This document shows positions 1 to 64,000 of a stretch of 64,000 nt of DNA, one piece after another. The position numbers were made by a program, and so were the translations under genes. How positions within the stretch are numbered: the first letter of the stretch is position 1; every line of letters starts with the position of its first letter. Source of the DNA: a virus; the IMG/VR virus record IMGVR_UViG_3300024258_000005; one strand, given 5' to 3'. The notes beneath the pieces were generated by a model, which saw nothing but the letters and a program-made list of their open reading frames with translations, was not told the origin of the DNA and did not search any database.

Positions 1-1318
1 CTGTAAAGAACATTCTATAAACTGCACCTGAATCATCTACAAGATTCTGATTGAAGTTAATACTACCTGCGGCAACGAATGGGAATACACGTTTTACACC
101 TGTATTATCATAGAACTCAAGTCTATTGATATCTGTTGAACTAAAGTCATCAATAAAAACACCTTGAGAAGTTACAAGAGTATCCCCAACAAACTTAAGA
201 AGTGAACTTGCAGTTTTACCAATAACGCTGCCAGCTCCCGCATCAATATCAGAATTTTGTCTTAGAGACCATTCTACGAATTCGTAGATTTCTTCTGCTG
301 AAGGATAAGCTCCATTATTAGCAACATCGGCATCAATAATAACATCGAAATCATATGCACTTGCACCAATAATACGAGACTGTGGAGAAGCATAATACGT
401 AATACTCATATCAGCATAAAGACCAGTATCAGCAGTACCATTAGTATCAGCATCAATTTCAGTATCGACGTGAGTAATTTTCAGGTCATCTGCATTCGCT
501 AGTGGAAAACGATAAGCTTGGTATGTAAAAGTTGCAACCCCGATATCCCCAAGTTCTGACTGAGCGTAAAGTTTTGCTTGCTCACGAACAAAGATTTTGT
601 AATATTGACGTGCATCCGCAACTATCTCGATATTAGCCCCTGCTGCCTCATCTGTTAGTGTTCCTGATTCTTCAACAACCATTGATAAATAATCTGGTGA
701 AATACTTAAAATTGTATACGTACTATTATTTGACACTGAACCAGTTACTGTAATAACTTCACCTGGAGCGAAAGTTGTTATGGGTACAGTACTTGAAATT
801 GTATCAGAAGCATTATCAAAAGATATTGTGTTTCCTGAAGAATTTCCATAAACTTTAACACACTGATTAACTGCTCCTGGTAATACAACATTTGTTGCAT
901 GTCCTGAACTAGTTTGTTGAAAGTAAACCTGATCGGCTCCACCAATAGAACCTAGTGTAATAATTCCTGCGAATTCTGAACTAGATGTACCATCTGCATT
1001 TTTAACTGCGAATCCACCATCACGGAATAAGTTTACAGTTTCAATGTTAGCTGGTTGCCAAGTATCAACGAATTCGAATTGTTCTGGTGTAATTGCAACC
1101 ATTGGGAACGGGAACTTGATAAGATTTGGATCTGTTTTCCACTCTTCTTTTAAATAAGAATAGAATGCTTGAATAGAAACACCATCAGCTGAAAGTGAGC
1201 CAAAGATATCAGTACTAATAGAGAAAGTAGCTGTATCAATCCAAATATTACCATCAATACCTAATTGTGGTAAAGTTGTACTACGAACCAGTAAGTCTGG
1301 GTCTATAATTTTTGCCAT
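1..1318 (-). CDS. Probable virion structural protein (partial, runs off the window start)
   Basis: Not in the ORF track. Translated by hand from ATG at 1318 with an AAGGA RBS: MAKIIDPDLL...YSYLKEEWKTDPNLIKFPFPM...; the frame was open in the stretches checked, including bases 2-120 (GVKRVFPFVAAGSINFNQNL). Product is inferred from composition and the upstream TAACAAATA motif. Confidence 0.75.
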   Translation of the reverse strand, partial: MAKIIDPDLLVRSTTLPQLGIDGNIWIDTATFSISTDIFGSLSADGVSIQAFYSYLKEEWKTDPNLIKFPFPMVAITPEQFEFVDTWQPANIETVNLFRDGGFAVKNADGTSSSEFAGIITLGSIGGADQVYFQQTSSGHATNVVLPGAVNQCVKVYGNSSGNTISFDNASDTISSTVPITTFAPGEVITVTGSVSNNSTYTILSISPDYLSMVVEESGTLTDEAAGANIEIVADARQYYKIFVREQAKLYAQSELGDIGVATFTYQAYRFPLANADDLKITHVDTEIDADTNGTADTGLYADMSITYYASPQSRIIGASAYDFDVIIDADVANNGAYPSAEEIYEFVEWSLRQNSDIDAGAGSVIGKTASSLLKFVGDTLVTSQGVFIDDFSSTDINRLEFYDNTGVKRVFPFVAAGSINFNQNLVDDSGAVYRMFFT

Positions 1319-1384
1319 AATTTTGTCCTTTTTATTTTATGCATAAAATAATAAATAATTTACAAGAGAATTTCTCTCTATGAT

Positions 1385-1393
1385 TATTTGTTA
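1385..1393 (-). promoter_or_regulatory. TAACAAATA motif (candidate late promoter)
   Basis: Exact motif in intergenic DNA, 67 nt upstream of the ATG at 1318. Confidence 0.5.
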
Positions 1394-1489
1394 TAGGCAT
1401 AGAATATCCTAAGCGCGGAATCGGCGAAAATTAAAATGTTTTAGCGCTGTAATGTTGTGCATTAGAAATGCTTTGATTCCTTGTATAAT

Positions 1490-2272
1490 TCATAATGACT
1501 CATTATAATCATTAAATGCTTGTAGTAAAGCATGTTCATGATCTTTAAGAGTAGCACAAAGATCTTTATCAAGACATGCACTAAAATCATCCGCATTTTT
1601 AGTTAAACTTTGACCATATCCTCTATAACCATTGTGTGAAATATTTTCTTGATTAGGAGTAGGTATGTTTTTCATCATAGAAGACATCTTTAATGAGTTA
1701 CCTGTTATATCTTGAATCATTTCCCAGAATAGAACTTTACTTGCTAGAAGAATATTTCTTGTATATTTAAAATCAATAGCTTCTTTCATTGAACAATGTT
1801 CAAATTTTAATCCTTCTACTCTTGTGTTGTATTTAAAATTCGTTTTATAAAATTCTTCTACAAGCTTAGTATTAATAATATTACCACCGAGTACAAAATA
1901 ATTTTGATTATAGAAATCTTCATTAGCTGAACGTTGATTTAAAAATTCAGGAGACATTACTATATTTAATTTGTCTGTGTACTGTAATATGTTTGAATAA
2001 AGGACAGTACTTTTTATTATAACAGTTCCCATAAATTCTCTATCTTCTAATGCATCAAGTACTCTATGTAATACCATAGGATTTTGATCACCACTAGAAA
2101 GCATAGGTGTATTAACACATACAATAACTATACTATCTTTACTATTCATGATAGGAGTTTCTTTTGAAAATATTTCAGTACTTTCATCAAATACTTCAAT
2201 TCCTTTACCTATATAACTATTATACAATGCTCCACCAACAACACCTAAACCTATAAGTGTATGATTAAACAT
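1490..2272 (-). CDS. UDP-glucose/GDP-mannose dehydrogenase family protein (short, lacks C-terminal domain)
   Basis: GLGVVG Rossmann motif, CVNTP, IKSTV, SPEFL and catalytic-type ACLDKD. Confidence 0.85.
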   Translation of the reverse strand: MFNHTLIGLGVVGGALYNSYIGKGIEVFDESTEIFSKETPIMNSKDSIVIVCVNTPMLSSGDQNPMVLHRVLDALEDREFMGTVIIKSTVLYSNILQYTDKLNIVMSPEFLNQRSANEDFYNQNYFVLGGNIINTKLVEEFYKTNFKYNTRVEGLKFEHCSMKEAIDFKYTRNILLASKVLFWEMIQDITGNSLKMSSMMKNIPTPNQENISHNGYRGYGQSLTKNADDFSACLDKDLCATLKDHEHALLQAFNDYNESL

Positions 2273-3290
2273 CTTCGGCCTCGTCTTCTAAAGCAATCTC
2301 AGCATCCTCAATTTCTTCTTCTTCACCTTTAATATTATAAAGTATATCATCTAAAGAAATATTTTCCACTTCCATATCAAGAAGTAATTCATTATCCATT
2401 TTAAGGACTCTGTTTTTTAAAGCATTTGATTCTTTATAATCTTCACTCTGTTCAATAACAGAGTTAGATTCAAATATTTGAATTATCTTCTCTGCTAAAA
2501 TAGTTGCATAGCAAACATTATAAACATTTCCAATATTAAAATCACCAAGATTAAAAGGAGAATTCTCTCTTTCAAGCATTAAGTGAATACCAATAGGTAC
2601 TATATAATCAATAGCTTCTCTTATATCACAATAGCTTCTTACACCATCTTCTAATATAATTAAAGGTTCATTTTTTAAAGCAGCTTCTATAAATGTAGGA
2701 ACTACCATACCTTTTGTTGTTTGACCTTTACCAATAACATTGAAAAATCTAATAATAGCACTAGGATATGTTCCAGTACCAAAAAGAAATTCCCCATGTA
2801 CTTTAGCAGCAGCATATGACCAACGAGGAGAATCTTCAAGCTTCTTAATTTTATAAATTGATTCATCATCAATTGTTCCAGAACCATGAACTTCACTAGA
2901 AGAACTATATACTACTGGAATATTAAATTTCTCACAAACTTCATCTACAAACATATTAATCTTTGTAGCTTCTCTTAATGTTTCACCTGAGTTATTAGTA
3001 ATTGTTTTAACTCCAACTGGACTAGCAAGGTGATAAATTAAACTGACATCTTTAAATGTATCTAATTGTCTATATAAACGTTCATCACTAAAATCCATAG
3101 TAAATAATTCTAATCTTTCTTCTAATTCTTTAATTTCATCACCAACACAAGAATCCCGAAAATCTTTAAGTACTTGACTAGGTTCTAGCATCTTATCGCC
3201 ACCAATTACATGATAGCCTTTTTTAAATAAATCAATTGCTAAATGGCTTCCTATGAATCCACTAGCACCTGTTATAAATATCTTTTTCAT
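2265..3290 (-). CDS. NAD-dependent epimerase/dehydratase, UDP-glucuronate decarboxylase-like (extended SDR)
   Basis: ITGASGFIG, SSSEV, RWSYAAAK (YxxxK), RFFNVIG. Confidence 0.9.
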   Translation of the reverse strand: MKKIFITGASGFIGSHLAIDLFKKGYHVIGGDKMLEPSQVLKDFRDSCVGDEIKELEERLELFTMDFSDERLYRQLDTFKDVSLIYHLASPVGVKTITNNSGETLREATKINMFVDEVCEKFNIPVVYSSSSEVHGSGTIDDESIYKIKKLEDSPRWSYAAAKVHGEFLFGTGTYPSAIIRFFNVIGKGQTTKGMVVPTFIEAALKNEPLIILEDGVRSYCDIREAIDYIVPIGIHLMLERENSPFNLGDFNIGNVYNVCYATILAEKIIQIFESNSVIEQSEDYKESNALKNRVLKMDNELLLDMEVENISLDDILYNIKGEEEEIEDAEIALEDEAEDV

Positions 3291-3291
3291 A

Positions 3292-4089
3292 TTACACCTT
3301 CTTTATATATTGTAAAACACTTGAACCTCTAGTTTGAAAAGAATGTCCTATTGCCATAATTTTAATAGGACATTCTTCTTCATTAATAACTTCTTCAATT
3401 ACTTCCCCTAGCTCGTTAAACACCTTAAACACCACATCACCTGGTTGAACAATATCATTTATATCTTTAATGAAATCAATAAATCCTGTTTCTAATGTAT
3501 GCAAACTTTGTAGCTTCTGCTCATCAACTATCATAGAATCTGGAAATTTTTGTATAGCATCAACCAATGAAATAATATCACCTGTTGCTATTTTTAATTC
3601 TTTTGAATTATTTAAAGTACTCATACCTGAAAATTCATATGTAATACCAATTTTACCAATTTGATTAGTATAATCTTTTATTGTTCCACCTACTGAATAT
3701 CTAGAAGCATATTCAACACCAGCACTTTTACATAAGCTTTGAATTGTATAATCTTTTGATATATCAACTAAACAAAAATTAGCACATCTATGTGAGTTAT
3801 GAATATCTATAACAACATCATATTCATCAATCAATTCTTTAATCTTTGTTGTTACCTTACCATGTGTTTCAATTTCGTCTTTGAAGCTTCTATTTAAATC
3901 ATATGATGAATTTGAGGGTTGAACTTCTCTTTCATTGCAAATTAGACCTGATTCATTTAAAAAAGGAATCACTTTTATATCTGGATCATTATAATATTTC
4001 TTTAGTTTAATGCCCAGTTGTACAGCGCTCATTTCATTACCATGAGTTCCTGAGAGTATTAATATTTTTATATTTTTCATATTTTTCAT
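3292..4089 (-). CDS. Succinylglutamate desuccinylase/aspartoacylase (M14) family deacylase
   Basis: GTHGNE, DLNRSF, DIHNS and ITYE zinc-carboxypeptidase-fold motifs. Confidence 0.85.
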   Translation of the reverse strand: MKNMKNIKILILSGTHGNEMSAVQLGIKLKKYYNDPDIKVIPFLNESGLICNEREVQPSNSSYDLNRSFKDEIETHGKVTTKIKELIDEYDVVIDIHNSHRCANFCLVDISKDYTIQSLCKSAGVEYASRYSVGGTIKDYTNQIGKIGITYEFSGMSTLNNSKELKIATGDIISLVDAIQKFPDSMIVDEQKLQSLHTLETGFIDFIKDINDIVQPGDVVFKVFNELGEVIEEVINEEECPIKIMAIGHSFQTRGSSVLQYIKKV

Positions 4090-4097
4090 ATTTATAA

Positions 4098-4226
4098 TTA
4101 TCCTATTTTTATTCTATTTTTGAATTGAGTTGTTATTGAATCACTATCTATTGGATGAATTCCTTCACCCATAGCTAAACCGGTGCCTAATGCTCTTAAA
4201 AAAACTCTTCTATTTACTGTTCCCAT
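4098..4226 (-). CDS. 42-aa micro-ORF with a twin-arginine-like motif
   Basis: MGTVNRRVFLRALGTGLAMG...; AAGGA RBS, TAAATG coupling to the upstream stop, fills the gap exactly. Confidence 0.6.
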   Translation of the reverse strand: MGTVNRRVFLRALGTGLAMGEGIHPIDSDSITTQFKNRIKIG

Positions 4227-4943
4227 TTATATTCCTTTTTTAAATTGTACTGCCATTCTATAAGCATCATCTAATGTTTTAGCTGTCCAACAACCTTCTC
4301 CATACTCATCAGGATACATCGTCCAAATAGCATGATTCAAAGGTTCTCTTCCAATCTGTTCACCTTTAAAATTAGTTTGTATGTTTAAAATAAAACCTAA
4401 TCTACCTGAGCTTAATTGAGCAACTGTTGAAATTGCTTCTGTTAGACCTTCTGATAATTCATTTACTAACTCTCCTGCATCTGAGGGTATGGTGTCTAAG
4501 GTGTTTAAGGATTCGTCAGGGTTTTGAACATCTCTTTCAATTGAAAGTAATGTTTTATTCCAGTTTGGTTCTTCTGATTCTTCCATCCAATAATTAGTGG
4601 TCTTCTTTTCAAAGTCTTCTTTTGATATTGGATTATATGCAATATCACCTTCTTTAACTTCTGACCCAATTCCAAAACCAAATATTGCTCTATGACTCCA
4701 ACTATACCATTTTTGATTAGCTTCTGAGAATCCAATCGAATTGCTAAAAGTATCAATTTTGTAATCTAAAAGAAATTTAAATTCAAGCATTACCTCTGGG
4801 ACTTCATTAACTAGATATTCTTTTGAGATTTTATGAATCCAGCATTTACCAAAATCCATGCCATTTGAATTATATTGAATTAATTCAAAACCATTCTTAG
4901 CAAATAATTCCTCTAGTTTAACTAAATTTTTCTTACGTCCCAT
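4227..4943 (-). CDS. Hypothetical phage protein
   Basis: 238-aa ORF with RBS; WYSWSHRAIFGFGIG and WTAKTLDDA segments; no function assignable. Confidence 0.8.
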   Translation of the reverse strand: MGRKKNLVKLEELFAKNGFELIQYNSNGMDFGKCWIHKISKEYLVNEVPEVMLEFKFLLDYKIDTFSNSIGFSEANQKWYSWSHRAIFGFGIGSEVKEGDIAYNPISKEDFEKKTTNYWMEESEEPNWNKTLLSIERDVQNPDESLNTLDTIPSDAGELVNELSEGLTEAISTVAQLSSGRLGFILNIQTNFKGEQIGREPLNHAIWTMYPDEYGEGCWTAKTLDDAYRMAVQFKKGI

Positions 4944-4959
4944 AGATAATCCTTTCTAT

Positions 4960-5120
4960 ATTATTTCTATAGTAAAAATTTAGTTATCTTTATAGATATC
5001 TAAATTTTTCTATCTTTTAGGGTAATTGAGAAATTTACCATAGAAATTTCGTAATTTCTATATTAGATTTTCGATCTATAAAGATCGCAGTTTTTTTATG
5101 AAATGATCTTTAAAGATCGA
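4960..5120. promoter_or_regulatory. Intergenic motif block A (TTACCATAGAAAT, TTACCCTAAAAGATA, GATCTTTAAAGATC)
   Basis: Shares exact 13-15-bp words with blocks at about 21.3, 39.7 and 54.8 kb. Confidence 0.6.
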
Positions 5121-5123
5121 AAG

Positions 5124-5157
5124 ACAAGAGTTACTCAAAGACTTTGAGTCTTTGAGC
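5124..5157 (-). terminator. Hairpin terminator with TCTTGT tail
   Basis: 10-bp stem 5133-5142/5148-5157 just after the DegT stop, followed by aacTCTTGT on the minus strand. Confidence 0.65.
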
Positions 5158-5166
5158 TTAATTCTT

Positions 5167-5784
5167 CTAATTATAATTAATTTTGCTTATGTCTGGATAA
5201 TCTTCTGATGATCCAATTATGAAATCTTTAGTCTTTAATTGGTTTAAAATTAAAATACCTTTTGCTGCCTCATCTGGGGACATATACATATGATATCCCA
5301 TTATGATATTTTTTAAATCTTCTGAAGTTGTTACAGAGGAATCTCTACCATCATGAGTCATTCTTTTGAGCATTAAATAATCATTATAATTATCTAATAG
5401 AATTGCTCCACCTTTACCTATGTTTAATGTCTTCTTTTGTTGAAAACTTAAACATTGATATTGACTAGCAATATACATATTCTCTTTGAATCCAACAGCA
5501 CAATCATATATATCATATCCTAAGTTATATTTTTCTTCCCAAGTATAATCTACATAATCAAAATTAATTTGGTTATGTAAAAGCATTTGAGGAACACTAA
5601 GGTATGTTTTATTTGGAACAAAAAGCTTTGATGTACTTGTAAGTTCTTTTTTAAGTCTAAGTAACATTAAACATAAAAAGATTGCGTTTGTACATGAACT
5701 AGTTAGTACTACATAAGGAGCACATGTAAACGCTTGAAGTCTTTTTTCGAACATATCATTAAAATCATTATTGTTATTTATCAT
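5167..5784 (-). CDS. DegT/DnrJ/EryC1/StrS PLP-dependent sugar aminotransferase (short, 205 aa)
   Basis: SSCTNAIFLCL, YDCA, LSFQQKK (PLP lysine), GKGGAIL, GRD, MGYHMYM. Confidence 0.85.
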   Translation of the reverse strand: MINNNNDFNDMFEKRLQAFTCAPYVVLTSSCTNAIFLCLMLLRLKKELTSTSKLFVPNKTYLSVPQMLLHNQINFDYVDYTWEEKYNLGYDIYDCAVGFKENMYIASQYQCLSFQQKKTLNIGKGGAILLDNYNDYLMLKRMTHDGRDSSVTTSEDLKNIIMGYHMYMSPDEAAKGILILNQLKTKDFIIGSSEDYPDISKINYN

Positions 5785-5785
5785 A

Positions 5786-6610
5786 TTATCCTCTGGTTCG
5801 TTTATTAAATTCTATTTTTTGTCTAATTTTCGTTTTAGCCCATTCATCTGTTTCTTCTACAAATAAATGTTCATGCCAAAAGATAACTTCTTTAAGTTGT
5901 TCATCACTGAACTCACTAACAGGAGAATAACCTTCTCCTAGTTGATAATGCTTGATTGTTTTCATTTCAAGTCTCTTATTATTCAACATTTTATCTGCAA
6001 CGTACTCTTCTAAGAAGAATAAACTAGCATCTTGATCTAACCAATCTTGCTCATGTTCATAACTTTTATCAAAATAAAGCTTACTGAATTCATCACAAAA
6101 TATAGTATAAAACTTAGAACTAGGTGGAGATATAGTGAATCCTGTATCTAATGGATTCTCCCATTTATCTAAATTTCGTTGACTTAAAGAACTAACATCA
6201 TCATATTGTCCTACATAAACATTACCATCAAAATATCTTTCTGGAATAGGTTTAATAATATTCATATCTAAATCAATATGTATCAATGTATCATTAAAAT
6301 ACCATTCTTCTAAAATTTTACCCACAAATGGAATCAAAAAGAAACCATATTCAAGTTGTTCAGATACAGGTAAATAATTTTCAACATAAGTAACATTAAG
6401 TTCTTTTAGTTTCAAGATAGTATCTGCACTTGGTAAATTCTTAGTTGGAGCATAACATATAATATCTACATCTTTTAAACTTCCAGCATTTTGTCTCCAT
6501 TGTTGAAAACATTTAATAGCTTCTTGTTCATACATTCTAGGAACTTTAACATTCCCAGAGTTGTTATTTATATTATTGTTATCACCTTCTATAACAGTGA
6601 ATAGTATCAT
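5786..6610 (-). CDS. Putative GT-A glycosyltransferase
   Basis: IHIDLDM DxD motif after a Rossmann-like N-terminus; sugar-pathway context. Confidence 0.5.
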   Translation of the reverse strand: MILFTVIEGDNNNINNNSGNVKVPRMYEQEAIKCFQQWRQNAGSLKDVDIICYAPTKNLPSADTILKLKELNVTYVENYLPVSEQLEYGFFLIPFVGKILEEWYFNDTLIHIDLDMNIIKPIPERYFDGNVYVGQYDDVSSLSQRNLDKWENPLDTGFTISPPSSKFYTIFCDEFSKLYFDKSYEHEQDWLDQDASLFFLEEYVADKMLNNKRLEMKTIKHYQLGEGYSPVSEFSDEQLKEVIFWHEHLFVEETDEWAKTKIRQKIEFNKRTRG

Positions 6611-7503
6611 TAGAAACCTTCAATACTAAATATATCTTGTAGTTTAGCTACGGGTGTAGGTTTGATATATCTCAATTCATATCCTAAAAGACCGTTTGAT
6701 TTACTAGGTCTAATATCTCTTAGATGCTTGAACTTATCTTTAGTTTGAACTAAATGATTAAGACTTGTTGGTTTATCTAAATCTAAAATATACTCAACAT
6801 GTTTACCTTTAAAGTCATCAGGAAGAAACATAAAATTTAAACTCTTAGCAAATATACAATAATCAAAGCTTTGACCCCAAACTAATTTACCATTTGGTCT
6901 TATTCTAAGTTTGTGTAAACTTAAATTTGGAACTAATATATCATCTTTGAGATCTGTCATTATTTGTGTAAGTTGATCAGAGTATTGATCAATACTATCA
7001 AGATCTTCATCTATAGTTGGCAGACTAGTAGTGTCTTCCATTACTATAAAACTTTTAGTTTCAAGGTAGTATTTACTCATCCATGAGTATTTTTGAGTAG
7101 TAGTTGCTTTGTATAAAGCTTTTATTATATCTTCTAATGACATATTAACTTTGAACTTATCAGCAGCTGGACCAATTTTTGCAAAGGTCTCATGGACTGT
7201 ACTTACATCATAATTATAATATTCTTCAATATAAGCATTTACTTTGTCTTTGATAAATAATTTATAATCCGTTCCACCAACAGTAAGTTTAATAATATAG
7301 AGTTTCTCCATACTTTCGTCCATACTTTGATTGATATTATTATTGTCAATTGTTGTGAATAAAATAAGTTTATAATTACCAAGTGTTTCAACTATTTCAT
7401 CATCTAATTGTGTTTTATATTTATCTAATATATGTTTTTTATATATTATACATGCAGCTTTCTTTTCAACAAGTGTTCTATTTTTTAATTTTTTACGTGC
7501 CAT
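6610..7503 (-). CDS. Hypothetical protein
   Basis: 297-aa ORF overlapping both neighbours; only a faint kinase-like IVME segment. Confidence 0.7.
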   Translation of the reverse strand: MARKKLKNRTLVEKKAACIIYKKHILDKYKTQLDDEIVETLGNYKLILFTTIDNNNINQSMDESMEKLYIIKLTVGGTDYKLFIKDKVNAYIEEYYNYDVSTVHETFAKIGPAADKFKVNMSLEDIIKALYKATTTQKYSWMSKYYLETKSFIVMEDTTSLPTIDEDLDSIDQYSDQLTQIMTDLKDDILVPNLSLHKLRIRPNGKLVWGQSFDYCIFAKSLNFMFLPDDFKGKHVEYILDLDKPTSLNHLVQTKDKFKHLRDIRPSKSNGLLGYELRYIKPTPVAKLQDIFSIEGF

Positions 7504-8530
7504 TACTTCTCCTTAAATCTAAAGTACTGCAGTGTATTCCACCACCAAAGATTTCACAGTTATCTAATTCAATAGGTACTACTGTAAATCCATTTTGCTC
7601 AAGTACTTTTATAGTACCATAAGCTTCTTTATTAACTAGAACAGTATCATGACTAACACTTAGAACATTAATATCCATTCCTAAAGAGCTAGCGAGTTGT
7701 CCATCTAAATTGATTTTGTTTGATACATCTCTAACTTGATATTGTTCAGGTACTAATATTCGATAATTCTTTAACCATGGAATCTGTTTTAATAAAGCAT
7801 CTTTGTACTTAGGATTCACAAGAAAAGTATTTGAATTTAACTGAACAATAGCTCCATCAATATGATTATCAACTACACTAATTTCAAAGAATTCTTTATT
7901 TGGAAAGAATTTCTTTATCCAAAGATAACCTAAGTAATGGTTATAACTTGATATGTTAACAACTATCTTATCATGAACTCTTAAGAATTGGGCACCGTCA
8001 ATAGCCATCGTATAACCGCTCATATCTCGCGTATAATCTCTTTTAAGATCCCAGGCATCCAAATCTATAGTATCCTCGGTTATTATTGTTTTAGGCGCTG
8101 TAATCCATTGAGTATCTTGTTTAGCAAATATATCATACAATGCTTGGTTCTCAAAATATCTACCAGTTACATATGTAGGAGTCTCAATAATAATATCATC
8201 TATTACTATTGATAAATCTCTAACATTACTAGCACTTGATAATTCACTTTTAAATTGTGGTGTAACAACTTGTTGAACTTTGTCTACAATAGTCGGACGA
8301 TACACCTTAACTCCGAGTTTTTCTATAGTACTAGATAAATTATCTAAATCATAAATTCTCTTTTGTAATATATCTTTGTTAATGTGGTAGACGTCTTGTT
8401 CGTAAACTGAGTGATTTAAATTTGTTTTATAAAAATGTTTAAAAGTAAAATCTATACTTCTATCATTTAATTCAAGCTCTCTACCAACAATAACCTCATG
8501 TAATTTTGAGTATCCATTATCTGATCCCAT
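7493..8530 (-). CDS. Amidinotransferase (glycine/inosamine-phosphate amidinotransferase family)
   Basis: SKLHEVIVG, IDGAQF (Asp), NHIDG (His), GGGIHCSTLDLRR (Cys): full catalytic triad. Confidence 0.9.
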   Translation of the reverse strand: MGSDNGYSKLHEVIVGRELELNDRSIDFTFKHFYKTNLNHSVYEQDVYHINKDILQKRIYDLDNLSSTIEKLGVKVYRPTIVDKVQQVVTPQFKSELSSASNVRDLSIVIDDIIIETPTYVTGRYFENQALYDIFAKQDTQWITAPKTIITEDTIDLDAWDLKRDYTRDMSGYTMAIDGAQFLRVHDKIVVNISSYNHYLGYLWIKKFFPNKEFFEISVVDNHIDGAIVQLNSNTFLVNPKYKDALLKQIPWLKNYRILVPEQYQVRDVSNKINLDGQLASSLGMDINVLSVSHDTVLVNKEAYGTIKVLEQNGFTVVPIELDNCEIFGGGIHCSTLDLRRSNGT

Positions 8531-8539
8531 TTAATTCCT

Positions 8540-9463
8540 TTATAATAATTCACAACCCTTAGATCGTAGAATATTTCTAATATTCTTTTCACAGAACTTA
8601 CAGCAATCATATTCAAAATCTAATATCTTACCATAATCTTGATCCCATATATTAATACCAGATTCTTCTAGCCATATATAACAAGGGTAAATATTTCCGG
8701 ATTGATCTATATGTATTGATCCATCTTCGAATGAAGTACAATGCATTGTTTTAGACTTGCGTTCTAATTTAGTCTTATTAATTAGTTGATTAGTATAATT
8801 AATTGCGGTCTGATAAAATTTAAGATCTTCGTTGTGAATAGGAAGTTTCTCTAGATTATAATCATCAACATATGTTGAATGATCTCTTGTGAAATAAGTT
8901 TTAGTGTAATTAACATTGTTAAATGTTTCGATCATCTCACGCATTTTTGTACTATTAAGATCTTCTTTATTATATGCAAATAATATATGTTGAATATAAT
9001 CATTCTTATTAATATTCTTGAATGCAGCTGCATTAGCTAAAAGATTATCTAATGAACAATTAACTCTATATGTTTCATGTAATTCTTGTGTGCTTCCACA
9101 TACAGAAAAATATACAGAATCACCTTCTTTTAATAATTTACCTAACTTATACCACCATTCAGGATTATGAGTATCTCCATTAGTACATATCTCTATGTCT
9201 AAATTTAAATTATGTAACTCTTTTATCAAATGAAATATTTCTTTATATAATGTTGGTTCACTTGTTGCACCAACCAAATTAATCTTATTCAAATTAGGAA
9301 ATAGTTTAATCTGTTCAATAATATCTTCTACTGATCTCTCATTATAAAATATCTTACCAGCTTCATTAAGTGTTTTATAATTTCTTGCACATAAAGGACA
9401 ATTTAGATTACATGTTCCGGTTAGATCAAATTCAATCATATTTACTTTACTTCTATCTAACAT
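8540..9463 (-). CDS. Radical SAM protein, paralog group I, with C-terminal Cys motifs (twitch/SPASM-like)
   Basis: CNLNCPLC, SEPT, TNG, then C...GNIYPC...CCKFC. Confidence 0.85.
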   Translation of the reverse strand: MLDRSKVNMIEFDLTGTCNLNCPLCARNYKTLNEAGKIFYNERSVEDIIEQIKLFPNLNKINLVGATSEPTLYKEIFHLIKELHNLNLDIEICTNGDTHNPEWWYKLGKLLKEGDSVYFSVCGSTQELHETYRVNCSLDNLLANAAAFKNINKNDYIQHILFAYNKEDLNSTKMREMIETFNNVNYTKTYFTRDHSTYVDDYNLEKLPIHNEDLKFYQTAINYTNQLINKTKLERKSKTMHCTSFEDGSIHIDQSGNIYPCYIWLEESGINIWDQDYGKILDFEYDCCKFCEKNIRNILRSKGCELL

Positions 9464-10410
9464 ACGAAATCCAATCCACTAATCTCAATCATCTTTTTAG
9501 TCTTAGCTTCACATAAGAAACAATCAGGATATGTAAATTCAAAGATTTTAGTATAATCAAATATATAATCTTTATGTAATTTAGTTGGATCATCACAAAG
9601 GAAATCATCTTTTGATTCAGGAAATTCCATACTAATATAACAGTAATGCATTTGACCAAATTGATTAATATGCATCTTTTTTGTATTGAATGCTTTACAT
9701 TCAATTGTTGCAGCATCACCAACTTTCTTACGACGATTGAATAATGTATTAATTGCATTCTCTCTAGTAATTAAAGGACTTATCTCTTTGGATACTTCCT
9801 TAACATGTTCAGTTAAACGTCTTCGTCCTTCTGTTCCAACAATATAACTATGAGAAAAACCTTTTACAATATCATTCATTGCTTCACTTTTTAAATCTTC
9901 TGTGTTGTATTTGAATTCAATTATTTGAAGGATATCTCTATTAGAATGTAATTTAAATGCTTTGGCATTATTTAGAATTTTACTAAGATCACTACCTACT
10001 CTATATTCAGCATTAACTTCTTGTGAACTTCCACATAATGTAAATGTACAAGAGCTTCTTTCATGTCCTTGTTTAAAAAGCTTTCCAAGAGATTCCCAAT
10101 ATTCAGTACTTTGTAATGAACCATTAGAAAACATATCAATATGTATATTTCTAGAATTAAAGTACTCAATAAGTTCTGGCAATTCTGGATATAATAATGG
10201 TTCACTAATAGCTCCAGCTAACATAATTCTAGTTAAATTTGGAAAGAAATCTAATTGTTTGATAATATCTTTTACTGGTCTAACATTCTTCTTTAATAAG
10301 TGTTGAGCATGAGAATAATTTCTTGTACATAAAGGACATTGTAAATTACATGTACCTGTTAAGTCTATCTCAAACTCTTTTATATCACTTGTTGTTAATG
10401 TTTTTAACAT
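9457..10410 (-). CDS. Radical SAM protein, paralog group I
   Basis: CNLQCPLC, SEPL, SNG, LCGSSQE, C-terminal C...HYC...CFLC. Confidence 0.85.
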   Translation of the reverse strand: MLKTLTTSDIKEFEIDLTGTCNLQCPLCTRNYSHAQHLLKKNVRPVKDIIKQLDFFPNLTRIMLAGAISEPLLYPELPELIEYFNSRNIHIDMFSNGSLQSTEYWESLGKLFKQGHERSSCTFTLCGSSQEVNAEYRVGSDLSKILNNAKAFKLHSNRDILQIIEFKYNTEDLKSEAMNDIVKGFSHSYIVGTEGRRRLTEHVKEVSKEISPLITRENAINTLFNRRKKVGDAATIECKAFNTKKMHINQFGQMHYCYISMEFPESKDDFLCDDPTKLHKDYIFDYTKIFEFTYPDCFLCEAKTKKMIEISGLDFVC

Positions 10411-10412
10411 AA

Positions 10413-11249
10413 CTATCTTCCTTTTAAATGTAATGCTAATTCAGATGTATCTGATTCAGCTTCTGCTAACCTATATATTTTATTATCACTTAATATCTTT
10501 GAATTATTCTTACTACATTCCCAGCAATGTTTATCACCAAAATTCTTAAAAAGACTACAAGGATTTAACTTATTATCAGAACTTAGTAATGCGAAATTAT
10601 ATTCCTCCGCAGGACACTCTTTGGTGATATCTTCTCTATTCAAAGTACTATATGCTTCTGATACTAACTTGGGTAAATGTATTTCACTATCTAATTCAAA
10701 ATGTTCACTGACTGGTAAAGTATGAAAATACTCAGCCTTGTATTTATTAAATCTACTTCTATCATCATCTTTGTTATAATTAAATACAATATAGTTTAAT
10801 ATGCCTTTTTTAGAATACAGGTTAATGATATCTAATCGTCTAAGAACTGTATTTAGATTACTACCTACTCTATATTTTTCATGAAGTTCTTGAGTACTTC
10901 CACATACAGTTAAATATATATGACCGTTAATGCCTTTAAATAACATACCAAGTTTACGATAATACATATCATCATGAGTGTCACCATTAATAAATAATGA
11001 TACTTCTATATCGCGCATTTTTAAGTATCTTAAAAGTGGCACAAGTTTCTTATATAGAGTCGGTTCTGATGTGGGACCAGCCAGAGTAACATACTTAAGA
11101 TCTTTTAAGTTTTCTAATCGTTCAATTAAAACATTATAATCTAATGTTTTATTATCCGTTAATTCAGGATGAGTTTGTCTTATACATAATGGACATTGTA
11201 AATTACATATATTATTTAACTCTATTTCTATTCTTGTTATTTCTCTCAA
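10413..11249 (-). CDS. Radical SAM protein, paralog group I
   Basis: CNLQCPLC, SEPT, VCGSTQELHEKYRVG, C-terminal C...PC...CWEC; TTG start. Confidence 0.85.
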   Translation of the reverse strand: MREITRIEIELNNICNLQCPLCIRQTHPELTDNKTLDYNVLIERLENLKDLKYVTLAGPTSEPTLYKKLVPLLRYLKMRDIEVSLFINGDTHDDMYYRKLGMLFKGINGHIYLTVCGSTQELHEKYRVGSNLNTVLRRLDIINLYSKKGILNYIVFNYNKDDDRSRFNKYKAEYFHTLPVSEHFELDSEIHLPKLVSEAYSTLNREDITKECPAEEYNFALLSSDNKLNPCSLFKNFGDKHCWECSKNNSKILSDNKIYRLAEAESDTSELALHLKGR

Positions 11250-11259
11250 AAGATTTCCT

Positions 11260-11886
11260 TTAAATGTAAACTATATTATCAAAATCTTTTTCAGTTATCC
11301 ATCTCAATTGACTTTCGATTGTTGCATAAGTTCTATAATTTTTTAAAAGTAGTTTGTGATTAGCTTTGCTTAATTGAGGAGTATAATCTTCTAATGATAA
11401 TGAACCAGGAACTATATGAAATAATCTATTATTGTTATCAAGAAATGATTCTAAATTATGAAAGTTATTATCTGTTACAACAATCATATATTGAACATTC
11501 CCTGGTAAATCTTTTATTATCTCAGTATCTAAATTTTCAGAAGCATGGTATAAAATACTATTGAACTTATCAATTAAACTTGGATACTTCTCTAAGAATA
11601 ATCCATTAGTATTTAATGATAAATTATAGTCTTCAAATTCCTCAAGTAAATATAATATTTTTTCTAAGCTTAATGTTCCAACTTCGCCACCAGATAAAGT
11701 AATATTATAATCATTGTATTTCTCATGAACTAATTTAACTTTATTTTGTAATTCAATAGAACTTATAGCTGGTTGATTATGAGTATCAACACAACAATAT
11801 TCACAATTCCAATTACATTTATAAGTAACTATAATTTCAAGTTCTTTCTCATTAGCTTTCATAAAATCTAAATTCATTCCTTCCAT
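11260..11886 (-). CDS. Short radical SAM protein, paralog group II
   Basis: CNWNCEYCCVDTHNQ, SGGEVG, TNGLFL. Confidence 0.85.
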   Translation of the reverse strand: MEGMNLDFMKANEKELEIIVTYKCNWNCEYCCVDTHNQPAISSIELQNKVKLVHEKYNDYNITLSGGEVGTLSLEKILYLLEEFEDYNLSLNTNGLFLEKYPSLIDKFNSILYHASENLDTEIIKDLPGNVQYMIVVTDNNFHNLESFLDNNNRLFHIVPGSLSLEDYTPQLSKANHKLLLKNYRTYATIESQLRWITEKDFDNIVYI

Positions 11887-12578
11887 TATTTGTCCTTTGT
11901 TCTAAGTGAAACACAGTTTTCAAAATCATCTGATTCAAGAAACAATAAAGGTGCATGTGGTAAGAATAACCTATCTTTATATTTTTGATATATTTTAAAA
12001 CCTAATTTTCTATCAAGACCAGATTGATATACCTCTTTAACATAACCAGCATTAGCACCAATAACAGCAAATTGAAATTGAGGATACTTATTTAAATACC
12101 ATTCAATATCTTCAAATGAATCTTTATTTGTTACCACTAGTTGATAAATAAAATTATCATTTACAGGAATATGATCAAAGTGATATAATTTAATTTCTTT
12201 TCTTGATCTAACATCTTGTACTGTATGATAGAGAACATCGCTTATGTATTTAACAACTAAGTCAGGATACTTCTCTAAAAATAGCCCATTTGTATCAACT
12301 GTGATTACACAGTTCTTTTCTTTTAGGATTTCACAATACTTAATAATAAGATCTTTGGATACCATTCCTGGTTCACCACCAGCAAACGAAACAATAGTAT
12401 TATTTGGTACTTTAGCTAATTGATTCATAACAGAAGCATCATCTATCTGTTCATCTTGATTATGTGTGTCTGCACAACAGTACCAACAATCCCAATTACA
12501 TTTAAAAGTTAAATCAACATTGTAATGTATACTTGTTATCTGTTCAAAGTCTATCTTCTCTTCTTGCGTTTCTTGCAT
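11886..12578 (-). CDS. Short radical SAM protein, paralog group II
   Basis: CNWDCWYCCADTHNQ, GGEPG, TNGLFL. Confidence 0.85.
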   Translation of the reverse strand: MQETQEEKIDFEQITSIHYNVDLTFKCNWDCWYCCADTHNQDEQIDDASVMNQLAKVPNNTIVSFAGGEPGMVSKDLIIKYCEILKEKNCVITVDTNGLFLEKYPDLVVKYISDVLYHTVQDVRSRKEIKLYHFDHIPVNDNFIYQLVVTNKDSFEDIEWYLNKYPQFQFAVIGANAGYVKEVYQSGLDRKLGFKIYQKYKDRLFLPHAPLLFLESDDFENCVSLRTKDK

Positions 12579-12579
12579 T

Positions 12580-13143
12580 TTAATTTCCTTTTAATAAATG
12601 ACTTATACTATCCCCGTGTACTTTATAGTTCTTGATTATATATAATGCATTCTTATTTGATAAACTATTTCCATTGACCTCTTTCATACTTGAAACAAAA
12701 AATTGAATATTATAGTTATCATAATACCAATCAAGCGCAAGAAAATTTGAATCATTAACCAACAACATATATGTAATTGGAACACTGATATCAAATAATT
12801 GTATTTCTTTTAACTCTTCTATATGCTCTATACAATGATATAAAATATCATCAACATATTCTTCTACTATCTTTGGATACTTCTCTAAGAATAAACCATT
12901 TGTGTTTAGAACAATCTCACAGTTCTTTTCTTTAAGTAATTTAAAGTACTCAAGAATATCTTCTTCATTAACAGTACCAGGTTCACCACCTTCAATATGG
13001 ACTGAACACCCTTCTGGAATATTCTCAATACATTTAAGTACTTTCTTTTTAGTAGCTTTTGAACTACTTTGATTATGTGTATCAACTATACAATAATTAC
13101 AATGCCAATTACAAACATAAGTTATAGGTAAGAAACAATTCAT
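12580..13143 (-). CDS. Short radical SAM protein, paralog group II
   Basis: CNWHCNYCIVDTHNQ, GGEPG, TNGLFL. Confidence 0.85.
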   Translation of the reverse strand: MNCFLPITYVCNWHCNYCIVDTHNQSSSKATKKKVLKCIENIPEGCSVHIEGGEPGTVNEEDILEYFKLLKEKNCEIVLNTNGLFLEKYPKIVEEYVDDILYHCIEHIEELKEIQLFDISVPITYMLLVNDSNFLALDWYYDNYNIQFFVSSMKEVNGNSLSNKNALYIIKNYKVHGDSISHLLKGN

Positions 13144-13760
13144 CTAAACCCCATTACTTTTACATTTTGATCAACTGATGTATTTTCACCAAGTAGTTGC
13201 AAGATAGACTCTTTTGGAATTATATCTTTAATTTCATTATAGAGTTTAAATGCATTCTTAATACTTAGACTTGTTAAGTTTTGATTTTCATTCTTTCTTG
13301 CTCTATGAACATGAATAGGTAAATCAACATTGAGTAAGAAATCTCTAACAAGATGAAAATTAGTATCATCTGCTATGATAACATAATCCATAGGTACATT
13401 GATAATAGGCATATATACATCGTAATTAGTTAAATCATCTTGTACATGATAAAAGAAGTATTCAATATATTTAACTAACTCAGGATATCTTCTAAAGAAG
13501 AGTCCATTAGTATCCATGTGAATATTACAGTTCTTTTCTAATAATCTTTGTATTATTTCAACTAAAAATTCTTTCTTAGCCATTCCTGGTTCACCACCAG
13601 CAAGAGAAACTAAACTTCCATTTTTTAATGAATCAATACTATCAAATATATCTTGAGGTTTAGGTTCATCTTGATTATGTGTATCAACTATACAATATGA
13701 ACAATCCCAATCACACTTAAAAGTAATTAGTAAACAGTATTTTACTTTAACTTCTTCCAT
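13140..13760 (-). CDS. Short radical SAM protein, paralog group II
   Basis: CDWDCSYCIVDTHNQ, GGEPG, TNGLFF. Confidence 0.85.
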   Translation of the reverse strand: MEEVKVKYCLLITFKCDWDCSYCIVDTHNQDEPKPQDIFDSIDSLKNGSLVSLAGGEPGMAKKEFLVEIIQRLLEKNCNIHMDTNGLFFRRYPELVKYIEYFFYHVQDDLTNYDVYMPIINVPMDYVIIADDTNFHLVRDFLLNVDLPIHVHRARKNENQNLTSLSIKNAFKLYNEIKDIIPKESILQLLGENTSVDQNVKVMGFR

Positions 13761-14644
13761 ATTATTTCCTTTAAAATGTTGATTATATTATCATCTTTAG
13801 TAAGTTCTACCTGATTGAGATTCTTTAGATCTTCTATGCGATATTTCAAACCAAGATCAGTATCCAAATAATCAATATTTAGATACTCAACATCAATACC
13901 GAAGTATTGACATTCTGCTATCATTCGTGGAGAACAATCCCATTTTCTCGAAATAGGAGTATAAATATATTTAGATATATTTATAAATTCTTCATAAGGT
14001 GTTCTTTCAATTTGACATATGTTAGATAATGAATCATAATAATCATTGTCTGTCAGTAATAAATAATTACCCGGATTACTTAAAATATAATCCTTAACTA
14101 CATCAAGTTCTAAAATTCGACAATTACCAGTTAGATACATTAATATTTTATCCGTTCTAATTGGTGATTTCAATTTACTAAATAAGATCTTTTTCTTATA
14201 ATCAATACCATTTACCTTTACTTGTTCATAGACTCTTTGGTCTTGTAACACATGAAGCTTAGGGTTGACATTATTTTTTATTTCTTTGTTTCCACATGCG
14301 AATGTAAAAACATTATCTGATAGATATGTTACTAAATTCATAGTATTTATATCTCCATCCATAAAGAATATATTCTTACATTTAATCAATGTAGGATGAT
14401 AATTATTAAATGTAGTAACGCTTAATAACTTTTCAACTTCTTGTTGAGTGAATGTGTACTTCTTTATAACAGTACGAAAATCTTCTTCTGATAGACCTAT
14501 AAATAGTACTCGGGTATCAAAAACATCTTTTAGAATATAATAGTAATCTATCAATTCAAAGATATGGCCACATATATTGTGACCATTATTATTCCAGGTA
14601 TAAGTTAATATTAACTCACCTTCTAGCATTAATATCTTTTTCAT
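13742..14644 (-). CDS. Glycosyltransferase-like (GT-B-like) protein
   Basis: C-terminal DCSPRMIAECQYFGIDV resembles the GT-B nucleotide-sugar motif; apparent distant paralog of 14648-15472. Confidence 0.4.
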   Translation of the reverse strand: MKKILMLEGELILTYTWNNNGHNICGHIFELIDYYYILKDVFDTRVLFIGLSEEDFRTVIKKYTFTQQEVEKLLSVTTFNNYHPTLIKCKNIFFMDGDINTMNLVTYLSDNVFTFACGNKEIKNNVNPKLHVLQDQRVYEQVKVNGIDYKKKILFSKLKSPIRTDKILMYLTGNCRILELDVVKDYILSNPGNYLLLTDNDYYDSLSNICQIERTPYEEFINISKYIYTPISRKWDCSPRMIAECQYFGIDVEYLNIDYLDTDLGLKYRIEDLKNLNQVELTKDDNIINILKEIIWKKLK

Positions 14645-14647
14645 TTT

Positions 14648-15472
14648 TTAATCTTTTAATATTGTTTGTACCATTAAATCATTTTTGTCTAATGTGTATT
14701 TTTGTAATTGACCATCTTTGATATCTTTTTGGCGTAGTGTAGTGCTATCTTCAATGGTAGTTCTTTCTTCAATTATAATTGGAATATTGTACCATGCTGC
14801 TTCTACTATAATACGATTATTTGTATCTAAACCGATATGAACATAAACAATTTGGTCTATTATATTAAATAGATTTTTAATTATTTTGATATCACTCTTC
14901 ATTAGAATATTCTTTAAATTGTATTTCTCAGCAATTACAGCAATTTCACAACTATCACTCTTTCCCTTATTTACATAACTTAAGAATGTTGTTTCCGTTT
15001 TACAATTTTCAATTTGTTTAAAAATACTAAAGTTCAACTTCAAAGTGCTCTTAATATCAAATTTTTGATAATCATAATAACCAAAATATGTGGTACCATT
15101 CGGGCTTCTATAATTATCATGAGTTTCATTACTATAAACAAAATGTTCACCTCGAACAAAACCTCTTAATCGTTTATAAGATGATACATCAACGAATAAA
15201 GCTTTTCTAACATTATAAGTATACATCTGTACAGTAGTACAGAATTGTATATCAATTTCTTCAATATCGTATTTATCTTTAATAGCATTAAGTGAAAGAA
15301 TTTCATCCTCTTTTAATTTACGCTTAGCAACAATATATAAAGTACATAATGAATGTTGTTGTAGTAAATAAAAATATTCAAATGCATAATAAAAAGAACC
15401 GTTTATTTTGTTATGATCATTTATATAATATACAACCGCATTATGAGATTGTATATGATTAGGATTTATCAT
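14648..15472 (-). CDS. Glycosyltransferase-like (GT-B-like) protein
   Basis: DTNNRIIVEAAWYNIPII resembles the GT-B E-x7-E region. Confidence 0.4.
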   Translation of the reverse strand: MINPNHIQSHNAVVYYINDHNKINGSFYYAFEYFYLLQQHSLCTLYIVAKRKLKEDEILSLNAIKDKYDIEEIDIQFCTTVQMYTYNVRKALFVDVSSYKRLRGFVRGEHFVYSNETHDNYRSPNGTTYFGYYDYQKFDIKSTLKLNFSIFKQIENCKTETTFLSYVNKGKSDSCEIAVIAEKYNLKNILMKSDIKIIKNLFNIIDQIVYVHIGLDTNNRIIVEAAWYNIPIIIEERTTIEDSTTLRQKDIKDGQLQKYTLDKNDLMVQTILKD

Positions 15473-15480
15473 CCTACTTC

Positions 15481-16086
15481 CTATGAAATGTCGTTTAGAT
15501 ATTTCGACATGAATGTAGCATATAGTTCATCAACTTTTGATTCATCAGTTGCTAATCTAATCTCTGAAAAATATTCAGTGTATTTCTCTTCTAAATAAGA
15601 ACTTCTAGCAATTTCATCTCTAGCATTTAAATACATCTCAAGTTTATCAATTAAAGCATCATCACCTGTTTCAAGTATTTTGAGATATGTTTCTTCTTTA
15701 TTATCATCATGAATAAAGTATCCATTATCACAAAGAATATTATTGATATTAATATATTGATACATCATTAGTCCAGAAACGTTTGCTTGCTGGTGTGTAA
15801 CCAATTGGCGTACTTTTTTAAGATATATACTTTTGTATAATTCTAACTCATTATTTACATCAACAATGATAAGATCATGTACTTGTATATCAATATTTTT
15901 ATAATCTTTTATAATTCTAACTATTTTATTATTTGATATATGTTTCTTTATTTCACTTGCAGCAAAGGTGCTTAAACCTAAGAAACCTGTGTGGCTCTCA
16001 AACTCTTTATTGTGTGATGCAGTTAAATATTCTATTTCAAAATATGTACCACAATCAATGACTGCTGCCATTTCAAATACTTTCAT
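15481..16086 (-). CDS. Hypothetical protein
   Basis: 201-aa ORF with RBS inside the operon. Confidence 0.75.
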   Translation of the reverse strand: MKVFEMAAVIDCGTYFEIEYLTASHNKEFESHTGFLGLSTFAASEIKKHISNNKIVRIIKDYKNIDIQVHDLIIVDVNNELELYKSIYLKKVRQLVTHQQANVSGLMMYQYININNILCDNGYFIHDDNKEETYLKILETGDDALIDKLEMYLNARDEIARSSYLEEKYTEYFSEIRLATDESKVDELYATFMSKYLNDIS

Positions 16087-16108
16087 TTATATTCCTTTTT
16101 ATTCCTTT

Positions 16109-17035
16109 TTATTTTTCGTAACCATCGCATCGAAGAATGAATTCACAATCTTTACATGAACGAGGTTTATCGTAAGAAGCTATCCTATTAGTTATAGCTG
16201 TTTCTAACATTGACTCTACTGTTATATCCTGAACTGTGGTTAAATCAAATGTTTGAATATTCCAATCAGTTAGATCATATATATGATCTAACGTACTAAC
16301 GCAGTATTTTTCATATCCTTTCATAAAGCAGAAAGGAATATATCTAACAGTCACAGGAACGATATCTTTATCGATAAAGATCATTATCTTAGGAGATACT
16401 TTCTGGTAATCTAAATAATCTAATTTATGTGATGATTCCCATCTATTTAAAGGTAAGAAGTTTAACTGTTGAATTTTAACACCACATCTTATTAGATATT
16501 TTATAATTCTAGCATAATTACGACCATCAAAATCATTTTGAACAGTGCAATTAATTCGAATATCCATATCTAACTCTTGAGCATTCTTAATTGCTTGAAT
16601 TATCTTTCTAAACGCTTTATGATCAACTTTCTCATTATGCGATTTAGTATTCCAACCGTGTAAACTGAATAATATTTCAGATAAGCCATGATCTTTAGCT
16701 TCTTTTAGTTTATCAATATCACTGAAACTAATACCATTTGTAAGCATAGCTATTTTATCAAAGTTTTTACACATATCTAAGATTGTTAAGAACTCAGGAT
16801 GTATAGAACTTTCACCACCTGATAAATCAATACTTGTCATACCAGAAGCTTTCAATAAATTAATTTCATTCTCAATGATACTAAGTTTTCTAAAAGGATC
16901 TTTTAAATTACCTTGATAGTAACAGAATTCACAATTTAAATTACAAGTAGTTCCAGTATTTAATCTACCTCTTAAACATATCGGTTTATCTGGTAGATCA
17001 TTAATTTTGGGCTTTATTATTTTATTTAAATTCAT
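16109..17035 (-). CDS. Radical SAM protein with C-terminal CxxC-x5-C motif
   Basis: CNLNCEFC, LSGGE, TNG, FSLHG, CKDCEFILRCDG. Confidence 0.9.
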   Translation of the reverse strand: MNLNKIIKPKINDLPDKPICLRGRLNTGTTCNLNCEFCYYQGNLKDPFRKLSIIENEINLLKASGMTSIDLSGGESSIHPEFLTILDMCKNFDKIAMLTNGISFSDIDKLKEAKDHGLSEILFSLHGWNTKSHNEKVDHKAFRKIIQAIKNAQELDMDIRINCTVQNDFDGRNYARIIKYLIRCGVKIQQLNFLPLNRWESSHKLDYLDYQKVSPKIMIFIDKDIVPVTVRYIPFCFMKGYEKYCVSTLDHIYDLTDWNIQTFDLTTVQDITVESMLETAITNRIASYDKPRSCKDCEFILRCDGYEK

Positions 17036-17859
17036 ATTATTCTGCTGAATATATCTCTATAAAGAGCATCATAATCGACTTGAAAATACTCTTCTGTATT
17101 TATAACATAAATTGATAAACCATCTCTGATTAAATCTTGAGCCATTACACCAAATTGTTTTTCTTTTGGTAAATCAAGTCCTAGTTCAGTACCATCAACA
17201 TAATAAAATGAATAGAATTTAATAGGAGTTTTACTCTTAATTTTATTCGATGCTACTGTTCCAATATGATTTATTTCAATCTTTAATCGTCTATCGCTAT
17301 AGTTACAACCACAATCTGTATTACATGTACATACATTATTACAAGCACAATCTGAATTACATAAACAGTTATCCGCAATACTAATATAATTGTTTATAAT
17401 ATTATTATAAAAAGCTGCTTCTATTTCTGCTGGACGAGATATTGAAGCTATACCAAAAGTACTAAATGAATTAATAACAGATACCATTTGATCCCATTCG
17501 TATTTATAAGCAACATTTCCTTTAATAGCATTTAAAGTAATTTTAGGAATATACCATGATTGATTACTTGCTTGCTTGTATCTAGGATCAGGATTACTTA
17601 CTCCCCTAGACCAATTATTAGCAATACTATTTAATGAGTGTTTTAAACTTGTAGTGTCTTCTGTACAAACTGTATCAGTAATTCCTACAAAATTTAAAGA
17701 GGGGAAAGCTGCTCCTTGATTAGGTGCATGGTGAGCCGCACAATCAATTCTTCTATCTTGTATAGCAGTAGCGCCTCCATATACTACTTGACCTTCTATT
17801 GTAGCTGGATTAGCTACAAGGGTTGGAGTCGTTTCATCTGTTATATTATTAACTGCCAT
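17032..17859 (-). CDS. Cys-rich fibre-like protein with C-terminal peptidase S74 intramolecular chaperone
   Basis: CLCNSDCACNNVCTCNTDCGCNY followed directly by SDRRLK...GVMAQDL...VDYDAL (S74 signature). Confidence 0.8.
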   Translation of the reverse strand: MAVNNITDETTPTLVANPATIEGQVVYGGATAIQDRRIDCAAHHAPNQGAAFPSLNFVGITDTVCTEDTTSLKHSLNSIANNWSRGVSNPDPRYKQASNQSWYIPKITLNAIKGNVAYKYEWDQMVSVINSFSTFGIASISRPAEIEAAFYNNIINNYISIADNCLCNSDCACNNVCTCNTDCGCNYSDRRLKIEINHIGTVASNKIKSKTPIKFYSFYYVDGTELGLDLPKEKQFGVMAQDLIRDGLSIYVINTEEYFQVDYDALYRDIFSRII

Positions 17860-17892
17860 TTTTATTCCTTTAATTCCTAATTTTCTTAGGAA

Positions 17893-18996
17893 TTAAATTC
17901 CTAAGTGTTTTTGCACGGTTCTATCTATTTTTCCGAATGCTTTATATATTCCACATAAGTCATCTTTTGGATCATGATACTTTTCTTCATATGTTTCTTT
18001 TGTTGATGTATCATGATTTACAATTGGACATTGATAACATACAGTTGCTGTACAACCTTTACAATGTTCAGGAACAAGCATAATTTCTTTATGTCTTTCA
18101 TGTGAAGTCATAACAGCTTCAACCGGATTATCAATATGCCCAATTATAAAATCTTCTTTATTTTCAGAATATAACGCTCCATGACAAACTAAAAGATTAC
18201 CATCAATATCAACATTAGCTATATTCGTACCAGCAGAACAAACATTGCGTTCACCTGTTCCAAACCATGACCAAACGAATCTACCATTAGCTTTATAATA
18301 TTCTATTTCTAGCTTAGCAATCTTTAAAAATTGTTCATTAACTATCTTTAAGAACGGTTCATCTATTACATATTTGTTAGTGTACTCTAATGTAGGAGAA
18401 TAGTTAAAAGTGGGATATTTTTCAATTAGTTCTTTAAAATGTAACCAATTCTCTAATAGATTAGGCATTTCATGAATTGCTAATGTACTCTTTATACTGA
18501 GTTTAATATCTGGAAATTTATCCATTAAGTAATGAACTGAGCTTAGGACTGTACTTGATGTACCTTCACCTTTATGATCAACTCTTTCTAAATCATTATT
18601 AAGACCGTCATAACTTATTTGATAACTAAATCTTGAAGTGTCATCTATAAATAATTTAAAGTTATTAATAATTTTCTCAATATTTTTAACATTAAAACCA
18701 TTAGTATACATGAAGAAATCAACAGGAGAATCTTTAAATTCATTAATCAATCTAATAATCATTTTAGAATTTAGAGTAGGTTCACCACCCCAAAAATTAA
18801 TAGTTACGCCGTTGAACACTTCTAGGAATTTCTCACCATTAAGCATCTCATGAACTGATTTAATAATATCATCTGTATGTAACTGAGGATTCTTATTTTG
18901 AAGCTCTTCCCCTTCGAAACAATAGGTACAAGCCATATCACACTTTTGTGTAGTTGTTACTTCATATGCGAAATATCTTTTTTGTCTTTGATTCAT
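17893..18996 (-). CDS. Radical SAM/SPASM maturase-like protein
   Basis: CDMACTYC, FWGGEPTLN, YTNG, ISYDG; SPASM CSAG...GNLLVCH...CKGC...CYQCP...C. Confidence 0.9.
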   Translation of the reverse strand: MNQRQKRYFAYEVTTTQKCDMACTYCFEGEELQNKNPQLHTDDIIKSVHEMLNGEKFLEVFNGVTINFWGGEPTLNSKMIIRLINEFKDSPVDFFMYTNGFNVKNIEKIINNFKLFIDDTSRFSYQISYDGLNNDLERVDHKGEGTSSTVLSSVHYLMDKFPDIKLSIKSTLAIHEMPNLLENWLHFKELIEKYPTFNYSPTLEYTNKYVIDEPFLKIVNEQFLKIAKLEIEYYKANGRFVWSWFGTGERNVCSAGTNIANVDIDGNLLVCHGALYSENKEDFIIGHIDNPVEAVMTSHERHKEIMLVPEHCKGCTATVCYQCPIVNHDTSTKETYEEKYHDPKDDLCGIYKAFGKIDRTVQKHLGI

Positions 18997-19241
18997 GATT
19001 TCTCAATTTGACCAAGAATATCATCATAGTCATCGGCACTTAATTTAGAAGCATCTAATTTAGAATTTTCTTCCATTGCAGTTAAAGTAACTTTTGCCAT
19101 ATTAAATATAGTAGCAGCTGCGTCATTAAAACCAGCATCGTCTAATATATTACCAGCTTGAACTAAATGCCAAATTGAAGCCTTTAATTGTACTTCTAAA
19201 GGCTCATCTTTTAATGGAGTCTCTTTATTTTCTTCATTCAT
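18993..19241 (-). CDS. Hypothetical protein (82 aa)
   Basis: ORF with RBS, overlaps the downstream radical SAM start by 4 nt. Confidence 0.7.
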   Translation of the reverse strand: MNEENKETPLKDEPLEVQLKASIWHLVQAGNILDDAGFNDAAATIFNMAKVTLTAMEENSKLDASKLSADDYDDILGQIEKS

Positions 19242-19251
19242 TTTTATATCC

Positions 19252-19767
19252 TTAAATTTGTATTTTATATTGTTCTGATAATGTTTCTAACACATCTAAC
19301 TTTTGTAAATTATATATTGGAACGTTGTAAGTATCAGCTACACCAATAGCTAAACCCGTTCCACCTGTATCTTTACCGACTTCTTCTTTATTTGTAGCAC
19401 CATCTATAGTCCAACATATTAAGAAATCACTTGGACGATCTAAACCTATTCCTAGAACTTGATGAACATTTCTAGCCATGAGTCTTTTAACTGGTGTTTT
19501 TAAATATTTCCAACTCCGATGATGTTCAGATGCTATATCAAATGCTTGAGGCCAAATATTAAATAAACTTGATGTGTTATTATTAAAACCTTTCCATGGC
19601 AGAAATATATCTTTCTTATCAATATCTTTTTCAAATGCTAAATCTGCTCCATCTGCTCCACCAGATCTTAGAATATATGTATCTTTAAATACTTGTGAGA
19701 AGCTTGACATAAATTCTAAAATTGCTGTTGGAGTCTTTCTTGCGCCTATCCCTGTATAGTAATTCAT
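19252..19767 (-). CDS. SLOG-fold (DprA/YpsA-like) protein
   Basis: YTGIGARKTP, LRSGGADGAD, TGGTG. Confidence 0.75.
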   Translation of the reverse strand: MNYYTGIGARKTPTAILEFMSSFSQVFKDTYILRSGGADGADLAFEKDIDKKDIFLPWKGFNNNTSSLFNIWPQAFDIASEHHRSWKYLKTPVKRLMARNVHQVLGIGLDRPSDFLICWTIDGATNKEEVGKDTGGTGLAIGVADTYNVPIYNLQKLDVLETLSEQYKIQI

Positions 19768-20312
19768 GACTTATATTCTAACGGCATTGTAGCTATGCTA
19801 ATAATATGATCAATTGTTCCATCATCAACATCAACAACAATATATGGAATTGAATTTTTCATTAATAAATGAGCAATTGTATCATCTAAAAGTTTAGCAC
19901 CTTCCAAATCTTGTTCTCTACCATACTCTTCGTATAGAGCTTCTTTATTTCTTCTAAGAAGAATATTAACATTATTATATCTATTAAATTGTTCTTTTAG
20001 ATAAGCATTAAATTCAGCAATTGGTATCTTAGTTTCACAACAATATGACATTCCCATTATGAATGGACTATCATGTACAGCATAATCAACTTTATTAAGA
20101 AGTCTATACATTCTATGATGCTGTTCACCTGCTACCAATAGTTGGTCAGAAAGTCTAAACCAATCTTCTGAATATACTAATTCTTTAGCAAACTCTTGAG
20201 TCATATCAACTTTCTTTCCTAGCATTTTTAATCTATCAAATACAGCAGCAGCTGTTCTACTTTTACCAACTCCTGGGCCTCCGAATAGGTTTATATTTAT
20301 TGCACTTTTCAC
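19764..20312 (-). CDS. P-loop nucleotide kinase / AAA_28 (NadR-like) protein
   Basis: GGPGVGKS Walker A, EFAKEL, HDSP. Confidence 0.75.
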   Translation of the reverse strand: MKSAININLFGGPGVGKSRTAAAVFDRLKMLGKKVDMTQEFAKELVYSEDWFRLSDQLLVAGEQHHRMYRLLNKVDYAVHDSPFIMGMSYCCETKIPIAEFNAYLKEQFNRYNNVNILLRRNKEALYEEYGREQDLEGAKLLDDTIAHLLMKNSIPYIVVDVDDGTIDHIISIATMPLEYKS

Positions 20313-21289
20313 ATATTTTCCTTTTCAAATAAAATTAACAGAGTATGTCGTGTTCTAGATATTAATTCTGTAATCTCTTTATTAATGTACTTGTAGATCT
20401 CACATAACTCAGCGATAGGAGCTTTGTTTTTAATTTGCTCATAAGTACACCCACGATGACAAAATTGACTTATGTCGCATTTATCACACACATCAGTTAC
20501 TATATATTTATTAGTTAATAATGTTGTAGAGTCTCTCTCGAAACGCTCGCATGCAACTATTTTCTTCTGAGGAGTAATTGCCCAGTAGCTTGTTCCTACT
20601 CCACAATCTTCTTGTTCATGACCTTTCATAAAGAATTCTAGAACAGGATTGAGATATGTTTTAATTAATCCTGGTATCTCATTGTAAGTCTTATATTGTT
20701 TAAAGTCACCAAGATAATTAATGTATTTAGTAAACTCTTTATTAAATGTTTGAACTTGTTCATCATTCCATGAACCAATGTCTCTAACAAGAGTCATATC
20801 AGGAACTAATCCTACATCTATAAGAGCTTCGTGTTGTTTAATAAGAATATTATCTTGCATATCAATTCCATTAATCATACAATGACCATGAGTTGCACCT
20901 GCTTCAATTAATGATCGAATATAGATTCGATGATTCCCTCGATGAGCTTCTTGAAAAATACCATCATATGATATAGTGGTTCTAATATTAGGATGCTCCA
21001 CAATTTTTTTAACTGTTTTATTATATATTGTCCCATTTGTAGTTATTACAATTTGAATCAAATTTGGATGAGATTCTAATTTATTTATTATATATTCTAC
21101 AATATCTAATTGTAGAAAAACTTCCCCACCGAATATACTAAACACAAAAGGCTCAGTTAAATTCAACATAAATTCATCAAAGTACGCTTCGTCTAATCTA
21201 AGTTTATTATTGACGTCAACATTACAATATGTACAATTCATATTACATAACTCTGATACCACATAATGCCAATGTTTTACATCTTTCAT
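20309..21289 (-). CDS. Radical SAM/SPASM maturase-like protein
   Basis: CNMNCTYC, FGGE, TTNGT, ISYDG; CGVG...VACERF...CDKC...CHRGC...C. Confidence 0.9.
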   Translation of the reverse strand: MKDVKHWHYVVSELCNMNCTYCNVDVNNKLRLDEAYFDEFMLNLTEPFVFSIFGGEVFLQLDIVEYIINKLESHPNLIQIVITTNGTIYNKTVKKIVEHPNIRTTISYDGIFQEAHRGNHRIYIRSLIEAGATHGHCMINGIDMQDNILIKQHEALIDVGLVPDMTLVRDIGSWNDEQVQTFNKEFTKYINYLGDFKQYKTYNEIPGLIKTYLNPVLEFFMKGHEQEDCGVGTSYWAITPQKKIVACERFERDSTTLLTNKYIVTDVCDKCDISQFCHRGCTYEQIKNKAPIAELCEIYKYINKEITELISRTRHTLLILFEKENM

Positions 21290-21304
21290 TACTAGCCTTT
21301 ATAT

Positions 21305-21495
21305 TATTATTTCTATGGTAATTATTGAATCTCTTTAAAGATAATAATTTTTTTACCCTAAAAGATAATAATTTTTTTTACCCTAAAAGATAATAATTAG
21401 AAAATAATTGCTATCTTTTAGGGTAATTTTTTTAGGTAAGGAAATTCAATACTATAGTCTAAAAATTCTATAGAATTACCCCAAAAGATAGAAAT
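21305..21495. promoter_or_regulatory. Intergenic motif block B
   Basis: ATTTCTATGGTAA 21309-21321; TTACCCTAAAAGATA at 21353, 21378 and inverted at 21412; variant at 21476. Confidence 0.6.
21337..21398. repeat. 24/25-bp direct repeat, about 2.5 copies (AAAGATAATAA-T7/8-ACCCTA)
   Basis: Read directly from the sequence. Confidence 0.9.
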
Positions 21496-21500
21496 TAAAG

Positions 21501-21542
21501 ACAAGAGATGTAGAGGTAAGGATTAAACCTTAACCTCTACAT
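21501..21542 (-). terminator. Hairpin terminator with TCTTGT tail
   Basis: Stem ATGTAGAGGT/ACCTCTACAT enclosing the stop of 21523-23421, then cTCTTGT. Confidence 0.65.
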
Positions 21543-23421
21543 AACCACCTTTCGAAGGAGTAATAGCTATACCAATTAATGGTTCACTACTATAATATGA
21601 ATCTTTAGATTGTGATCTAGTCACACCTATAACTTTTCCGAACTCTTTTGGATCTGGGAAAATATACATACCTCTAACTATATCATGATTTGTCTTAACT
21701 GGGATCCGTCCTTTTAAGGCAACAAAAATATAATCTTTTGTTCTAACTGAAGCATTAAGTTCAAGCCCTGGTGAAGTAGAAACAACACCCGCTAATGGTA
21801 ATTCAGGATTATACAAAGTAACTTCTGTATCTATACCAATACTAAGAACCGTACCTGGCTCATATTGTAAATCACTTTCGTATTTTTCAGCTAAATCTGC
21901 ATACTCTGCAGATGTCGCAACACCTTCAAATTTACCACCATCTGTTTTAAAATCAAATGCTGTAACTCTGCCTGAGAAAGTACCATTTGCACCATTCTTA
22001 AGAGAATATGTATTATTTAAATCTAAATCACCACCTAATAATAATCCACCTGCTGCAGTAATTTTACCAGTACTTGTAAAAGTACCAGCATTTTCAAAAT
22101 TACCATGTACATACATATTTCTCAAAACATCTAAATCTCTTCCAAGATAAGTATCTTTACCAGTTATTTGATGAATCTCATCGTTGAATGTTGCTTCGCC
22201 TGTTAAAGTCATATCACCTGCATTCGTAACAATAAATTTTACATCACCAAGCTTCTCAATAAAAATTGAATTTTCAGTTTGAATGTCACCAACTACTGTT
22301 AAGTATCCACCTACTGTTAAGTATCCACCTACTGTTAAATAATTACCAACTGTAAAGTATTCACTGATAGTACCAAAACCATCAAGTATATTAAGATTAC
22401 CTAATCCAGTAATTTCGATATCTCCAGCTGCTGTAGCGATACCAGTAGTAACATCTAATCGGCCATCACCAGTACTAATATCACCTGTACCTGTACTAAT
22501 ATTACCAGCTCCTGTATTAACAAAACCATTATTAGTTGAAGTAACACCATCTCTAATAAAACTTAAACCTCTAGTAATATCTAAATTACCATTTGAAGCA
22601 ACTATATTACCAATGTCAGTTCTGATTTCACCATCAACTGTTGTAATATGACCTTGTCCACCAACATTAACAAAACCACCACCAGCATTACTTCTAAAAC
22701 CAGTATTAACATGACAATATCCAAGTGAACTTAGAATATTACCGTTTGTTGTTAATGAATTATCTGATGAATTGGTTGAATTAATAGTAACTTTTCCAGT
22801 AGTATCAACTTTAAAAAATGTTTGAACTTCAAATGTTCCAGGTAGATAAACTATATTAAAACGACTAGCATCACCAATAGTTAAAAGGTGAGTATTTTCA
22901 TTCATATTTAAAATAGTTTGATCTTTATACCACATTGATAAAGCATCAATATATAACCAATCTCTATTTACTTGAAGATTTTCTATATCGTAACCTGTTA
23001 AAAGCCCTTCTACATAAGTAGGCGATTTAATAGGACCGGTAAAGTATTCTAATTTTTTTAGATGTAATATTTCAGCAGTATCTTCTATGATGGCATCAGC
23101 TCTACGACTTTCTTTTCGAAGTTGACCTAAAGCAAAATAATTTTTAGATAATTCATCAACTGTTAAATCTTTAAGAGCACCAACATTTATTTCAAGTTGA
23201 AGCATATCAGCTCTAAGTAATTCATTTGAATTATGTGTAACTTCTAATAGTTTTGTAACTATTATTTTGTAATCATTTTCTAGCTTATACGATAATTCGT
23301 CACTCTGCTCATAATAAGCAGCAACATCATTCGTAAGGCCTTGAATATTACTTTTTAATTTAGCCTCGTTAAATTTTAGGGCATTTAAAGTTGCTACTTC
23401 TTGCAGTATTGACTTTGACAT
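21523..23421 (-). CDS. Tail fibre/spike protein with C-terminal peptidase G2-type intramolecular chaperone
   Basis: N-terminal coiled coil, Gly/Thr/Asn-rich beta repeats, then YADLAEKY...GVVSTSPG...VALKGRIPV. Confidence 0.7.
   Translation of the reverse strand: MSKSILQEVATLNALKFNEAKLKSNIQGLTNDVAAYYEQSDELSYKLENDYKIIVTKLLEVTHNSNELLRADMLQLEINVGALKDLTVDELSKNYFALGQLRKESRRADAIIEDTAEILHLKKLEYFTGPIKSPTYVEGLLTGYDIENLQVNRDWLYIDALSMWYKDQTILNMNENTHLLTIGDASRFNIVYLPGTFEVQTFFKVDTTGKVTINSTNSSDNSLTTNGNILSSLGYCHVNTGFRSNAGGGFVNVGGQGHITTVDGEIRTDIGNIVASNGNLDITRGLSFIRDGVTSTNNGFVNTGAGNISTGTGDISTGDGRLDVTTGIATAAGDIEITGLGNLNILDGFGTISEYFTVGNYLTVGGYLTVGGYLTVVGDIQTENSIFIEKLGDVKFIVTNAGDMTLTGEATFNDEIHQITGKDTYLGRDLDVLRNMYVHGNFENAGTFTSTGKITAAGGLLLGGDLDLNNTYSLKNGANGTFSGRVTAFDFKTDGGKFEGVATSAEYADLAEKYESDLQYEPGTVLSIGIDTEVTLYNPELPLAGVVSTSPGLELNASVRTKDYIFVALKGRIPVKTNHDIVRGMYIFPDPKEFGKVIGVTRSQSKDSYYSSEPLIGIAITPSKGGYVEVKV
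22293..22338. repeat. 18-bp coding tandem repeat (LTVGGY), about 2.5 copies
   Basis: CTACTGTTAAGTATCCAC twice plus a partial copy. Confidence 0.9.
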
Positions 23422-23433
23422 TATCCATCCTTT

Positions 23434-23895
23434 TTATATTCCATATGTTTTTGATATATTTTCTATACTTTGAAGAATTATTCTACAAGCTCTAGCAGGC
23501 GATAAATCAACCTGTACTGTATTTTCATTTATAATTGTTATTGGCACTATCGAATTTTGCCATCCAGCTGTTTCCAATACCCAAATATTATATTGAAAAA
23601 ATTCAGTATCTAAATTATGATTAAATATATGTTGTACATTTACAGCACCTTCATACATTACATTATTATCATTTATATTATTTATAACTCTTTCTACTTC
23701 AAGTGAATCAGTTCCAGTTCCAGTTGATAAAGTATCAACTACTGCTAATGCATCTGCTAAGTTATTAACACCTGCTAAGTTACCCACACCAGGCGCAGTA
23801 TTTATTGTATTAGATATTACACTTTTAAATCTAAGGTCTGATGCTTTTACATTTTGAACAATGCCATCTGAATTAGTTACATCTATATATCTCAT
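23434..23895 (-). CDS. Probable small virion protein
   Basis: HNL-type motif (FNHNLDT), beta-rich, lies between fibre genes. Confidence 0.55.
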   Translation of the reverse strand: MRYIDVTNSDGIVQNVKASDLRFKSVISNTINTAPGVGNLAGVNNLADALAVVDTLSTGTGTDSLEVERVINNINDNNVMYEGAVNVQHIFNHNLDTEFFQYNIWVLETAGWQNSIVPITIINENTVQVDLSPARACRIILQSIENISKTYGI

Positions 23896-24305
23896 GCAAA
23901 TACCTCATTATAACCCACGTAATTAAGCGTTAATACTGAGTTATCAGTAATCCATTGACTTGGTATATTTAAAGCTGTAATATCAAAGTATAAGTGATTA
24001 TCAACCATATGCTGAGAAAGTTCCTCATTGATTTCAATATCTCCAATACCATTAAAATATATATTATCTATATAAACTACTTTGTTTGGAAATGGTATAC
24101 TTAGTATACCATCATCGATTGTTAATCCTGTAATAACTTTATCTTTATAATGCACGAAGTCAAATTCTGAGACAAAAGTGTGAAATAATTCCTTAACTGA
24201 TAATCCTTCTAGGCTATCAGTATTCTTAGAGATTATTGTTCCATCTCTAATACCTGAAACAATAGTTCTAACTATTGTTTCATAATTATCTATTATTACA
24301 CTCAT
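23892..24305 (-). CDS. Hypothetical protein
   Basis: 137-aa ORF in the fibre operon. Confidence 0.7.
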   Translation of the reverse strand: MSVIIDNYETIVRTIVSGIRDGTIISKNTDSLEGLSVKELFHTFVSEFDFVHYKDKVITGLTIDDGILSIPFPNKVVYIDNIYFNGIGDIEINEELSQHMVDNHLYFDITALNIPSQWITDNSVLTLNYVGYNEVFA

Positions 24306-24328
24306 AACAATCCTTTCTTTTATTAAAA

Positions 24329-27300
24329 TTATTGAACTATAATATCTACTTTACCTTTAACAACACTACCATCAGATTCATCTGCACCATCTGTACCAGT
24401 ACCGATTGAAATAGTACCATCAGTGATATAATAGTCAAATGTATCATTACCAGTATATCCTAAAGTAGGCTCGTAAACAATTTCACCAGGAACAGCAGGA
24501 ACTTGTCCCATAATACCTTGAGTAAAACTAATTGTACCATGGGCTGGTTGAGTAACTGACATTATTACAATTTCTTCATTACCTGTATGACCATCATTAG
24601 ATAAAGGATTTAAAATATTATTAGCTGAACTAACAGAAACAACATAATTATCAGGAACTGTATAAGGACCAGTAACTTCAACAGTAATAGTTCCAAAACC
24701 AATTTTACCTTCTGTATCTGTAATAGAATATCCGAAGATATCTGGACCAGCATACTCAGTATCAGGAATATATGAAACACCACCTGTAATTGTAATTACT
24801 CCACTTGTTGCACCACCTAATGAATTAAGTAAAGTATAAGCACTCATATCAACATTACCTGGAATCATTGTAAATAGTTTATTATTTTCAACTACAAATG
24901 GAATATTTTGAACACCATCATTTAGTACATAATTTTCTAAATCAATATCATCTAGTATAGTAGGTTCAAATAAGAATCTAGTAGATAATATACTTGTACC
25001 ATGATTTGCATTATTAACAGAATACATACTAATAGTATCACCTGTACCATGACCATCATTAACCATAACATCAATGAATTGAGCACCTGAATTTTTAGAA
25101 ACTATAAATCCATCAGGACTAGTATAAGGACCACAAGGAGAACTAATTAAGTTAGTAGCTAAGCCACCATAAGTAGTTTCAAAATCATCACAACCATATC
25201 TATATGTACCAATTTTTTGATTAGCATAACCGCCATCATCAAAGTTTATATCACCTTCAATAATAGGAGATATATTAGGGAAATATTCAGCACGAATTTT
25301 ATTATATTCAGTTGTATAATTACTAATAAAAGTATTATTTGCTGTCACATAATTTTCAATTCTATTTACTTCACCTAATGCAGAAACTTGTTCGATAATA
25401 GTACTTTGTTCATTATTCTGAACAGCTTCATAAAGAGTCTGAGCTTTAATTAAATCAGAATTTAATCTATTAACTAAAATAAGACGCTTCTGTAATCTAT
25501 CTGTAATATATGTATAGTTAAAGATTACACGTTGGTAATCATCCATCTGAAATATATCTAATTTATTACTATCTGCATTCATAATATTACCAGCAGCTAA
25601 ATCTTTAGTTGTTTCAGCTAAATCAATTGCAGCTGAGTTGTCCCCTAATTCAATAGTATCAATAATATTTTGTTCAGTTTCTCTATCAATTAAAATATCA
25701 ATACCTGCATTATATAAATTCATTTCTTCTAACATAGCTTTTAATTTATTAATCTCAGTTACTTGTGTAAAATAAGATTCTTTTGCTACTAGTTGTGAAT
25801 CACTTATAGTTGTAATATTATCACCAGCTATATCAACAACACTACCAACACCTGAATCATAATTAAAAATATCATTATTTATAAGTTGATAATTTTCAAA
25901 GTTATCAATATTATTATAATCATCTCCAAGCTTATATCTAGCAATTTGCAACTCTAAAGTTAAAATATCAAACTGATTAGTAGTTCCAGATACTTTAAAA
26001 GAAGCAATAAAATTACTCAATTCAGTTTCTTTTGCTTGTAAAAGAATTTCAATATCAGCAATAGATTCATTTATCATATTACGAATATTTTTAAGATTAT
26101 TAAATCCTAGGACATTAGTTTTAATATCTAATTGTTGACCAGTACTAAATGTTCCCATATCTATAAAGTCTAATCCAAGATCAGTATCAATAATATTTTT
26201 AGAATTAAAACCTTCTGCAAAATATTTTACTAAAATATTGTACATTAGATATGTGAATTCATAAGAATACAAAGGGTTTGAATAGTTAAAGAAGAACGCA
26301 TTAACCTCGGGAGCATTGTTATCACCGACACGTATAGTAGTATCTGCAACTTTATTTTGTAATTTAATATTTCTTTCCTGAAGAGTATTAATTTCTATTG
26401 TAGCATTAATAACTGATTCATTTGCTTCATATTCTCTTTGGTATTCATCATATGTTCCAAAAAGACTAATTAAATTTTGTGTACCTATTTCAGCACTATG
26501 GTCAATATTTAAAACAATTTGATTACAAGCTGTAGCATATCCAACTCTAACAGAACTTGGATAATAACGGTTTGAAATTCTACCAGAGCTATCACTTAGA
26601 ACATAGTTATCAATTGTACGAATTTGATTTTGTGATTCAAATAAACTAGTAGCATCTTCTAAGAAGTAATGTGTACCAGGCACCATTGTTAAAAGTTGAT
26701 GATCAGGAGGAAGGTTGTATTTTACAGCATCTAATGTAATATAACCACCAGTATATATTAAGTGATTTCCTTCATTATATTCATTTAAATACATTCCAAT
26801 AACTTGACTAAACTTTTGTCTAGAAGCAACTGATCGTTTATATGTACCGGACTCATCATCAAAGTAACACATATCACCAGAACGAAGATCTTCTTCTTCT
26901 GAGAATTGTGGATCAGATGCTTTATGCAATTGTTCTTCCGCTACGGCAATAAAGTTTGCTGATGTTAATCCCATTGAACTATAAATTGCCCTTGACTGAT
27001 TACCAAAGTATTCGAAAAGTAGTTTATAATTTTGAATATAAAGTTTAGATAAATACTGAGGATCTATACCATTTACAATAGCACCAGGGGTTGCAGGATT
27101 TGATTGAATAATTTGACGAGCTTCTGTATTTTCATCATCTATTATATCAGAACTAGTAGCAAATGTAGCTATCAGTAATCCAGGCTTACCTGAAAATACA
27201 GTAGTTGAATTATTACCATCTAAACTCTTATCATTAAAATCACAACTTACAACATTAGAATCTTCAATACGAGGAAAATGTAAACTTGCATAATCGATAA

Positions 27301-27733
27301 ATCTAATTTTTGCAATATTATCTTGGCGTTGTTCAATATAATCATATTCAATAACTATACCATATTTAGTATCAGGAATAAAATCAGTATTTGAAAATAC
27401 AAAATAAGTATCTTCAAATATATCAATTAGTTGATTATCAACCATACATACACCGGCTTCAATCTTAAATATATTACTAATTACATTTGGGTCAGTTGGA
27501 TACTCACCAGGAATATCAACTTCATTCACTGTTATTCCAAAACCATTAATATATGTTACAACAGTTTCTCTAGCAGGAGTATTTCTAAATGTTGAAAATG
27601 TTCTAGCAACCATTCTTAAATAATCATTTTGTTTTCTATCGTTTGGTCCTAAACCATGCTTCTGATAAGTACCTTGTTCAGAAGTGGTAGGATTAATATT
27701 AGTTTGTATTCCATTAATTGACAAGATTGGCAT
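24329..27733 (-). CDS. Large virion protein with coiled coils and two C-terminal Ig-like (Big_9/cadherin-like) repeats
   Basis: NDGHGTGD...ANHGT...YIPDTEYAGPDIFGYSITD and NDGHTG...PAHGT...YEPTLGYTGNDTFDYYITDG. Confidence 0.7.
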   Translation of the reverse strand: MPILSINGIQTNINPTTSEQGTYQKHGLGPNDRKQNDYLRMVARTFSTFRNTPARETVVTYINGFGITVNEVDIPGEYPTDPNVISNIFKIEAGVCMVDNQLIDIFEDTYFVFSNTDFIPDTKYGIVIEYDYIEQRQDNIAKIRFIDYASLHFPRIEDSNVVSCDFNDKSLDGNNSTTVFSGKPGLLIATFATSSDIIDDENTEARQIIQSNPATPGAIVNGIDPQYLSKLYIQNYKLLFEYFGNQSRAIYSSMGLTSANFIAVAEEQLHKASDPQFSEEEDLRSGDMCYFDDESGTYKRSVASRQKFSQVIGMYLNEYNEGNHLIYTGGYITLDAVKYNLPPDHQLLTMVPGTHYFLEDATSLFESQNQIRTIDNYVLSDSSGRISNRYYPSSVRVGYATACNQIVLNIDHSAEIGTQNLISLFGTYDEYQREYEANESVINATIEINTLQERNIKLQNKVADTTIRVGDNNAPEVNAFFFNYSNPLYSYEFTYLMYNILVKYFAEGFNSKNIIDTDLGLDFIDMGTFSTGQQLDIKTNVLGFNNLKNIRNMINESIADIEILLQAKETELSNFIASFKVSGTTNQFDILTLELQIARYKLGDDYNNIDNFENYQLINNDIFNYDSGVGSVVDIAGDNITTISDSQLVAKESYFTQVTEINKLKAMLEEMNLYNAGIDILIDRETEQNIIDTIELGDNSAAIDLAETTKDLAAGNIMNADSNKLDIFQMDDYQRVIFNYTYITDRLQKRLILVNRLNSDLIKAQTLYEAVQNNEQSTIIEQVSALGEVNRIENYVTANNTFISNYTTEYNKIRAEYFPNISPIIEGDINFDDGGYANQKIGTYRYGCDDFETTYGGLATNLISSPCGPYTSPDGFIVSKNSGAQFIDVMVNDGHGTGDTISMYSVNNANHGTSILSTRFLFEPTILDDIDLENYVLNDGVQNIPFVVENNKLFTMIPGNVDMSAYTLLNSLGGATSGVITITGGVSYIPDTEYAGPDIFGYSITDTEGKIGFGTITVEVTGPYTVPDNYVVSVSSANNILNPLSNDGHTGNEEIVIMSVTQPAHGTISFTQGIMGQVPAVPGEIVYEPTLGYTGNDTFDYYITDGTISIGTGTDGADESDGSVVKGKVDIIVQ

Positions 27734-28267
27734 TTATTGTCCTTTTATTTTATCTTTTGCTATATTTTTTTCTAAAGAAGAATTATAAACTTCAAGTATG
27801 TCAATTAATTCTAGTTCGATTTGACCCAGAAGTTTGTAAACAACTGGAGTACTAATTGTAAATATTAATTCATTTAGTACATTTAGATATTGTGAGTAAT
27901 GAGATAGATTTGCAATTAAATCCATATTCTCAGCACTTGTATCGTTCTTTATATTATCTTGAAGAATATCTATCTTTCCAGATAAATCAATAAGCTTATC
28001 ATATAAAGTGAACTGAAGAAATTTATCTTCAGTTCCTTCTAATTCATATGTAAACAGTTCTTCTTCTGTTGGCTGAACTTCTTGACCTTCTTCTTCTTCA
28101 GGTGCATCTTCCGCCGATTCTTCAGGTGCATCTTCCGCCGATTCTTCAGGTGCATCTTCCGCTGATGCATCTAATTCATCGTCTGAATTTAGTTCTTCAG
28201 CCTCTAACAGTAACAACAAAGGAAGATTAACCTCTTCCAATATTAGTCTCTGATTATAATTTAACAT
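27734..28267 (-). CDS. Acidic protein, ILE-leader family member
   Basis: MLNYNQRLILEE N-terminus; ESAEDAPE repeats. Confidence 0.75.
   Translation of the reverse strand: MLNYNQRLILEEVNLPLLLLLEAEELNSDDELDASAEDAPEESAEDAPEESAEDAPEEEEGQEVQPTEEELFTYELEGTEDKFLQFTLYDKLIDLSGKIDILQDNIKNDTSAENMDLIANLSHYSQYLNVLNELIFTISTPVVYKLLGQIELELIDILEVYNSSLEKNIAKDKIKGQ
28094..28165. repeat. 24-bp coding tandem repeat, 3 copies (SAEDAPEE)
   Basis: TTCTTCAGGTGCATCTTCCGCCGA twice plus a copy with one mismatch. Confidence 0.95.
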
Positions 28268-28302
28268 TAATCATCCTTTCTTGTTATTTATTTTATATCT
28301 AG

Positions 28303-28311
28303 TATTTGTTA
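28303..28311 (-). promoter_or_regulatory. TAACAAATA motif (candidate late promoter)
   Basis: Exact, 36 nt upstream of ATG 28267. Confidence 0.55.
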
Positions 28312-28331
28312 GAGACCTAAGTCCCTAACGT

Positions 28332-30041
28332 TTAATAAATTTTATAGAATACTATATTACCAGAATCATATATTTTTCGGAAATCATTATTATACATATT
28401 AACAGTTTCCGTTAATTCAGCGTTAAATATTGGTAATATTTTATGAAGCTTATGCTTTTGATACTTATTTCTTGATTCTAATAGATTCTGATTCTCTGGT
28501 TTAAAATAGAAATAATTTGGTTGAGATATATGACTAAAGATGAATCCAATTGTCTTATATAAATGTCCAGTGCTCCATCTTCGATTAGCATATGTTACTA
28601 AGCTTACTGGGTTTATTGTTTTTTCAAAATGTTTTAGTAGTTTAGAAGCTGCTCCTAATACTGTATGGTTAAGTTTAGAGCAAAATCTTATTAATTCATA
28701 TTCGTATTGTTTAGACATTCTAGCTTTACCAAACGTCATCAAAGATACTAATTCATCTTTATAATAAAGACCGTATCGGAATTTAGCATTACCATGTCCT
28801 TGTAAATGATTAAGGTCTTCGAATTCTCTAGCTGTTTTTGCGTCAACATCTTTTATAACTGTTTTTCTTCCAAATATTCTAGTAGTTCTTCCCATCTTAG
28901 AATTTATAACGCTTTTCCATATATCTTGTTTTGTATCCCATTCATTTTCAAAAATTTGAAATAATTGAATTTCTTTATTCTCTACTAATTCAGTTTTATC
29001 TAAATGTCTTTTTTTATTTTCTGTTGGATTATTAAACATTGAATATTTACTAATTCCTTGAGAATGAAACATTAATCCATTATATTCGATAGCAAAATTA
29101 TTTGGAACTAATATATCTAATTCTTTATTGATTAAAGTCCTATCACCTTGAATTGTTTCATCTGAATCGATAAACTCAATTATTTCTGTTTCAGCTTCAC
29201 TATTACCAGTACGTTTCGTAAATTCAATATTTAATTCTTCAAATTTTTTATAAACAATTGAAGAACTACAATTAAAATAAGCTCTAAATTTTTTACTTAA
29301 TATATGCTTCTGACTATCTAAGAAATTTTTTTCTATATAATCCGCATCATTCCAAAATATAGAATTATCTATTTTAGTTTCTATTATTTTTAGTTGAACA
29401 TCTTTTGATCCAAACGGTGAGTTAGAATTAAATTTTAACATATTGTTTTGATTTCTTATCTCCTGAACCAGTTTTGATTGGTACGGATAATCGCTACTAT
29501 ATCTTAAATTATTAGTATTTTTTATTTTATTTGAAATTATGGTGGACATAGAAGCTACTTCATTACCAAATAATTTTAAATTTGTTTTTTTAATTTTTGT
29601 AATTATTTCTGAATTTGAAAATACACACTTTGTTCCATATTTTTCTAAATTTGTTTTAATCACTTGATCTTTTTTCTCTTGAGTGGAGTTAACAGATTCT
29701 ACCCCATACTTTAATATACAAGTTTCTTTTATTTTTTGTTTAACTTGTTTACTTTTGCTCATACATTTAACACAACAATAATCCTTAAATTTATAATTTT
29801 GTTTGTTAAATTCTACTTGGTTATTGCAATTGTGATTCTTACAAATTAAATCATTATTAGATAATTCTTGTTTGATTATTTGATATCTGATTTTTATATC
29901 ATTTGTTATATAAAAATCAGTATAATTAAAAAGTATTTTTAAAGCAATTTGAATTTCTGTATCGTTTTTATATTTAGCAGATTCTAAATTATTTTTTAAT
30001 CTTCCAGAATTTAATAATATTTGTATATCATTTATCATCAA
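28332..30041 (-). CDS. Hef-like free-standing homing endonuclease
   Basis: Zn ribbon (CKNHNC...YCCVKC), KYG repeats, ELDILVP...IEYNG...H PD-(D/E)xK core, NHLQG...ELIRFC...ASKLLK...NRRWS...YQKH...IYDSG C-terminal domain. Confidence 0.8.
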   Translation of the reverse strand: MMINDIQILLNSGRLKNNLESAKYKNDTEIQIALKILFNYTDFYITNDIKIRYQIIKQELSNNDLICKNHNCNNQVEFNKQNYKFKDYCCVKCMSKSKQVKQKIKETCILKYGVESVNSTQEKKDQVIKTNLEKYGTKCVFSNSEIITKIKKTNLKLFGNEVASMSTIISNKIKNTNNLRYSSDYPYQSKLVQEIRNQNNMLKFNSNSPFGSKDVQLKIIETKIDNSIFWNDADYIEKNFLDSQKHILSKKFRAYFNCSSSIVYKKFEELNIEFTKRTGNSEAETEIIEFIDSDETIQGDRTLINKELDILVPNNFAIEYNGLMFHSQGISKYSMFNNPTENKKRHLDKTELVENKEIQLFQIFENEWDTKQDIWKSVINSKMGRTTRIFGRKTVIKDVDAKTAREFEDLNHLQGHGNAKFRYGLYYKDELVSLMTFGKARMSKQYEYELIRFCSKLNHTVLGAASKLLKHFEKTINPVSLVTYANRRWSTGHLYKTIGFIFSHISQPNYFYFKPENQNLLESRNKYQKHKLHKILPIFNAELTETVNMYNNDFRKIYDSGNIVFYKIY

Positions 30042-30100
30042 AATTTCCTTTTTAAATATAATTTCTATACTTAAATTACTTATCTTGAAAGATAAATAAT

Positions 30101-32320
30101 TTAATATGATTGACCACCATCATCTGAATTCTGCATTAGCATATCTTTAGCTTGCTTCTTAATAAATCCATCACCTGTTTGAATTAAATCATCCCAGTTC
30201 ATTTGAGGAATATAAAGCTTCAATAGCTCTTTAGGATCAATTGTAATCTCAGCAGATTTCAACATACCAATAATATTTGTAACTGAACTAACAAGTGCTT
30301 CATTTGCCTGTACTGTTAGTACTAGAGGCGGATTCAAAGAAAACGCATAGTAGTTACTTAATAGGAAATCATTTCTATCGTAATCATTATTTTCCAGAAC
30401 AATAGAGAATATGGAGTTCATCAATTGACTTAATGAATCATCAATGTTACCTTGAAATGAAGAAATAGTAGTAGCAAAACTTGTATTAAGATTAACTAAT
30501 GTTTCTCTTAAATCAACTTGATCGCCGATGTTTAAATAAACAGATGGAATACCAGTAGCTGCAATAAGTTCATTTCTTAAATCATTCATATCATTAAGGG
30601 GTAAGCTGCGATCACCCATAGGCATAACTTCCATATCAATAAATCTTTGACCATTTACTTGAATAGTTGCTAAGTCACGGAAATCAGTAATTACCTTACT
30701 AATATTCTTAACATTACTTAATGAGTCAAAACTAATACTTTTATTAGAAATATCTTTCTTTACTTTCTCAATGATCTCAGCATGATTCTTTTTATTACCT
30801 GCCTCAATAGTCCATTTACGAACTACAGATGCTCGTGATAATCTTGAAACAATACTTGACATTAAAGCTAGTGTGTACATCTTAACAGGTTGAATAATTG
30901 GATCAAATATACTAGTACCATATGGTCCAAACTTATCTACAGATGTACTAAAGTTAATTAGTCTATTAGGAGAAACGAATCTAAATTTTAGTTTAGCCCG
31001 TTCTTTAATCTTATGATAAAGAATAATCTTGATTGAACTTTCAACTGAATCGCTTAGATTTAATTCATCTAAATTATTAGCATGAGAATTACTAATTGTA
31101 CTGTTAAGTTTTTTAACAACGCCTTTAGTCATCTGATCAATAATTTCACCACGAATTTCTTCTTCTGAGTTATTAGTACTCTTTGAATTATCTTGTTGTG
31201 TAAATCTTTTGAATACATCAATTTCAGAACCTTGACCATCACCTACATCTTCAACAATAAGGTAACCATAAAGTATCCCATCTTGTTCAATTATAATAAC
31301 TTGATTGGGAGAAACATTTTTAAGGTAGATATCTTGAATAGATGAAAAATCTAAATCATTAATATCATCAAAATTATATTCTGAATTTTCACGAGTAATC
31401 TCTGAATAATAACCTGTATCAGCTTCTTCTATTTGAGAGCCAATTATTTTCTTACTTAAAAGGTCTTTAAATTGTTGAGCTGGAGTTGAAACAGGAACAA
31501 CTTCACCATCCTCAACACTCTCTTCAAGATATTCGCCTTCTTTTTCAACGTACTCTTCTGCGTCTGATTCAAATATACAATATCCAAAATCCGTTGACTT
31601 TGTTTTAGTTTTAACACCAGTAACATAACTTTCAGTGATAAGCTCACGATGTGATGCTATATCAGCTACAGTCTTTAAATTAAGAATCTCAATAAAACTA
31701 TTACCATACTTTAACATATCAGGAACAATTCTATTTTTCATCTTCTTCTGTAAGTCAAAGTACACAGTACTTGTCTTTAAAAAGTTTTCATAATGCTTAC
31801 CACTATCTTCTTTAATCGTTTGAAGAAATGCAACATTATTTGGATTTGCATTAATATTTAAAAATTGTTTTGTTTGTACATTTTTAATAAGAATATTATC
31901 AATATATACTTTTAACATACGATATGCAATAAAGTTAATATTTGGAATTTCTTCATAAAATTGATAACGTTTTACACGTTCAGTTGGTACACTAATTTCA
32001 CCTAGATTACCAAGGATATCACTATCAGCTGCACCAAGAAGTTTTTTAATATCTTCATCGACTTTTTCATCTTCTGGTCTGTCATCTTCTTGTGCATCAG
32101 TTCTCTTTTGATATAATTGTTTTGAAAGTTCTTGTACTTCAATACTTTGCATCTTAGAGCTATAAGTATTATATGTATTTAAATTACCTACAATATTGTT
32201 GTATAAATCGTTAAATTTATCATCCAGATCAGTTAATACTTTAACTGGTTCTAAAATACTTTGAGCAGAATTAGAAGTTGCAACTTCTTCTTCTGGTTGT
32301 TGTTCGTTTTGTCCCCACAT
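30101..32320 (-). CDS. Portal protein, T4 gp20-like
   Basis: RYQFYEEIP..., SRASVVRKWTIEAGN...AEIIEKV...K, LIAATGIPSVYL; 739 aa, near TerL. Confidence 0.75.
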   Translation of the reverse strand: MWGQNEQQPEEEVATSNSAQSILEPVKVLTDLDDKFNDLYNNIVGNLNTYNTYSSKMQSIEVQELSKQLYQKRTDAQEDDRPEDEKVDEDIKKLLGAADSDILGNLGEISVPTERVKRYQFYEEIPNINFIAYRMLKVYIDNILIKNVQTKQFLNINANPNNVAFLQTIKEDSGKHYENFLKTSTVYFDLQKKMKNRIVPDMLKYGNSFIEILNLKTVADIASHRELITESYVTGVKTKTKSTDFGYCIFESDAEEYVEKEGEYLEESVEDGEVVPVSTPAQQFKDLLSKKIIGSQIEEADTGYYSEITRENSEYNFDDINDLDFSSIQDIYLKNVSPNQVIIIEQDGILYGYLIVEDVGDGQGSEIDVFKRFTQQDNSKSTNNSEEEIRGEIIDQMTKGVVKKLNSTISNSHANNLDELNLSDSVESSIKIILYHKIKERAKLKFRFVSPNRLINFSTSVDKFGPYGTSIFDPIIQPVKMYTLALMSSIVSRLSRASVVRKWTIEAGNKKNHAEIIEKVKKDISNKSISFDSLSNVKNISKVITDFRDLATIQVNGQRFIDMEVMPMGDRSLPLNDMNDLRNELIAATGIPSVYLNIGDQVDLRETLVNLNTSFATTISSFQGNIDDSLSQLMNSIFSIVLENNDYDRNDFLLSNYYAFSLNPPLVLTVQANEALVSSVTNIIGMLKSAEITIDPKELLKLYIPQMNWDDLIQTGDGFIKKQAKDMLMQNSDDGGQSY

Positions 32321-32324
32321 TTAA

Positions 32325-32828
32325 TTATCCTTGATCATATATTGTATTTAGTGTTTGTTTATTAACTGCATCTATACCAGTACCTTTTTCTCGAAACTTT
32401 ATATTTGCTTCATTTAGTAATCTAAGAAAAGTTTGATGAATATATAATTCAATCCCTTTTTTCGAATAGACTTCTAATAGTCTTGACTTTTGAACATCAT
32501 TAAGAGTAGCAGAAACATCTGTATAAAAATCTTCTTTAAGTTTTTTAATATCTTTTTTATCAAGTTCTTTATCTGATACAAAGTTTGCCATTATATATGA
32601 CACTAAGTAATATCTGAACTTCACCTCAAGCAATTGATCAAAAAATGCAACTAGTGTGATTGTATCATTTATTGATAGTTTCTTACGCTTCAGATTTTTA
32701 ACCTTTAAATCAGAGATTTGTTTTTGTTTATATAATTTATATATAACCACTATTAATGATGTTAGAATCATCATTCCTATAATTCCCGCATAAACTAAAT
32801 TAGCATATACTGAGTACGAATATTCCAT
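32325..32828 (-). CDS. Hypothetical membrane protein (single N-terminal TM helix)
   Basis: LVYAGIIGMMILTSLIVVIY hydrophobic segment followed by a basic stretch. Confidence 0.7.
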   Translation of the reverse strand: MEYSYSVYANLVYAGIIGMMILTSLIVVIYKLYKQKQISDLKVKNLKRKKLSINDTITLVAFFDQLLEVKFRYYLVSYIMANFVSDKELDKKDIKKLKEDFYTDVSATLNDVQKSRLLEVYSKKGIELYIHQTFLRLLNEANIKFREKGTGIDAVNKQTLNTIYDQG

Positions 32829-32839
32829 TTAAATTCCTT

Positions 32840-33031
32840 TTAAGTCCGAGGACTATTATCTTTTATAAATTGTTCTATCTTTAGATCAGTAATTTTTATA
32901 AAAATTCCTTCTTCTAAGACAGGCGATGTTATTAAACTTCTTATTGATTCGTTATCTGCGACTGAAATACTGTCGCGTAAATTATCATCTATCTTAATAT
33001 CATCGTTCGAAACAATAACTGAATTATTCAT
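32840..33031 (-). CDS. Hypothetical protein (63 aa)
   Basis: Fills an operon gap, has an RBS. Confidence 0.6.
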   Translation of the reverse strand: MNNSVIVSNDDIKIDDNLRDSISVADNESIRSLITSPVLEEGIFIKITDLKIEQFIKDNSPRT

Positions 33032-33040
33032 TTTTTATTC

Positions 33041-34153
33041 CTATAATTTTATTGTTTTGAACGCTCTATTCGCAGGAACAGTAGCTCCTTGTTTAAAACT
33101 TCGATCTAAGTGTTTTATATTAGGCGCAATAAAATTCTCAGTTTTAGTTTTATCCATAGAGGCAACAAAACCATTAATTAGAGGTTCAATTGTTAATCTT
33201 ACATCAACATTTAATGGTTGATTATATTGATTAAATTGGGTTTCATTACCACCACGAGTAATTGTCATAGCGCTTATACCAGCTAATGGTATACTCATAA
33301 GACCTTCTGCTTCAACTTCCCACAATGTAGGGTAACCAAAATTAAGACCATCATATGAAATAGGAGCAGTTGCTAAAATTAACATTTTTAATGGTTCTAA
33401 TATATACTTTTTAATAGCATCGGGGTGTCCTGAAGGACTAACTAATTTAATCATTAATTGTAAACTATTAGTATATTCAGAACGAGTCCATTCTTTTGGT
33501 AAAGCTGTTTGGATTCCAAGTGCTTTACCTGCACCTAAGTTAAGTAGGGCATTATCACCATTATTTTCACTAAGCAATTTTAAACCATAAGTACTATCAA
33601 GTGACGCACCTTTCTTAATTTGTTGCACCTTTTGAGAAATAGGTAATCCTGATATTGAATTAGTTAATTTTTCAGCACTTGACATTTCAAAAGTATTTCC
33701 AAATACTTCAGACATTGTTGAATCATTTGTAGCTAAAATTCTAAGTTCATCAATGTTACTTGTTAAATCAGCTGGTAGATTTTTATCACTTGAATTTGAC
33801 ATATCATTGTGCCATAAAAGTTCGTGCCATAATCGTACTGCTGTTTTTGTTGAAGTACCATCGACTAATGGTACACTTTGAAGTGGAGTTAATCCACCCA
33901 TTTCATATAAACCATTAGTTGTATCTGAACCAGTAGTATTTTTTAAACCTAATGATTTTAATAATGTTGCTGAAATCTGTCCAAAATCAACTAAGTATCC
34001 AGTGGGTCTTAAATTAATTGTTGTAAGATTATTTTTTAAACGTTCTTCATAATTTATACCTCTTTCCTTTTTATTTATTTGAGTATTATAACCAGGAACT
34101 TTACCAATAACTGTAAAATTCGTATTGTTTCTCCCTGTTTCAAATGCTGGCAT
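33041..34153 (-). CDS. Baseplate tail-tube initiator/cap, T4 gp48-like
   Basis: C-terminal tube-fold pattern LMIKLVSP...YPTLWEV...ISAMTITRG...QPLNVDVRLTIEPL. Confidence 0.5.
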   Translation of the reverse strand: MPAFETGRNNTNFTVIGKVPGYNTQINKKERGINYEERLKNNLTTINLRPTGYLVDFGQISATLLKSLGLKNTTGSDTTNGLYEMGGLTPLQSVPLVDGTSTKTAVRLWHELLWHNDMSNSSDKNLPADLTSNIDELRILATNDSTMSEVFGNTFEMSSAEKLTNSISGLPISQKVQQIKKGASLDSTYGLKLLSENNGDNALLNLGAGKALGIQTALPKEWTRSEYTNSLQLMIKLVSPSGHPDAIKKYILEPLKMLILATAPISYDGLNFGYPTLWEVEAEGLMSIPLAGISAMTITRGGNETQFNQYNQPLNVDVRLTIEPLINGFVASMDKTKTENFIAPNIKHLDRSFKQGATVPANRAFKTIKL

Positions 34154-34171
34154 TTAAATTCCTTTTATATT

Positions 34172-37100
34172 TTATATTTTCTTAGCTGTTGTAATTGCTT
34201 CAGCAAATGCTGAATGTTTATCAATAGTATAAACATTCGTTTTACTTGCTTGTAGACCTTGAATAATACCCTGAAGGGCTGCTAATTGCGCCATCATTAT
34301 TTTTGATTGAGATTCGTTATTAATATCAAGTTTTGTCATCTTTTCTAACTCAATTGCTTCAAGTTTTAATAATTGCTCATCTTTTTTATCAATTACTCTA
34401 TCTTCGCTAATGTTCGCGAAAGTACTATCAATTCTTTGTTGAGATTTTTTTATCTTCATACGATTCTTTTCATACTGAGCTTCTTTCGCTTCTTCTGATG
34501 TTAATTGATGAGAAGAATTTTCCGGATCAGTTGCTACAACTTTACTTTTCTTAAACATACTACTATGGAATTTTTGATTTAACATATCACCATCAGCAGC
34601 AAGCATTGCCTTCTGGTCTTTTTTAGATAATGTTTCCCAATAAGCTCTTCCACCTCTTTCCCAAGTATTATCACCTGATCCCATAGTATAATCAATTAAA
34701 GCATTTCCTGAAACATTAGTAGCAACAGTCTTTCCTGTACGCTCTTTAAGTTCTAAACGAATAGCAGTTCTCACCATTAAATTTAACGTACCTTCTTTAA
34801 GCATATACATAAGTTCATCATTATCCATATCTTTAAAACGAGTACGAAGTTTTGCAATACTTTCATCTTTAAGTTGAGTACTAGTGTTGAAATGTATCAT
34901 TGCTTCATCTAAATTATTTTTTTGTTCTTTAGATATAGCACCATCATTCTTGATACCTGATTTACCTTTTTCTTCTAGTCTTTCTTCTTCAGCATTATCA
35001 AAATAAAATTCAGCATATTTATAAGCACTATATGCAACAGCCCCTACAGCAAGAGCAGCAGCAACATAAGGAATTCTTAGAACTGCCATAATAGCAGTAG
35101 GAAATACGCTACCAATATTTTTTAAAACACCCATAAATCCAAGTTTCTTAAAATTAAGTTTACCAAATAAATCTTTAGTACGTTGCCATAGACTAGCACC
35201 GCCAGCTGGAGCTTTAGGTTTTGGAACTGTACGTTTACCAGGACCGCCACCACCGCCACCGAAATCGTAACCGATGCCACCGAATCCGTCTAATAAACCA
35301 GACTCTTCTTGATTCTTTCTCATTCTTTTAGATATCTTTTTACGATTACCTTTAGTACAATTTCCACAAACACCATCACGAATTTCTTCTAAAAGGATAA
35401 GTTGTCTTTCTTGCATAGAGAATTTACGCTCTTGTTGTTCTTCCGACTTCTGAGAGTCCTGAGCGTCCTGAGCAGAAACATTTTCAGTTTCATCTTTATT
35501 CTTGCTACTAATAGATGATACTGATTGACCATCAGAATTTAAAAAGTTATCTAGGAAGCTATTACCACCTCTAGCTTTTTTAAGCTGTGAATCAATAAGT
35601 TTATCTTCATTTTTAGCGCTAAACATTTGTCCCCAAATACTAGGACTTGCATTTAATGTAGTCATCTGCTTCATCATTCGGTCTTTAATGTCTTCATCTT
35701 TGGCTGCATGATAATCATTACCAGCAAATGTACCGTCAAATTTATTCATACTCAATTCATCAAATTTAGAACGCTTTATTGGACCAGCCATTGATTTCAA
35801 TGATTCCATTTGTGAATGGTTATACTTTAAAAGTAATTCAAATCTATCAGGATAAGCTTTACCTAAATAATTAGCCATAAGATCCTGAGGACCCAATTCA
35901 GTAGCACCAACTGCGTCTCGTAAAGCTTCTTCACTGTTAAGAGTAGTATTACTCAAATCACTGGCCATCCAATCGTACATAACTTCTTGTAATCCGCGAT
36001 TCTTCTTACGTTTCTTCTTAGCACCCATTTTACCACTAGCTTGACGCTCCATGATAGTATCACCGTTTTCGTCTGTTTCATATACTTGATTTCCATCAGC
36101 GTCTTTTTCAAGATCACCACCAAACATGTCCTTCACCCAGTTATAGCCACCGGATGCCATCTTAGCAGTACCAGATAATACATTATACCCTGGAATATAA
36201 CCAAGTTTTTCATCAATAGTTTTAAAATGTGATTCATAAAAAGAATCATCAGCCATATTATTGATTTCATTCTCTTCACGAATTCTAGCGAGAAGACCAT
36301 GAGATGATGCTTGAGTAATACCGAAGCCATCAGTACGAATTTTTAAAAGTTCATGTGCTGAGAATCTACTAATTTCAGAAATAAGACCAAGAATAGATAA
36401 TTGTTTAGATTCAAATGTACTAGCTTTACTCATAATTTGAGAGGGTGTTGTATGTATAGCTTGAACTAAAGAACTTGAAACACCCATCTTCTCAGCAAAT
36501 TGTTCTTCACTTTGTAATGCATCAACACCTTTAATTTTACTATTCGCAGTGTTATACATTTCAGTAACTGATTTACCTTGCAGTGTAGCACTTAAATAAG
36601 TACCAGGATCGAAAGTACTTAAAGCGTTAGCCATACCCATTTCGATTCCACCAAAGAATCTATTAGTTAAACTTACATCTTTTGTTGAAGAGTCTGCAGA
36701 GTGTATGGTACCATCATCGCCAAATGTATCACTTAAAGTCTTTTGACCTCCGTAACCACCTTCTTTATTTTTACGAGATTCATTATCTACAGACTCAGCT
36801 GCAATAAAAGGTAGAACTGATGTGTGACCTTCAATCATTGCTAAAATATTAGCAATAAGAGATTCACCAGGTTTCATCTGATGTTGATTTTGCAAACGTT
36901 TAATTTGCATTTGTAGCATACGCGTACTACCATAAGTAGTTTCTAGTTCATGTGGACTAGTACCCATAGTAGTCATTTGTGTACGATTAATTTCTATTTT
37001 AGTACTTGAGTCTTTACTCATATACTTATTTAACGCACCGGCACCTTTCTGCATTGCTATCATAGAAGCAATACCCATACCCATTGGGCTCAATCCAGAG

Positions 37101-37645
37101 ATAGCAGCTTGACCAGCACTTCCTAGTCCTAACATTCCAGCACCAGAAGCTAATCCTCCAGCAGCTGCAGAACCCATACCTTGCATACCACCAAATAAAC
37201 TTGAACCCATCATACCAGTACTTAATAGACTAGTGTTTAGCCCACCACCCATAGCAGCAGCACCATAAGCACCCGTTTTCATTAGTTTAGCAAAACTGCT
37301 TCCAGCTGATGCTGCACTTGCTGCAGCATCACCGAATCCTGAACCAGTTCCTGCCTTTTGATTTAAATTTCTTTGGTAAGCATTCTTTTGAGCATCTGCT
37401 GTTTGTTTAGCACCACTCATTAGCATCATAGCAGATGATACAGGTAACATAGGAGCCAACATTTCAGCCGCTTTTCCACCAACAGCACCAGCCGCTATTT
37501 TACCTACACCAGCCACCATCTTTAATTTTTTAAAAGCTCGAGAATTTAGTACTTTATTTAATCCAGTACGATCGCCAGTCTCAGCCATTTGATCAAGCAT
37601 TGAGTAATACTGTTCCTGTATGGCATTTCTTTTCTTGTCAGACAA
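34172..37645 (-). CDS. Tape-measure/baseplate-hub-like protein
   Basis: 1157 aa, helical, Gly/Ala/Met-rich hydrophobic segments, adjacent to the tube-initiator gene; TTG start with GGAG RBS. Confidence 0.45.
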   Translation of the reverse strand: MSDKKRNAIQEQYYSMLDQMAETGDRTGLNKVLNSRAFKKLKMVAGVGKIAAGAVGGKAAEMLAPMLPVSSAMMLMSGAKQTADAQKNAYQRNLNQKAGTGSGFGDAAASAASAGSSFAKLMKTGAYGAAAMGGGLNTSLLSTGMMGSSLFGGMQGMGSAAAGGLASGAGMLGLGSAGQAAISGLSPMGMGIASMIAMQKGAGALNKYMSKDSSTKIEINRTQMTTMGTSPHELETTYGSTRMLQMQIKRLQNQHQMKPGESLIANILAMIEGHTSVLPFIAAESVDNESRKNKEGGYGGQKTLSDTFGDDGTIHSADSSTKDVSLTNRFFGGIEMGMANALSTFDPGTYLSATLQGKSVTEMYNTANSKIKGVDALQSEEQFAEKMGVSSSLVQAIHTTPSQIMSKASTFESKQLSILGLISEISRFSAHELLKIRTDGFGITQASSHGLLARIREENEINNMADDSFYESHFKTIDEKLGYIPGYNVLSGTAKMASGGYNWVKDMFGGDLEKDADGNQVYETDENGDTIMERQASGKMGAKKKRKKNRGLQEVMYDWMASDLSNTTLNSEEALRDAVGATELGPQDLMANYLGKAYPDRFELLLKYNHSQMESLKSMAGPIKRSKFDELSMNKFDGTFAGNDYHAAKDEDIKDRMMKQMTTLNASPSIWGQMFSAKNEDKLIDSQLKKARGGNSFLDNFLNSDGQSVSSISSKNKDETENVSAQDAQDSQKSEEQQERKFSMQERQLILLEEIRDGVCGNCTKGNRKKISKRMRKNQEESGLLDGFGGIGYDFGGGGGGPGKRTVPKPKAPAGGASLWQRTKDLFGKLNFKKLGFMGVLKNIGSVFPTAIMAVLRIPYVAAALAVGAVAYSAYKYAEFYFDNAEEERLEEKGKSGIKNDGAISKEQKNNLDEAMIHFNTSTQLKDESIAKLRTRFKDMDNDELMYMLKEGTLNLMVRTAIRLELKERTGKTVATNVSGNALIDYTMGSGDNTWERGGRAYWETLSKKDQKAMLAADGDMLNQKFHSSMFKKSKVVATDPENSSHQLTSEEAKEAQYEKNRMKIKKSQQRIDSTFANISEDRVIDKKDEQLLKLEAIELEKMTKLDINNESQSKIMMAQLAALQGIIQGLQASKTNVYTIDKHSAFAEAITTAKKI

Positions 37646-37689
37646 TGCTTTCTCCTTTTGATTTAATAGTTATAGTTTCATTATATATC

Positions 37690-37698
37690 TATTTGTTC
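37690..37698 (-). promoter_or_regulatory. GAACAAATA variant of the candidate late promoter
   Basis: One mismatch, 45 nt upstream of start 37645. Confidence 0.45.
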
Positions 37699-37711
37699 TT
37701 TGAATTGAAAG

Positions 37712-37747
37712 ACAAGAGTATCTAATCGGCTACATGCCGATTAGATA
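37712..37747 (-). terminator. Hairpin terminator with TCTTGT tail
   Basis: 12-bp perfect stem TATCTAATCGGC/GCCGATTAGATA overlapping the terL stop, then cTCTTGT. Confidence 0.75.
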
Positions 37748-39700
37748 ATTACTCATATCATATTCTTTTAGATCAGGTTTCTTTTTATCACTTTTAAAAT
37801 GAAAACCATCTTCGTTCTCAACCCATTCATCTGATTCTTGACCAGTACTACCGCCCGTGCCAATTGTAACACTGATAAAGTCCATTATAGTTTCAGGAGT
37901 TAAAGCAAATGCTTGTATCTCACCATCTACTTGAAGTTCACCACTCTTAATCATTAACTTACGAACATATAAACAGAAGTTATAAGCCATAACAACATCA
38001 TCATGTTGTCCACGCATTGCTTCAATACGTCCATTAGCTTTTTGTTCTAGGTTTCGTAGTTCGTCAATAAGCATATCACTATGAAATAAATCAGGACGAC
38101 CATTAACTTGATTCATCAGTTCATTAAACATCTGATCACGTTTACCATTACCCATTTTACCAGCATTTGAAGTATATAAACCAAATGTATAATCACCAGT
38201 TGGTTCACCTTTACCATTTTTTACTTCTTCTTGATATAAATATGCTTCATAATCGAAGTCATCAACCAATGGATCATTATAAAGTAATTCCTCAACTGTT
38301 TCTTTACCAATCGAGTTTCTCTCAATAATGACTCTTAGTGTTTCTTCGTTAACATTATATAGTTTACTTAGTCCTTGGACCGCAGCTTTTACAAGAGCAG
38401 CAAATCTTTTAACAACAGAGAATTTACCTTTCCATGCACCTACTTCTTGACCTGAAACAGCATGTACTAAACTCAAAGCACTATAATCCGAATTGATACC
38501 AGCACTCATAGCGGTATCCACACCAAGTAAATATATTTCACCTGGAATTAATTCAGAGAACATTTCAAGTTTATGACCAAAAGGCAATTGCATCTCATGA
38601 CTAGATTTTTTAGGAACAAGCTTACATATAACATCATCAGAGAATATAGATGTACTTGAACCAAGAAATACTAAGTCAAGTTCCTGATTAATCTTACGTT
38701 GATTAAAGTTCAGTTCCTTACATTGCTTATTATACCAATCTTGATCTCTATGTGTATCACTCCAAAGAATTTTCATACTAATAAATGCATTCTTTTCAGG
38801 ATCATCCATAGTAACTTCATAACCATCATAAAGAACTTTATTCTCATAATCATATATATCATCAAACTTAACTGATCTTTGTAATATGCCGTAGAACCAG
38901 TTACCACCAGCACCATTAGGTGTTGATACCGCAATCATACAAGTAGGATAACCAAATTTCTTAGCAAATATTTTCGCTGTTGAAATAGATGGTTGCATTG
39001 CGGAATAAACAATATCCATATGTTTAATAAAGGCTGCCTCATCCAGGATTATAATACTTCCTGAAAGTCCACGACCAAGAGTATCAGGATCAATACTACC
39101 AGAAACGAACATAGTATCAAACATACTCTTATTCTTTAAGTGAAAGAATGTAGTTCTTTCGGCTTTAGAAGCATTTGGTACTCTCATCCAATTAGGAAGC
39201 TTACTCATCATTTCTTTTAAACGAGCAACTGCATCCTTACCACGATTACTATCTAATGTTAGGAATGCTATCTTAATACCAGGAAAGAATACCATACAAT
39301 ACAATGCATATAGTAATGCTAGTGTAGTCTTACCAATCTGGCGAGAACTAATAAACGCGACATTATCTTGCAATTCAAATAATTTAAAAAGTAATCTAAA
39401 TTTATTTGAACTTTGCCATTGTTCTGAACTTCCCATGTGAATAAATCCACCAGTTACGGGAGTATATGCATATTTCTCTACCCAATACAACGGAGACATT
39501 TTACATTTCATCCATTCTATCATTTGCTCATTAGCCGACATATTTTTATTGTAATGATCTTCTCCTAAATACTCAGGAACCTTTATTACAGGTTTTTCTT
39601 TTACAATAATACCTTCCACTACCTCAACTTCTGAAGCTGGGTCTTTCCATATATCATTATCTTCTTCTAAAGACTCTTCATCGTTTAGTATTTCTGACAT
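37730..39700 (-). CDS. terL: Terminase large subunit, T4 gp17-like
   Basis: SSRQIGKTT Walker A, IILDEAAF Walker B, STPNG, GVDTA and HDDVVMA RNase-H-like nuclease motifs. Confidence 0.93.
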   Translation of the reverse strand: MSEILNDEESLEEDNDIWKDPASEVEVVEGIIVKEKPVIKVPEYLGEDHYNKNMSANEQMIEWMKCKMSPLYWVEKYAYTPVTGGFIHMGSSEQWQSSNKFRLLFKLFELQDNVAFISSRQIGKTTLALLYALYCMVFFPGIKIAFLTLDSNRGKDAVARLKEMMSKLPNWMRVPNASKAERTTFFHLKNKSMFDTMFVSGSIDPDTLGRGLSGSIIILDEAAFIKHMDIVYSAMQPSISTAKIFAKKFGYPTCMIAVSTPNGAGGNWFYGILQRSVKFDDIYDYENKVLYDGYEVTMDDPEKNAFISMKILWSDTHRDQDWYNKQCKELNFNQRKINQELDLVFLGSSTSIFSDDVICKLVPKKSSHEMQLPFGHKLEMFSELIPGEIYLLGVDTAMSAGINSDYSALSLVHAVSGQEVGAWKGKFSVVKRFAALVKAAVQGLSKLYNVNEETLRVIIERNSIGKETVEELLYNDPLVDDFDYEAYLYQEEVKNGKGEPTGDYTFGLYTSNAGKMGNGKRDQMFNELMNQVNGRPDLFHSDMLIDELRNLEQKANGRIEAMRGQHDDVVMAYNFCLYVRKLMIKSGELQVDGEIQAFALTPETIMDFISVTIGTGGSTGQESDEWVENEDGFHFKSDKKKPDLKEYDMSNYLIGM

Positions 39701-39718
39701 TATTTTTCCTTTTTAAAA

Positions 39719-39860
39719 CGATCTTTCAAGATCATAAAAATAGTTACCATAGAAATAAAATAAAATATTTCTATGGTAATAATTTCTATCTTTAAAGATC
39801 GCACTTTTTTTTGAATAATGATCTTTAAAGATAGAAATTATTTCTATCTTTAAAGATCGT
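39719..39860. promoter_or_regulatory. Intergenic motif block C (nested palindromes) upstream of terL
   Basis: 37-bp element 39743-39779; 19-bp-arm palindrome 39820-39858; GATCTTTAAAGAT words. Confidence 0.65.
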
Positions 39861-39865
39861 TTTAT

Positions 39866-40129
39866 TTATTTGGGTATAGTACTAAGTAATCGTCTAGCGG
39901 CAAATGCTTCTTCTGCATCAGATATATCACCACCAGATGCGTCTTGCATGCTTTTGATTCTTGCACTATTCAAAGCAGCTGTACCTTTAGCTTCAATATT
40001 GCCATTTGCTATTCTATTCCAGTCAGCATCAGATAATGTACCACCTGAGTGAAATGCAGCCATCCTTGCTTTATTGGCGGCCATAATATTACTTTCTAAT
40101 ATTAATCCTTTATTGATTTTATAAATCAT
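39866..40129 (-). CDS. ILE-leader family protein
   Basis: MIYKINKGLILES. Confidence 0.75.
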   Translation of the reverse strand: MIYKINKGLILESNIMAANKARMAAFHSGGTLSDADWNRIANGNIEAKGTAALNSARIKSMQDASGGDISDAEEAFAARRLLSTIPK

Positions 40130-40130
40130 T

Positions 40131-41138
40131 TTATTTTCCGCTTATGATCATATCTTTTTTGAAGTTCAGAATTAACTGTTCTAAACGTTCTTGTTCATCA
40201 GGGGCAACTTTTTGAGCATCAAATAAACTAGATTTATAATTAGTACTAATTACATATGCAACTAATTCATCAAATTCACCATCCATTGATTTCTTACTTC
40301 CTTCACCAACAACAGCAGCAAATGAACTCATCAATGCAGTTTCTGTAATATTAGCAATACCAGCTTTAGTTAAAACAGTAGCAATATTTTTAAATTCCGT
40401 TAAATCATTTAGCTTCATTTCTTTAAGAAATGCTACATCTTCTTCTGAATAAAGTTTAGTTAATTTACCTAGTATAGTCTGCGCAGATTGCTCAGTAAAT
40501 ACGCGCGCAAACATAAAGTCAATGACTACATCGAACTTAGTACGATCTTCGTTTTTAATCTCGTTATGAGCTTTGGATAAGATCTTAGTAATAACTTTTT
40601 TAAATACTTCATAACTAGTTTCAAATATTTTATTTTTACCATTACCTTTTAAACCGATAATAGTTAAAGTATTAATATATAAATAATAATATACATCAAC
40701 AAGAGTAAAATAATCAATTGAATCTAATAAATCATTAAATAATTTTTCTATTTGAGTATCAAGATTTTTCATTTGTAAAGCACTAGTATCAGTGATAGTA
40801 GTTTTTATACGTGAAAGTTCTTTATTTGCTTTTTCAATATCTTTAACTTTTCTAGCAACTTCTTGTAAATCACTTGCATCAACAATGGCACTAATATCAG
40901 CAGCAAGGCCACTAAGTTTGTTACCATTTAGATATTGAATACCAAATTCGGCATTTCTTTTACGAGATATATCAGTAATACCATAACCGATATAAAGAGA
41001 CTCACTTCTAACTAAACTACTAATAGCTTTAGTTTTATGACTAGTACCTATCTTTGATAGTACTGTACTAATATTCTTTAAGAACTTTTTTTGAACAGCA
41101 TCTTGCTGCTTTAAGTTTATCTTTTTAATTGTTACCAC
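40131..41138 (-). CDS. Hypothetical protein (335 aa, helical)
   Basis: Long ORF with RBS. Confidence 0.8.
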   Translation of the reverse strand: MVTIKKINLKQQDAVQKKFLKNISTVLSKIGTSHKTKAISSLVRSESLYIGYGITDISRKRNAEFGIQYLNGNKLSGLAADISAIVDASDLQEVARKVKDIEKANKELSRIKTTITDTSALQMKNLDTQIEKLFNDLLDSIDYFTLVDVYYYLYINTLTIIGLKGNGKNKIFETSYEVFKKVITKILSKAHNEIKNEDRTKFDVVIDFMFARVFTEQSAQTILGKLTKLYSEEDVAFLKEMKLNDLTEFKNIATVLTKAGIANITETALMSSFAAVVGEGSKKSMDGEFDELVAYVISTNYKSSLFDAQKVAPDEQERLEQLILNFKKDMIISGK

Positions 41139-41197
41139 AATTAATCCTTTTTTAATTTTATAAAATTTACTCCGAAAGTAAAAGTAAATAGTCGGTC

Positions 41198-41512
41198 TTA
41201 AAGACCTAACAACTGTTGAACAACTTCTGACTTAAGCATTTTAATCTTATTATTAAAATGACTAGGGACGAATTGAAATAATGTGCCTATATTGTTTGCG
41301 GCTAAAATAAGTGGATAGTATTGTTCTGAACCATAATATCTTAATGCAACTCTTTCTGGACGGTATTTGTATATATCAGGGACATCAATCTCTACTAAGT
41401 TTTCAGCTTTCTGAATATAATGGATACGATCATTTATTATATTTCCTAGAATTGTTGGTTCCAAATATTGATCATATACTTCACTATTAAGACTGGTATA
41501 TAATAAATTCAT
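41198..41512 (-). CDS. Baseplate wedge protein, T4 gp53-like (LysM-like)
   Basis: YRPERVALRYYGSEQYYPLILAANNI. Confidence 0.7.
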   Translation of the reverse strand: MNLLYTSLNSEVYDQYLEPTILGNIINDRIHYIQKAENLVEIDVPDIYKYRPERVALRYYGSEQYYPLILAANNIGTLFQFVPSHFNNKIKMLKSEVVQQLLGL

Positions 41513-41514
41513 TC

Positions 41515-42198
41515 TTATCCTTTTGTTATATTATAGTTTGGTCCATAACTTCTAGGACCATTACTATTACTTAAGTGCATACCTAATTTATTAATAGTTG
41601 AAGATCTTAAATCTTTTGACCCTTGACCTAATACAGGTCTTGTACCATCTTCACGTTTTACTTTTGTTTCATAATGAGAAGATAATTCTACAGGATCTTT
41701 TGTTATAGCATTACCTTTTCTGTAGTTCTCACGATGATGAGATATTTCAGAAATTTCAGAAATTTCAGAAATTTCAGAAATTTCATTAATTCTTTCAATT
41801 TTTGCTCTATCTCCTGGTTGTCTTCCTGCTGCATGACTTGAACCAGATTGTGTAACATCATTTAAATCTTGTACACCTTTTGATTTAGAAACATCAGTTG
41901 GTAGAATTTTACCAGCATTAAGATTTTTCTTAGCGGCTTGTATACCTGTAGGATGAGAAGACATTATAAGTGCACCTTCTGTTAAAGCATCTTTATCAAT
42001 TTCTTCTTTTTTTACCGGAGCACTTACCCCTGGCATATTACTAGGATCTTTTAATTTCATAGAGGTAATATCTTTATCATGTTCTACTCTGAACTGTTTT
42101 GTTGCCCGTAATTGTCGCTCTAAATTAATTTTTAAATCATTTTTTATAAGGTTAATTAATTCAGATTCTAAAATATACTTACGAATTTGAATTTTCAT
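41515..42198 (-). CDS. ILE-leader family protein
   Basis: MKIQIRKYILES; internal LTE and (ISE)n. Confidence 0.75.
   Translation of the reverse strand: MKIQIRKYILESELINLIKNDLKINLERQLRATKQFRVEHDKDITSMKLKDPSNMPGVSAPVKKEEIDKDALTEGALIMSSHPTGIQAAKKNLNAGKILPTDVSKSKGVQDLNDVTQSGSSHAAGRQPGDRAKIERINEISEISEISEISEISHHRENYRKGNAITKDPVELSSHYETKVKREDGTRPVLGQGSKDLRSSTINKLGMHLSNSNGPRSYGPNYNITKG
41744..41785. repeat. 9-bp coding tandem repeat, 4.7 copies (EIS)
   Basis: ATTTCAGAA four times plus ATTTCA. Confidence 0.95.
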
Positions 42199-42201
42199 AA
42201 A

Positions 42202-42414
42202 TTATCCTATATTTTGAGGAGGAAACGCAAAAGCTTTTCTACCAAATTTCTTTTTATATTGTCTTTTAATTTCTTGACTAGTTTCTTCATTTGAACTAAT
42301 TACTCTATTACGTGAAAAACCAAATACTTTTACTTTCTCAGGAATGACTTCACCATAATTATCTTCTACGTATCCTTCATCTACATAATCATATGCCACA
42401 TATAATTCTGACAT
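42202..42414 (-). CDS. Hypothetical protein (70 aa)
   Basis: YVxxDYVxEGYV pattern; has an RBS. Confidence 0.65.
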   Translation of the reverse strand: MSELYVAYDYVDEGYVEDNYGEVIPEKVKVFGFSRNRVISSNEETSQEIKRQYKKKFGRKAFAFPPQNIG

Positions 42415-42416
42415 TT

Positions 42417-42749
42417 CTAATCCTTCTTTGTTTTAAGAGTTTTTATTATCTTATAATTTGTTTGTGCCCAAGATTTATAACGTTCATAATTTAACTTTAA
42501 AATCTCACCATCTTCTAAAGTTAATTGATAATAAGTTACATCATTGTACTTAATATATTCAACTTTATATTTTAGAGCTATTGGTGGTTCTTGTATCTCA
42601 GGAATTGGTTTATCTAAATAAATTAATTTATCTTGGATTTGGATTTCTGGTATACATGGTTTGGGCTCTTCCCAAACAATATGACAACCAGTAAGAGAAA
42701 GACTAAAAACCAATACTAGACATATCTTTAATATTTGTGTCATTAACAT
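42417..42749 (-). CDS. o-spanin-like outer-membrane lipoprotein
   Basis: Signal peptide with lipobox LTGC, Pro-rich mature part, overlaps the 3' end of the i-spanin-like gene. Confidence 0.7.
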   Translation of the reverse strand: MLMTQILKICLVLVFSLSLTGCHIVWEEPKPCIPEIQIQDKLIYLDKPIPEIQEPPIALKYKVEYIKYNDVTYYQLTLEDGEILKLNYERYKSWAQTNYKIIKTLKTKKD

Positions 42750-43179
42750 CTTTAGCTCCTTTCTTTACTTTCCAAATCTTACAATCTTTTATTGTAATAA
42801 AATCTTTTGTTTCTAGTTTTGGTAATTTTCTAAGTTTATCAATTGTTATAATTAATCTTTGTATCTGAATATCTTTATCTTTTAATAATAAACTTGTTGC
42901 TACCTTAGAAGCATTAACATCATTTTTATAATCTTGACAAATTTCAGTATTTGAATTATTTAACTTGACCGCTGAGCTTAAATTGATTTGAGATGTAATA
43001 TATTTACCATCTAATTCAACATAAGCTTCTTTTTCCGTTACTAGTGTTTCTTTTAATTTAAGAATTGAACTTCTATATGAAGCATTTCCTATCTCATAAT
43101 AAACAACTAATCCTACTAGAATAAGTCCCATTATAACGAACTTATTAGTAAGTAATTTCATTGCATATGTTACCCACAT
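42703..43179 (-). CDS. i-spanin-like inner-membrane protein
   Basis: Likely start at 43179 (AAGGA RBS); one N-terminal TM helix, then coiled coil and Cys residues. Confidence 0.65.
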   Translation of the reverse strand: MWVTYAMKLLTNKFVIMGLILVGLVVYYEIGNASYRSSILKLKETLVTEKEAYVELDGKYITSQINLSSAVKLNNSNTEICQDYKNDVNASKVATSLLLKDKDIQIQRLIITIDKLRKLPKLETKDFITIKDCKIWKVKKGAKDVNDTNIKDMSSIGF

Positions 43180-43253
43180 ATTATTTCCTTTTAAATTATA
43201 CAACTAACTCTAAGAGCTGATGTGTAATATTGTCTTAATACCATATTCTATCC

Positions 43254-44495
43254 TTAAAATAATTCTATTGATTTTTTAGCCTTTATGATCTCACTCTCTT
43301 TACGGATAATAATATTTGAACTATATATAATCTCACCATGTTCATTAATGAAGAAACTAGTACCACCTGGTCTTGAATAACTAAAACCAAGCATCTTACT
43401 ATATTCATCATAAATCTTTAGAGAGTTCATAACTATTAAACCTGTTAAGTGTATTGATTGGTGGAAGTGCCCAATAATAAGAGTGTCAAATGCTTTACCA
43501 ACTGCAACCGCTGCTGTAAGTTTCTTTGCTCTAGCTCTTAAAATAGGAACAGCTACACCACCAATTCCATTACCACCTTTAATTGTATCACCATGTTGTA
43601 AATTAAATCTATGTCCATTTACTGAGAAAAGAATCTCATCAGACTTATCTGTAACAATAACAACATCTTCGTTATCTCTAAAGTGTTGTTGTACAAAATA
43701 ATATACCATACTACCTAAACTGTTTTCGGTTCTTTGTTTAGTACGTGTATATCTACTACCATCAAGTCTATCATGGTTACCAGTTACAGCAGGAACAAAC
43801 ACTTTACCAAATTCTTTATGTAATGTGTTTATACTTCTTATAATAAGATTGACACCTTCAACAACTTGTTCAGTCGCTGTTCGATCATTAGTCTCATCCA
43901 TATTGTGCATATTATTACCAGCAATTATATCACCACCTAATATTAGTACAACACCTTCATAATCATAATTCATATTATGTTTACAAATACCTACAAAATC
44001 ATTAATTACTTTATCAGCATAAGAATGCGCTAATTCAGTGTTAAAGGAGTCTCCGAACCCTACATCGCCTTCTTCAACGACTTCGCCTATATGAATGTCT
44101 GAGAGGCATATAACAGGTACTATACTTTTCTCTGTTGTATTTACCCACTCAGGAATTTCATCTTCAAAACCTATTTCTCGAACACCAGCAATAAGTTCTT
44201 TTACATCTGTACTGCTTATAATATCATGCTTAGCTTCATCAACTGCTCTTTTGAGCAATTTGTTTTCTTTTTCAAGTTTAGAAATTTTTAGTTTGTCGCT
44301 ATTAATTATTTGTTTAGAAGCAGCTTTTGGTTTTAGATTTCGTTCTGTCATAATCTTTCGTTTCCACTCTTGGATGGATCGAATACTCACACCGTACTTT
44401 TCAGCTAGATCAGCGTTCATTCCTTTAACTCCAGCAGCAGCGACTATGTCATCTTTTTCAATAATAGTTAATGTAGGATATTTATATAATTTCAT
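43254..44495 (-). CDS. HTH-containing calcineurin-like metallophosphoesterase
   Basis: LAEKYGVSIRSIQEWKR HTH; SDIH, GGD, GNHD, QHGD, GHFH. Confidence 0.85.
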   Translation of the reverse strand: MKLYKYPTLTIIEKDDIVAAAGVKGMNADLAEKYGVSIRSIQEWKRKIMTERNLKPKAASKQIINSDKLKISKLEKENKLLKRAVDEAKHDIISSTDVKELIAGVREIGFEDEIPEWVNTTEKSIVPVICLSDIHIGEVVEEGDVGFGDSFNTELAHSYADKVINDFVGICKHNMNYDYEGVVLILGGDIIAGNNMHNMDETNDRTATEQVVEGVNLIIRSINTLHKEFGKVFVPAVTGNHDRLDGSRYTRTKQRTENSLGSMVYYFVQQHFRDNEDVVIVTDKSDEILFSVNGHRFNLQHGDTIKGGNGIGGVAVPILRARAKKLTAAVAVGKAFDTLIIGHFHQSIHLTGLIVMNSLKIYDEYSKMLGFSYSRPGGTSFFINEHGEIIYSSNIIIRKESEIIKAKKSIELF

Positions 44496-44496
44496 A

Positions 44497-44682
44497 TTAA
44501 TCCTCGTACTTAACAGAACTATCGTCGTCTTTAGGATATTTATCTTTTAACTGATCTTTGCCTATTCCACCATAAGTTGCAATAGGAGTAGCTGATCCAG
44601 ACATAGCACCTGCGGATGAAACACCACCAACCATACCATCCATTTCCTGGATAATCTTTTTCTTTTCAATCGTTATTTTCAT
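44497..44682 (-). CDS. ILE-leader-like small protein
   Basis: MKITIEKKKIIQE, Gly-rich segment. Confidence 0.65.
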   Translation of the reverse strand: MKITIEKKKIIQEMDGMVGGVSSAGAMSGSATPIATYGGIGKDQLKDKYPKDDDSSVKYED

Positions 44683-44705
44683 TATTATTCCTTAATCTAT
44701 ATGAA

Positions 44706-44714
44706 TATTTGTTA
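44706..44714 (-). promoter_or_regulatory. TAACAAATA motif (candidate late promoter)
   Basis: Exact, 24 nt upstream of ATG 44682. Confidence 0.55.
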
Positions 44715-44743
44715 ACGAAGTTGAATATTCATGGAAATCAAGG

Positions 44744-44773
44744 ACAAGAATATATCAGGAATTAACCTGATAT
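44744..44773 (-). terminator. Hairpin terminator with TCTTGT tail
   Basis: Stem ATATCAGG/CCTGATAT, then atTCTTGT. Confidence 0.55.
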
Positions 44774-44848
44774 GTGTATTAAATTTTACCATAAAGTAAA
44801 ACCTCTTGTATTGGGTTAAAATAATCATTTGATAAATTATCTTATGTA

Positions 44849-45379
44849 TCAATATACAGCACCTGATTGATAATCAGCAAACGTTGTGTTACCTGATAGA
44901 GTATCAATAATTTCATAAGTCATAAATAATTTAGTATATTGATCATTCTGATCTCTCATAAATAATTTAGTTTCTGCACCTTGAATTTGGAAACAAAATT
45001 CCATATTTCCAAATCCACCAGCAGGTACAATATCACCACCCTGTCCTCTACCATTAGTAGTTTCTTCACCAGTAGGAGAAGAGTATGTATCAAATGTTCC
45101 TGTAAATGTATTAGCAGGTATTACAAGCTGTCCATTAAATGTCCATTTATCTCCAATTGCATCATAACAATTTAAATCGTATACTATTGTTTTTTCAACT
45201 GCCTCATCTGCTTGAAATGTGAACATTTCAAATTCATCAAAATAAAAATTTACATTTGAGGTTCTCACTGTTGCCACTGCTGATTGCCTTCCTCCTACAG
45301 GTTTATTATTTAATTCTGTAAAATTTGTATCTAATTCTGCATGAGTTAATGGTGCGCCTTTATCACTTCTTAATACCAT
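44849..45379 (-). CDS. Probable virion fibre/decoration protein
   Basis: N-terminal LRSDKGAPLTHAELDTNF motif typical of phage fibre N-termini. Confidence 0.6.
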   Translation of the reverse strand: MVLRSDKGAPLTHAELDTNFTELNNKPVGGRQSAVATVRTSNVNFYFDEFEMFTFQADEAVEKTIVYDLNCYDAIGDKWTFNGQLVIPANTFTGTFDTYSSPTGEETTNGRGQGGDIVPAGGFGNMEFCFQIQGAETKLFMRDQNDQYTKLFMTYEIIDTLSGNTTFADYQSGAVY

Positions 45380-45389
45380 TTTTTATCCT

Positions 45390-45800
45390 TTATTTACCCT
45401 GTGTTTTAACACGAAACTCGTTTCGTCTTTCTGGTTTATATCTACCATTTTTTAGATCATTTTTCATAGCCATAGATTTAGAAGTATCTTTAATCGCTTT
45501 ATCTTCTGATGAGCTAATACCTAACGGAGTGGGACTTTTCTCAATCTTATCTAATTTATTAAGCATGTCACGATTCGGCATTCTTATCTCTTCAAGTAAA
45601 GATGCTTCAAAAAGTTCACGCATTTGAATTTGAATACTTTCCATAAGTCCATCATCAACAAGCATCTTACGAATTTGCATTGTTGATTCATTAATCATAA
45701 TTTTACCAAGAAGAGTTTCCTCTTCTGTTAATGAACTTTCCTCTAGAATCTCTAGAGAGTACTTCATACGAATGTTTTCTAATATTAAATCTAATTTCAT
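45390..45800 (-). CDS. ILE-leader family protein, extended-propeptide subgroup
   Basis: MKLDLILEN...LEE...GKIMINES...IRKMLV shared with 48709 and 51964. Confidence 0.8.
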   Translation of the reverse strand: MKLDLILENIRMKYSLEILEESSLTEEETLLGKIMINESTMQIRKMLVDDGLMESIQIQMRELFEASLLEEIRMPNRDMLNKLDKIEKSPTPLGISSSEDKAIKDTSKSMAMKNDLKNGRYKPERRNEFRVKTQGK

Positions 45801-45802
45801 TT

Positions 45803-46144
45803 CTAACCCTTTGTTCCAGCAATTGATTCATACATTGAATCAGTATCATAATTATGTCTCTGTATAATAGCCACACCTTTATCAAGTACTTTATTACCAG
45901 TATATGCTAATCCAGCAGCCCCCGCCGCAGCCATACCAGGAATCAAAACTCCCTCTTCTAAAGGCTTATCAGCACTCTTCTGAGCATTCTTTTCCATTCC
46001 AGCTAAATTCTTTAAAGTTGTTGGATGATTTGGACCAAGTCTATCATTTTGTTTAATAGTTGCTTCTGTTACTTTTTCATTCATTAACATAGTGCTGCTA
46101 GCACTAGCTTCTAAAATTAATCTTTTATCTAATTTATATATCAT
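45803..46144 (-). CDS. ILE-leader family protein
   Basis: MIYKLDKRLILEA; LEE followed by a Gly/Ala hydrophobic segment. Confidence 0.75.
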   Translation of the reverse strand: MIYKLDKRLILEASASSTMLMNEKVTEATIKQNDRLGPNHPTTLKNLAGMEKNAQKSADKPLEEGVLIPGMAAAGAAGLAYTGNKVLDKGVAIIQRHNYDTDSMYESIAGTKG

Positions 46145-46154
46145 TTATTTTCCT

Positions 46155-46346
46155 TTATGTTAAAGTATAAGCAGTTGCTACTAAAGCTCCTATACCAGCA
46201 GCTGCTGGTATAATACTGCCATCTTTTTTTTCTAGTATATCGTTTTCTTTTTTCAATAATCGATGATCAACATTTATTGTCATTCCTGGATGATTCTTAC
46301 GCGTAGCATCCATATATTCTAATATTAATTTTTTATTTAGTTTCAT
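46155..46346 (-). CDS. ILE-leader family protein (63 aa)
   Basis: Start moved to ATG 46346 (AAGGA RBS): MKLNKKLILEY; hydrophobic C-terminus. Confidence 0.7.
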   Translation of the reverse strand: MKLNKKLILEYMDATRKNHPGMTINVDHRLLKKENDILEKKDGSIIPAAAGIGALVATAYTLT

Positions 46347-47349
46347 AAATATCCTTAATAAACACTTCAGTGTTTCCACCTGAATTTAATACTTTAATAT
46401 TCTCTTCTATTAAATATTGAGAATTATCTTTAATGATTTTTTGTTCTTCAATATATGCGTCCCGACCTGTTTCGAATTGAGTTTCTTTTAAAATTTTGAT
46501 TTTTTTATAATCTGTTTTAGAATATCGTTCCTTAACTGATCTAGATGTAATTCCAATTTTATAATATTTTTTATTATCAAAAGTTATTTCTAAATAATAT
46601 AAGATTGTCGGAGCATTATAAACTGCTCCGTTGATATTATTAATATGATTAATATCTAAATCTTTAAATTTTCTAAGACTAGCATTACTAGACACATTAA
46701 AGAATCTACAAAAATCATTTTTTAAAATCATTCTATGTTCATTTAAGAAATTATTCTCAATAAAATCTTTATCATAATATTTATCATAATTGGTTATATC
46801 TCTCTCGTGTGCAAATCTTACACCATATTTTTTAAGGGAAGTATCCATTCTTTTTTGATACATAATATATTTATTCAATTTTAAAACATCTCGAGAATTT
46901 TGTTTCGATGTTTCTGTACAAGCACTTAATGCTCCATACTTCAACATCATTGTGTTATCTCTAGTCTCTTTTTGTTTAATTAAATCTATTTCACCATCTT
47001 TATATTTACGACTAACTTCATTATATGCATCTTTGTCTGTGTTCCGACACTCGTGTGAACAATAGTTTCCAAAAACCATATTATTCATTTTATAAACTTT
47101 ATGATTAGAACAGTCTTTATGTTTGCATTTTAAATCAGATTCTTCGTAACCATCATTAATAATTTTAAATCTAATTTTTAAATCATCTTTTAAATCGTAT
47201 TTGTCTTGTGATGTATACCATTTAGTTTCATCATAAAGTATTTTTAAACTATCTTTTACTTCTGATAACTTATTGGTAAGTAGACTATGTTTAAGTTTAC
47301 CTACTTTATTTTTTAGTATGTTTAGATACTCTGTATCGTATTGTTTCAT
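46333..47349 (-). CDS. Free-standing homing endonuclease with GIY-YIG/T5orf172-like C-terminal domain
   Basis: LYYLEI...YYKIGITSRSVKERY...EQKII...SGGNTEVF; Zn-ribbon N-terminus shared with 28332 and 59064. Confidence 0.75.
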   Translation of the reverse strand: MKQYDTEYLNILKNKVGKLKHSLLTNKLSEVKDSLKILYDETKWYTSQDKYDLKDDLKIRFKIINDGYEESDLKCKHKDCSNHKVYKMNNMVFGNYCSHECRNTDKDAYNEVSRKYKDGEIDLIKQKETRDNTMMLKYGALSACTETSKQNSRDVLKLNKYIMYQKRMDTSLKKYGVRFAHERDITNYDKYYDKDFIENNFLNEHRMILKNDFCRFFNVSSNASLRKFKDLDINHINNINGAVYNAPTILYYLEITFDNKKYYKIGITSRSVKERYSKTDYKKIKILKETQFETGRDAYIEEQKIIKDNSQYLIEENIKVLNSGGNTEVFIKDIYETK

Positions 47350-47378
47350 AACATTTTCCTTAATAATTATATATTAAG

Positions 47379-47387
47379 TATTTGTTA
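47379..47387 (-). promoter_or_regulatory. TAACAAATA motif (candidate late promoter)
   Basis: Exact, 30 nt upstream of ATG 47349. Confidence 0.55.
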
Positions 47388-47410
47388 ACTGACATAACCT
47401 TAAACTTTTC

Positions 47411-48127
47411 TTAAAGCAGCCAAATGTAAGAATCTGGAGGCGTGCGTTTTAATTCGGTAATAGTTTCTCTACGAAGCTCTTTAGCATCGTTTATAAGTTC
47501 TTCTGCATTTAATTGAATTGATCCAAATGGTGTATTGAAGTTATTAAACTTCTTACGTATTTTACCAATAGCATTCATTATATAACTTGTACTAAGATCT
47601 CTAAATGAATCGTACAGTGCTGGACTAATACTAGTTGGATCAGCATGCGCAACATTTAACACAACTACAAATTCTCTTGATAAATAAGAATAACCTGCTC
47701 TTTGCATTTGTATCTTATCAGGTGGGAGGAATTTCCACGTATTATCAGCCTGAGTTATTGAAGCCATATCTAAATAATTCTGGCGGACTAAAAAGTCTGT
47801 AATATCTCCTGCAACTGATTGTGAAAACATTTGATTATAATCTACATAGTTTGCTTGTTCGATAATTGAACTAATACCAAGAATCTTATAATCAAAGTTT
47901 GTAAATTGGTAAGTAATAATAGGATCTTGGCTAATTATATTACCTTCAAACATTTTATAATATTTTACAAGAGGATCATAATTACTGAACTCAGGCATTA
48001 CGTGCATTTTTATTTTTTCCATAATTTGTTGATCTGTTAACTCTAGAGCCATTACATCAGCACCAAGTTCTGTTTTAATATAATCAATTATATTATCCCA
48101 TGATTGCCATGAAGTACATGTTGCCAT
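47411..48127 (-). CDS. Neck/head-completion protein, T4 gp13-like
   Basis: DYIKTELGADVMALELTDQQI...GKIRKKF...FGSIQLNAEELINDA. Confidence 0.75.
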   Translation of the reverse strand: MATCTSWQSWDNIIDYIKTELGADVMALELTDQQIMEKIKMHVMPEFSNYDPLVKYYKMFEGNIISQDPIITYQFTNFDYKILGISSIIEQANYVDYNQMFSQSVAGDITDFLVRQNYLDMASITQADNTWKFLPPDKIQMQRAGYSYLSREFVVVLNVAHADPTSISPALYDSFRDLSTSYIMNAIGKIRKKFNNFNTPFGSIQLNAEELINDAKELRRETITELKRTPPDSYIWLL

Positions 48128-48172
48128 ATTTAATTCCTTTTTATCTCTATCGATAAAGATAGTTTATATAGT

Positions 48173-48181
48173 TATTTGTTA
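48173..48181 (-). promoter_or_regulatory. TAACAAATA motif (candidate late promoter)
   Basis: Exact, 46 nt upstream of ATG 48127. Confidence 0.55.
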
Positions 48182-48198
48182 GCTTAGTGAATTTAAGC

Positions 48199-48227
48199 AC
48201 AAGAAAATATAAGCCGAAGCTTATATT
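48199..48227 (-). terminator. UUCG-loop hairpin terminator with TTTTCTTGT tail
   Basis: AATATAAGC-TTCG-GCTTATATT-TTCTTGT on the minus strand. Confidence 0.8.
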
Positions 48228-48699
48228 ATTTTCTAAATTGGTTTCGTCCACTAAATAGTTTACCTATACCATATTCGATACCAGGAGCAACTGCAGTATT
48301 TATAGCAGCACCTACTGGAGCACCAATAAGAGCACCTACTGGACCACCCGCCATGAATCCTGCTACTGTACCAACACTAGCACCATTAATACCTTTATTA
48401 ATCATATTACTAGGTGTATAAGCATCATCTACAGTTAACTTACTTTTTGGTTCTGCTGATGTTGCTCCAAGAGCTCCAGCACGTCCTAAAAGAGTTCCTG
48501 CAACAGGATGTCCAAGTTTATCACCTACTTCATAACCAGCAGTCGCTTGACCAATCTTACTTGCCAATGTACCAACAACTGGAATTCCAGCAGTTGCATT
48601 TAAAAGTCTTTCAGATGTTTTGTTTGTGTCATCAAATATTTGTCTTTGATTACCAACAAAACTTTCAAGTATAAGACTTTTAGACAATTCAATTTTCAT
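48226..48699 (-). CDS. ILE-leader family protein with glycine-zipper segments
   Basis: MKIELSKSLILES; GASVGTVAGFMAGGPVGALIGAPVG. Confidence 0.8.
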   Translation of the reverse strand: MKIELSKSLILESFVGNQRQIFDDTNKTSERLLNATAGIPVVGTLASKIGQATAGYEVGDKLGHPVAGTLLGRAGALGATSAEPKSKLTVDDAYTPSNMINKGINGASVGTVAGFMAGGPVGALIGAPVGAAINTAVAPGIEYGIGKLFSGRNQFRK

Positions 48700-48708
48700 T
48701 TTATATCC

Positions 48709-49089
48709 TTATTTTTCTCCGTCTTTACCAGCTTCAGAACTTGTGTTCCAACCAGCATCAACTTTTTCAAAGAATTTCTTCTTATCTTCATCAGGCATTG
48801 CCTCTACAGAATCGTATTTACACTTCGCAAGCTCAGCTTTAAAATATTTATCATACGCTGCACCTTTAGCAGATTCCTCTAATAAAGTATTTGTCCAAGC
48901 TTCTTCTAATACATTCTGAACGTTGGTAATAGTACCTTCTTCAACAAGTATCTTACGAATAGTTGATAATGATTCATTGATTAAAATTTTACCTTTAAGT
49001 AAATCAATTTCTGATACACTTTCACCTTCTTCTAGAAGTCCCAATGTGTATTTGTTTTTTACATTTTCTAATATTAAATCTAATTTCAT
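48709..49089 (-). CDS. ILE-leader family protein, extended-propeptide subgroup
   Basis: MKLDLILEN...LLEE...GKILINES...LEE...LLEES. Confidence 0.8.
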   Translation of the reverse strand: MKLDLILENVKNKYTLGLLEEGESVSEIDLLKGKILINESLSTIRKILVEEGTITNVQNVLEEAWTNTLLEESAKGAAYDKYFKAELAKCKYDSVEAMPDEDKKKFFEKVDAGWNTSSEAGKDGEK

Positions 49090-49103
49090 AAGATTTCCTT
49101 TAT

Positions 49104-49478
49104 TTAATTTAAAGCACCTGCTGCTAATACACCAGTACCTAATGCAGCAGCTCCGCCTAATATATCAGCAGATCTATTTTTATTGTTTAATAAATCAGTT
49201 GTAGCTCTATCAGCTACTTTATCAATTTGTGGTGAATATTTATTTGCTAAATATGCACCACCTATTGCACCTGCAACTGGTCCAGCAATTAACGCTGCAC
49301 TAGGAGCGGCAACACCTGCACCAACTAATCCAGCTACGCCACCTAATCCTAATTTAGTACCAGCAAGAGTACCAACCGTAGTATTAAATCCTTTATTAAA
49401 AGGAGTGTTCATTTCTTTTGGAGTAGCATATTGAAAATTTTCAAGTATAAGACGCTTATCTAATTGTACTTTCATCAT
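49104..49478 (-). CDS. ILE-leader family protein with glycine zipper
   Basis: MMKVQLDKRLILEN; GLGGVAGLVGAGVA...GAIGGAY. Confidence 0.8.
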   Translation of the reverse strand: MMKVQLDKRLILENFQYATPKEMNTPFNKGFNTTVGTLAGTKLGLGGVAGLVGAGVAAPSAALIAGPVAGAIGGAYLANKYSPQIDKVADRATTDLLNNKNRSADILGGAAALGTGVLAAGALN

Positions 49479-49483
49479 GTTTC

Positions 49484-50014
49484 CTATTTAATTATATTTT
49501 TAAAATTTTGAAAAACTCTAGAGGGAGAACTATCTATTTTCATCGGTTGAGAATTATTACTAAAATATGGTAGATCTTTAGCACTACCTGGTTGATATTT
49601 TGTACCAAATAATAAAGTACTTGGATTTAAGTTTTCATTACTTGCATCATATATCTTTTGTGCTTCATGTTGAGGTAATTTACTAACATACTCTTTTGCA
49701 TCTTTTAAAGCATTTGCTTCATGATTCTTAAAAGGAGTTAATGCATTAACGACTTCTTTAGGGTGATTATCTGAATGGTTTTGTGGAAACATATACTGAT
49801 GTAGTCTACGAGGCTCATGACTTGAAATATGTGTTCCACGACTATCCATATCCAATAGTTGTGCTCCTATATTTTTATTATCAAATGTTTTTTGAGCATT
49901 TGAAATAACATCATTTTCAGCAGCAGTTCTAGCAGCAGAGTACTCAAATCCATCTAAACCATCAAGTCCTTCAAATTCTTCAAGTATCTTATGTTTATCT
50001 AATTGTACTTTCAT
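49484..50014 (-). CDS. ILE-leader family protein
   Basis: MKVQLDKHKILEE. Confidence 0.8.
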   Translation of the reverse strand: MKVQLDKHKILEEFEGLDGLDGFEYSAARTAAENDVISNAQKTFDNKNIGAQLLDMDSRGTHISSHEPRRLHQYMFPQNHSDNHPKEVVNALTPFKNHEANALKDAKEYVSKLPQHEAQKIYDASNENLNPSTLLFGTKYQPGSAKDLPYFSNNSQPMKIDSSPSRVFQNFKNIIK

Positions 50015-50226
50015 TATGCTGCACCTGGATCTAAAGTTTTAACTAATTCACCACTAAGTTTATTTATACCATAAGCTGCGCCACCTAGAATTCCAACAGG
50101 AATTGCTACGTTTGCTACTTTACTTGTAGTACTTTGAGGAATACCAGCTGCTCTTTGAGCTTGTACTTGTTGCATGTGATGATAATTCGCTTCTAGAATT
50201 AAAGCTTTGTCTAATTTTACTTTCAT
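50014..50226 (-). CDS. ILE-leader family protein (70 aa)
   Basis: MKVKLDKALILEA; VAIPVGILGGAAYG. Confidence 0.75.
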   Translation of the reverse strand: MKVKLDKALILEANYHHMQQVQAQRAAGIPQSTTSKVANVAIPVGILGGAAYGINKLSGELVKTLDPGAA

Positions 50227-50241
50227 AATATTTCCTTTTGT

Positions 50242-50886
50242 TTATATTTTTTTATATTTTTTTACTATATTTTTTAACTTGATAGCATTATTTCGTTTTG
50301 TTATAATTCTTTTAGGAACTATTTGAGGAGATGTTAATGGTGTTTTTCTTTTTATATCACCAGGTTGTACTAAAGGTTTTGATCTATTATCCATTGCTGT
50401 TTGAGTAGGCTTATTTAAATCTCTTGGCTCCCTTATAGGCTCTTTTTTATAAAAAGCATTATTCTTTTTTTGAGGACCATGTTGCATACCAGTATCTACA
50501 CCGACAGGAGGAGGATTTTCTTTTCTCTTCTCATCAGCTACCCATTGCTTAGTTTTAGCAACACCTTTATTTAAAGCACTTATAGTATTTGTAGCACCTT
50601 TTGAAACAGCAGCTTTATTATTTAAAGCTAATGCTCCTGCACCTAAAGCTGTCCCAGCCATTAAACCTTTAGTTGCAACATTTTCCCAATCTGTCCCAGG
50701 AGCTTCTGTAACATGATTTACTGTATGAATATTTGTAACGGGTCTATTTATAGGAGTGTCATCTGATAATGCGTCTGTAGCTAAACCACCGGCCACTAAA
50801 CCACCAATACCAGCTAAATATTTTCCAGAATGTTTCTTTAAATGTTCTGAAAAATTTTCAAGTATAACATCTTTATGTAATTTCAT
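50242..50886 (-). CDS. ILE-leader family protein with basic Pro/Lys-rich C-terminus
   Basis: MKLHKDVILEN; close paralog of 51214-51872. Confidence 0.8.
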   Translation of the reverse strand: MKLHKDVILENFSEHLKKHSGKYLAGIGGLVAGGLATDALSDDTPINRPVTNIHTVNHVTEAPGTDWENVATKGLMAGTALGAGALALNNKAAVSKGATNTISALNKGVAKTKQWVADEKRKENPPPVGVDTGMQHGPQKKNNAFYKKEPIREPRDLNKPTQTAMDNRSKPLVQPGDIKRKTPLTSPQIVPKRIITKRNNAIKLKNIVKKYKKI

Positions 50887-50906
50887 TTTATATCCTTTTT
50901 CTTATC

Positions 50907-50915
50907 AATTTGTTA
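50907..50915 (-). promoter_or_regulatory. TAACAAATT variant of the candidate late promoter
   Basis: One mismatch, 21 nt upstream of ATG 50886. Confidence 0.45.
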
Positions 50916-50932
50916 ATTGTTTATTTTAATGG

Positions 50933-50968
50933 ACAAGAAAATACTACAAGCCTGAGCTTGTAGTATTT
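50933..50968 (-). terminator. Hairpin terminator with TCTTGT tail
   Basis: 13-bp perfect stem AAATACTACAAGC/GCTTGTAGTATTT, 4-nt loop, then TCTTGT. Confidence 0.8.
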
Positions 50969-50979
50969 AGGATAAATTG

Positions 50980-51167
50980 TTACTGATTTACAAGACCATC
51001 AACATATCTACCAGCGTCTTGAACGCCTTGTTTAATTGTTTGTCAGCATCTTCATACGCATTAATAATATCATCCGAGTAGTGACCGGCGAGCGCTCCAA
51101 TACCTGCAACTGTAAGTATTTTACTATAATTTTCCAGTATTAATTTCTTATCTGTTTGAACTATCAT
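50980..51167 (-). pseudogene. Small ILE-leader gene with an apparent 1-nt frameshift
   Basis: MIVQTDKKLILEN... ends at 50988 in frame 0 (59 aa); the -1 frame gives TIKQGVQDAGRYVDGLVNQ, like the C-terminus of 51964 (LKQGVQGAENYLNSLTQQ); weak RBS. Confidence 0.5.
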
Positions 51168-51213
51168 ATCATTTACATTTTTTTGTAATTAGCATTATTA
51201 GATACTACACTTT

Positions 51214-51872
51214 TTAATTTATTAATATTTTTCGCTTATTTATAACTCGTTGAGGAACAATCGCTGGGCCAGTTAAAGGTTTTTTGCGCTTTATATCACC
51301 TGGTTGACTAAGAGAATTTAATGAAACATCTTTAGCCACTGAGGTTGGTTCATTTAAATTTCTATGTAAAGGTTTAACCTTTTTGTAAAAAGTGTTATTT
51401 CGTTTTTGAGGCCCATGAGTCATTCCTGTATCAACTCCAATCGGAGTAGGGTTTTCTTTACGTTTTTCTGAAGCAACCCATTTTTTAGTTGAATCAACTC
51501 CTCTATTTATTGCAGATACTGCAGTATTTATACCACCTTGAGTTGCTTGACCCATAGAAGTATTTATTTTATCTGCAGCATTGATAGTATTGGTTGCAAC
51601 CTTTGCAGCACCAGATGACACATCTTTAATACCATTAACATTTTTAGATATCAATCCAGCTACACCAAGACCGGCTCCAGTCAATAAACTTTTGTTTGCA
51701 ATATCATTCCAATCTGTATTACTAGGAGATTCTTTAATATTATTAGTTATATGTTGAGTAGGTTCTTCTTCGCCATCAAAAGCATTAGTCAATCCAACAC
51801 CAGCTAAAATACCCGCACCAGCTAAATATTTTCCAGAAAATTTTCTAGAATTAAATTTTTATTAATTATCAT
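51214..51872 (-). CDS. ILE-leader family protein interrupted by a -1 frameshift near 51837-51844
   Basis: ATG 51872 with RBS reads MIINKNLILENF then stops; the -1 frame continues SGKYLAG..., colinear with paralog 50242. The track's TTG start at 51792 is probably an artefact. Confidence 0.7.
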
Positions 51873-51928
51873 TATAATTTCCTTTATTAAATATTTGTTA
51901 ATAAAGGAAATTATAATGATAATTAATA
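51860..51928. repeat. Perfect 31-bp inverted repeat with 7-nt loop covering the RBS and ATG
   Basis: 51860-51890 is the exact reverse complement of 51898-51928. Confidence 0.95.
51892..51900 (-). promoter_or_regulatory. TAACAAATA motif in the loop of the inverted repeat
   Basis: Exact, 20 nt upstream of ATG 51872. Confidence 0.6.
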
Positions 51929-51930
51929 TA

Positions 51931-51958
51931 GGCATTGCAGATATATATCTGCAATGCC
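51931..51958. terminator. Palindromic hairpin (possible bidirectional terminator)
   Basis: GGCATTGCAGATATATATCTGCAATGCC, followed by TTTCTTT on the plus strand; just after the stop at 51964. Confidence 0.55.
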
Positions 51959-51963
51959 TTTCT

Positions 51964-52596
51964 TTATTGTTGTGTTAAACTATTTAAATAGTTTTCTGCG
52001 CCTTGAACACCTTGCTTAAGATTACCACTTATAGTGTCACCAACATGACCAAGTTTATCACTTAGCTCACTAGCACCTGATTTAAATTTATTAGTATAGT
52101 CAGCTACTTTATCAATACTAGCATCTTGCATAGTTGTTGTATTATTAGCAACACCAGTAGCATTATTAGCAACACCAGTAGCATTATTAGCAACACCAGC
52201 AGCATTATTAGCAACACCAGTAGTGTTATTAGCAACACCAGCAGCGTTAGCTACAATTCCTTGGTGAGCATTAGCAACCGATGCCGCATTATCAGCAATA
52301 CCAGAATTTGTATGATCTACAAATTGTTTACCAGCATCATAAGCCATTTTACCACCAGCACCAACACCAGCTAAAGCACCAGCACCAACTAAACGTTGAC
52401 CCCAACCTTCTTCTAGAAGATCACGAACACCTTGCATAACTCCTTCTTCAACAAGCATTTTACGAATTTGCATTGTTGATTCATTAATCATGATTTTACC
52501 TTTAAGTAAATCTTTTTCAGACATACCCTCGGCTTCTTCAAGAAGACCTAAAGAATAACGATTACGAACATTTTCTAAGATTAAATCTAATTTCAT
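51964..52596 (-). CDS. ILE-leader family protein, extended-propeptide subgroup, with heptad repeats
   Basis: MKLDLILEN...GKIMINES...LLEE; (GVANNAT)n. Confidence 0.8.
   Translation of the reverse strand: MKLDLILENVRNRYSLGLLEEAEGMSEKDLLKGKIMINESTMQIRKMLVEEGVMQGVRDLLEEGWGQRLVGAGALAGVGAGGKMAYDAGKQFVDHTNSGIADNAASVANAHQGIVANAAGVANNTTGVANNAAGVANNATGVANNATGVANNTTTMQDASIDKVADYTNKFKSGASELSDKLGHVGDTISGNLKQGVQGAENYLNSLTQQ
52141..52245. repeat. 21-bp coding tandem repeat, 5 copies (GVANNAT-type heptad)
   Basis: ATTATTAGCAACACCAGTAGC and variants. Confidence 0.95.
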
Positions 52597-52606
52597 CCGA
52601 ATCTCC

Positions 52607-53149
52607 TTATTTCAAGTTCGCAAGGATTCTTGCAACAACTGTACTTGATTCTTCAAGTAATGCAGCTTCTTCAGCAACAACTTCAGACTCTTCGATTACT
52701 GGAGCTACTTCAGCTTCTTCAGCAACAACTTCAGACTCTTCGATTACTGGAGCTACTTCAGCTACTTCAGCAGGAACTTCTGATTCTTGCATTGGAGCCA
52801 CTGCAGGAACTATTTCTTCTTCTGGCATTTCTTCATAACCTTCTTCCTCTTCAGGTTCACCATCTACAGGAATAAGTTGACCATCTTGGAATACATATTT
52901 GTTCCCAACAGCATCAAATAATTCAATTGGTGGCAATTCTTCTTCAGCATCAGGAACGTTAAGTTCATCAGGAATAAAATCTTCAGCCGCCTCTGTAATT
53001 ACATCAGCACATAGATTGTGATAAAACTCTGCTTCTTCTAGAGTAACAGTACCATTTTTACTTAAGTGTCCAAGTACCATAGAATTACCCATGTTAGTTG
53101 AAGTTTCTTCTAATACACCCGCAAGTGTTTGAGCGAAATATTCGTTCAT
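52607..53149 (-). CDS. Acidic prohead core/scaffold-like protein
   Basis: Very Glu-rich, with repeated VLEE/MQES/IEES/LLEES sites and an amphipathic C-terminal helix. Confidence 0.45.
   Translation of the reverse strand: MNEYFAQTLAGVLEETSTNMGNSMVLGHLSKNGTVTLEEAEFYHNLCADVITEAAEDFIPDELNVPDAEEELPPIELFDAVGNKYVFQDGQLIPVDGEPEEEEGYEEMPEEEIVPAVAPMQESEVPAEVAEVAPVIEESEVVAEEAEVAPVIEESEVVAEEAALLEESSTVVARILANLK
52664..52759. repeat. 48-bp perfect coding duplication (EVAPVIEESEVVAEEA)
   Basis: 52664-52711 is identical to 52712-52759. Confidence 0.95.
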
Positions 53150-53234
53150 TATATTTTCCTTTTGGCTTTCGCCTATTTAAGTTTTTTATTATTTGAGCTT
53201 TTTTTGATTTAAGATTTAAGAATTTATATCTAAT

Positions 53235-53243
53235 CATTTGTTA
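53235..53243 (-). promoter_or_regulatory. TAACAAATG variant of the candidate late promoter
   Basis: One mismatch, 86 nt upstream of ATG 53149. Confidence 0.4.
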
Positions 53244-53267
53244 TCTAAGTTAAAATTTTGCCAAGAA

Positions 53268-54329
53268 TTAATTAAATAATTGTAATTGACAGTTTGATAA
53301 TTGACTAAATCTAAATGTAGTTAAACTGATATCTAAATCAAATACATAGTAAGGTACTAGTGTTCCATCAATATCTTTATCAATTACCATTTCAGGTGTT
53401 ACTAAAGGAATTTCAATAAACTCTACTCTAGCATCGTTTATAGTTGAATCATCTACCATAAAAATAGATACAGGTAATCCAAGTATTTGATAATCAGATA
53501 CAGGAACTTGTAATTGATTCAAATCTATATCGAAATCACCTTCTTCTAATATATAACTTCTTTTAAGTTTATTCTGTCTATCACTAAAAATATCATTATT
53601 CATATCAATTAAAATAGGTAAATCTTTACTACCATCAACTATATTACCAACAATTTGTATACCATTTACAATTCGATTATCAATAGTAACATTTCCTATA
53701 ACATTAGGAACCTTTAATCGCACTTCGATATTAACATTGATTGAATTCTCACCATCAACATTCTTATTTTTTTGAATTGAATTTACTCTAAATATAGGAG
53801 AGATTTCATATAATGCATATCCTTCTATTTTCTGATTAGTTGTTCTATAATACAAACCTTCTGTATCATCAACTGTATCCCAATCTTTAATAAAATCATC
53901 TACATGTATATAAGCATTGTACTTATAACTATAGAACATCATATTCTTAGGAAACGCACTTATAAGTTGGTTATGGTAATTTAATATATCACTAACACCA
54001 GATAAGTTAATTTTTATATCCATTTGAATAGTGACCCATTTAAAGTCAATTATTACAGAATCTTGTTTAGTATGGTTACTCGCAACTGCCATAGTAGTAT
54101 CAGCGTTATGCTGAACCGCAATATAACGAAAGAAATCTCTATTATCATCAGTTGTTATATCAGTAAGGTTTACCATACACATAGGATATTTTTTAACATG
54201 ATCTTCATATAATTTATAATTTAGATAAGCTTTATCTGCATATGAAAACTGATAATGTTGTATGTTTGGAAAGGTACTACTTATAAACTTTTTAAAAGAT
54301 TTTAAGTAGTCCAGGTAATATGAATACAT
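53268..54329 (-). CDS. Tail completion/sheath-stabiliser-like protein (T4 gp15-like, tentative)
   Basis: FSYADKAYL...YPMCMVNLTDITTD pattern; structural-gene context. Confidence 0.35.
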   Translation of the reverse strand: MYSYYLDYLKSFKKFISSTFPNIQHYQFSYADKAYLNYKLYEDHVKKYPMCMVNLTDITTDDNRDFFRYIAVQHNADTTMAVASNHTKQDSVIIDFKWVTIQMDIKINLSGVSDILNYHNQLISAFPKNMMFYSYKYNAYIHVDDFIKDWDTVDDTEGLYYRTTNQKIEGYALYEISPIFRVNSIQKNKNVDGENSINVNIEVRLKVPNVIGNVTIDNRIVNGIQIVGNIVDGSKDLPILIDMNNDIFSDRQNKLKRSYILEEGDFDIDLNQLQVPVSDYQILGLPVSIFMVDDSTINDARVEFIEIPLVTPEMVIDKDIDGTLVPYYVFDLDISLTTFRFSQLSNCQLQLFN

Positions 54330-54330
54330 T

Positions 54331-54747
54331 TTATTCTCCTAAAAAGATATTTAAATCTATGTCATCTGTACTCGCATAAAATAGTGAATGATTTATATCA
54401 CCCTTATAATCACGATGTAAAATTAAAATAGTAGTTGCTTCAAAGATAATTCTAGTTATGTTTAACTTATTAAAATCATCACCTACTTCCCATGTTTGAT
54501 ATTTAGCTGCTTGAACTCTGTCTTTTATAATAATTTTATTATCTACTATGTTAAAAAACTTATTATTGTTATTATATATCTTTTCTAAATCTCTAATAAA
54601 ATTCATTTTTAAATTATAATTTTCATTCAGATATTTATAATTTGCACTTAGTCTATAACGATTACAGTCATTAGACATTTTCAAGTACACATAAGGCACT
54701 GACCGATGCATTATCGGAACCTTGATACTTTGATACTCATTTTCCAT
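54331..54747 (-). CDS. Hypothetical protein
   Basis: 138-aa ORF with RBS downstream of motif block D. Confidence 0.7.
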   Translation of the reverse strand: MENEYQSIKVPIMHRSVPYVYLKMSNDCNRYRLSANYKYLNENYNLKMNFIRDLEKIYNNNNKFFNIVDNKIIIKDRVQAAKYQTWEVGDDFNKLNITRIIFEATTILILHRDYKGDINHSLFYASTDDIDLNIFLGE

Positions 54748-54764
54748 TTTATATTCCTACTTAA

Positions 54765-54906
54765 TGATCTTTAAAGATCGTTTTATTTTTAGATATTTTC
54801 TATCTTTAAAGATAGAAAATTCGCGATCTAAAAGGATCAGAAAAGTTACCATAGAAATATTTTATTTTATTTCTATGGTAACTTTTTTTCTGACCCCAAA
54901 AGATAG
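54765..54906. promoter_or_regulatory. Intergenic motif block D
   Basis: GATCTTTAAAGATC, 26-bp palindrome 54795-54820, 37-bp element 54846-54882 (inverse of block C), CCCCAAAAGATA. Confidence 0.65.
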
Positions 54907-54923
54907 AAAACAAATCTCTTAAA

Positions 54924-57900
54924 TTAGAGATTTGCTTCGAGACCTGCACCTTGAAAGAATATTTTAATCATATTTAAAGATGTTAAATCTTCAGATTCGA
55001 TATCAATATCAAACGATTCAGGTATTTCATTGTTTCTAACAATTTCATTAATCATTTTCTTTTTAGCTTTACTAGCATCCGACTTCATAGCATGCATTTC
55101 TTTTATAAGACCATAAGGTCTTTTTGAAAGTAATGAATTCATATCGTATAGACCAATCTTAATAGCACCGGTACCTTCTTTAGTACCACTTCGACCTTGA
55201 CCAGTTATCCAGTTCTTAGAAGTATTTAAAGAACCACGAGTTGATGACATTGCTTGAGGAAAATGTTCTAGCATATTGATTGGTAAGATACCAACAGGAA
55301 CTGCTCTAGTTGTAACAATACCATTATTTTCAAGAATCTTAACTTTCTCATTCAAAGGGACACCAAGTACATCAGCAGCTTTTTGGATATTAGAAATAGT
55401 TAACTTATTTTTAAATGGTGGTACAATAGCAGGGAATGCTGGATTATTTAAAGGATGACTATTATTGATAATTTTAGAGATTTCTTTTGTTGATTTTTTA
55501 AAGAACTCATTAAGTTGTTCAATTATAATATGATCTTTTGTTTCATCCAAATGACCAAACACTTCCATAACTAGTTTTTTAATAGCTAAAATTTTACCTT
55601 GTTTATTAAGTTCTAAACAAGCTTCATTAAGATAATAAATAACTTTACCTAAGTACATGGCTAGAAGTATACTAGGATTCTTACGAGAAATAATACTCAG
55701 AGGAGTACCAATAAATTCAATCTTAAGTCCAGTTTCCTCTGCAATAGGTTCCATATCTTTACCCATAACATATTGAACAGTACCTTTACCACCTGAACTA
55801 GTCAGTGTAAACTTTGAACCATTAATAACAGGATTAACCTTTTCAATATAAACTTCAATAATAGCTCCATCAATTTCTTCTTGATTGAACTTATGACCAC
55901 CAATAGTTAATGTTTCAGAATTTTCTAAATGTCCAATACAATCAATATAATCATCATTATTGTCGGTATCAGCTTTACATGCGGCAGCTTTTTTAGAAAT
56001 AGTATCAGTTGTTTGTGAATGTAATGCTAAAATTGGTTTAGGTAATTTTTTAGTATTTAATTTAACAACGATTTCTTTTATTGTTCCACCAGGACTAAGA
56101 TAAGTCTTAGTTAAACCGTCTTGAACTAATCCAACCATTGTAGATTCTTCATCGTCCTCAAGGTCATCATCAATAAATTCTTCTGATGTATTATACTTTA
56201 TTAAAACATCACCTGCTTTCGTAATATTACCTTGTTTTAAATTTAATTCTGATAATTTAGCACCAGTTGTAAATTTAATATTAATCTTTTGAAGAACTTT
56301 ATTAGAAAATTTATCAGTCAGTGTATCACTAACAACCCAACCATCTTCATAATTCATTCCAAGATATCCCATCTCTGCAACAACAAGGTTTTTACCAATA
56401 GCTAACTTACCTGTTTTAAGTGAATCTGTTGTAGCTAAGATTTGACCTTCTTTAACTTTCTCACCAGCGCTTACTAAAGAACTATATTTTGTAGCAATAT
56501 AAATACCACGCTTTGTACGCGATTTAACAGGTGTTATAGCGATAGTTTCTACTGACTTATCATTGTATTGCACTTTGATAGTTTCACTTGTAATCGCTTT
56601 AATAACGCCTTCTTTCTTAGCTTTCTTAGAAAATCTATCTGAAACTAAATGAGGAACATAACTTTCAAAACCTGTTTGAACTAAAGGAACATCCGGCTTC
56701 TCAAGTTGAATAAACTGAGCAGTTTGTTGATTACCCATTACACGACGAGTTGTATCATCATATTCAAAGAAAGGACTTAATGATTCAATAGGACTAAGGT
56801 TCTCAAATGCATTACTATCATTAGTAAATTCTCTACGAGAAATTGATCCAAATCTATCATCAATACGTGCACCATTGGTGAGTGTTTGATTTATACCAAT
56901 ACCACCATACTCATTAGTTGCAGTAGGAGCAATTGTACCAAAATAACTAGGATTTGTATCTCTACGATTAAGAGTAACATCTTGTTTACGAACGTTACCA
57001 ATACCTACTTTAGTTACTTTTAAACTTAACATCATTTCCTCAACAGGATTCAACGTTTTAGTGTACTGAAGTATACCAGCATCTAAAAGATTCTTAATAA
57101 TATAATCATTTTGCATATATATTTTTTCATTACTTAATTGCTTACGAGCTTTAAATTTAGAAAGTGCTTGATGCATTTGATTATAAGCTACACTTGTAAT
57201 AGTCTCAGACATTCTTAAACGATAATTATCTAAATCATATTGACTCTTAGAAGTTCTTTGTCCTAGTAGTTCAACCATTTCATTAGTGAATACACCTGGT
57301 AGATCTGTACTTTGACCAGCATCTTCAAGAATCTTTTTTGTACTTCCATCAATAAATTTATATTCAACATCATATAAATTCTTTGCAGATGTAGCACCTT
57401 GTTTATTAACAATAACTTTCATCATTGCATTGCTAAGACCTTCAAGTGTAGGAGAAAATATTTCATTGTTTAATTTATAAGTGTTAAGACCATTTGCATA
57501 GTTCCATTGGTGCTGATTCTTAGGATATAAACACAAATATTGTCTTGCACCATCTTCTGTTGTAAAGTTCATTACAATACCAGCGTCATTGTCTTTTTTA
57601 TCTTTAAATTGAAATTCTAATTTCATAATACCAAATGCAGATTTCATAGTACTTCTATTAATTAAAAGAAATACTGCTAAAGGAACATTCTTTCCAAGGA
57701 TTCTCATTTCATAGAAAGGCTTTGAACTTTTACTCTTTTTAATAATATCTTCACCCGATACTAAATTATTAATTTTATTATATATATTGAAAATAAATTC
57801 ATTTAAATGAGCTTTGTTGATATGATTAACATCACCATCTTCAGTCTTCGAATAGATATAATCTGATCCACCACGAAGATACGCGTACTCTACAATCTCA

Positions 57901-58022
57901 GAAGTATTTCCAAGTCCCGCTTTTCTTCTTTCATAGAATTGGAGAACTTTAACTTGTTCACCATCTATTGTTTTTGAGACCTCATTTTTGAGATCGATTA
58001 TGTAATCGTTTTTTACAGCCAT
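54924..58022 (-). CDS. rpoB: Phage multisubunit RNA polymerase beta subunit, C-terminal part
   Basis: NPVEE...RDTNPSYFGTIAPTAT, SPFFEYDD.RRVMG, GKNLVVA.MGYLGMNYED, GSKFTLTSSGGKG, PLSIISRKN, MLEH, KIGLYD, KSD colinear with bacterial beta motifs but divergent. Confidence 0.9.
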   Translation of the reverse strand: MAVKNDYIIDLKNEVSKTIDGEQVKVLQFYERRKAGLGNTSEIVEYAYLRGGSDYIYSKTEDGDVNHINKAHLNEFIFNIYNKINNLVSGEDIIKKSKSSKPFYEMRILGKNVPLAVFLLINRSTMKSAFGIMKLEFQFKDKKDNDAGIVMNFTTEDGARQYLCLYPKNQHQWNYANGLNTYKLNNEIFSPTLEGLSNAMMKVIVNKQGATSAKNLYDVEYKFIDGSTKKILEDAGQSTDLPGVFTNEMVELLGQRTSKSQYDLDNYRLRMSETITSVAYNQMHQALSKFKARKQLSNEKIYMQNDYIIKNLLDAGILQYTKTLNPVEEMMLSLKVTKVGIGNVRKQDVTLNRRDTNPSYFGTIAPTATNEYGGIGINQTLTNGARIDDRFGSISRREFTNDSNAFENLSPIESLSPFFEYDDTTRRVMGNQQTAQFIQLEKPDVPLVQTGFESYVPHLVSDRFSKKAKKEGVIKAITSETIKVQYNDKSVETIAITPVKSRTKRGIYIATKYSSLVSAGEKVKEGQILATTDSLKTGKLAIGKNLVVAEMGYLGMNYEDGWVVSDTLTDKFSNKVLQKINIKFTTGAKLSELNLKQGNITKAGDVLIKYNTSEEFIDDDLEDDEESTMVGLVQDGLTKTYLSPGGTIKEIVVKLNTKKLPKPILALHSQTTDTISKKAAACKADTDNNDDYIDCIGHLENSETLTIGGHKFNQEEIDGAIIEVYIEKVNPVINGSKFTLTSSGGKGTVQYVMGKDMEPIAEETGLKIEFIGTPLSIISRKNPSILLAMYLGKVIYYLNEACLELNKQGKILAIKKLVMEVFGHLDETKDHIIIEQLNEFFKKSTKEISKIINNSHPLNNPAFPAIVPPFKNKLTISNIQKAADVLGVPLNEKVKILENNGIVTTRAVPVGILPINMLEHFPQAMSSTRGSLNTSKNWITGQGRSGTKEGTGAIKIGLYDMNSLLSKRPYGLIKEMHAMKSDASKAKKKMINEIVRNNEIPESFDIDIESEDLTSLNMIKIFFQGAGLEANL

Positions 58023-58918
58023 GATAATTCCTTATTAAGTGCTTCATTTAGTATTTTATCTACTATTTTATAATCTTTGTATTTTATTCGAAGTATTTGA
58101 ATATTATTATTATAACAATATTCATTCTTTAATGTATCATTTTTTTGAACTTTTAATAATCCAAGATTTCCTCCAAATTTTGAAGATTCTTTAAAATGCT
58201 GTTTACCATCATATTCAATACAAATATTATGTTCAGGCAAATAAAAATCAAATCTTAGGTTTCCTAAATCAATAAATTTTTTTTCTCGAATAAATTTATA
58301 ATTGTATTTTTTTAAATAATTATAAATTTTTAATTCACCTTTTGATAAATTACATGTTGGACAACCTACACCGTTTAAATGATCATTGGCACACTGCAAA
58401 TAATCACCATGAATTTTACATGTTATAAAACTTTTTTTATATGTTCCACTATAAAAAAAGTTTTCATATGTATATAAATTATTATGTTTTATTTTAGCTT
58501 TTTGTTCAAAATCTTTTAATGTATGCATTTGGGAACATTTAAAACAAGCTGAACCTGCAAGGTGAACAGAAGGTGTTTGATTAAATTCTCCATGAATAGG
58601 ACATATAATGATTCCTTTTTTATACGATTTAGTGTATAAAAATTTTGAATAATTATAGGTATTTTTATGTATAACATTTGATTTTATTATAAAATCTTCT
58701 AATTTTGCAACTTGTTGATTAATACACTGCTTACAACAACCAGTTCTTGAATATATATGTTTATACGGAGTGGTTGTAAATTCACCGTGAATTTTACAAA
58801 TTATAATAATATTTGATGTATTATTTTTATATTCAACTTTGGAATAATCATAATTTCCTAAATGAATTTTTTTTGATAAGGTTAAAAACTTTAAACATCT
58901 AACATTAAGTTTAGCCAT
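58013..58918 (-). CDS. Homing-endonuclease-like protein (DUF723-type Zn repeats plus DUF559/Vsr-like nuclease)
   Basis: Three IxCxIHGxF...HxxGxxCxxC repeats; LRFDFYLPEHNICIEYDGKQHF. Confidence 0.8.
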   Translation of the reverse strand: MAKLNVRCLKFLTLSKKIHLGNYDYSKVEYKNNTSNIIIICKIHGEFTTTPYKHIYSRTGCCKQCINQQVAKLEDFIIKSNVIHKNTYNYSKFLYTKSYKKGIIICPIHGEFNQTPSVHLAGSACFKCSQMHTLKDFEQKAKIKHNNLYTYENFFYSGTYKKSFITCKIHGDYLQCANDHLNGVGCPTCNLSKGELKIYNYLKKYNYKFIREKKFIDLGNLRFDFYLPEHNICIEYDGKQHFKESSKFGGNLGLLKVQKNDTLKNEYCYNNNIQILRIKYKDYKIVDKILNEALNKELSWL

Positions 58919-58919
58919 A

Positions 58920-59062
58920 TTATTTCCTTTGTTCTGCTCTTAACATTTTTTCAGAACTTGTCAAGTTTAAAGGGATTTTGGTTTACCAGTTTTCACTCGC
59001 TCCTCCACACCTAATCTATCTGCTTCTAGAAGAAGCTCAGTTTTATTTATTATTAATTTCAT
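58920..59062 (-). CDS. Micro-gene of the ILE-leader family with a probable 1-nt frameshift
   Basis: MKLIINKTELLLEA... stops at 58967 (31 aa); the -1 frame reads on to TAA at 58920, 1 nt before the next ATG. Confidence 0.55.
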
Positions 59063-59063
59063 A

Positions 59064-60200
59064 TTATGCCTTTATATTATTATTTTTACTATATGTTATT
59101 GTACCTGCATCATAAATTGTTCGACCATTCTCTATTATAAATTCAGGATCGTTGATACTTAAAATACTATAACCCAATTTTTTTAACCAATTACCATTAT
59201 CAATTAATAAATCAACTATAACTTCATTGTCAGTTGGTTCTAGGGGTTCATGTGTTAAATATAATAAAATTAAATGTTTTATATCATCAATGTTATTTTC
59301 ATCCATGTGAAATAATTGTATATTTTTATGTAAACATTCAATTGATTTTTCTTGTTTATGAAACATTTGATAATTTAAATCACTTTGCTTATTACTAACA
59401 TTTTTTGAAAGCTCACTACAATAACTATGCCAATAATTACCATTAAATTCAATAGCAATATTTAAATCAGGAATAAAAATATCAAGTTCAGATGATATAA
59501 TAGTTCTACTATTTTTTATAATATTAGAAATATCACAATCTTCTAACCAATCAATCAGTTCATATTCAACTAAACTTACACCCGTTCGTTTAACATATTT
59601 AATATCTAAGTCAACTAGTTTCCTATTGGCAGCTGTTTGTTGACAATTAAAGAACATTTTAAATTCTGATAATTTAAAATGTTCTTTCTCATCTATAAAA
59701 TTTTTTATTATAAAATCTTTATCAAACCAATAATCATAATTGGTTAAATGCTGATTAAATACATGTTGATTATTGTACATCAAGTTAATCGTTTTATTAT
59801 ATGAATCTTTCATTTTTTTATTTAAATCAATATTTTGCAATGCGTGTTCAACACCATAATTTTTTAGTAGTGTCATTTTTCTTTTATTTTGTACATCTTT
59901 ATCCAAATTTGTACATCTTTGTGAACAGAAATCACTAAACCCTTTTTTAAGTGTTCTAAATTTTACCTGTTGTTCACACTCTATTCGTTTACATACCAAA
60001 TCATTTTCTTTTATATTATTTTTAATGATATAATTTCTAACACTTAAATGATTTGAACCATAATCTGTATAAAATAAGGTGTCAACAATCAATTGTTTAA
60101 TTGATTGTTGAATAATATCGTTATTTATATATGCTTCTTTTGTTAAAAGACCTGTTAATAAATTTCCACTTTTATTTTTTAAAATGTGAAATTTATCCAT
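59064..60200 (-). CDS. Homing-endonuclease-like protein (Zn ribbon plus PD-(D/E)xK)
   Basis: CKRIEC...FCSQRC, NYGVE, ELDIFIPDLNIAIEFNGNYWHS. Confidence 0.75.
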   Translation of the reverse strand: MDKFHILKNKSGNLLTGLLTKEAYINNDIIQQSIKQLIVDTLFYTDYGSNHLSVRNYIIKNNIKENDLVCKRIECEQQVKFRTLKKGFSDFCSQRCTNLDKDVQNKRKMTLLKNYGVEHALQNIDLNKKMKDSYNKTINLMYNNQHVFNQHLTNYDYWFDKDFIIKNFIDEKEHFKLSEFKMFFNCQQTAANRKLVDLDIKYVKRTGVSLVEYELIDWLEDCDISNIIKNSRTIISSELDIFIPDLNIAIEFNGNYWHSYCSELSKNVSNKQSDLNYQMFHKQEKSIECLHKNIQLFHMDENNIDDIKHLILLYLTHEPLEPTDNEVIVDLLIDNGNWLKKLGYSILSINDPEFIIENGRTIYDAGTITYSKNNNIKA

Positions 60201-60201
60201 A

Positions 60202-61761
60202 TTAAGCCTTTATAGTCATTTTTGAATATTTAAAATCGTGTAGATCTCTAAGATCATATTTAGCTGCAATTTCATCTTTATCTGAGTTAGACATATTTTC
60301 TAATTTAATAGCATTAACAGATTTTAATTGTTGTACAAATTTATCTTCTATCTCAACGAAACCATTACCAACTGTAAGTTTAGCATTCTTTATCTTTAAA
60401 GAACTAACACTAAAGTGTGTATAGAAACGTATTAGATTTGGTGCAACTTTCTGAATAGGTTTAGGAAACAGCTGATTGATAAGAATATAATTATTACCAC
60501 CAATCTTAATATATTTACCATTAACAGGAACAGGAATTCTAAAAGATATAGTATAAGGTTTATTTGTAGTCTGTCCGTAATCTTTATGTTGCACTTTTAC
60601 TTGATATTCTTTATATCTATTTTTATTATCATCAACAATTTTTGTTTTAATTCCAAGAACTTTAATATCAACATCTGGATCATTTTCAAGCGTACCATGA
60701 ATAAGATCTTCTACAAGCTCATCTATATTTTCAGTAAGCTCAGTACGTTGTTTATCATAGTTACCCACTTCATCCATACCAACAATCTTTTGTGAATTAA
60801 ATACTGTTTTATGTGGTATATTTAAAGTAACATTACCATTATATTTCTTATTAGCCTCAGAACTTAAATCACTAATTTTATCAGATACGTCTGTTGAAAA
60901 CAATTGATTTATTTTTTCATCAAATGTTCCTTGTAATGTTGTATGTTGTTTTAAAAGACTTTTAATCTCTTTTTGTTTTGATGAAGCATTTGTTTCACTC
61001 ATAGCTAAAGTTTCAATAGCTTTTTTAGTAGCATCTAATTCCTCTTCAGTATCAATAGCCTTAACAACACCTTTGGATAATTTAGTCTTTACTAATTTAA
61101 GTTGACCAATAATATTTCTTAGAAATTTTAATTTATCAGTTTCTTTCTCATCTGGTACAGCTAAAGGATAATACTTATTATTAATAAAATAAACTATACC
61201 ATCTAGGCCAGTTTTAATTTTACCAGCACTTAATTTATCCATATAAATTAATAAATTAAGAAAGTCACTTGAGTCATTATCTAATAAAGGATTACCTATA
61301 ATAAGAAGAATATTTTTTCTTTCTGGTTTATAATCTAACGTAGCGCTTCCAATAAGTTTATTAAACTCATTAAATACCATTTTATTACTTCTACTCTTCG
61401 CAGTACTTAGTAGATCATCAATAAGACCAGAAAGGTCAAATATATTAGTACGTTCATCATTAAGTTGTTTAGCTGGTACACGAGTATATACAAAATTTGG
61501 TAACTCAGCTTTTAGATTAATAAAGTATTTTTGTGATGAAAGTTTCTTACCGAGAAAATTACTAATGATTCCAGGCACAACAATTTGTTGATAATACCCT
61601 TTAATTTGAGTACTCATAAATTTAGATAGAGCTATATCAGATTCAGATTTAGATATAGATTCAGGTACAAAAAATACGTTATTTCCTACTTTATCTTCAT
61701 CCCAAAATCTTACATTTGGTAAAGCCTGTTTGTTTCGAATCAGCTTCGTAGTGTTAATCAT
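60202..61761 (-). CDS. RNA polymerase beta subunit N-terminal fragment with a long unique N-terminal extension
   Basis: C-terminal ISFRIPVPVNGKYIKIGGNNYILINQL matches beta domain 1 (iP...G.f.inG...v.vsQl). Confidence 0.7.
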   Translation of the reverse strand: MINTTKLIRNKQALPNVRFWDEDKVGNNVFFVPESISKSESDIALSKFMSTQIKGYYQQIVVPGIISNFLGKKLSSQKYFINLKAELPNFVYTRVPAKQLNDERTNIFDLSGLIDDLLSTAKSRSNKMVFNEFNKLIGSATLDYKPERKNILLIIGNPLLDNDSSDFLNLLIYMDKLSAGKIKTGLDGIVYFINNKYYPLAVPDEKETDKLKFLRNIIGQLKLVKTKLSKGVVKAIDTEEELDATKKAIETLAMSETNASSKQKEIKSLLKQHTTLQGTFDEKINQLFSTDVSDKISDLSSEANKKYNGNVTLNIPHKTVFNSQKIVGMDEVGNYDKQRTELTENIDELVEDLIHGTLENDPDVDIKVLGIKTKIVDDNKNRYKEYQVKVQHKDYGQTTNKPYTISFRIPVPVNGKYIKIGGNNYILINQLFPKPIQKVAPNLIRFYTHFSVSSLKIKNAKLTVGNGFVEIEDKFVQQLKSVNAIKLENMSNSDKDEIAAKYDLRDLHDFKYSKMTIKA

Positions 61762-61807
61762 TAGAGTTCCTTTTTAAATTTCTTAATTATTTTGTTGTTT
61801 CTATATT

Positions 61808-61816
61808 AATTTGTTA
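61808..61816 (-). promoter_or_regulatory. TAACAAATT variant of the candidate late promoter
   Basis: One mismatch, 47 nt upstream of ATG 61761. Confidence 0.4.
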
Positions 61817-61835
61817 TTGTAGTCTGAAATGAAGC

Positions 61836-61861
61836 ACAAGAAAAAGACCCTAAGGTCTTTT
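61836..61861 (-). terminator. Hairpin terminator with TCTTGT tail
   Basis: AAAAGACC-TTAG-GGTCTTTT-TCTTGT. Confidence 0.7.
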
Positions 61862-62111
61862 AATCTTTTCTTTTAATACCCATCTCAGCTAAGAGTTCTT
61901 CATTGTATTTAACAGCACTTAAAGCTTTACTTACAACTTGAGCATCTCTTTTCATATGATGAATTTTAAGTTCTTGTCTTGCAACCTCATTTGCCGACTC
62001 TATTTTTAGTATGAGAACATCTTCATATTTCATACCTATAAATTGTGTAGGATTAATTCCATATAAATCTGATGTGCTAACAATACTTTTTGTTCTTACA
62101 AAATTATCCAC
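61860..62111 (-). CDS. Hypothetical protein (83 aa)
   Basis: Operon-coupled ORF. Confidence 0.65.
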   Translation of the reverse strand: MDNFVRTKSIVSTSDLYGINPTQFIGMKYEDVLILKIESANEVARQELKIHHMKRDAQVVSKALSAVKYNEELLAEMGIKRKD

Positions 62112-62361
62112 AACGATCCTCGCTTTTATCTCTCACATAATCTTCAATAGCATCATTAACAATACTATCTACTTTACCATTAAAAGATTCTAGTAAAAAA
62201 TCTAAAAAACATTGAGTACTTTGATCAACATCACCTTTAAAAACCAATTGACCTTTATCAAATTCAAGTCTGCCTACTTCACCTTTAGCATCATTAAATA
62301 CTAAATTATATTGAGGTTCTATCTTAACTTGTTTTTCATCTGAATGATAATGCATTACCAA
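62104..62361 (-). CDS. Hypothetical protein (85 aa)
   Basis: Operon-coupled ORF. Confidence 0.65.
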   Translation of the reverse strand: MVMHYHSDEKQVKIEPQYNLVFNDAKGEVGRLEFDKGQLVFKGDVDQSTQCFLDFLLESFNGKVDSIVNDAIEDYVRDKSEDRCG

Positions 62362-62810
62362 TCCTTATATGGGAGTTTAATTAAGCTTGAGTTAAAATAT
62401 TTAGGATCAGTAAGCTCTTTTCCTAACCACGACGGTTTATCAAAATTTTGATCAGCGTTTTTAAATTCAACTTCTGCAACAACAAGACCTTCGTTATCAC
62501 CATGAAATACATCTACTTCAATTATTAAGTCATCCCATGAAACATTATAACGGGTCTTACTTATTGCACCAGGACATAACTTCAACATTTGTATAGCATC
62601 TACCTTTGGAATATTGTATTCAAACTCATCTCGAGTAATGCTAATATTAGCACCTTTAACTGTGATATATGCAACGTTATCTTTTATTCTGACTCTTACT
62701 ACGCTTTCGTCAGTAATGCTCAAATAACCTTGTTTAATCTTATTAGGTGACTTCGCAAATTTTAGAAATTCATCACTTAGAACTTCAAACTTTCTTTCAA
62801 TCTCTTTCAT
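62355..62810 (-). CDS. CYTH-domain protein (triphosphate tunnel metalloenzyme)
   Basis: EIERKF, KQGYL, VRVRI, RDEFEY, SKTRY, EVDVF, VAEVE. Confidence 0.9.
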   Translation of the reverse strand: MKEIERKFEVLSDEFLKFAKSPNKIKQGYLSITDESVVRVRIKDNVAYITVKGANISITRDEFEYNIPKVDAIQMLKLCPGAISKTRYNVSWDDLIIEVDVFHGDNEGLVVAEVEFKNADQNFDKPSWLGKELTDPKYFNSSLIKLPYKDW

Positions 62811-63489
62811 GTAAAGCCTTTATTTCATTAGACCAATTATCAAAAGGAACTTGTTTCTCTTCAATTAATTGGATTATAGTATCATCATCATTAGATACCT
62901 TGTAGCCAAAATAATCAGTTGGCCAATTCTCTTTAATTCTTTTAGTAAATAGGTATTTACTAATATCAAATATCTCAAGTTCAGTAAATAATTTTTTAAT
63001 AATAGCTTTAGAGTCTCGATGACTTTTACCATATATACTTTTAAAATGTTTTGAACTTTGTCTCTTTATTCCTTGACGAAATAAAAGAAGCTCTGAACTC
63101 CATAATAAATCAAATACATTAGGAAATGGTTTTTGTTGTCCTATACAATATTCTTCTAAAATATTATTATTATACACATAGACAGTTGTATTAATATTTT
63201 CAACTAAATCTAGAAAATCTCTACATAATTTTTTAAAATGTTTTACATCAATTGCTATAACAACTTCAGAACTATATGTTTGATAATCTGTATGTTGAGC
63301 TCGAAGCTTCTTAAGATTATCACCATTACTTTTAATTTCAAAACTAATGATACAAGAGTTATCCACAAGAAACAAATCGTTTCTTGTGGATAAGGTGACA
63401 TGAGTGTATTCATCACGAATAAAACTATCAGGATATTTTTCTAAATATAATTTACGAAGAGCTTCTCGTATATCTTTTTCATTTGTCAT
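62797..63489 (-). CDS. Sce7726-like PD-(D/E)xK protein
   Basis: RDEY...RNDL...SFEIKSNGDNLKKLRAQHTDY. Confidence 0.7.
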   Translation of the reverse strand: MTNEKDIREALRKLYLEKYPDSFIRDEYTHVTLSTRNDLFLVDNSCIISFEIKSNGDNLKKLRAQHTDYQTYSSEVVIAIDVKHFKKLCRDFLDLVENINTTVYVYNNNILEEYCIGQQKPFPNVFDLLWSSELLLFRQGIKRQSSKHFKSIYGKSHRDSKAIIKKLFTELEIFDISKYLFTKRIKENWPTDYFGYKVSNDDDTIIQLIEEKQVPFDNWSNEIKALHERD

Positions 63490-63499
63490 AATAAACCTT

Positions 63500-63688
63500 T
63501 TATTTTTTTATCTCTTTAGGTGATACACTTTTATAAAATCGTATTACTCTTATACAATCTTCGCAATTAATTTTCTCTGTTGTTGGAAAACCATTTACTT
63601 CTGTTTGTGCAATAGTACACATAGTAAAGTCATCTTGTAATTCAAATATGCCATGAACTACATTTTCAACTTTTAATTTCTCTACCAT
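63500..63688 (-). CDS. Small hypothetical protein with Cys motifs
   Basis: ATG at 63688 preferred; TMC...INCEDC. Confidence 0.65.
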   Translation of the reverse strand: MVEKLKVENVVHGIFELQDDFTMCTIAQTEVNGFPTTEKINCEDCIRVIRFYKSVSPKEIKK

Positions 63689-63690
63689 TT

Positions 63691-63849
63691 TTAACCCCAA
63701 TATCTAGGGGATTTATCAGCAGCTAACTTCAGCTCTTTGCGAATCTCATTATTTAATAAGTCTAATACATCAACTATACCAGCATTCTCTTTTAGATCCT
63801 GCACCAACTTTTTTATTCTTACTAACTCATCTACCGCTTCAACTTTCAT
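63691..63849 (-). CDS. Hypothetical protein (52 aa)
   Basis: Read by hand: MKVEAVDELVRIKKLVQ...RYWG, AGGA RBS. Confidence 0.6.
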   Translation of the reverse strand: MKVEAVDELVRIKKLVQDLKENAGIVDVLDLLNNEIRKELKLAADKSPRYWG

Positions 63850-63869
63850 TATAATTCCTAGGGATATTT

Positions 63870-63998
63870 CTATATTAACTTTAAAAGCTGATCTATATCT
63901 TCTCTACCATTACCAACAATATTTAAATCAGCATCTGGAAAATATTCATTAAATCTTTTTCTTAGTAAAGCATTATATAAATCACTTGTGTAATTATA
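63870..63998 (-). CDS. Partial CDS (3' end; enters from beyond the window end)
   Basis: Open frame YNYTSDLYNALLRKRFNEYFPDAD...KLI then TAG at 63870. Confidence 0.55.
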   Translation of the reverse strand, partial: YNYTSDLYNALLRKRFNEYFPDADLNIVGNGREDIDQLLKLI

Positions 63999-64000
63999 TG

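Follow-up and report, generated by a model that had tools for sequence, protein, structure and literature searches.

Thioether formation by radical SAM (rSAM) enzymes is known almost only from small secreted peptides, and its protein substrates amount to a handful of cases, namely QhpC and, in 2026, CrpA. In Methanococcus voltae, CrpC, a three-cluster SPASM rSAM of family TIGR04463 that carries an RRE, is encoded beside the full-size Cys-rich protein CrpA (28.8 kDa) and installs ranthionine links on it; the C-terminal region of CrpA carries a repeated 17-residue Cys motif with C-X-X-(Q/D)-type acceptor spacing, and its N-terminal part is thought to mediate recognition (PMC13692751). The ranthipeptide/sactipeptide systems PapA/PapB (freyrasin), CteA/CteB (SCIFF) and NxxcA/NxxcB act on short leader-core peptides recognised by an RRE, whereas QhpD makes Cys-Asp/Glu thioethers in QhpC, the quinone-carrying gamma subunit of quinohemoprotein amine dehydrogenase, which stays part of a larger assembly. 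In phages, Peptidase S74 intramolecular chaperones (K1F endosialidase, GA-1 neck appendage, T5 pb1; also MyRF) follow beta-helical or stalk domains, known cargoes that have neither Cys arrays nor dedicated modifying enzymes. Iron-binding HxH sites are documented in T4 gp37-type fibre needles (PMC11705849), and a C-terminal Cys annulus assists auto-chaperone folding in the P22 tailspike (PMC3357383). Here we describe a locus of a marine jumbo phage in which an S74 domain, a Cys array and SPASM-type rSAM enzymes are encoded side by side.

A cysteine-array gene next to a SPASM-type radical SAM gene

The window analysed is a 64,000-nucleotide stretch of the IMG/VR virus record IMGVR_UViG_3300024258_000005. 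The features considered are the following:

20309..21289 (-), paralogous PapB-like rSAM (326 aa) with SPASM-like Cys, a conserved upstream cassette member
18993..19241 (-), small ORF (82 aa), helical judging from its sequence, conserved in position just upstream of the SPASM rSAM
17893..18996 (-), SPASM-type rSAM enzyme (367 aa) with no RRE, proposed maturase of the array protein
17032..17859 (-), Cys-array protein (275 aa) with an N-terminal helical domain, four CxCNxx hexads and an S74 chaperone domain
17299..17367 (-), Cys array, aa 165-187, proposed modification site and mature C-terminus
17035..17298 (-), Peptidase_S74/intramolecular chaperone domain, aa 188-275, beginning SDRRLK
16109..17035 (-), second cassette rSAM (308 aa) with a MoaA/HxsC-like core and a short C-terminal CxxCx5C
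15481..16086 (-), conserved 201-aa partner that normally lies directly downstream of the array gene
13742..15472 (-), two paralogous ORFs (300 and 274 aa) of unknown function that follow the 201-aa ORF in most cassettes

An earlier note, made from the sequence alone, had pointed to a Cys array fused directly to an S74 motif and sandwiched between two rSAM genes, and this observation proved correct. The array, CLCNSDCACNNVCTCNTDCGCNY, comprises eight Cys in four C-x-C-N-x-x hexads with three NxxC motifs (N168/C171, N174/C177 and N180/C183), its first Cys codon lying at 17367-17365, its last at 17307-17305, Tyr187 at 17301-17299 and Ser188, which opens SDRRLK, at 17298-17296. Tandem repeat analysis with TRF found an 18-nt period. 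Pfam Peptidase_S74 (PF13884) matched aa 188-244 with 28.6 bits (cut-off 22), the Ser nucleophile and the Lys five residues on (S188-D-R-R-L-K193) are present, and the profile aligned SDkrLK with SDERHK, the first residues of the cleaved GA-1 chaperone chain (3gud). The array ends exactly at the predicted S74 cleavage site. In an AF2 monomer model (mean pLDDT 79.6) the N-domain and S74 were modelled confidently, while residues 169-185 of the array fell below 50, which would fit a segment needing modification, metal or partner chains. Structural alignment (VIA-align) of model residues 181-275 gave modest scores with the MyRF ICA domain 7dc3 (Z 4.2), the K1F chaperone 3gw6 (Z 4.0) and 3gud (Z 3.7), whereas a wide search with the N-domain returned only generic helical matches (Z<=5.9) and Foldseek found no PDB match for the array-protein model at E<=0.001. 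A homotrimer prediction with three copies and a 110-row alignment returned an ipSAE of 0.00, which counts neither way.

The gene product of 17893-18996 matched Pfam Radical_SAM (PF04055) with 40.2 bits (cut-off 29.5). Its closest solved structures are CteB 5wgg (E 9e-20, matching CteB residues 103-423, i.e. after its RRE) and, second, anSME, aligned over its full length (E 2e-15). The cluster Cys C19/C23/C26 (CxxxCxxC) and the seven C-terminal Cys of the SPASM pattern, C253, C271, C312, C315, C320, C323 and C348, are invariant in 15 orthologs. The alignment to CteB runs through this region, whose seven-Cys pattern is that for two auxiliary 4Fe-4S clusters. The Pfam SPASM (PF13186) score of 16.6 bits stayed below the cut-off of 21.5; the domain is divergent, so SPASM membership rests on the Cys pattern and on the CteB/anSME homology. 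The best NCBIfam hits, PapB (NF047865; 78.6 bits, cut-off 340), the CXXX-repeat maturase (TIGR04115; 59.4 bits, cut-off 350) and QhpD (54.8 bits, cut-off 453), as well as CrpC (TIGR04463; 29.2 bits, cut-off 525), all fell far short, and the enzyme thus fails the curated cut-off of every characterised maturase family, PapB being the nearest one. The flanking 16109-17035 (64 bits), which overlaps the array gene by 4 nt, and 20309-21289 (38 bits; NCBIfam PapB 65.4 bits) also match Radical_SAM. As the earlier note had stated, neither SPASM-type protein has room for an N-terminal RRE, because the CxxxCxxC motif starts at residues 19 and 15. The possibility that the small upstream ORF is a stand-alone RRE was not supported, as it looks helical from its sequence and has no family hit. 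With no recognition domain found on the maturase or as a partner, and with candidate substrates of 150-832 aa bearing a folded N-domain instead of short leader-core precursors, the locus departs from a classical RiPP system.

The sandwich between two rSAM genes means little on its own, as ten rSAM genes lie between 8540 and 21289. The window protein had no PHROG hit and no tblastn match in 50,697 phage records, and blastn of 16001-24000 found only about 160 nt of rSAM core shared with Campylobacter and Yersinia phage rSAM genes. Contigs from three 2025 seawater metatranscriptome runs match 16.7-21.4 kb of the window at >=99%; however, these are assembled contigs in which DNA carry-over cannot be excluded, from runs chosen with this very stretch, and we count them neither as proof of transcription nor the uncovered flanks as silence.

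Conservation of the array and of the gene pair

The weight of the evidence is comparative. A profile search recovered 188 cluster representatives at E<=1e-10 of a large, undescribed family in which the array is the best-conserved segment: seven of its eight Cys (C167 being nearly invariant at 90% or more) and three of its Asn (N168, N180 and N186) are invariant in relatives sharing only 21-43% identity with the window protein, and the array is thus not a chance feature. The consensus of 85 four-hexad arrays is C[ILV]CNSD-C[AS]CNxV-CxC[NH]x[DN]-CGCNY, with Tyr187 present in 84 of 85; S-D-x-R-L-K is present in 50-60 of these arrays, and the rest lack the domain. No Pfam or NCBIfam family hit covers the array, although its CxCxxxCxC spacing is typical of metallothionein-like metal-thiolate clusters.

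Whether relatives keep an adjacent rSAM gene had been set beforehand as a test, and an ortholog of the 17893 enzyme (HMM 196-570 bits, against 20-136 bits for paralogs) indeed starts or ends within -28 to +15 nt of the array gene in 8 of 9 distinct contexts from a search for encoding contigs. The same holds, with the ortholog immediately upstream, in 10/10 viral loci, in 3/3 bacterial loci that could be judged and in 44/45 metagenomic loci with enough upstream DNA, the 45th having a weaker rSAM relative (83 bits) one gene away. Nine further metagenomic pattern hits without an array ORF and two in spurious ORFs were excluded. Direct DNA-pattern scans worked better here than a search for related loci with the array alignment, which confirmed only 2 of 404 pattern hits. 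In the reverse direction, 28 of 34 viral loci holding closer relatives of the enzyme (>=156 bits) have a Cys-repeat ORF next to it, the six exceptions being loci L057, L062 and L064-L067 (L numbers designate loci in our set). Distant relatives (70-113 bits) are often paired with two-hexad arrays, and in two such minimal two-gene loci, L093 and L110, there is no other rSAM within the about 4 kb of flank on each side. However, all loci may descend from one mobile cassette, and conserved adjacency therefore shows a shared function but not an enzyme-substrate relation.

The pair is the core of a larger cassette that is shared by marine phages and predatory Bdellovibrionota. Orthologs of the 16109 rSAM (190-334 bits) are present in most cassettes but lie 1.35-3.1 kb downstream of the array gene, its adjacency being peculiar to this window. 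Counterparts of 20309 of about 330 aa lie one to three genes upstream of the SPASM rSAM in L001, L003, L004, L016, L020, L022, L024, L028, L034 and L036. ORFs of 75-87 aa at the position of the small ORF in L001, L003, L004, L008, L016 and L019 share 24-40% identity with it. The 201-aa ORF has 32 homologs and hits phrog_25260 (unknown function), and a homolog follows the array gene in most of the viral, metagenomic and bacterial loci examined; its AF2 model (pLDDT 85) shows a small beta domain plus long helices, for which Foldseek found no PDB match at E<=0.001, a structural atlas search gave nothing usable and no fold match emerged. Two ESM-Atlas searches likewise gave nothing usable. The 300-aa ORF hits phrog_24441 (E 1e-32, unknown function), and ORFs of about 250 and 300 aa occupy the corresponding positions in the relatives.

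The S74 domain is optional. Of 153 representatives, 33 (about a fifth) have no S74 and simply stop 2-4 residues after the last Cys (...CNY, CNYG, CHY), at the predicted cut site, while 41 (another quarter) have only a short tail, the rest of S74 being found in a separate ORF in the three loci that could be read. The whole cassette also occurs in Halobacteriovorax chromosomes, with cellular-looking flanks. While the relative P0014 hits long-tail-fibre PHROGs over residues 45-300, and the cassette sits next to fibre-like genes in the window, L003, L008 and L014, nothing shows that the protein is a fibre tip or even a virion component.

Proposed maturation of the array and alternative readings

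In light of these results, the interpretation offered by the earlier note, a RiPP-like chemistry repurposed to staple, or load metal onto, a trimeric virion adhesin tip unmasked by S74 autocleavage, is partly supported: the tight pairing with the 17893 gene, the resemblance of its product to thioether-forming maturases, the lack of an RRE and the position of the array end hold, whereas the adjacency of 16109 does not extend to the relatives, S74 unmasking is not essential to the system, the virion tip is unsupported, and cross-linking and metal loading remain conjectural. We consider it somewhat more likely than not that the 275-aa protein is a full-size protein substrate of the enzyme encoded directly upstream, probably cross-linked enzymatically rather than just a Cys-rich fibre. 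In this view the RRE-less enzyme would recognise the conserved N-terminal domain of the substrate rather than a leader peptide and most likely install intramolecular thioether cross-links from array Cys to nearby Asn/Asp carbons, each hexad offering C1-x-x-N4 and C3-x-x-D6, resulting in a rigid, reduction-proof C-terminal knot. Where an S74 domain follows, it would, by homology, trimerise the protein and then cut itself off between Tyr187 and Ser188, leaving ...CGCNY as the mature C-terminus. What the analysis establishes is the gene anatomy, the conservation of the family, the gene pairing and the family resemblance of the enzyme; that the enzyme acts on the array, the thioether chemistry, trimerisation, cleavage, virion location and any role in adhesion are inferred, without biochemical evidence of any kind.

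Acceptor-like residues lend further support: hexad position 4 is N (or H/D) in canonical arrays and E/N/D/Q in 36/37 and 56/59 hexads of two hyper-expanded arrays, the residue classes used as acceptors by PapB (Asp/Glu; PMC12373016), NxxcB (Asn; PMC9389541) and CrpC (C-X-X-Q/D; PMC13692751). On the other hand, the many other rSAM, sugar-nucleotide and unknown genes of the cassette hint at a more complex product than a stapled protein. These genes also bear on an alternative that we regard as unlikely, in which the array is a self-sufficient structural element of a trimeric fibre, its Cys ligating metal along the threefold axis (as a thiolate analogue of the HxH-Fe needle, or a metallothionein-like cluster) or forming transient or permanent disulfides like the P22 annulus, while the neighbouring rSAM acts on something else made by the cassette, for example a sugar or small molecule. 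S74 domains follow trimeric stalks, the i/i+2 Cys spacing with a 6/12-residue period would suit inward-facing positions of a beta-solenoid, and the other rSAM and sugar-nucleotide enzymes need substrates of their own. However, this does not explain why one specific SPASM ortholog keeps a 0-15 nt spacing to the array gene through 21-24% identity, nor why its distant relatives pair with other Cys-repeat proteins where no other rSAM lies within the about 4 kb of flank on each side, and trimer-axis chemistry cannot be universal as S74 is absent from a fifth of members and from the bacterial copies.

The relatedness to anSME, which likewise has no RRE and acts on proteins, raises the less likely possibility that the enzyme modifies the array protein by different radical chemistry, such as Cys oxidation to formylglycine, processing of the C-terminal Tyr as in MftC-type enzymes, epimerisation, or C-C/C-O links. 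Tyr187 is the last or next-to-last residue of S74-less forms, and PapB can link Cys to a C-terminal residue next to the free carboxylate (PMC12373016). Yet the array lacks the C/S-x-P/A-x-R sulfatase motif, its invariant or nearly invariant Cys paired with Asn/Asp/Glu-type positions look more like donor-acceptor repeats, and the best family-level hits are thioether formers.

Least likely, the array protein could be an accessory to the rSAM enzymes, serving as an Fe-S cluster carrier or scaffold, an electron donor or a sulfur source. The ten rSAM enzymes of the window need clusters and reductant, Cys-rich archaeal proteins are mostly predicted to ligate metal cofactors, with neighbours most commonly predicted to act in electron shuttling (PMC13692751), and a conserved CxxH(R/H) motif in the N-domain could add ligands. 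However, CxC hexads are not a known Fe-S ferredoxin motif, and the S74 self-cleaving trimerisation module, the N-terminal extensions of 500-600 aa in P0068, P0110 and P0140, and arrays of 37-59 hexads are hard to reconcile with a redox helper; moreover, minimal two-gene loci exist.

A more far-reaching reading, which is not excluded but which we hold to be doubtful, is that phages and predatory bacteria (Bdellovibrionota) share a dedicated multi-enzyme pathway whose core is an RRE-less SPASM enzyme stapling a CxC-hexad array at the C-terminus of a self-trimerising, self-cleaving surface protein, which the surrounding genes may elaborate further. As far as the literature consulted shows, this would be the first rSAM-matured (RiPP-like) structural or adhesin protein of a virus. 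If the proposed maturation holds, the family would add hundreds of viral and predator-encoded protein substrates with a simple, repeat-based recognition logic and an enzyme that works without an RRE, and would give the many orphan rSAM genes of large phages, noted since the Campylobacter phages CP220 and CPt10, a first concrete target. If the matured protein is on the virion or predator surface, it would be a new way of making an adhesin that resists reduction and proteolysis. The RRE-less enzyme and hexad tag could be useful for protein stapling.

Comparison with described systems

Among fibre elements, the HxH needles and the P22 annulus share with the array repeated i/i+2 ligand-type residues near the C-terminal end of a presumably trimeric phage protein, but here the residues are Cys and not His, no metal or disulfide has been shown, and those systems have no associated rSAM enzyme. 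QhpC/QhpD shares the SPASM-type enzyme and a protein substrate, but QhpC has no repeat array and no S74. PapB and CteB, the best NCBIfam hit and the best solved relative, both involve tandem short Cys repeats with Asp/Asn acceptors, and the NxxC motif of NxxcA/NxxcB occurs three times here, but the proposed substrate is a 150-830 aa protein and the enzyme lacks an RRE. CrpA/CrpC offers the precedent of a SPASM rSAM encoded beside a full-size protein with a C-terminal Cys repeat, but it is archaeal and not viral, CrpC has an RRE, and CrpA uses its 17-residue repeat in place of CxCNxx hexads and has no S74 domain. Finally, the S74 domain of the window protein resembles the described chaperones in its profile match and its SD-x-R-x-K start, with only modest fold scores in the predicted model, but it follows a Cys array, and in this family the S74 module is dispensable or split.

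The array gene and its genomic surroundings

All genes in the region lie on the minus strand, and the following features are the ones needed here.
17032-17859, minus strand: array gene, 275 aa; residues 165-187 read CLCNSD-CACNNV-CTCNTD-CGCNY (eight Cys in four C-x-C-N-x-x hexads, coded by 17367-17299), followed at once by SDRRLK
17893-18996, minus strand: radical SAM (rSAM) gene, 367 aa
16109-17035, minus strand: rSAM gene, 308 aa, overlapping the array gene by 4 nt
20309-21289, minus strand: rSAM gene, 326 aa

Pfam places Peptidase_S74 on residues 188-244 of the array protein at 28.6 bits (cut-off 22), and a family profile aligns SDkrLK with SDERHK, the first residues of the already-cleaved GA-1 chaperone 3gud. 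The AF2 model of residues 181-275 resembles the MyRF, K1F and GA-1 chaperone domains, with modest scores of Z 3.7-4.2. By homology, cleavage would therefore fall between Tyr187 and Ser188. The observation made in the earlier note, a Cys array joined to an S74 motif and lying among these rSAM genes, is confirmed.

However, the position of the array gene between two rSAM genes proves little on its own, because Pfam finds Radical_SAM in ten genes between 8540 and 21289 and any gene in this island is therefore likely to touch one. Seven further rSAM genes stand in a row at 8540-13760, of which three encode proteins of about 280-317 aa (8540-11249) and four are unusually small tandem paralogs of 187-230 aa (11260-13760) sharing a CNWxCxYC...DTHNQ start. 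A run of sugar-nucleotide enzymes lies at 1490-5784 (a UDP-glucose dehydrogenase-like gene, an NAD-dependent epimerase/dehydratase, an AstE/AspA-like deacylase and a DegT-family aminotransferase), with a Tad6-like gene (Thoeris inhibitor, PF25188, E 5.5e-26) at 4227-4943. The window is part of a large phage, as it carries a terminase large subunit at 37730-39700 and an RNA-polymerase beta-like gene at 54924-58022, and as the identical protein is recorded on a 260-kb contig. GC content is about 29%. Two homing/HNH endonuclease genes (phrog_3339; 28332-30041 and 59064-60200) lie inside the structural and replication regions. The nearest cultured relatives at the DNA level are only the rSAM cores of the Campylobacter phages CP220 and CPt10, whose many rSAM genes were noted in 2010 (PMC2853527).

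The DNA occurs in seawater metagenomes. A DNA contig from a related seawater sample (run X4) joins 18747 to 20311 with 40 unrelated letters between, thus skipping the 5' end of the 17893 enzyme gene, the small ORF, the DprA-like gene and the kinase-like gene, which reflects either a strain variant or a mis-join between the two paralogous rSAM genes. Contigs from three seawater metatranscriptome libraries (2025) match 16670-21440 at >=99%, and although one piece bridges the junction of the enzyme and array genes (17855-18098), DNA carry-over is not excluded.

A large protein family defined by the array

A word-based search gave seven relatives at 25-43% identity to the window protein, and a profile search over 1.84 billion representatives gave 188 at E<=1e-10. 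We found no description of this family in the literature consulted. In these alignments the array is the most conserved segment: seven of its eight Cys (all but C167, which is nearly invariant) and three of its Asn are invariant, as is C40 in the N-domain, while H43 is nearly invariant. From 85 four-hexad arrays the consensus is C[ILV]CNSD-C[AS]CNxV-CxC[NH]x[DN]-CGCNY, a 12-residue super-period. Variants exist with two or three hexads, with an NCNY-type repeat and with nine hexads, and two metagenomic fragments are hyper-expanded, one encoding a 449-aa protein with 105 Cys in 37 hexads (locus L154, 2211-3560) and the other a 489-aa protein fragment with 152 Cys in 59 hexads (locus L158, 1-1468). 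N-terminal regions range from about 130 to about 650 aa, and the conserved unit is the last 150 aa or so, comprising a CxxH(R/H) motif, three helices and the array. This C-x-x-H-(R/H) motif (aa 40-44, 17740-17730 in the window) sits about 125 residues before the array, and many relatives add a Cys/His-rich N-terminus (MAC..HC..H...C.GHR..C); this could be a second metal or modification site.

Among the 153 representatives fetched there are three C-terminal architectures: 72 have a full S74 domain, 41 stop after a short tail of 12-24 residues (mostly 14) past the array, right after SDxRLKxxIx, and 33 stop 2-6 residues after the last Cys. In the three short-tailed loci whose DNA could be read, the rest of S74 lies in the next ORF; in L016 (3473-4209) and L017 (186-964) this ORF is in the -1 frame with a 7-nt overlap, whereas in L054 (3181-3974) it is a separate ATG-started ORF 18 nt downstream. 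This is either a conserved split S74, perhaps a trans-acting chaperone, or a programmed frameshift. The natural stop of the S74-less forms coincides with the predicted cut site, and the mature C-terminus is therefore probably ...CNY in all three forms. S74 is a dispensable add-on, not the heart of the system.

Pairing of the array gene with a SPASM-type rSAM gene

Every context that could be read shows the same order: a small ORF of about 80 aa that looks helical from its sequence, a SPASM-type rSAM of 360-410 aa, the array gene, a conserved ORF of about 200 aa, two ORFs of about 250 and 300 aa, and further rSAM genes. An HMM of the upstream enzyme separates orthologs (196-579 bits) from the other rSAM paralogs (20-136 bits). 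We first scanned for DNA encoding CxCNxDCxCNxVC. Among viral contigs, 10/10 judgeable loci have the ortholog directly upstream of the array gene. In metagenomes, 65 pattern hits gave 56 ORFs, of which two are spurious and nine lack upstream DNA; of the remaining 45, 44 have the ortholog at -28 to +14 nt, and the last, L154, has a weaker rSAM relative (83 bits) one gene upstream. Among GTDB genomes the figure is 3/3 (two Halobacteriovorax and one Bdellovibrionales MAG). As the collections overlap, these counts are not independent, although the metagenomic set alone holds 51 distinct ORF sequences (including the two spurious ones). The one looser case is locus L018, where the ortholog lies 4.4 kb upstream inside the same island.

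We then conducted the reverse search, using an alignment of 15 enzyme orthologs on viral contigs. Of 34 loci scoring >=156 bits, 28 have a Cys-repeat ORF next to the enzyme; in 26 of them it starts 0-15 nt downstream, in locus L072 it follows a split copy of the enzyme, and in L054 it lies just upstream. Six of these closer relatives lack such a neighbour. More distant relatives (70-113 bits) are often followed by ORFs with two-hexad arrays or other Cys repeats, such as CHSN tetrads or CQxA, and in two loci, L093 and L110, no other rSAM lies within the about 4 kb of flank examined on each side. As opposed to the upstream enzyme, orthologs of the 16109 rSAM are cassette members but lie 1.35-3.1 kb downstream of the array gene everywhere except in this window.

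In the 15 orthologs, C19/C23/C26 and seven C-terminal Cys (C253, C271, C312, C315, C320, C323, C348) are invariant, which fits three clusters. The closest solved structures are the SCIFF thioether synthase CteB (E 9e-20), matched over its residues 103-423, that is, without its RRE, and anSME (E 2e-15). In NCBIfam the best hits are PapB (78.6 bits), the CXXX-repeat maturase, QhpD and others, all far below their cut-offs. The enzyme is therefore a new clade of the SPASM maturase group, is not a member of any named family, and has no RRE.

Inferred maturation and location of the array protein

The S74 module and the proximity of fibre-like genes speak for the array protein being a fibre tip, as the earlier note had proposed, but this is not shown. 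Also in its favour, a 632-aa protein encoded at 21523-23421, whose C-terminal 100 aa hit tail-fibre PHROGs and contain an AEYADLAEKY motif, heads the fibre-like block that precedes the cassette in the window and in locus L003, Big_9/cadherin, collagen-like and FG-GAP proteins lie upstream in relatives, and one relative of the array protein (P0014) has long-tail-fibre PHROG hits. However, searches of the window protein returned no structural-protein homology, and its conserved part is C-terminal while the N-terminus varies, the reverse of a typical receptor-binding fibre. Moreover, the whole cassette occurs in Halobacteriovorax genomes and a Bdellovibrionales MAG (loci L036-L039, at about 1.709-1.733 Mb of contig C1 of genome G001, L037 and L034), with several rSAMs, an array protein without S74, the 200-aa ORF and ORFs that look, from their N-terminal sequences only, like sugar-nucleotide enzymes and a 526-aa pilin-like protein. 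The Halobacteriovorax strains carrying the cassette appear to be isolates (L036). In the 2.2-Mb Halobacteriovorax contig, the GC content of the complete cassette matches that of its flanks, no obvious phage genes flank it, and the N-termini of the flanking ORFs look, by eye, like cellular genes. That phages and bacterial predators share the cassette is itself suggestive of a role at the surface of an attacker of Gram-negative cells, although this is only a hypothesis.

By inference, the enzyme most likely cross-links array Cys to neighbouring side chains; each hexad offers C1-x-x-N4 and C3-x-x-D6. Position 4 is N, or H/D, in canonical arrays, and is E/N/D/Q in 92 of 96 hexads of the two expanded arrays, which are the acceptor classes of PapB (Asp/Glu; PMC12373016), NxxcB (Asn, tolerating Ala/Gln/Asp; PMC9389541) and CrpC (C-X-X-Q/D; PMC13692751). 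AF2 models the N-domain and S74 well but leaves residues 169-185 below pLDDT 50. PapB can also use a free C-terminal carboxylate (PMC12373016), which draws attention to the invariant terminal Tyr and to the speculative idea that S74 cleavage creates an acceptor. A metal-thiolate or disulfide core of a trimer, analogous to the HxH-Fe sites of gp37 (PMC11705849), the P22 cysteine annulus (PMC3357383) or a metallothionein, remains possible and is not exclusive of cross-linking, but it does not explain the obligate, co-diverging enzyme pairing. Nor can other radical chemistry on the same substrate be excluded, or a helper role for the array protein as an Fe-S carrier or electron donor.

Taken together, our results show that the feature is real and non-random, whereas the action of the enzyme on the array, the chemistry of cross-linking and the cleavage at the S74 junction are all inferred from sequence comparison. 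The interpretation offered in the earlier note is partly supported: its core idea, rSAM maturation of the Cys array, is the best-supported reading, with the support coming from comparative genomics and not from the local sandwich, while the S74 'unmasking' and the virion-tip role are optional or unproven. In light of the characterised systems, the direct precedent is CrpC/CrpA, in which a SPASM enzyme staples a full-size Cys-rich protein (PMC13692751), and we likewise view the pair described here as a SPASM maturase with a putative Cys-rich protein substrate, the enzyme being an RRE-less clade outside every named family and the array protein belonging to a large, unnamed one.

Follow-up and report, generated by a model that had tools for sequence, protein, structure and literature searches.

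A short N-terminal leader on unrelated genes of an uncultured jumbo phage resembles the T4 capsid-targeting propeptide

Fifteen intact and mostly unrelated small proteins (59–227 aa) of an uncultured jumbo (giant) phage with an AR9-type RNA polymerase begin with a common leader of 8–13 residues. They are encoded in a 64,000-nt stretch of DNA, here called the window. The leader is probably (roughly two chances in three, judged from sequence comparison) a T4-type capsid-targeting and prohead-protease propeptide of head-internal proteins. Its terminal box, Leu-Ile-Leu-Glu, also occurs at the N-terminus of the capsid protein in relatives, which makes an enlarged form of the T4 load-then-clip signal the most likely identity of the tag.

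Leaders in the 15 intact ORFs follow the pattern M-(K/I)-x-x-(L/I)-x-K-x-L-I-L-E, and 15–16 tagged genes lie within about 25 kb (Table 1). The shared leader described in the initial annotation was confirmed. A loose pattern, [LIVMYK][IL][LIQ]E ending at residue 8–13, matches 15 of 79 genes against 0.48 expected (binomial P about 2e-18); this tally includes one weak extra match (21523–23421, profile score 5.1) and misses 46155, scored there from a GTG start. When about 20,000 positions in proteins of the window are scored with a 9-column profile (P8 to P1′), the 13 best are all N-terminal. An (A)GGA-type ribosome site lies 5–10 nt upstream of every intact leader ORF except 51167. Because all the leader genes are on the minus strand, with leaders at their high-coordinate ends, the positions first listed for the leaders are mostly stop-codon ends. 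The original count of about 17 genes included a frameshifted gene and a doubtful ORF. Sixteen codons into the leader ORF at 51872 there is a stop, beyond which the −1 frame stays open (ORF 51214–51792). Its junction, GAA AAT TTT C, holds an A_AAT_TTT heptamer with four T's, against five in the paralogue; misassembly, a disrupted gene or programmed frameshifting may account for it. The 59062 ORF is doubtful since it has only 31 aa, lies between two homing-endonuclease genes and has no counterpart in relatives. Nor is it an RNA polymerase exon.

Table 1. Leader genes, context genes and candidate promoter boxes in the window. All are on the minus strand; the high coordinate of each leader ORF is its N-terminus.
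Feature	Position	Leader	Profile score	Mature part or context
177 aa	27734..28267 (-)	MLNYNQRLILE, 28235-28267	19.7	very acidic (pI 4.1), repeat, helical tail
Large terminase subunit	37730..39700 (-)			context gene
87 aa	39866..40129 (-)	12 aa, ending LILE, 40094-40129	20.1	directly upstream of large terminase gene
227 aa	41515..42198 (-)	MKIQIRKYILE, 42166-42198	15.3	basic, with (EIS)5 repeat
61 aa	44497..44682 (-)	variant ending IIQE, 44644-44682	14.6	
136 aa, extended family	45390..45800 (-)	MKLDLILE		~65-aa N-domain, stacked [LIV]-x-E sites
113 aa	45803..46144 (-)	12 aa, 46109-46144	25.0	uncharged Gly/Ala stretch
63 aa	46155..46346 (-)	10 aa; needs ATG at 46346, not upstream GTG		C-terminal Gly/Ala hydrophobic stretch
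Endonuclease-like gene	46333-47349			
Virion structural protein	47411..48127 (-)			inside array; homologue of AR9 gp111
157 aa	48226..48699 (-)	12 aa, 48664-48699		Gly-zipper-rich (weak Gly-zipper matches)
126 aa, extended family	48709..49089 (-)			
123 aa	49104..49475 (-)	MKVQLDKRLILE then N-F, 49440-49475	25.2 (best)	Gly/Ala-zipper
176 aa	49484..50014 (-)	12 aa, ending KILE		no hydrophobic stretch; predicted disordered (Atlas model pLDDT 0.42)
70 aa	50014..50226 (-)	12 aa		one uncharged Gly/Ala stretch
214 aa	50242..50886 (-)	10 aa, then N-F		Gly/Ala stretches, very basic tail (pI 10.2)
59 aa	50988..51167 (-)	12 aa, then N-Y		
Frameshifted paralogue of 50242-50886	51214..51872 (-)	MIINKNLILE-N-F		
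210 aa, extended family	51964..52596 (-)			C-terminal part with Gly/Ala stretches, GVANNA repeats
RNA polymerase beta-like subunit	54924..58022 (-)	none		closest to AR9 virion RNA polymerase beta
31-aa ORF	58967..59062 (-)	leader-like start ending LLLE		flanked by two HNH (homing) endonuclease genes
TAACAAATA box	28303-28311 (-)			upstream of 27734..28267
TAACAAATA box	44706-44714 (-)			upstream of 44497..44682
TAACAAATA box	47379 (-)			
TAACAAATA box	48173 (-)			
TAACAAATA box	51892..51900 (-)			

Leu at P4 is encoded by three kinds of codon, Ile at P3 by three and Leu at P2 by five, with codon use near that of the genome. Upstream DNA is unrelated among leader genes, apart from the ribosome site. 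This synonymous variation, which touches each conserved Leu or Ile, and the unconserved upstream DNA place selection at the protein level. They also make a nucleic-acid-level feature, such as a common translation-initiation region or a gene-shuffling recombination cassette, very improbable, although conservation of the AT-rich starts extends for about 36 nt and the T-even internal-protein locus is recombinationally plastic. Conservation is moreover anchored on the leader Glu and not on the start codon.

Leader arrays were also found in related genomes, where the initial annotation had proposed to look. The window and the relatives' loci together hold 73 leader ORFs, with mature parts in 45 clusters. 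Among 57 non-redundant leaders, P1 is Glu in 100%, P2 Leu in 91%, P3 Ile in 89% and P6 Lys in 77%; 58% are exactly 12 aa long, and P8 is hydrophobic in small-protein leaders. Since the window does not include the phage's own protease and capsid genes, the link to them runs through relatives with 42–83% identity in the neighbouring virion protein. One relative syntenic with the window (G001) encodes a T4 gp21-type prohead protease, which matches Peptidase_S77 (40.9 bits, cut-off 27), Peptidase_S80, phrog_207 (5e-30) and T4 gp21 (PDB 5jbl). The capsid protein of this relative, a homologue of the AR9 major head protein (7e-10), begins M-x(7)-LILE-N-Y (an 11-residue stretch ending LILE, then N-Y). 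Across the clade, 99 of 108 homologues of this major capsid protein carry the box L-I-L-E-N-(Y/F) N-terminally. This protein has no tblastn match in cultured phages. In AR9, the nearest cultured phage, the leader motif is not enriched at N-termini, so the AR9 virion proteome is not transferable.

In T4, the capsid-targeting sequence of IPI, IPII, IPIII and Alt is removed by the prohead protease gp21 (Mullaney and Black 1996; reviewed in PMC9026906, PMC3012670). This tag is 10–19 aa long; targeting depends on residues towards its N-terminus, processing on those at P3 and P1 (PMC9026906). Both systems place a short N-terminal propeptide on unrelated small proteins, with a Met-Lys start, a hydrophobic P4, Ile at P3 and Glu at P1. 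Both also carry a related box on shell or core proteins (T4 gp24, gp22, gp21, gp67 and gp68; here the capsid protein), and in both the cargo set changes fast between relatives. The T4 record gives ..LVLE-N for gp68, ..LIE for gp21, ..IAE for gp22, ..LRE for gp24 and MKTYQEFIAE for IPII/IPIII. The T4-type targeting and cleavage code first suggested is thus partly supported, by comparison: a T4-like leader, the capsid box and a gp21-type protease in a relative. The window differs from T4 in its number of tagged genes (four in T4), in the Lys at P6 and Leu at P2 of its consensus, in its AR9-type RNA polymerases and in a capsid protein unmatched among cultured phages. Many of its cargos are Gly/Ala-zipper or disordered proteins, whereas those of T4 are small, basic and DNA-associated. 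For T-even internal proteins, the literature already contains the idea of a portable tag with evolving cargo (PMC3012670, PMC9026906).

Capsid and small proteins have only P4 to P2′ in common, so the box may be a cutting site only, with targeting elsewhere. L-I-L-E would then mark prohead-protease substrates without addressing them to the head, and any incorporation would proceed via the mature parts; for example, Gly/Ala-zipper membrane-active proteins could be kept inert until head maturation. This reading is unlikely but would suit the 9 or 10 cargos whose uncharged Gly/Ala stretches might do harm if free. It would also suit the virion-type RNA polymerase subunit that lacks the leader, from which it follows that packaging in the clade does not always depend on the leader. 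Against it, the Lys at P6, the hydrophobic P8 and the fixed 12-aa length exceed what a gp21-type site needs, and the corresponding upstream residues carry targeting in T4 (PMC9026906). The mature parts are also too diverse for another common docking surface.

A known fold or recognisable function was found for none of the cargos. Similar sizes, tandem arrangement and the recurrent Gly/Ala-zipper stretches could point to a single fast-diverging paralogue family of small membrane proteins, its N-terminus serving insertion, oligomerisation or chaperone docking and not the head. Such a family is improbable given the box on the capsid-protein homologues and the same design in T4 core proteins. As a signal peptide the leader would be much too short, and it is charged; it also precedes cargos of acidic, basic or disordered type that have no hydrophobic stretch.

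The initial annotation had offered an alternative, a RiPP-like leader recognised by radical SAM enzymes; these are encoded in an island at 8.5–21.3 kb. RiPP leaders likewise join one short N-terminal sequence to many downstream sequences, and the window encodes nine or more CxxxCxxC enzymes. This alternative fails on several counts and has hardly any probability left. All 16 mature parts together contain one cysteine and offer no modifiable core, and the cargos are protein-sized (up to 216 aa). More than 6 kb separates the island from even the closest leader gene, and for most the distance is 20–30 kb. No CxxxCxxC ORF of at least 150 aa lies within 10 kb of the leader arrays at eight relatives' loci. 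The capsid protein, too, bears the box. The Ser-rich N-terminal tag of phage RB43 is unrelated in sequence and does not occur in the window.

The claim that downstream sequences diverge completely nearly holds; the exceptions are the Gly/Ala-rich stretches and one extended-propeptide family. BLASTP between mature parts connects no proteins other than 45390, 48709 and 51964, which have a helical N-domain of ~60–65 aa in common. Glu is invariant at every putative site (E8, E20, E21, E27 and E39) in 17 members. Helices are predicted at residues 2–24, 27–50 and 53–75 of the third paralogue (51964..52596), with pLDDT 76–87 over residues 1–50. The N-domain occurs in 184 library clusters, nearly always at residue 1, and precedes 140 C-terminal parts in 88 clusters. 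The T4 core proteins gp67, gp68 and gp22, which gp21 cuts into small pieces, are likewise helical and acidic with stacked (L/I/V)-x-E sites, and residues 9–16 of gp68 (ELVLENVE) resemble DLILENVR of the family. No homology extends beyond this eight-residue box (hhalign probability 1.4%), and unlike the T4 core proteins the window-type module is joined to C-terminal parts of at least 88 kinds. The 177-aa protein looks scaffold-like because of its acidic mature part with a repeat and helical tail. Like the three stacked-Glu-site proteins, it more closely resembles a core or scaffold component, which would be degraded.

The extended family is also the window's nearest match to the propeptides of phiKZ-type giants (phiKZ gp175, 201phi2-1 and SPN3US gp245 systems; PMC5694885, PMC7411985, PMC10052503). 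These too are jumbo phages with multisubunit RNA polymerases, cleavage after Glu, long propeptides with several internal sites, paralogues with identical N-termini (SPN3US gp53/gp54) and membrane segments in some ejection proteins. The phiKZ-type motif is (S/A/G)-x-E, whereas that of the window is a T4-like (L/I)-x-E. Most phiKZ-type propeptides exceed 100 aa, with one SPN3US propeptide of T4 length, whereas those of the window are mostly 12 aa.

The leader array is set among genes for the terminase, a virion protein and a virion-type RNA polymerase subunit, with AACA-type boxes ahead. The gene for AR9 gp111 adjoins the head maturation protease gene in AR9. Five TAACAAATA boxes lie 20–45 nt upstream of leader genes, the virion gene or the endonuclease-like gene. 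All eight TAACAAATA copies are on the coding strand, and their count is weakly above chance (3/100 shuffles). The box is a candidate late promoter; the AR9 late promoter is AACA-N6-TA/G (PMC5312081).

Under the T4-type reading, the leader genes would be transcribed late, together with virion genes. Pre-proteins would dock on the assembling prohead core via the upstream half of the leader (hydrophobic P8, Lys P6 and Leu P4). After shell closure, a serine protease of the T4 gp21 / phiKZ gp175 type would cut behind the Glu of L-I-L-E. Short leaders would exit the head, and the 65-aa multi-site N-domain would be lost whole, in pieces. Mature parts would be retained alongside the DNA, as internal or ejection proteins, unless they are core or scaffold components, which would be degraded.

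Fifteen intact ORFs of 59–227 aa in the window open with variants of M-(K/I)-x-x-(L/I)-x-K-x-L-I-L-E. This shared leader is best read as a propeptide of phage head proteins (probability about 0.7). All long ORFs of the leader region lie on the minus strand. The leaders listed in the initial annotation are present, with the correction that its coordinates are stop-codon ends, each N-terminus being at the high end of its gene. Its count of about 17 leader genes comes down to 15, one entry (51872) being frameshifted and another (59062) doubtful, and its length range of 9–13 aa widens to 8–13 aa in the window. Leaders of relatives are 8–14 aa long. A length of exactly 12 aa is found in 58% of the 57 non-redundant leaders.

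The joined frames of the 51872 entry encode a paralogue of another leader gene in the array (Table). The junction around 51837–51843, GAA AAT TTT C, is a canonical in-frame A_AAT_TTT slippery heptamer, with four T residues versus five in the paralogue, and the heptamer appears in every leader continuing E-N-F. An assembly error, death of the gene, or a programmed −1 shift could each account for the interruption. The 59062 ORF has no counterpart in relatives and is doubtful as a leader gene. It was rejected as a first exon of RNA polymerase, since the polymerase gene of relatives directly follows its upstream gene with no such ORF. Two HNH genes that flank the 31-aa ORF form an insertion separating the RNA polymerase beta gene from the gene upstream of it; in three relatives' loci (L004, L006, and L013) the polymerase gene and that neighbor abut. 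The same endonuclease family has well over a dozen copies in the relative G001.

Table. Locations of leader genes, neighboring genes, and side features (window positions unless another genome is named)
Feature	Coordinates	Description
Leader gene 46155	46155 (stop end), 46346 (start)	Starts at the ATG, which has a ribosome site, not at an upstream GTG
Extended-family leader genes	45390, 48709, 51964 (stop ends)	Leader plus helical N-domain
Frameshifted leader gene	51214–51872	16-codon ORF (51872 entry); −1 frame runs on into ORF 51214–51792
Paralogue of frameshifted gene	50242–50886	
Leader-like ORF	59062	31 aa, between two homing-endonuclease genes
HNH/homing-endonuclease genes	58013–60200, 28332–30041	Three genes within these intervals
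Weak extra pattern match	21523–23421	
Protein with best internal profile match	53268–54329	353 aa; K-R-S-Y-I-L-E at residue 262, score 16.1
Virion protein	47411–48127	Homologue of AR9 gp111 and phiR1-37 g333
Endonuclease-like gene	46333–47349	
TAACAAATA	1385, 12125, 18371, 28303, 44706, 47379, 48173, 51892	Eight copies, all on the coding strand
Inverted repeat	51870–51925	Perfect, ~23 nt, centered on a TAACAAATA box
Terminator hairpin	51930–51959	Strong, 13 bp; just upstream of the inverted repeat
Large ORF	34172–37645	1157 aa; no family match; A-I-Q-E at residues 8–11
Large ORF	30101–32320	739 aa; no family match; S-I-L-E at residues 21–24
Radical SAM island	8.5–21.3 kb	At least nine CxxxCxxC enzymes
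G001 protease-to-capsid interval (L034)	152400–159238	Three leader-bearing proteins, 191–267 aa
AR9 head maturation protease locus (L018)	72584–103165	Protease has ..FLIIE at residue 11
AR9 protein	248338–249102	Starts M-E-E-N-K-M-R-L-I-V-E-N, then a Gly/Ala stretch

A loose four-residue pattern ending at residue 8–13 was found in 15 of 79 genes against the 0.48 expected given how often it occurs in the remainder of these proteins (P ~2e-18); this tally counts the weak extra match and omits 46155, which was scored from its GTG. With a nine-column profile from P8 to P1′, where P1 is the Glu that ends the leader, the top 13 among ~20,000 positions are all N-terminal, and two variant leaders score just under them. 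The best internal match lies in a clade-conserved protein. It was left out as a leader-type site, as homologues retain just a looser I-L-x-E there, and may possibly be an internal or C-terminal processing site. Two large ORFs also have N-terminal x-I-x-E boxes, which may mark additional protease sites in large virion proteins; the larger has a G+C content of 0.33–0.37, above the rest of the window.

Upstream DNA of the leader genes has only an (A)GGA ribosome site in common. Three to five synonymous codons occur at the conserved Leu/Ile positions, in approximately genomic proportions. Leader length ranges from 8 to 13 aa, which makes the Glu, and not the start codon, the anchor of the leader. 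Together these features point to constraint on the peptide. Conservation of an underlying DNA or mRNA element is at odds with the synonymous variation and is very improbable. A Sec, Tat, or lipoprotein signal peptide, defined as a basic N-region followed by a hydrophobic core of 7–15 residues, was rejected, as the leader has Lys, Asp, and Glu throughout and just three consecutive hydrophobic residues.

Homologues of the mid-array virion protein (42–77% identity) occur in seventeen metagenome loci and five IMG/VR loci, and the surrounding genes carry the same leader. As the initial annotation had proposed, related loci were searched with a leader profile, which gave 73 leader ORFs in these loci and the window together. 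The mature parts of these ORFs, downstream of the leader, form 45 clusters, and 12 window cargos are singletons; the leader is therefore far better kept than the cargo. Among 57 non-redundant leaders, P1 is Glu in 100%, P2 is Leu in 91%, P3 is Ile in 89% (Ile or Leu in 97%), P4 is Leu in 56%, P6 is Lys in 77%, and P8 is Ile, Leu, or Met in 78%. Asn, Ser, Glu, and Ala together account for 82% of P1′ residues. A signal serving solely for cutting by a prohead protease is an improbable reading, as the conserved P6 and P8 and the fixed length suggest a role beyond cutting.

The relative G001 (167 kb) and the window are syntenic across the array region. At 149646–150494, G001 encodes a 282-aa protein that passes Pfam cut-offs for Peptidase_S77 (T4 gp21; PF03420, 40.9 bits) and Peptidase_S80 (phiKZ gp175 family; PF20034) and matches phrog_207 (5e-30) and the T4 gp21 structure 5jbl. 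Ten kb downstream lies the gene for a 517-aa homologue of the AR9 major head protein (7e-10; phrog_20655). This protein opens with 11 residues that end in LILE and continues N-Y-D, and its gene is preceded by two leader-bearing proteins of ~260 aa. The box ends at residue 8–13 in 99 of 108 homologues of this capsid protein, with L-I-L-E-N-(Y/F) from P4 to P2′ in 80–100%; N-F or N-Y also follows several window leaders. The Lys at P6 is missing from the capsid proteins. These homologues are located on 260–290 kb contigs. No AR9 or G001 protease or capsid protein was found by tblastn in the window and related loci. A paralogue family whose N-terminus has another function is at odds with the capsid box and quite unlikely.

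The three leader-bearing proteins in the G001 protease-to-capsid interval start M-(I/V)-L-E-I-N-K, and their leaders have two L-x-E sites. Their position makes them candidates for scaffold or core proteins; in T4, gp22 (269 aa) is likewise encoded between gp21 and gp23.

T4 records show comparable N-termini in gp67 (MEGLIE), gp68 (..ELVLE-N), gp21 (..QLLIE), gp22 (MLKEQLIAE), gp24 (MAKINELLRE), and IPII and IPIII (MKTYQEFIAE). At 8–14 aa from Met1, the leaders fall in the length range of ~7–20 residues taken for such propeptides, and they likewise end in the (L/I)-x-E motif of gp21 and precede unrelated cargo. T4 tags are 10–19 aa long; their N-terminal residues chiefly govern targeting, and P3 and P1 govern processing (PMC9026906). 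Asp at P1 blocks cutting and keeps targeting, and T-even internal proteins are diverse with the tag alone in common (PMC9026906; PMC3012670).

Giant phages of the phiKZ type have (S/A/G)-x-E sites and mostly long propeptides (PMC5694885). The window system thus has a T4 design within a phage having AR9-type transcription. AR9, a Bacillus phage whose virion proteome is known, was considered as a stand-in and rejected, as the motif has no N-terminal enrichment across its genome. L-x-E does occur close to the N-terminus in the AR9 head maturation protease and in small proteins encoded beside it, and one AR9 protein elsewhere follows a leader-like start with a Gly/Ala stretch resembling those of the window cargos (Table).

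The initial annotation described the sequences downstream of the leaders as completely divergent. Most are unrelated, and BLASTP of mature parts links 45390, 48709, and 51964 in a single family through a ~60-aa N-domain. PHROGs and Pfam searches with ten cargos gave weak Gly-zipper hints at most, and for the 176-aa cargo the ESM Atlas returned only unnamed viral clusters and a low-confidence model. Mature parts are 47–216 aa long with pI values of 4.1 to 10.2, and nine or ten contain uncharged segments, 17–55 residues long and rich in Gly/Ala.

Sixteen mature parts contain one cysteine in total. The initial annotation had offered a leader for radical SAM enzymes, as in RiPPs, as an alternative. 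This reading fails on three counts (adjacency of the genes, make-up of the core, and size of the cargo), and its probability is slight. The leader genes lie 6–31 kb from the radical SAM island, no CxxxCxxC ORF of at least 150 aa occurs within 10 kb of the arrays in eight relatives, and these cargos have no short Cys/Ser/Thr-rich core. A tag of phage RB43, compared for a proposed radical SAM link, proved Ser-rich and unrelated to the leader, and it does not occur in the window.

Across the three paralogues plus 14 relatives, each (L/I/V/S/N)-x-E site of the N-domain has an invariant Glu, Leu or Ile dominates the first position, and the C-terminal parts do not align. AlphaFold predicts three helices in residues 1–75, with pLDDT 76–87 over the first 50 and low confidence for the rest. 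An N-domain profile matched 184 clusters in a 1.84-billion-protein library, in proteins of 47–314 aa, almost all of which have the domain at residue 1. Clustering of 140 C-terminal parts gave 88 clusters. The multi-site module is similar to the long propeptides found in the phiKZ group. Assignment to the phiKZ/SPN3US type (at least 80 aa, (S/A/G)-x-E) was rejected, as the longest module is ~65–70 aa and has different sites. Homology to T4 gp68 was also rejected, as an eight-residue box alone aligns.

Recognized window genes include the large terminase, several homing endonucleases, and an RNA polymerase beta-like subunit nearest to the virion RNA polymerase beta of AR9. In AR9, gp111 adjoins the head maturation protease and major head protein. 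No cultured phage close in DNA was found by megablast of 24 kb, a terminase-based search of IMG/VR gave no match, and no relative emerged when species genomes were scanned for the virion protein. No cultured member of the clade is known.

Five copies of TAACAAATA lie just upstream of leader genes, the virion protein gene, or the endonuclease-like gene. The count is weakly above chance, being equalled in 3 of 100 shuffles. The AR9 late-promoter consensus is AACA-N6-TA/G (PMC5312081), and its AACA is present within TAACAAATA. This placement and the AACA make late expression of the leader genes behind a candidate TAACAAATA promoter plausible. At one copy, the start codon of the 51872 gene and its ribosome site fall within the right arm of an inverted repeat; the predicted hairpin would thus hide that start.

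In the propeptide reading, leader proteins would be made late. By analogy with T4, the upstream half of the leader would dock on the prohead core, the S77/S80 protease would cut after the Glu, and the leader would be lost. The mature part would then stay with the DNA or, in members that resemble scaffold, be degraded; the acidic 177-aa protein and the N-domain shared by the three paralogues would be examples of the latter. The chances that the leader suffices for targeting are about even, and ejection of most cargos into the host is a tentative proposal. More speculatively, the array could be a fast-diversifying arsenal under one universal tag, with many Gly/Ala-zipper membrane inserters and changeable membrane-active or anti-defense effectors injected with the DNA. 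For at least 184 protein clusters worldwide, the 65-aa module could then act as a second loading handle, one that can be detached.

The T4 capsid-targeting principle has reportedly been published since 1996, and the concept is not new, as a conserved tag on diverse cargo is already stated in reviews. No paper on enlarged leader arrays in uncultured jumbo phages was found. Loading of foreign proteins into capsids is an existing use of the T4 tag. Another tag of clear consensus, joined by a longer multi-site handle, would widen this toolbox, and comparison between the tags would make the rules of targeting and of cutting testable. If the tag works as that of T4 does, a simple sequence rule would list the head-internal and injected proteins of a whole clade of uncultured 260–290 kb phages. 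If true, the T4 "address and clip" principle would be enlarged about fourfold beyond T-even phages, to Gly/Ala-zipper and disordered proteins.

Follow-up and report, generated by a model that had tools for sequence, protein, structure and literature searches.

The interval from 54924 to 61761 on the minus strand of the window (the whole 64,000-nucleotide stretch analyzed) contained four genes and one 31-codon open reading frame (ORF) rather than a single gene for the β subunit of RNA polymerase (RNAP). The genes, in order, encode an N-terminal part of β (β-N; 519 residues), two homing endonucleases (HEG1 and HEG2), and a C-terminal part of β (β-C; 1032 residues), all lying between two terminator-like hairpins with one promoter-like AACA-N6-TA motif in front; every feature described here is on the minus strand. 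The 5' border is a hairpin (61842 to 61861) with an 8-bp stem followed by TCTTGT, which ends the upstream gene. The promoter-like motif AACAAATTAATA (61804 to 61815) lies 54 nt upstream of the ATG of β-N (60202 to 61761), which comprises an N-terminal extension and then the conserved N-terminal block of β. HEG1 (59064 to 60200; 378 residues; phrog_3339, E = 4.4e-24) starts 1 nt after the β-N stop codon, with a 16-nt near-repeat, ATAAAGGC[T/A]TAATATG, on either side. HEG2 (58013 to 58918; 301 residues) matched phrog_559 (1.3e-56) and Pfam DUF723, combines DUF723 repeats with a Vsr/DUF559-like nuclease end, and overlaps the start of β-C by its last 10 nt. Between the two endonuclease genes is the 31-codon ORF (MKLIINKTELLLEA...; 58967 to 59062), which is only putatively coding; its N terminus is leader-like, as on other small genes of the same phage. 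β-C (54924 to 58022) carries the lobe, the fork (Rpb2_3), the catalytic double-psi barrel (Rpb2_6), and the C-terminal clamp part, and its stop codon is overlapped by the 13-bp terminator-like hairpin (54907 to 54938) that forms the 3' border of the unit.

Homology searches identified the two parts as β. β-C matched Pfam RNA_pol_Rpb2_6 (E = 1.6e-12; 47.7 bits, cut-off 23.4), phrog_3148 "RNA polymerase beta subunit" (E = 1.7e-47), and bacterial β chains in the PDB, with E values as low as 7e-27. β-N alone had no Pfam or PHROG match, and its conserved block aligned to about residues 32 to 232 of E. coli β, preceded by an extension of about 260 to 340 residues for which a bacterial counterpart is absent. 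Joined, the two parts aligned collinearly with whole E. coli β (hhalign, 99.85%; query 263 to 1535 against E. coli 32 to 1333), and they are contiguous in relatives with a fused gene (L002, L102, and L105). Active-site residues were in register with those of E. coli: NYED (56343 to 56354) corresponds to NFED (E813/D814), GSKF...GGKG in GSKFTLTSSGGKG (55782 to 55820) corresponds to E. coli GDKMAGRHGNKG (K1065 and K1073), and MLEH corresponds to H1237. The equivalent of rifampicin cluster I (GILQYTKTLNPVEEMMLSLKVTKVGIGNV...; 56985 to 57077) aligned to E. coli 510 to 545 with the contact residues replaced (D516 to K, H526 to L, and S531 to T), and the enzyme is predicted to be rifampicin insensitive. 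The preliminary description, which had proposed a divergent β subunit with these motifs and an altered rifampicin pocket, was thus correct on each of these points, but its treatment of the interval as one β gene did not hold. Relative to E. coli RpoB, to which it is about 21% identical, the phage protein keeps the catalytic residues but adds an N-terminal domain of about 300 residues, replaces the rifampicin contacts, and is made as two pieces.

The best matches in cultured phages were phiKZ gp178 ("structural head protein"), AR9 gp188 ("virion RNAP subunit"), phiR1-37 g099 ("phage structural protein"), and the "virion-associated" β of Moabite. A profile of virion N-β matched over residues 46 to 1324 (E = 5e-62, compared with 1.6e-30 for bacterial β), residues 345 to 477 of β-N matched the virion-RNAP N-β of S6, phiR1-37, JD-Fnp4, and phiKZ (E = 1.9e-9), and residues 800 to 1032 of β-C matched AR9 gp077, the virion C-β. 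The extension before the first conserved β block is about 345 residues here and about 436 in S6; compared alone with the extensions of cultured virion β proteins, it showed no significant similarity (E = 0.15). The best hits and the profile favor a virion-type polymerase subunit, whereas a core tree of 421 columns did not decide between a grouping of this β with virion and with non-virion proteins, nor how the four β groups are related. In an approximately unbiased (AU) test, grouping the clade with virion β proteins (p = 0.42) and grouping it with its own second β (p = 0.35) were both retained. Considering this tree and the missing canonical virion β split, this β could instead belong to a non-virion (intracellular) polymerase, or the two polymerases of the clade could stem from a duplication of its own, so that the virion label would be mistaken. 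We consider this unlikely, as all three segments have their best cultured matches among virion subunits, the protein is collinear with virion N-β from residue 46, and the gene has head and neck genes as its neighbors and a late-type motif in front. Furthermore, the relatives encode a separate second β-C that, like AR9 gp088, begins exactly where non-virion β is canonically split. A virion-type β thus appears to be the better assignment.

The preliminary description had proposed a T4-type phage whose T4 morphogenesis genes are joined by a phiKZ/AR9-type polymerase, citing gp13-, gp17-, gp20-, gp48-, and gp53-like genes. By phmmer, eight ORFs of the window matched AR9, four matched phiKZ, and one, the large terminase, matched T4. 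This terminase belongs to the generic family phrog_2; the gp13-, gp20-, gp48-, and gp53-like genes had no counterpart among window ORFs in T4-specific Pfam or PHROG families. The window otherwise yielded a neck protein of Ad2 type, which belongs to the AR9 gp111 family, and a weak match to a baseplate wedge. Complete IMG/VR relatives encode two RNAP sets, and their capsid and virion proteins resemble those of AR9. G001, one such complete relative, had 25 ORFs matching AR9, 16 matching T4, and 8 matching phiKZ; the AR9 matches included the major head protein, both RNAPs, and five virion structural proteins (gp111, gp126, gp127, gp152, and gp258), and the T4 matches included ribonucleotide reductase, the terminase, a match at segB (annotated as a homing endonuclease), and, judged from T4 map positions, what we take to be topoisomerase, DNA polymerase, and the gp21 protease. 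The AR9 head protein itself scores above the cut-off of Pfam Gp23, so "T4-like" head genes are already a feature of the AR9 kind; G001 and G002 had no Gp23 match, and G003 had a weak one (E = 0.004). The contrast with T4-type morphogenesis therefore fails, since only the terminase matches T4 and the AR9 capsid protein matches Gp23.

In favor of a T4 hybrid, distant T4 counterparts exist for the terminase and for the prohead protease, sheath-type, and baseplate-wedge genes. However, these genes are common to AR9 itself, some of the T4 matches are homing endonucleases (segB), the virion proteins of the lineage match AR9 and not T4, and no T4-specific Pfam family for portal, neck, or baseplate was found in the window. 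The structural genes proved to be AR9-like on search, which is the AR9 form of the phiKZ-like outcome that the preliminary description had itself named as counting against a hybrid, and we regard such a hybrid as very improbable. No β' was found in the 64-kb window, and relatives G001 to G005 have both β' and a second β. A chimallin profile (phrog_4795) that recovers phiKZ gp54 (E = 1.8e-232) found nothing at E ≤ 0.1 in the relatives G001 (100% complete), G002, and G003.

HEG1 matched the AR9 homing endonuclease gp187 (E = 4e-9), and the best AR9 match of HEG2 was gp146, an "HNH endonuclease, group I intron VSR" within the AR9 virion β' gene. The virion RNAP genes of AR9 are annotated as joins of three to six exons with intron-borne endonuclease genes. 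Given these homologies, HEG1 and HEG2 might be carried here, as in AR9, by self-splicing group I introns, whether one or two, or by an intein, so that a single full-length β is made. Several findings oppose splicing. An Rfam search returned no group I intron at gathering score or at E ≤ 1. The ORFs abut, with the β-N stop codon 1 nt from HEG1 and HEG2 running into the β-C start, and the endonuclease genes fill all but 145 nt of the insert, with the 31-codon ORF accounting for 96 of these. Five relatives that are 74 to 54% identical (L099, L104, L100, L103, and L113) have the same flanking genes and are split at the same stop and start codons, 0 to 62 nt apart, with conserved termini (...KYSKMTIKA* / MAK...) and without an endonuclease gene in the gap. 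In G003 and G005, moreover, the N and C pieces are encoded about 78 kb apart. We consequently regard splicing as very improbable. We see almost no chance that this is a decaying, nonfunctional copy, since interrupted genes can be pseudogenes but both β ORFs are intact with all catalytic motifs retained, their termini are conserved relative to relatives 74% identical, and the same architecture is kept in more than 100 cluster representatives.

In the closest relatives, the gene is split at these codons without endonuclease genes, so HEG1 and HEG2 entered a pre-existing gap and did not create it. Free-standing homing endonucleases are known to make genes in pieces in T4-like phages, e.g., nrdA of Aeromonas phage Aeh1, which is split by mobE. 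In both cases, two ORFs on either side of an endonuclease gene encode an essential enzyme without splicing; the difference is that relatives of the present phage lacking the endonuclease genes are already split.

The break between β-N and β-C falls at about E. coli residue 232, in a poorly conserved linker. Fused β occurs in 30 of 109 cluster representatives, and the tree of these 109 relatives requires at least seven changes between fused and split states at this site. The canonical split between N-β and C-β, inside Rpb2_6 at about Pfam model position 285, is absent: β-C runs unbroken through the position at which every cultured virion-RNAP β gene splits (about residue 805, near nt 55608), and continues with the C-β part to residue 1032. 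phiR1-37 g099, JD-Fnp4_5, S6_1000, AR9 gp188, phrog_3148, and phrog_14872 all end at positions equivalent to β-C residues 791 to 812. The phage itself is of the known AR9/phiKZ kind, but its β is cut at an unusual site.

These findings make it probable that the interval is a late unit of an uncultured AR9/phiKZ ("group 1") jumbo phage, encoding a virion-type β as two polypeptides with homing endonuclease genes in a pre-existing gap. In this model, the phage, like others of its kind, would have its genome transcribed by its own bacterial-type multisubunit RNAPs. β-N contributes a phage-specific N-terminal domain and about the first 200 residues of β, and β-C contributes the remainder, with the catalytic barrel; the pieces would assemble non-covalently with β' pieces encoded elsewhere. 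The junction at about E. coli 232 has switched many times between fused and split states in this phage family, and the two free-standing endonuclease genes and the tiny ORF have moved into the gap, where they would be carried on the β transcript with no splicing needed. By analogy with AR9 and phiKZ, the second, non-virion polymerase would transcribe the unit late from the AACA-N6-TA promoter, and the β product would be packaged in heads, ready to initiate early transcription when the next host is infected.

Among the closest known systems is AR9/PBS1, whose virion β (BI022_gp188 N-β and gp077 C-β) is homologous over the whole length. Shared features include a bacterial-type β encoded by a two-polymerase jumbo phage without chimallin (for this clade, as judged from relatives), colonization of polymerase genes by the same homing endonuclease families, a late promoter form of AACA-N6-TA/G, and, in the lineage, the head protein and several virion proteins. 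In contrast, AR9 splits β within Rpb2_6, at about E. coli 1125, about 85 kb separate the two halves, and introns are annotated in its genes, whereas the endonuclease genes here sit between two ORFs and no intron was found. In phiKZ, gp178 is the best match; it is a head protein and, as here, has a long extension at its N terminus; other phiKZ virion RNAP subunits are gp149, gp180, and gp80. phiKZ has the canonical β split and forms a chimallin nucleus; the complete relatives here had no phrog_4795 match. Development of phiKZ has been reported to be rifampicin independent (PMC13282480). Uncultured marine phiKZ-type jumbo phages with multisubunit RNAP were already known from metagenomes as cluster PGC_B (Weinheimer and Aylward 2022; PMC9123017). 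These are described as encoding shell and tubulin homologues (PMC9123017), and it is by this description only that they are set apart from the present relatives, in which chimallin had no match.

More tentatively, the unsplit canonical site of this clade may be the ancestral state, with a second permissive linker at about residue 232 having been cut, re-fused, and dispersed, and with AR9-form late promoters used in the window's sublineage although relatives encode ThyX. If so, the "universal" virion β split of cultured jumbo phages would be a later, derived event, and the second linker would be a place where β tolerates cutting, re-fusion, and even separation of its pieces by 78 kb. Regarding ThyX, complete relatives encode this enzyme, in contrast to AR9, which is without thymidylate synthase. 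AR9 has been reported to use dU-containing DNA (PMC7598289). The combination of AACA-N6-TA late promoters and ThyX would then imply AR9-type template-strand promoter recognition without uracil DNA.

The terminators at both ends and the conserved motif at 61815 suggest that β-N through β-C form one transcription unit. As the preliminary description had anticipated in proposing that the phage has its own promoter and terminator code, the unit is bracketed by hairpin terminators and a promoter-like motif that is not of the σ70 type. AACAAATTAATA has the form of the consensus for late promoters of AR9, which are read by the non-virion RNAP and have the form AACA-N6-TA/G (PMC5312081). AACAAAT occurred 28 times on the coding strand and twice on the other, with TA at N6 spacing in 7 of 10 intergenic copies, and the motif preceded β-N at −32 to −69 in relatives L099, L104, L103, L113, and L106. 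AACAAAT was rare in the more distant relative G001, so convergence may explain why the motif resembles the AR9 late promoter.

The region at 54924-61761 encodes a genuine RNA polymerase (RNAP) subunit of a known kind in a new gene architecture. Two ORFs within it, beta-N and beta-C, encode the halves of the beta subunit. Beta-C passed Pfam Rpb2_6 (E 1.6e-12) and nearly passed Rpb2_3, and it matched phrog_3148, annotated as "RNA polymerase beta subunit" (1.7e-47), and, among PDB chains, bacterial betas with E values as low as 7e-27. Beta-N by itself gave no Pfam or PHROG match, and its profile found no PDB chain. Its counterpart is the N-terminal part of a single ORF of 1542-1599 aa in three IMG/VR relatives (L002, L102, and L105), and a profile of the two halves joined aligned with E. 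coli beta over residues 32-1333 at 99.85% probability. In this profile alignment, NYED fell at E. coli E813/D814, GSKF...GGKG at K1065/K1073, and MLEH at H1237, confirming that all three motifs named in the preliminary description are in register with E. coli beta. The altered rifampicin pocket that it had proposed was likewise borne out by the cluster-I segment, which differs from that of E. coli by D516 to K, H526 to L, and S531 to T. From these residues, insensitivity of the encoded enzyme to rifampicin is a fair prediction; such insensitivity has been reported for phiKZ-type phages and PBS2 (PMC13282480).

An AlphaFold model of beta-N had a mean pLDDT of 70.7, with residues 1-230 at 80-93, and these residues are predicted to form a phage-specific N-terminal domain with an alpha/beta fold. 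Foldseek with this model returned no matches at E<=0.001. The best VIA-align rows were SRP-type GTPase folds (Z 7.3), a likeness below the tool's stated noise level, so we assign no fold to this extension; reading the beta-N sequence by eye, we saw no Walker A motif (GxxxxGK[ST]).

The window is AT-rich (G+C about 29%), with nearly all coding on the minus strand; for its full contig, the cluster record gives a length of 260,474 bp. In order of transcription on that strand, the beta unit consists of beta-N (60202-61761, 519 aa), a first homing-endonuclease gene (HEG; 59064-60200, 378 aa), an ORF of 31 codons that has a leader-like start (MKLIINKTELLLEA...) and is stranded between both HEGs (58967-59062), a second HEG (58013-58918, 301 aa), and beta-C (54924-58022, 1032 aa). 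The first HEG starts 1 nt from the beta-N stop codon, and the second overlaps the start of beta-C by 10 nt. Terminator-like hairpins on the minus strand lie at both ends (61861-61842 and 54938-54907), indicating that the five ORFs form one unit. A 16-nt near-repeat, ATAAAGGC[T/A]TAATATG, borders the first HEG on both sides (60198-60213 and 59060-59075, minus strand), its second copy reproducing the last codons of beta-N (IKA-stop). We found no group I intron at the beta locus.

In a review, the sites at which virion and non-virion betas are split are treated as fixed (PMC7598289). The virion N-beta proteins matched by our beta, along with the PHROG profiles, all stop at beta-C residues 791-812, the canonical virion beta split of cultured jumbo phages. 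Because beta-C in the window runs past these residues, its clade is not split where cultured phages are. In tblastn searches of phage records, a 161-aa segment spanning the canonical split and, separately, the last 227 aa matched nothing, but these queries are too short and divergent for this to be informative. The break in the window, at residue 519|520, aligns with about residue 232 of E. coli beta. At this site, beta is fused in L002, L102, and L105; split into adjacent genes with a gap of 0-62 nt in L003, L099, L100, L103, L104, and L113; and split around one HEG in L001 and around two in the window. In one sublineage (genomes G003, loci L006/L090, and G005, loci L007/L089), the halves are dispersed about 78 kb apart. 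The clade comprises >100 protein clusters at 42-99% identity on contigs of up to 295 kb; 79 of 109 cluster representatives were of split length and 30 of fused length, and the tree requires at least seven changes between fused and split states. The virion-type beta of this clade stays intact at the canonical split and is labile at a different site.

HEGs lodged in the break could be taken as the cause of the split. Among relatives with DNA, the closest (74% and 69% identity) have the same flanking genes and near-identical termini, yet they are already split without a HEG. This indicates that the HEG cassette of the window was recently inserted into a gap that was already present, and it rules out the present HEGs as the cause. 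Fused, adjacent-split, and dispersed forms of the same subunit occur naturally in this clade, and they are useful for asking how its parts come together and for rooting the split history.

To our knowledge, no multisubunit RNAPs other than those of jumbo phages dispense with alpha, omega, and sigma alike. Among 50,697 phage records there was no near-identical DNA, and tblastn matched jumbo phages only, at 20-29% identity: phiR1-37, Fusobacterium JD-Fnp phages, Listeria LPJP1, Staphylococcus S6, PBS1, and phiKZ-like phages. The features matched were virion subunits, including phiKZ gp178 ("structural head protein"), AR9 gp188 ("virion RNAP subunit"), and phiR1-37 g099 ("phage structural protein"). 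Residues 46-1324 of the joined profile aligned with virion N-beta proteins (E 5e-62) with twice the log-score of bacterial beta, and the final 230 residues of beta-C matched AR9 gp077, the virion C-beta. A second beta-C in the clade begins in a non-virion-type manner. Best hits, collinearity, this non-virion-type start, and gene context argue for a virion-type beta in the window, with the caveat that a 421-column tree, in which phage betas all stood apart from bacteria (support 100/100), does not resolve how four groups branch: the clade of the window, the virion betas of cultured phages, non-virion betas of the AR9 type, and the second beta of the clade. AU tests rejected neither grouping the clade with virion betas (p 0.42) nor with its own second beta (p 0.35). 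The profile of phiKZ gp68, the fifth non-virion subunit (phrog_3209), matched neither AR9 nor the relatives; since it misses AR9 too, its lack of match in the relatives says nothing. The virion core is described as comprising at least five polypeptides (PMC13282480). A 1381-aa JGI metagenome protein (P0121) is beta-like, with Rpb2_3, Rpb2_6, and Rpb2_7 and 28% identity to beta-C; in the core tree it is basal to all phage betas.

The proposal that this phage combines T4 morphogenesis genes with a phiKZ/AR9-type polymerase was unsupported. Eight window ORFs matched AR9, four phiKZ, and one, the terminase, T4. In G001, a complete 281-kb relative, 25 ORFs matched AR9, 16 T4, and 8 phiKZ. The AR9 matches include the major head protein, protease, terminase, both polymerases, and five virion structural proteins (AR9 gp111, gp126, gp127, gp152, and gp258), and the T4 matches include ribonucleotide reductase, terminase, and one at the annotated segB endonuclease. 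From T4 map position, we take further T4 matches to be topoisomerase, DNA polymerase, and gp21 protease. The relatives carry two beta genes along with beta-prime genes and have no match to chimallin, and AR9's own head protein passes Pfam Gp23. Together, these findings place the lineage among the AR9-like "group 1" two-polymerase phages (PMC7824862), and its T4 flavor is generic. Unlike AR9, which lacks both ThyA and ThyX, relatives encode ThyX (G001:249605-250093 and G002:143845-144219), which bears on whether their DNA contains thymine or uracil. Correcting the label from T4-like to AR9-like two-polymerase phage changes the reading of promoters, early genes, and packaged proteins. Metagenomes had already yielded marine phages of the phiKZ type that encode a multisubunit RNAP (PMC9123017).

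The coding strand of the window carries 28 copies of AACAAAT and the opposite strand two. Seven of its 10 intergenic copies read AACAAAT-N3-TA, which fits the form of the AR9 late consensus, AACA-N6-TA/G (PMC5312081). One copy lies 54 nt upstream of beta-N, and five relatives likewise have the motif ahead of beta-N. Since the motif is rare in G001, the likeness to the AR9 promoter may be one of form only. Matches to sigma70-type promoters were not enriched (47 versus 53.8 expected).

Just upstream of the polymerase unit lies a gene for a 151-aa CYTH-domain (triphosphate tunnel metalloenzyme) protein (62355-62810, minus strand; Pfam 4e-15, phrog_6660), with no homologue at the syntenic place in L099, L100, or L104. 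A 1157-aa ORF (34172-37645, minus strand) without a Pfam or PHROG match or a homologue in G001 lies where the G+C content of the window is highest (0.33-0.37). Two endonuclease-like genes beyond the beta unit bring the total in the window to four: one at 46333-47349 (minus strand, 338 aa; phrog_681 at 8e-8) and one at 28332-30041 (minus strand, 569 aa; phrog_3339 at 5e-115), which is homologous to AR9 gp187 and adjoins an AR9 gp127-like virion gene.
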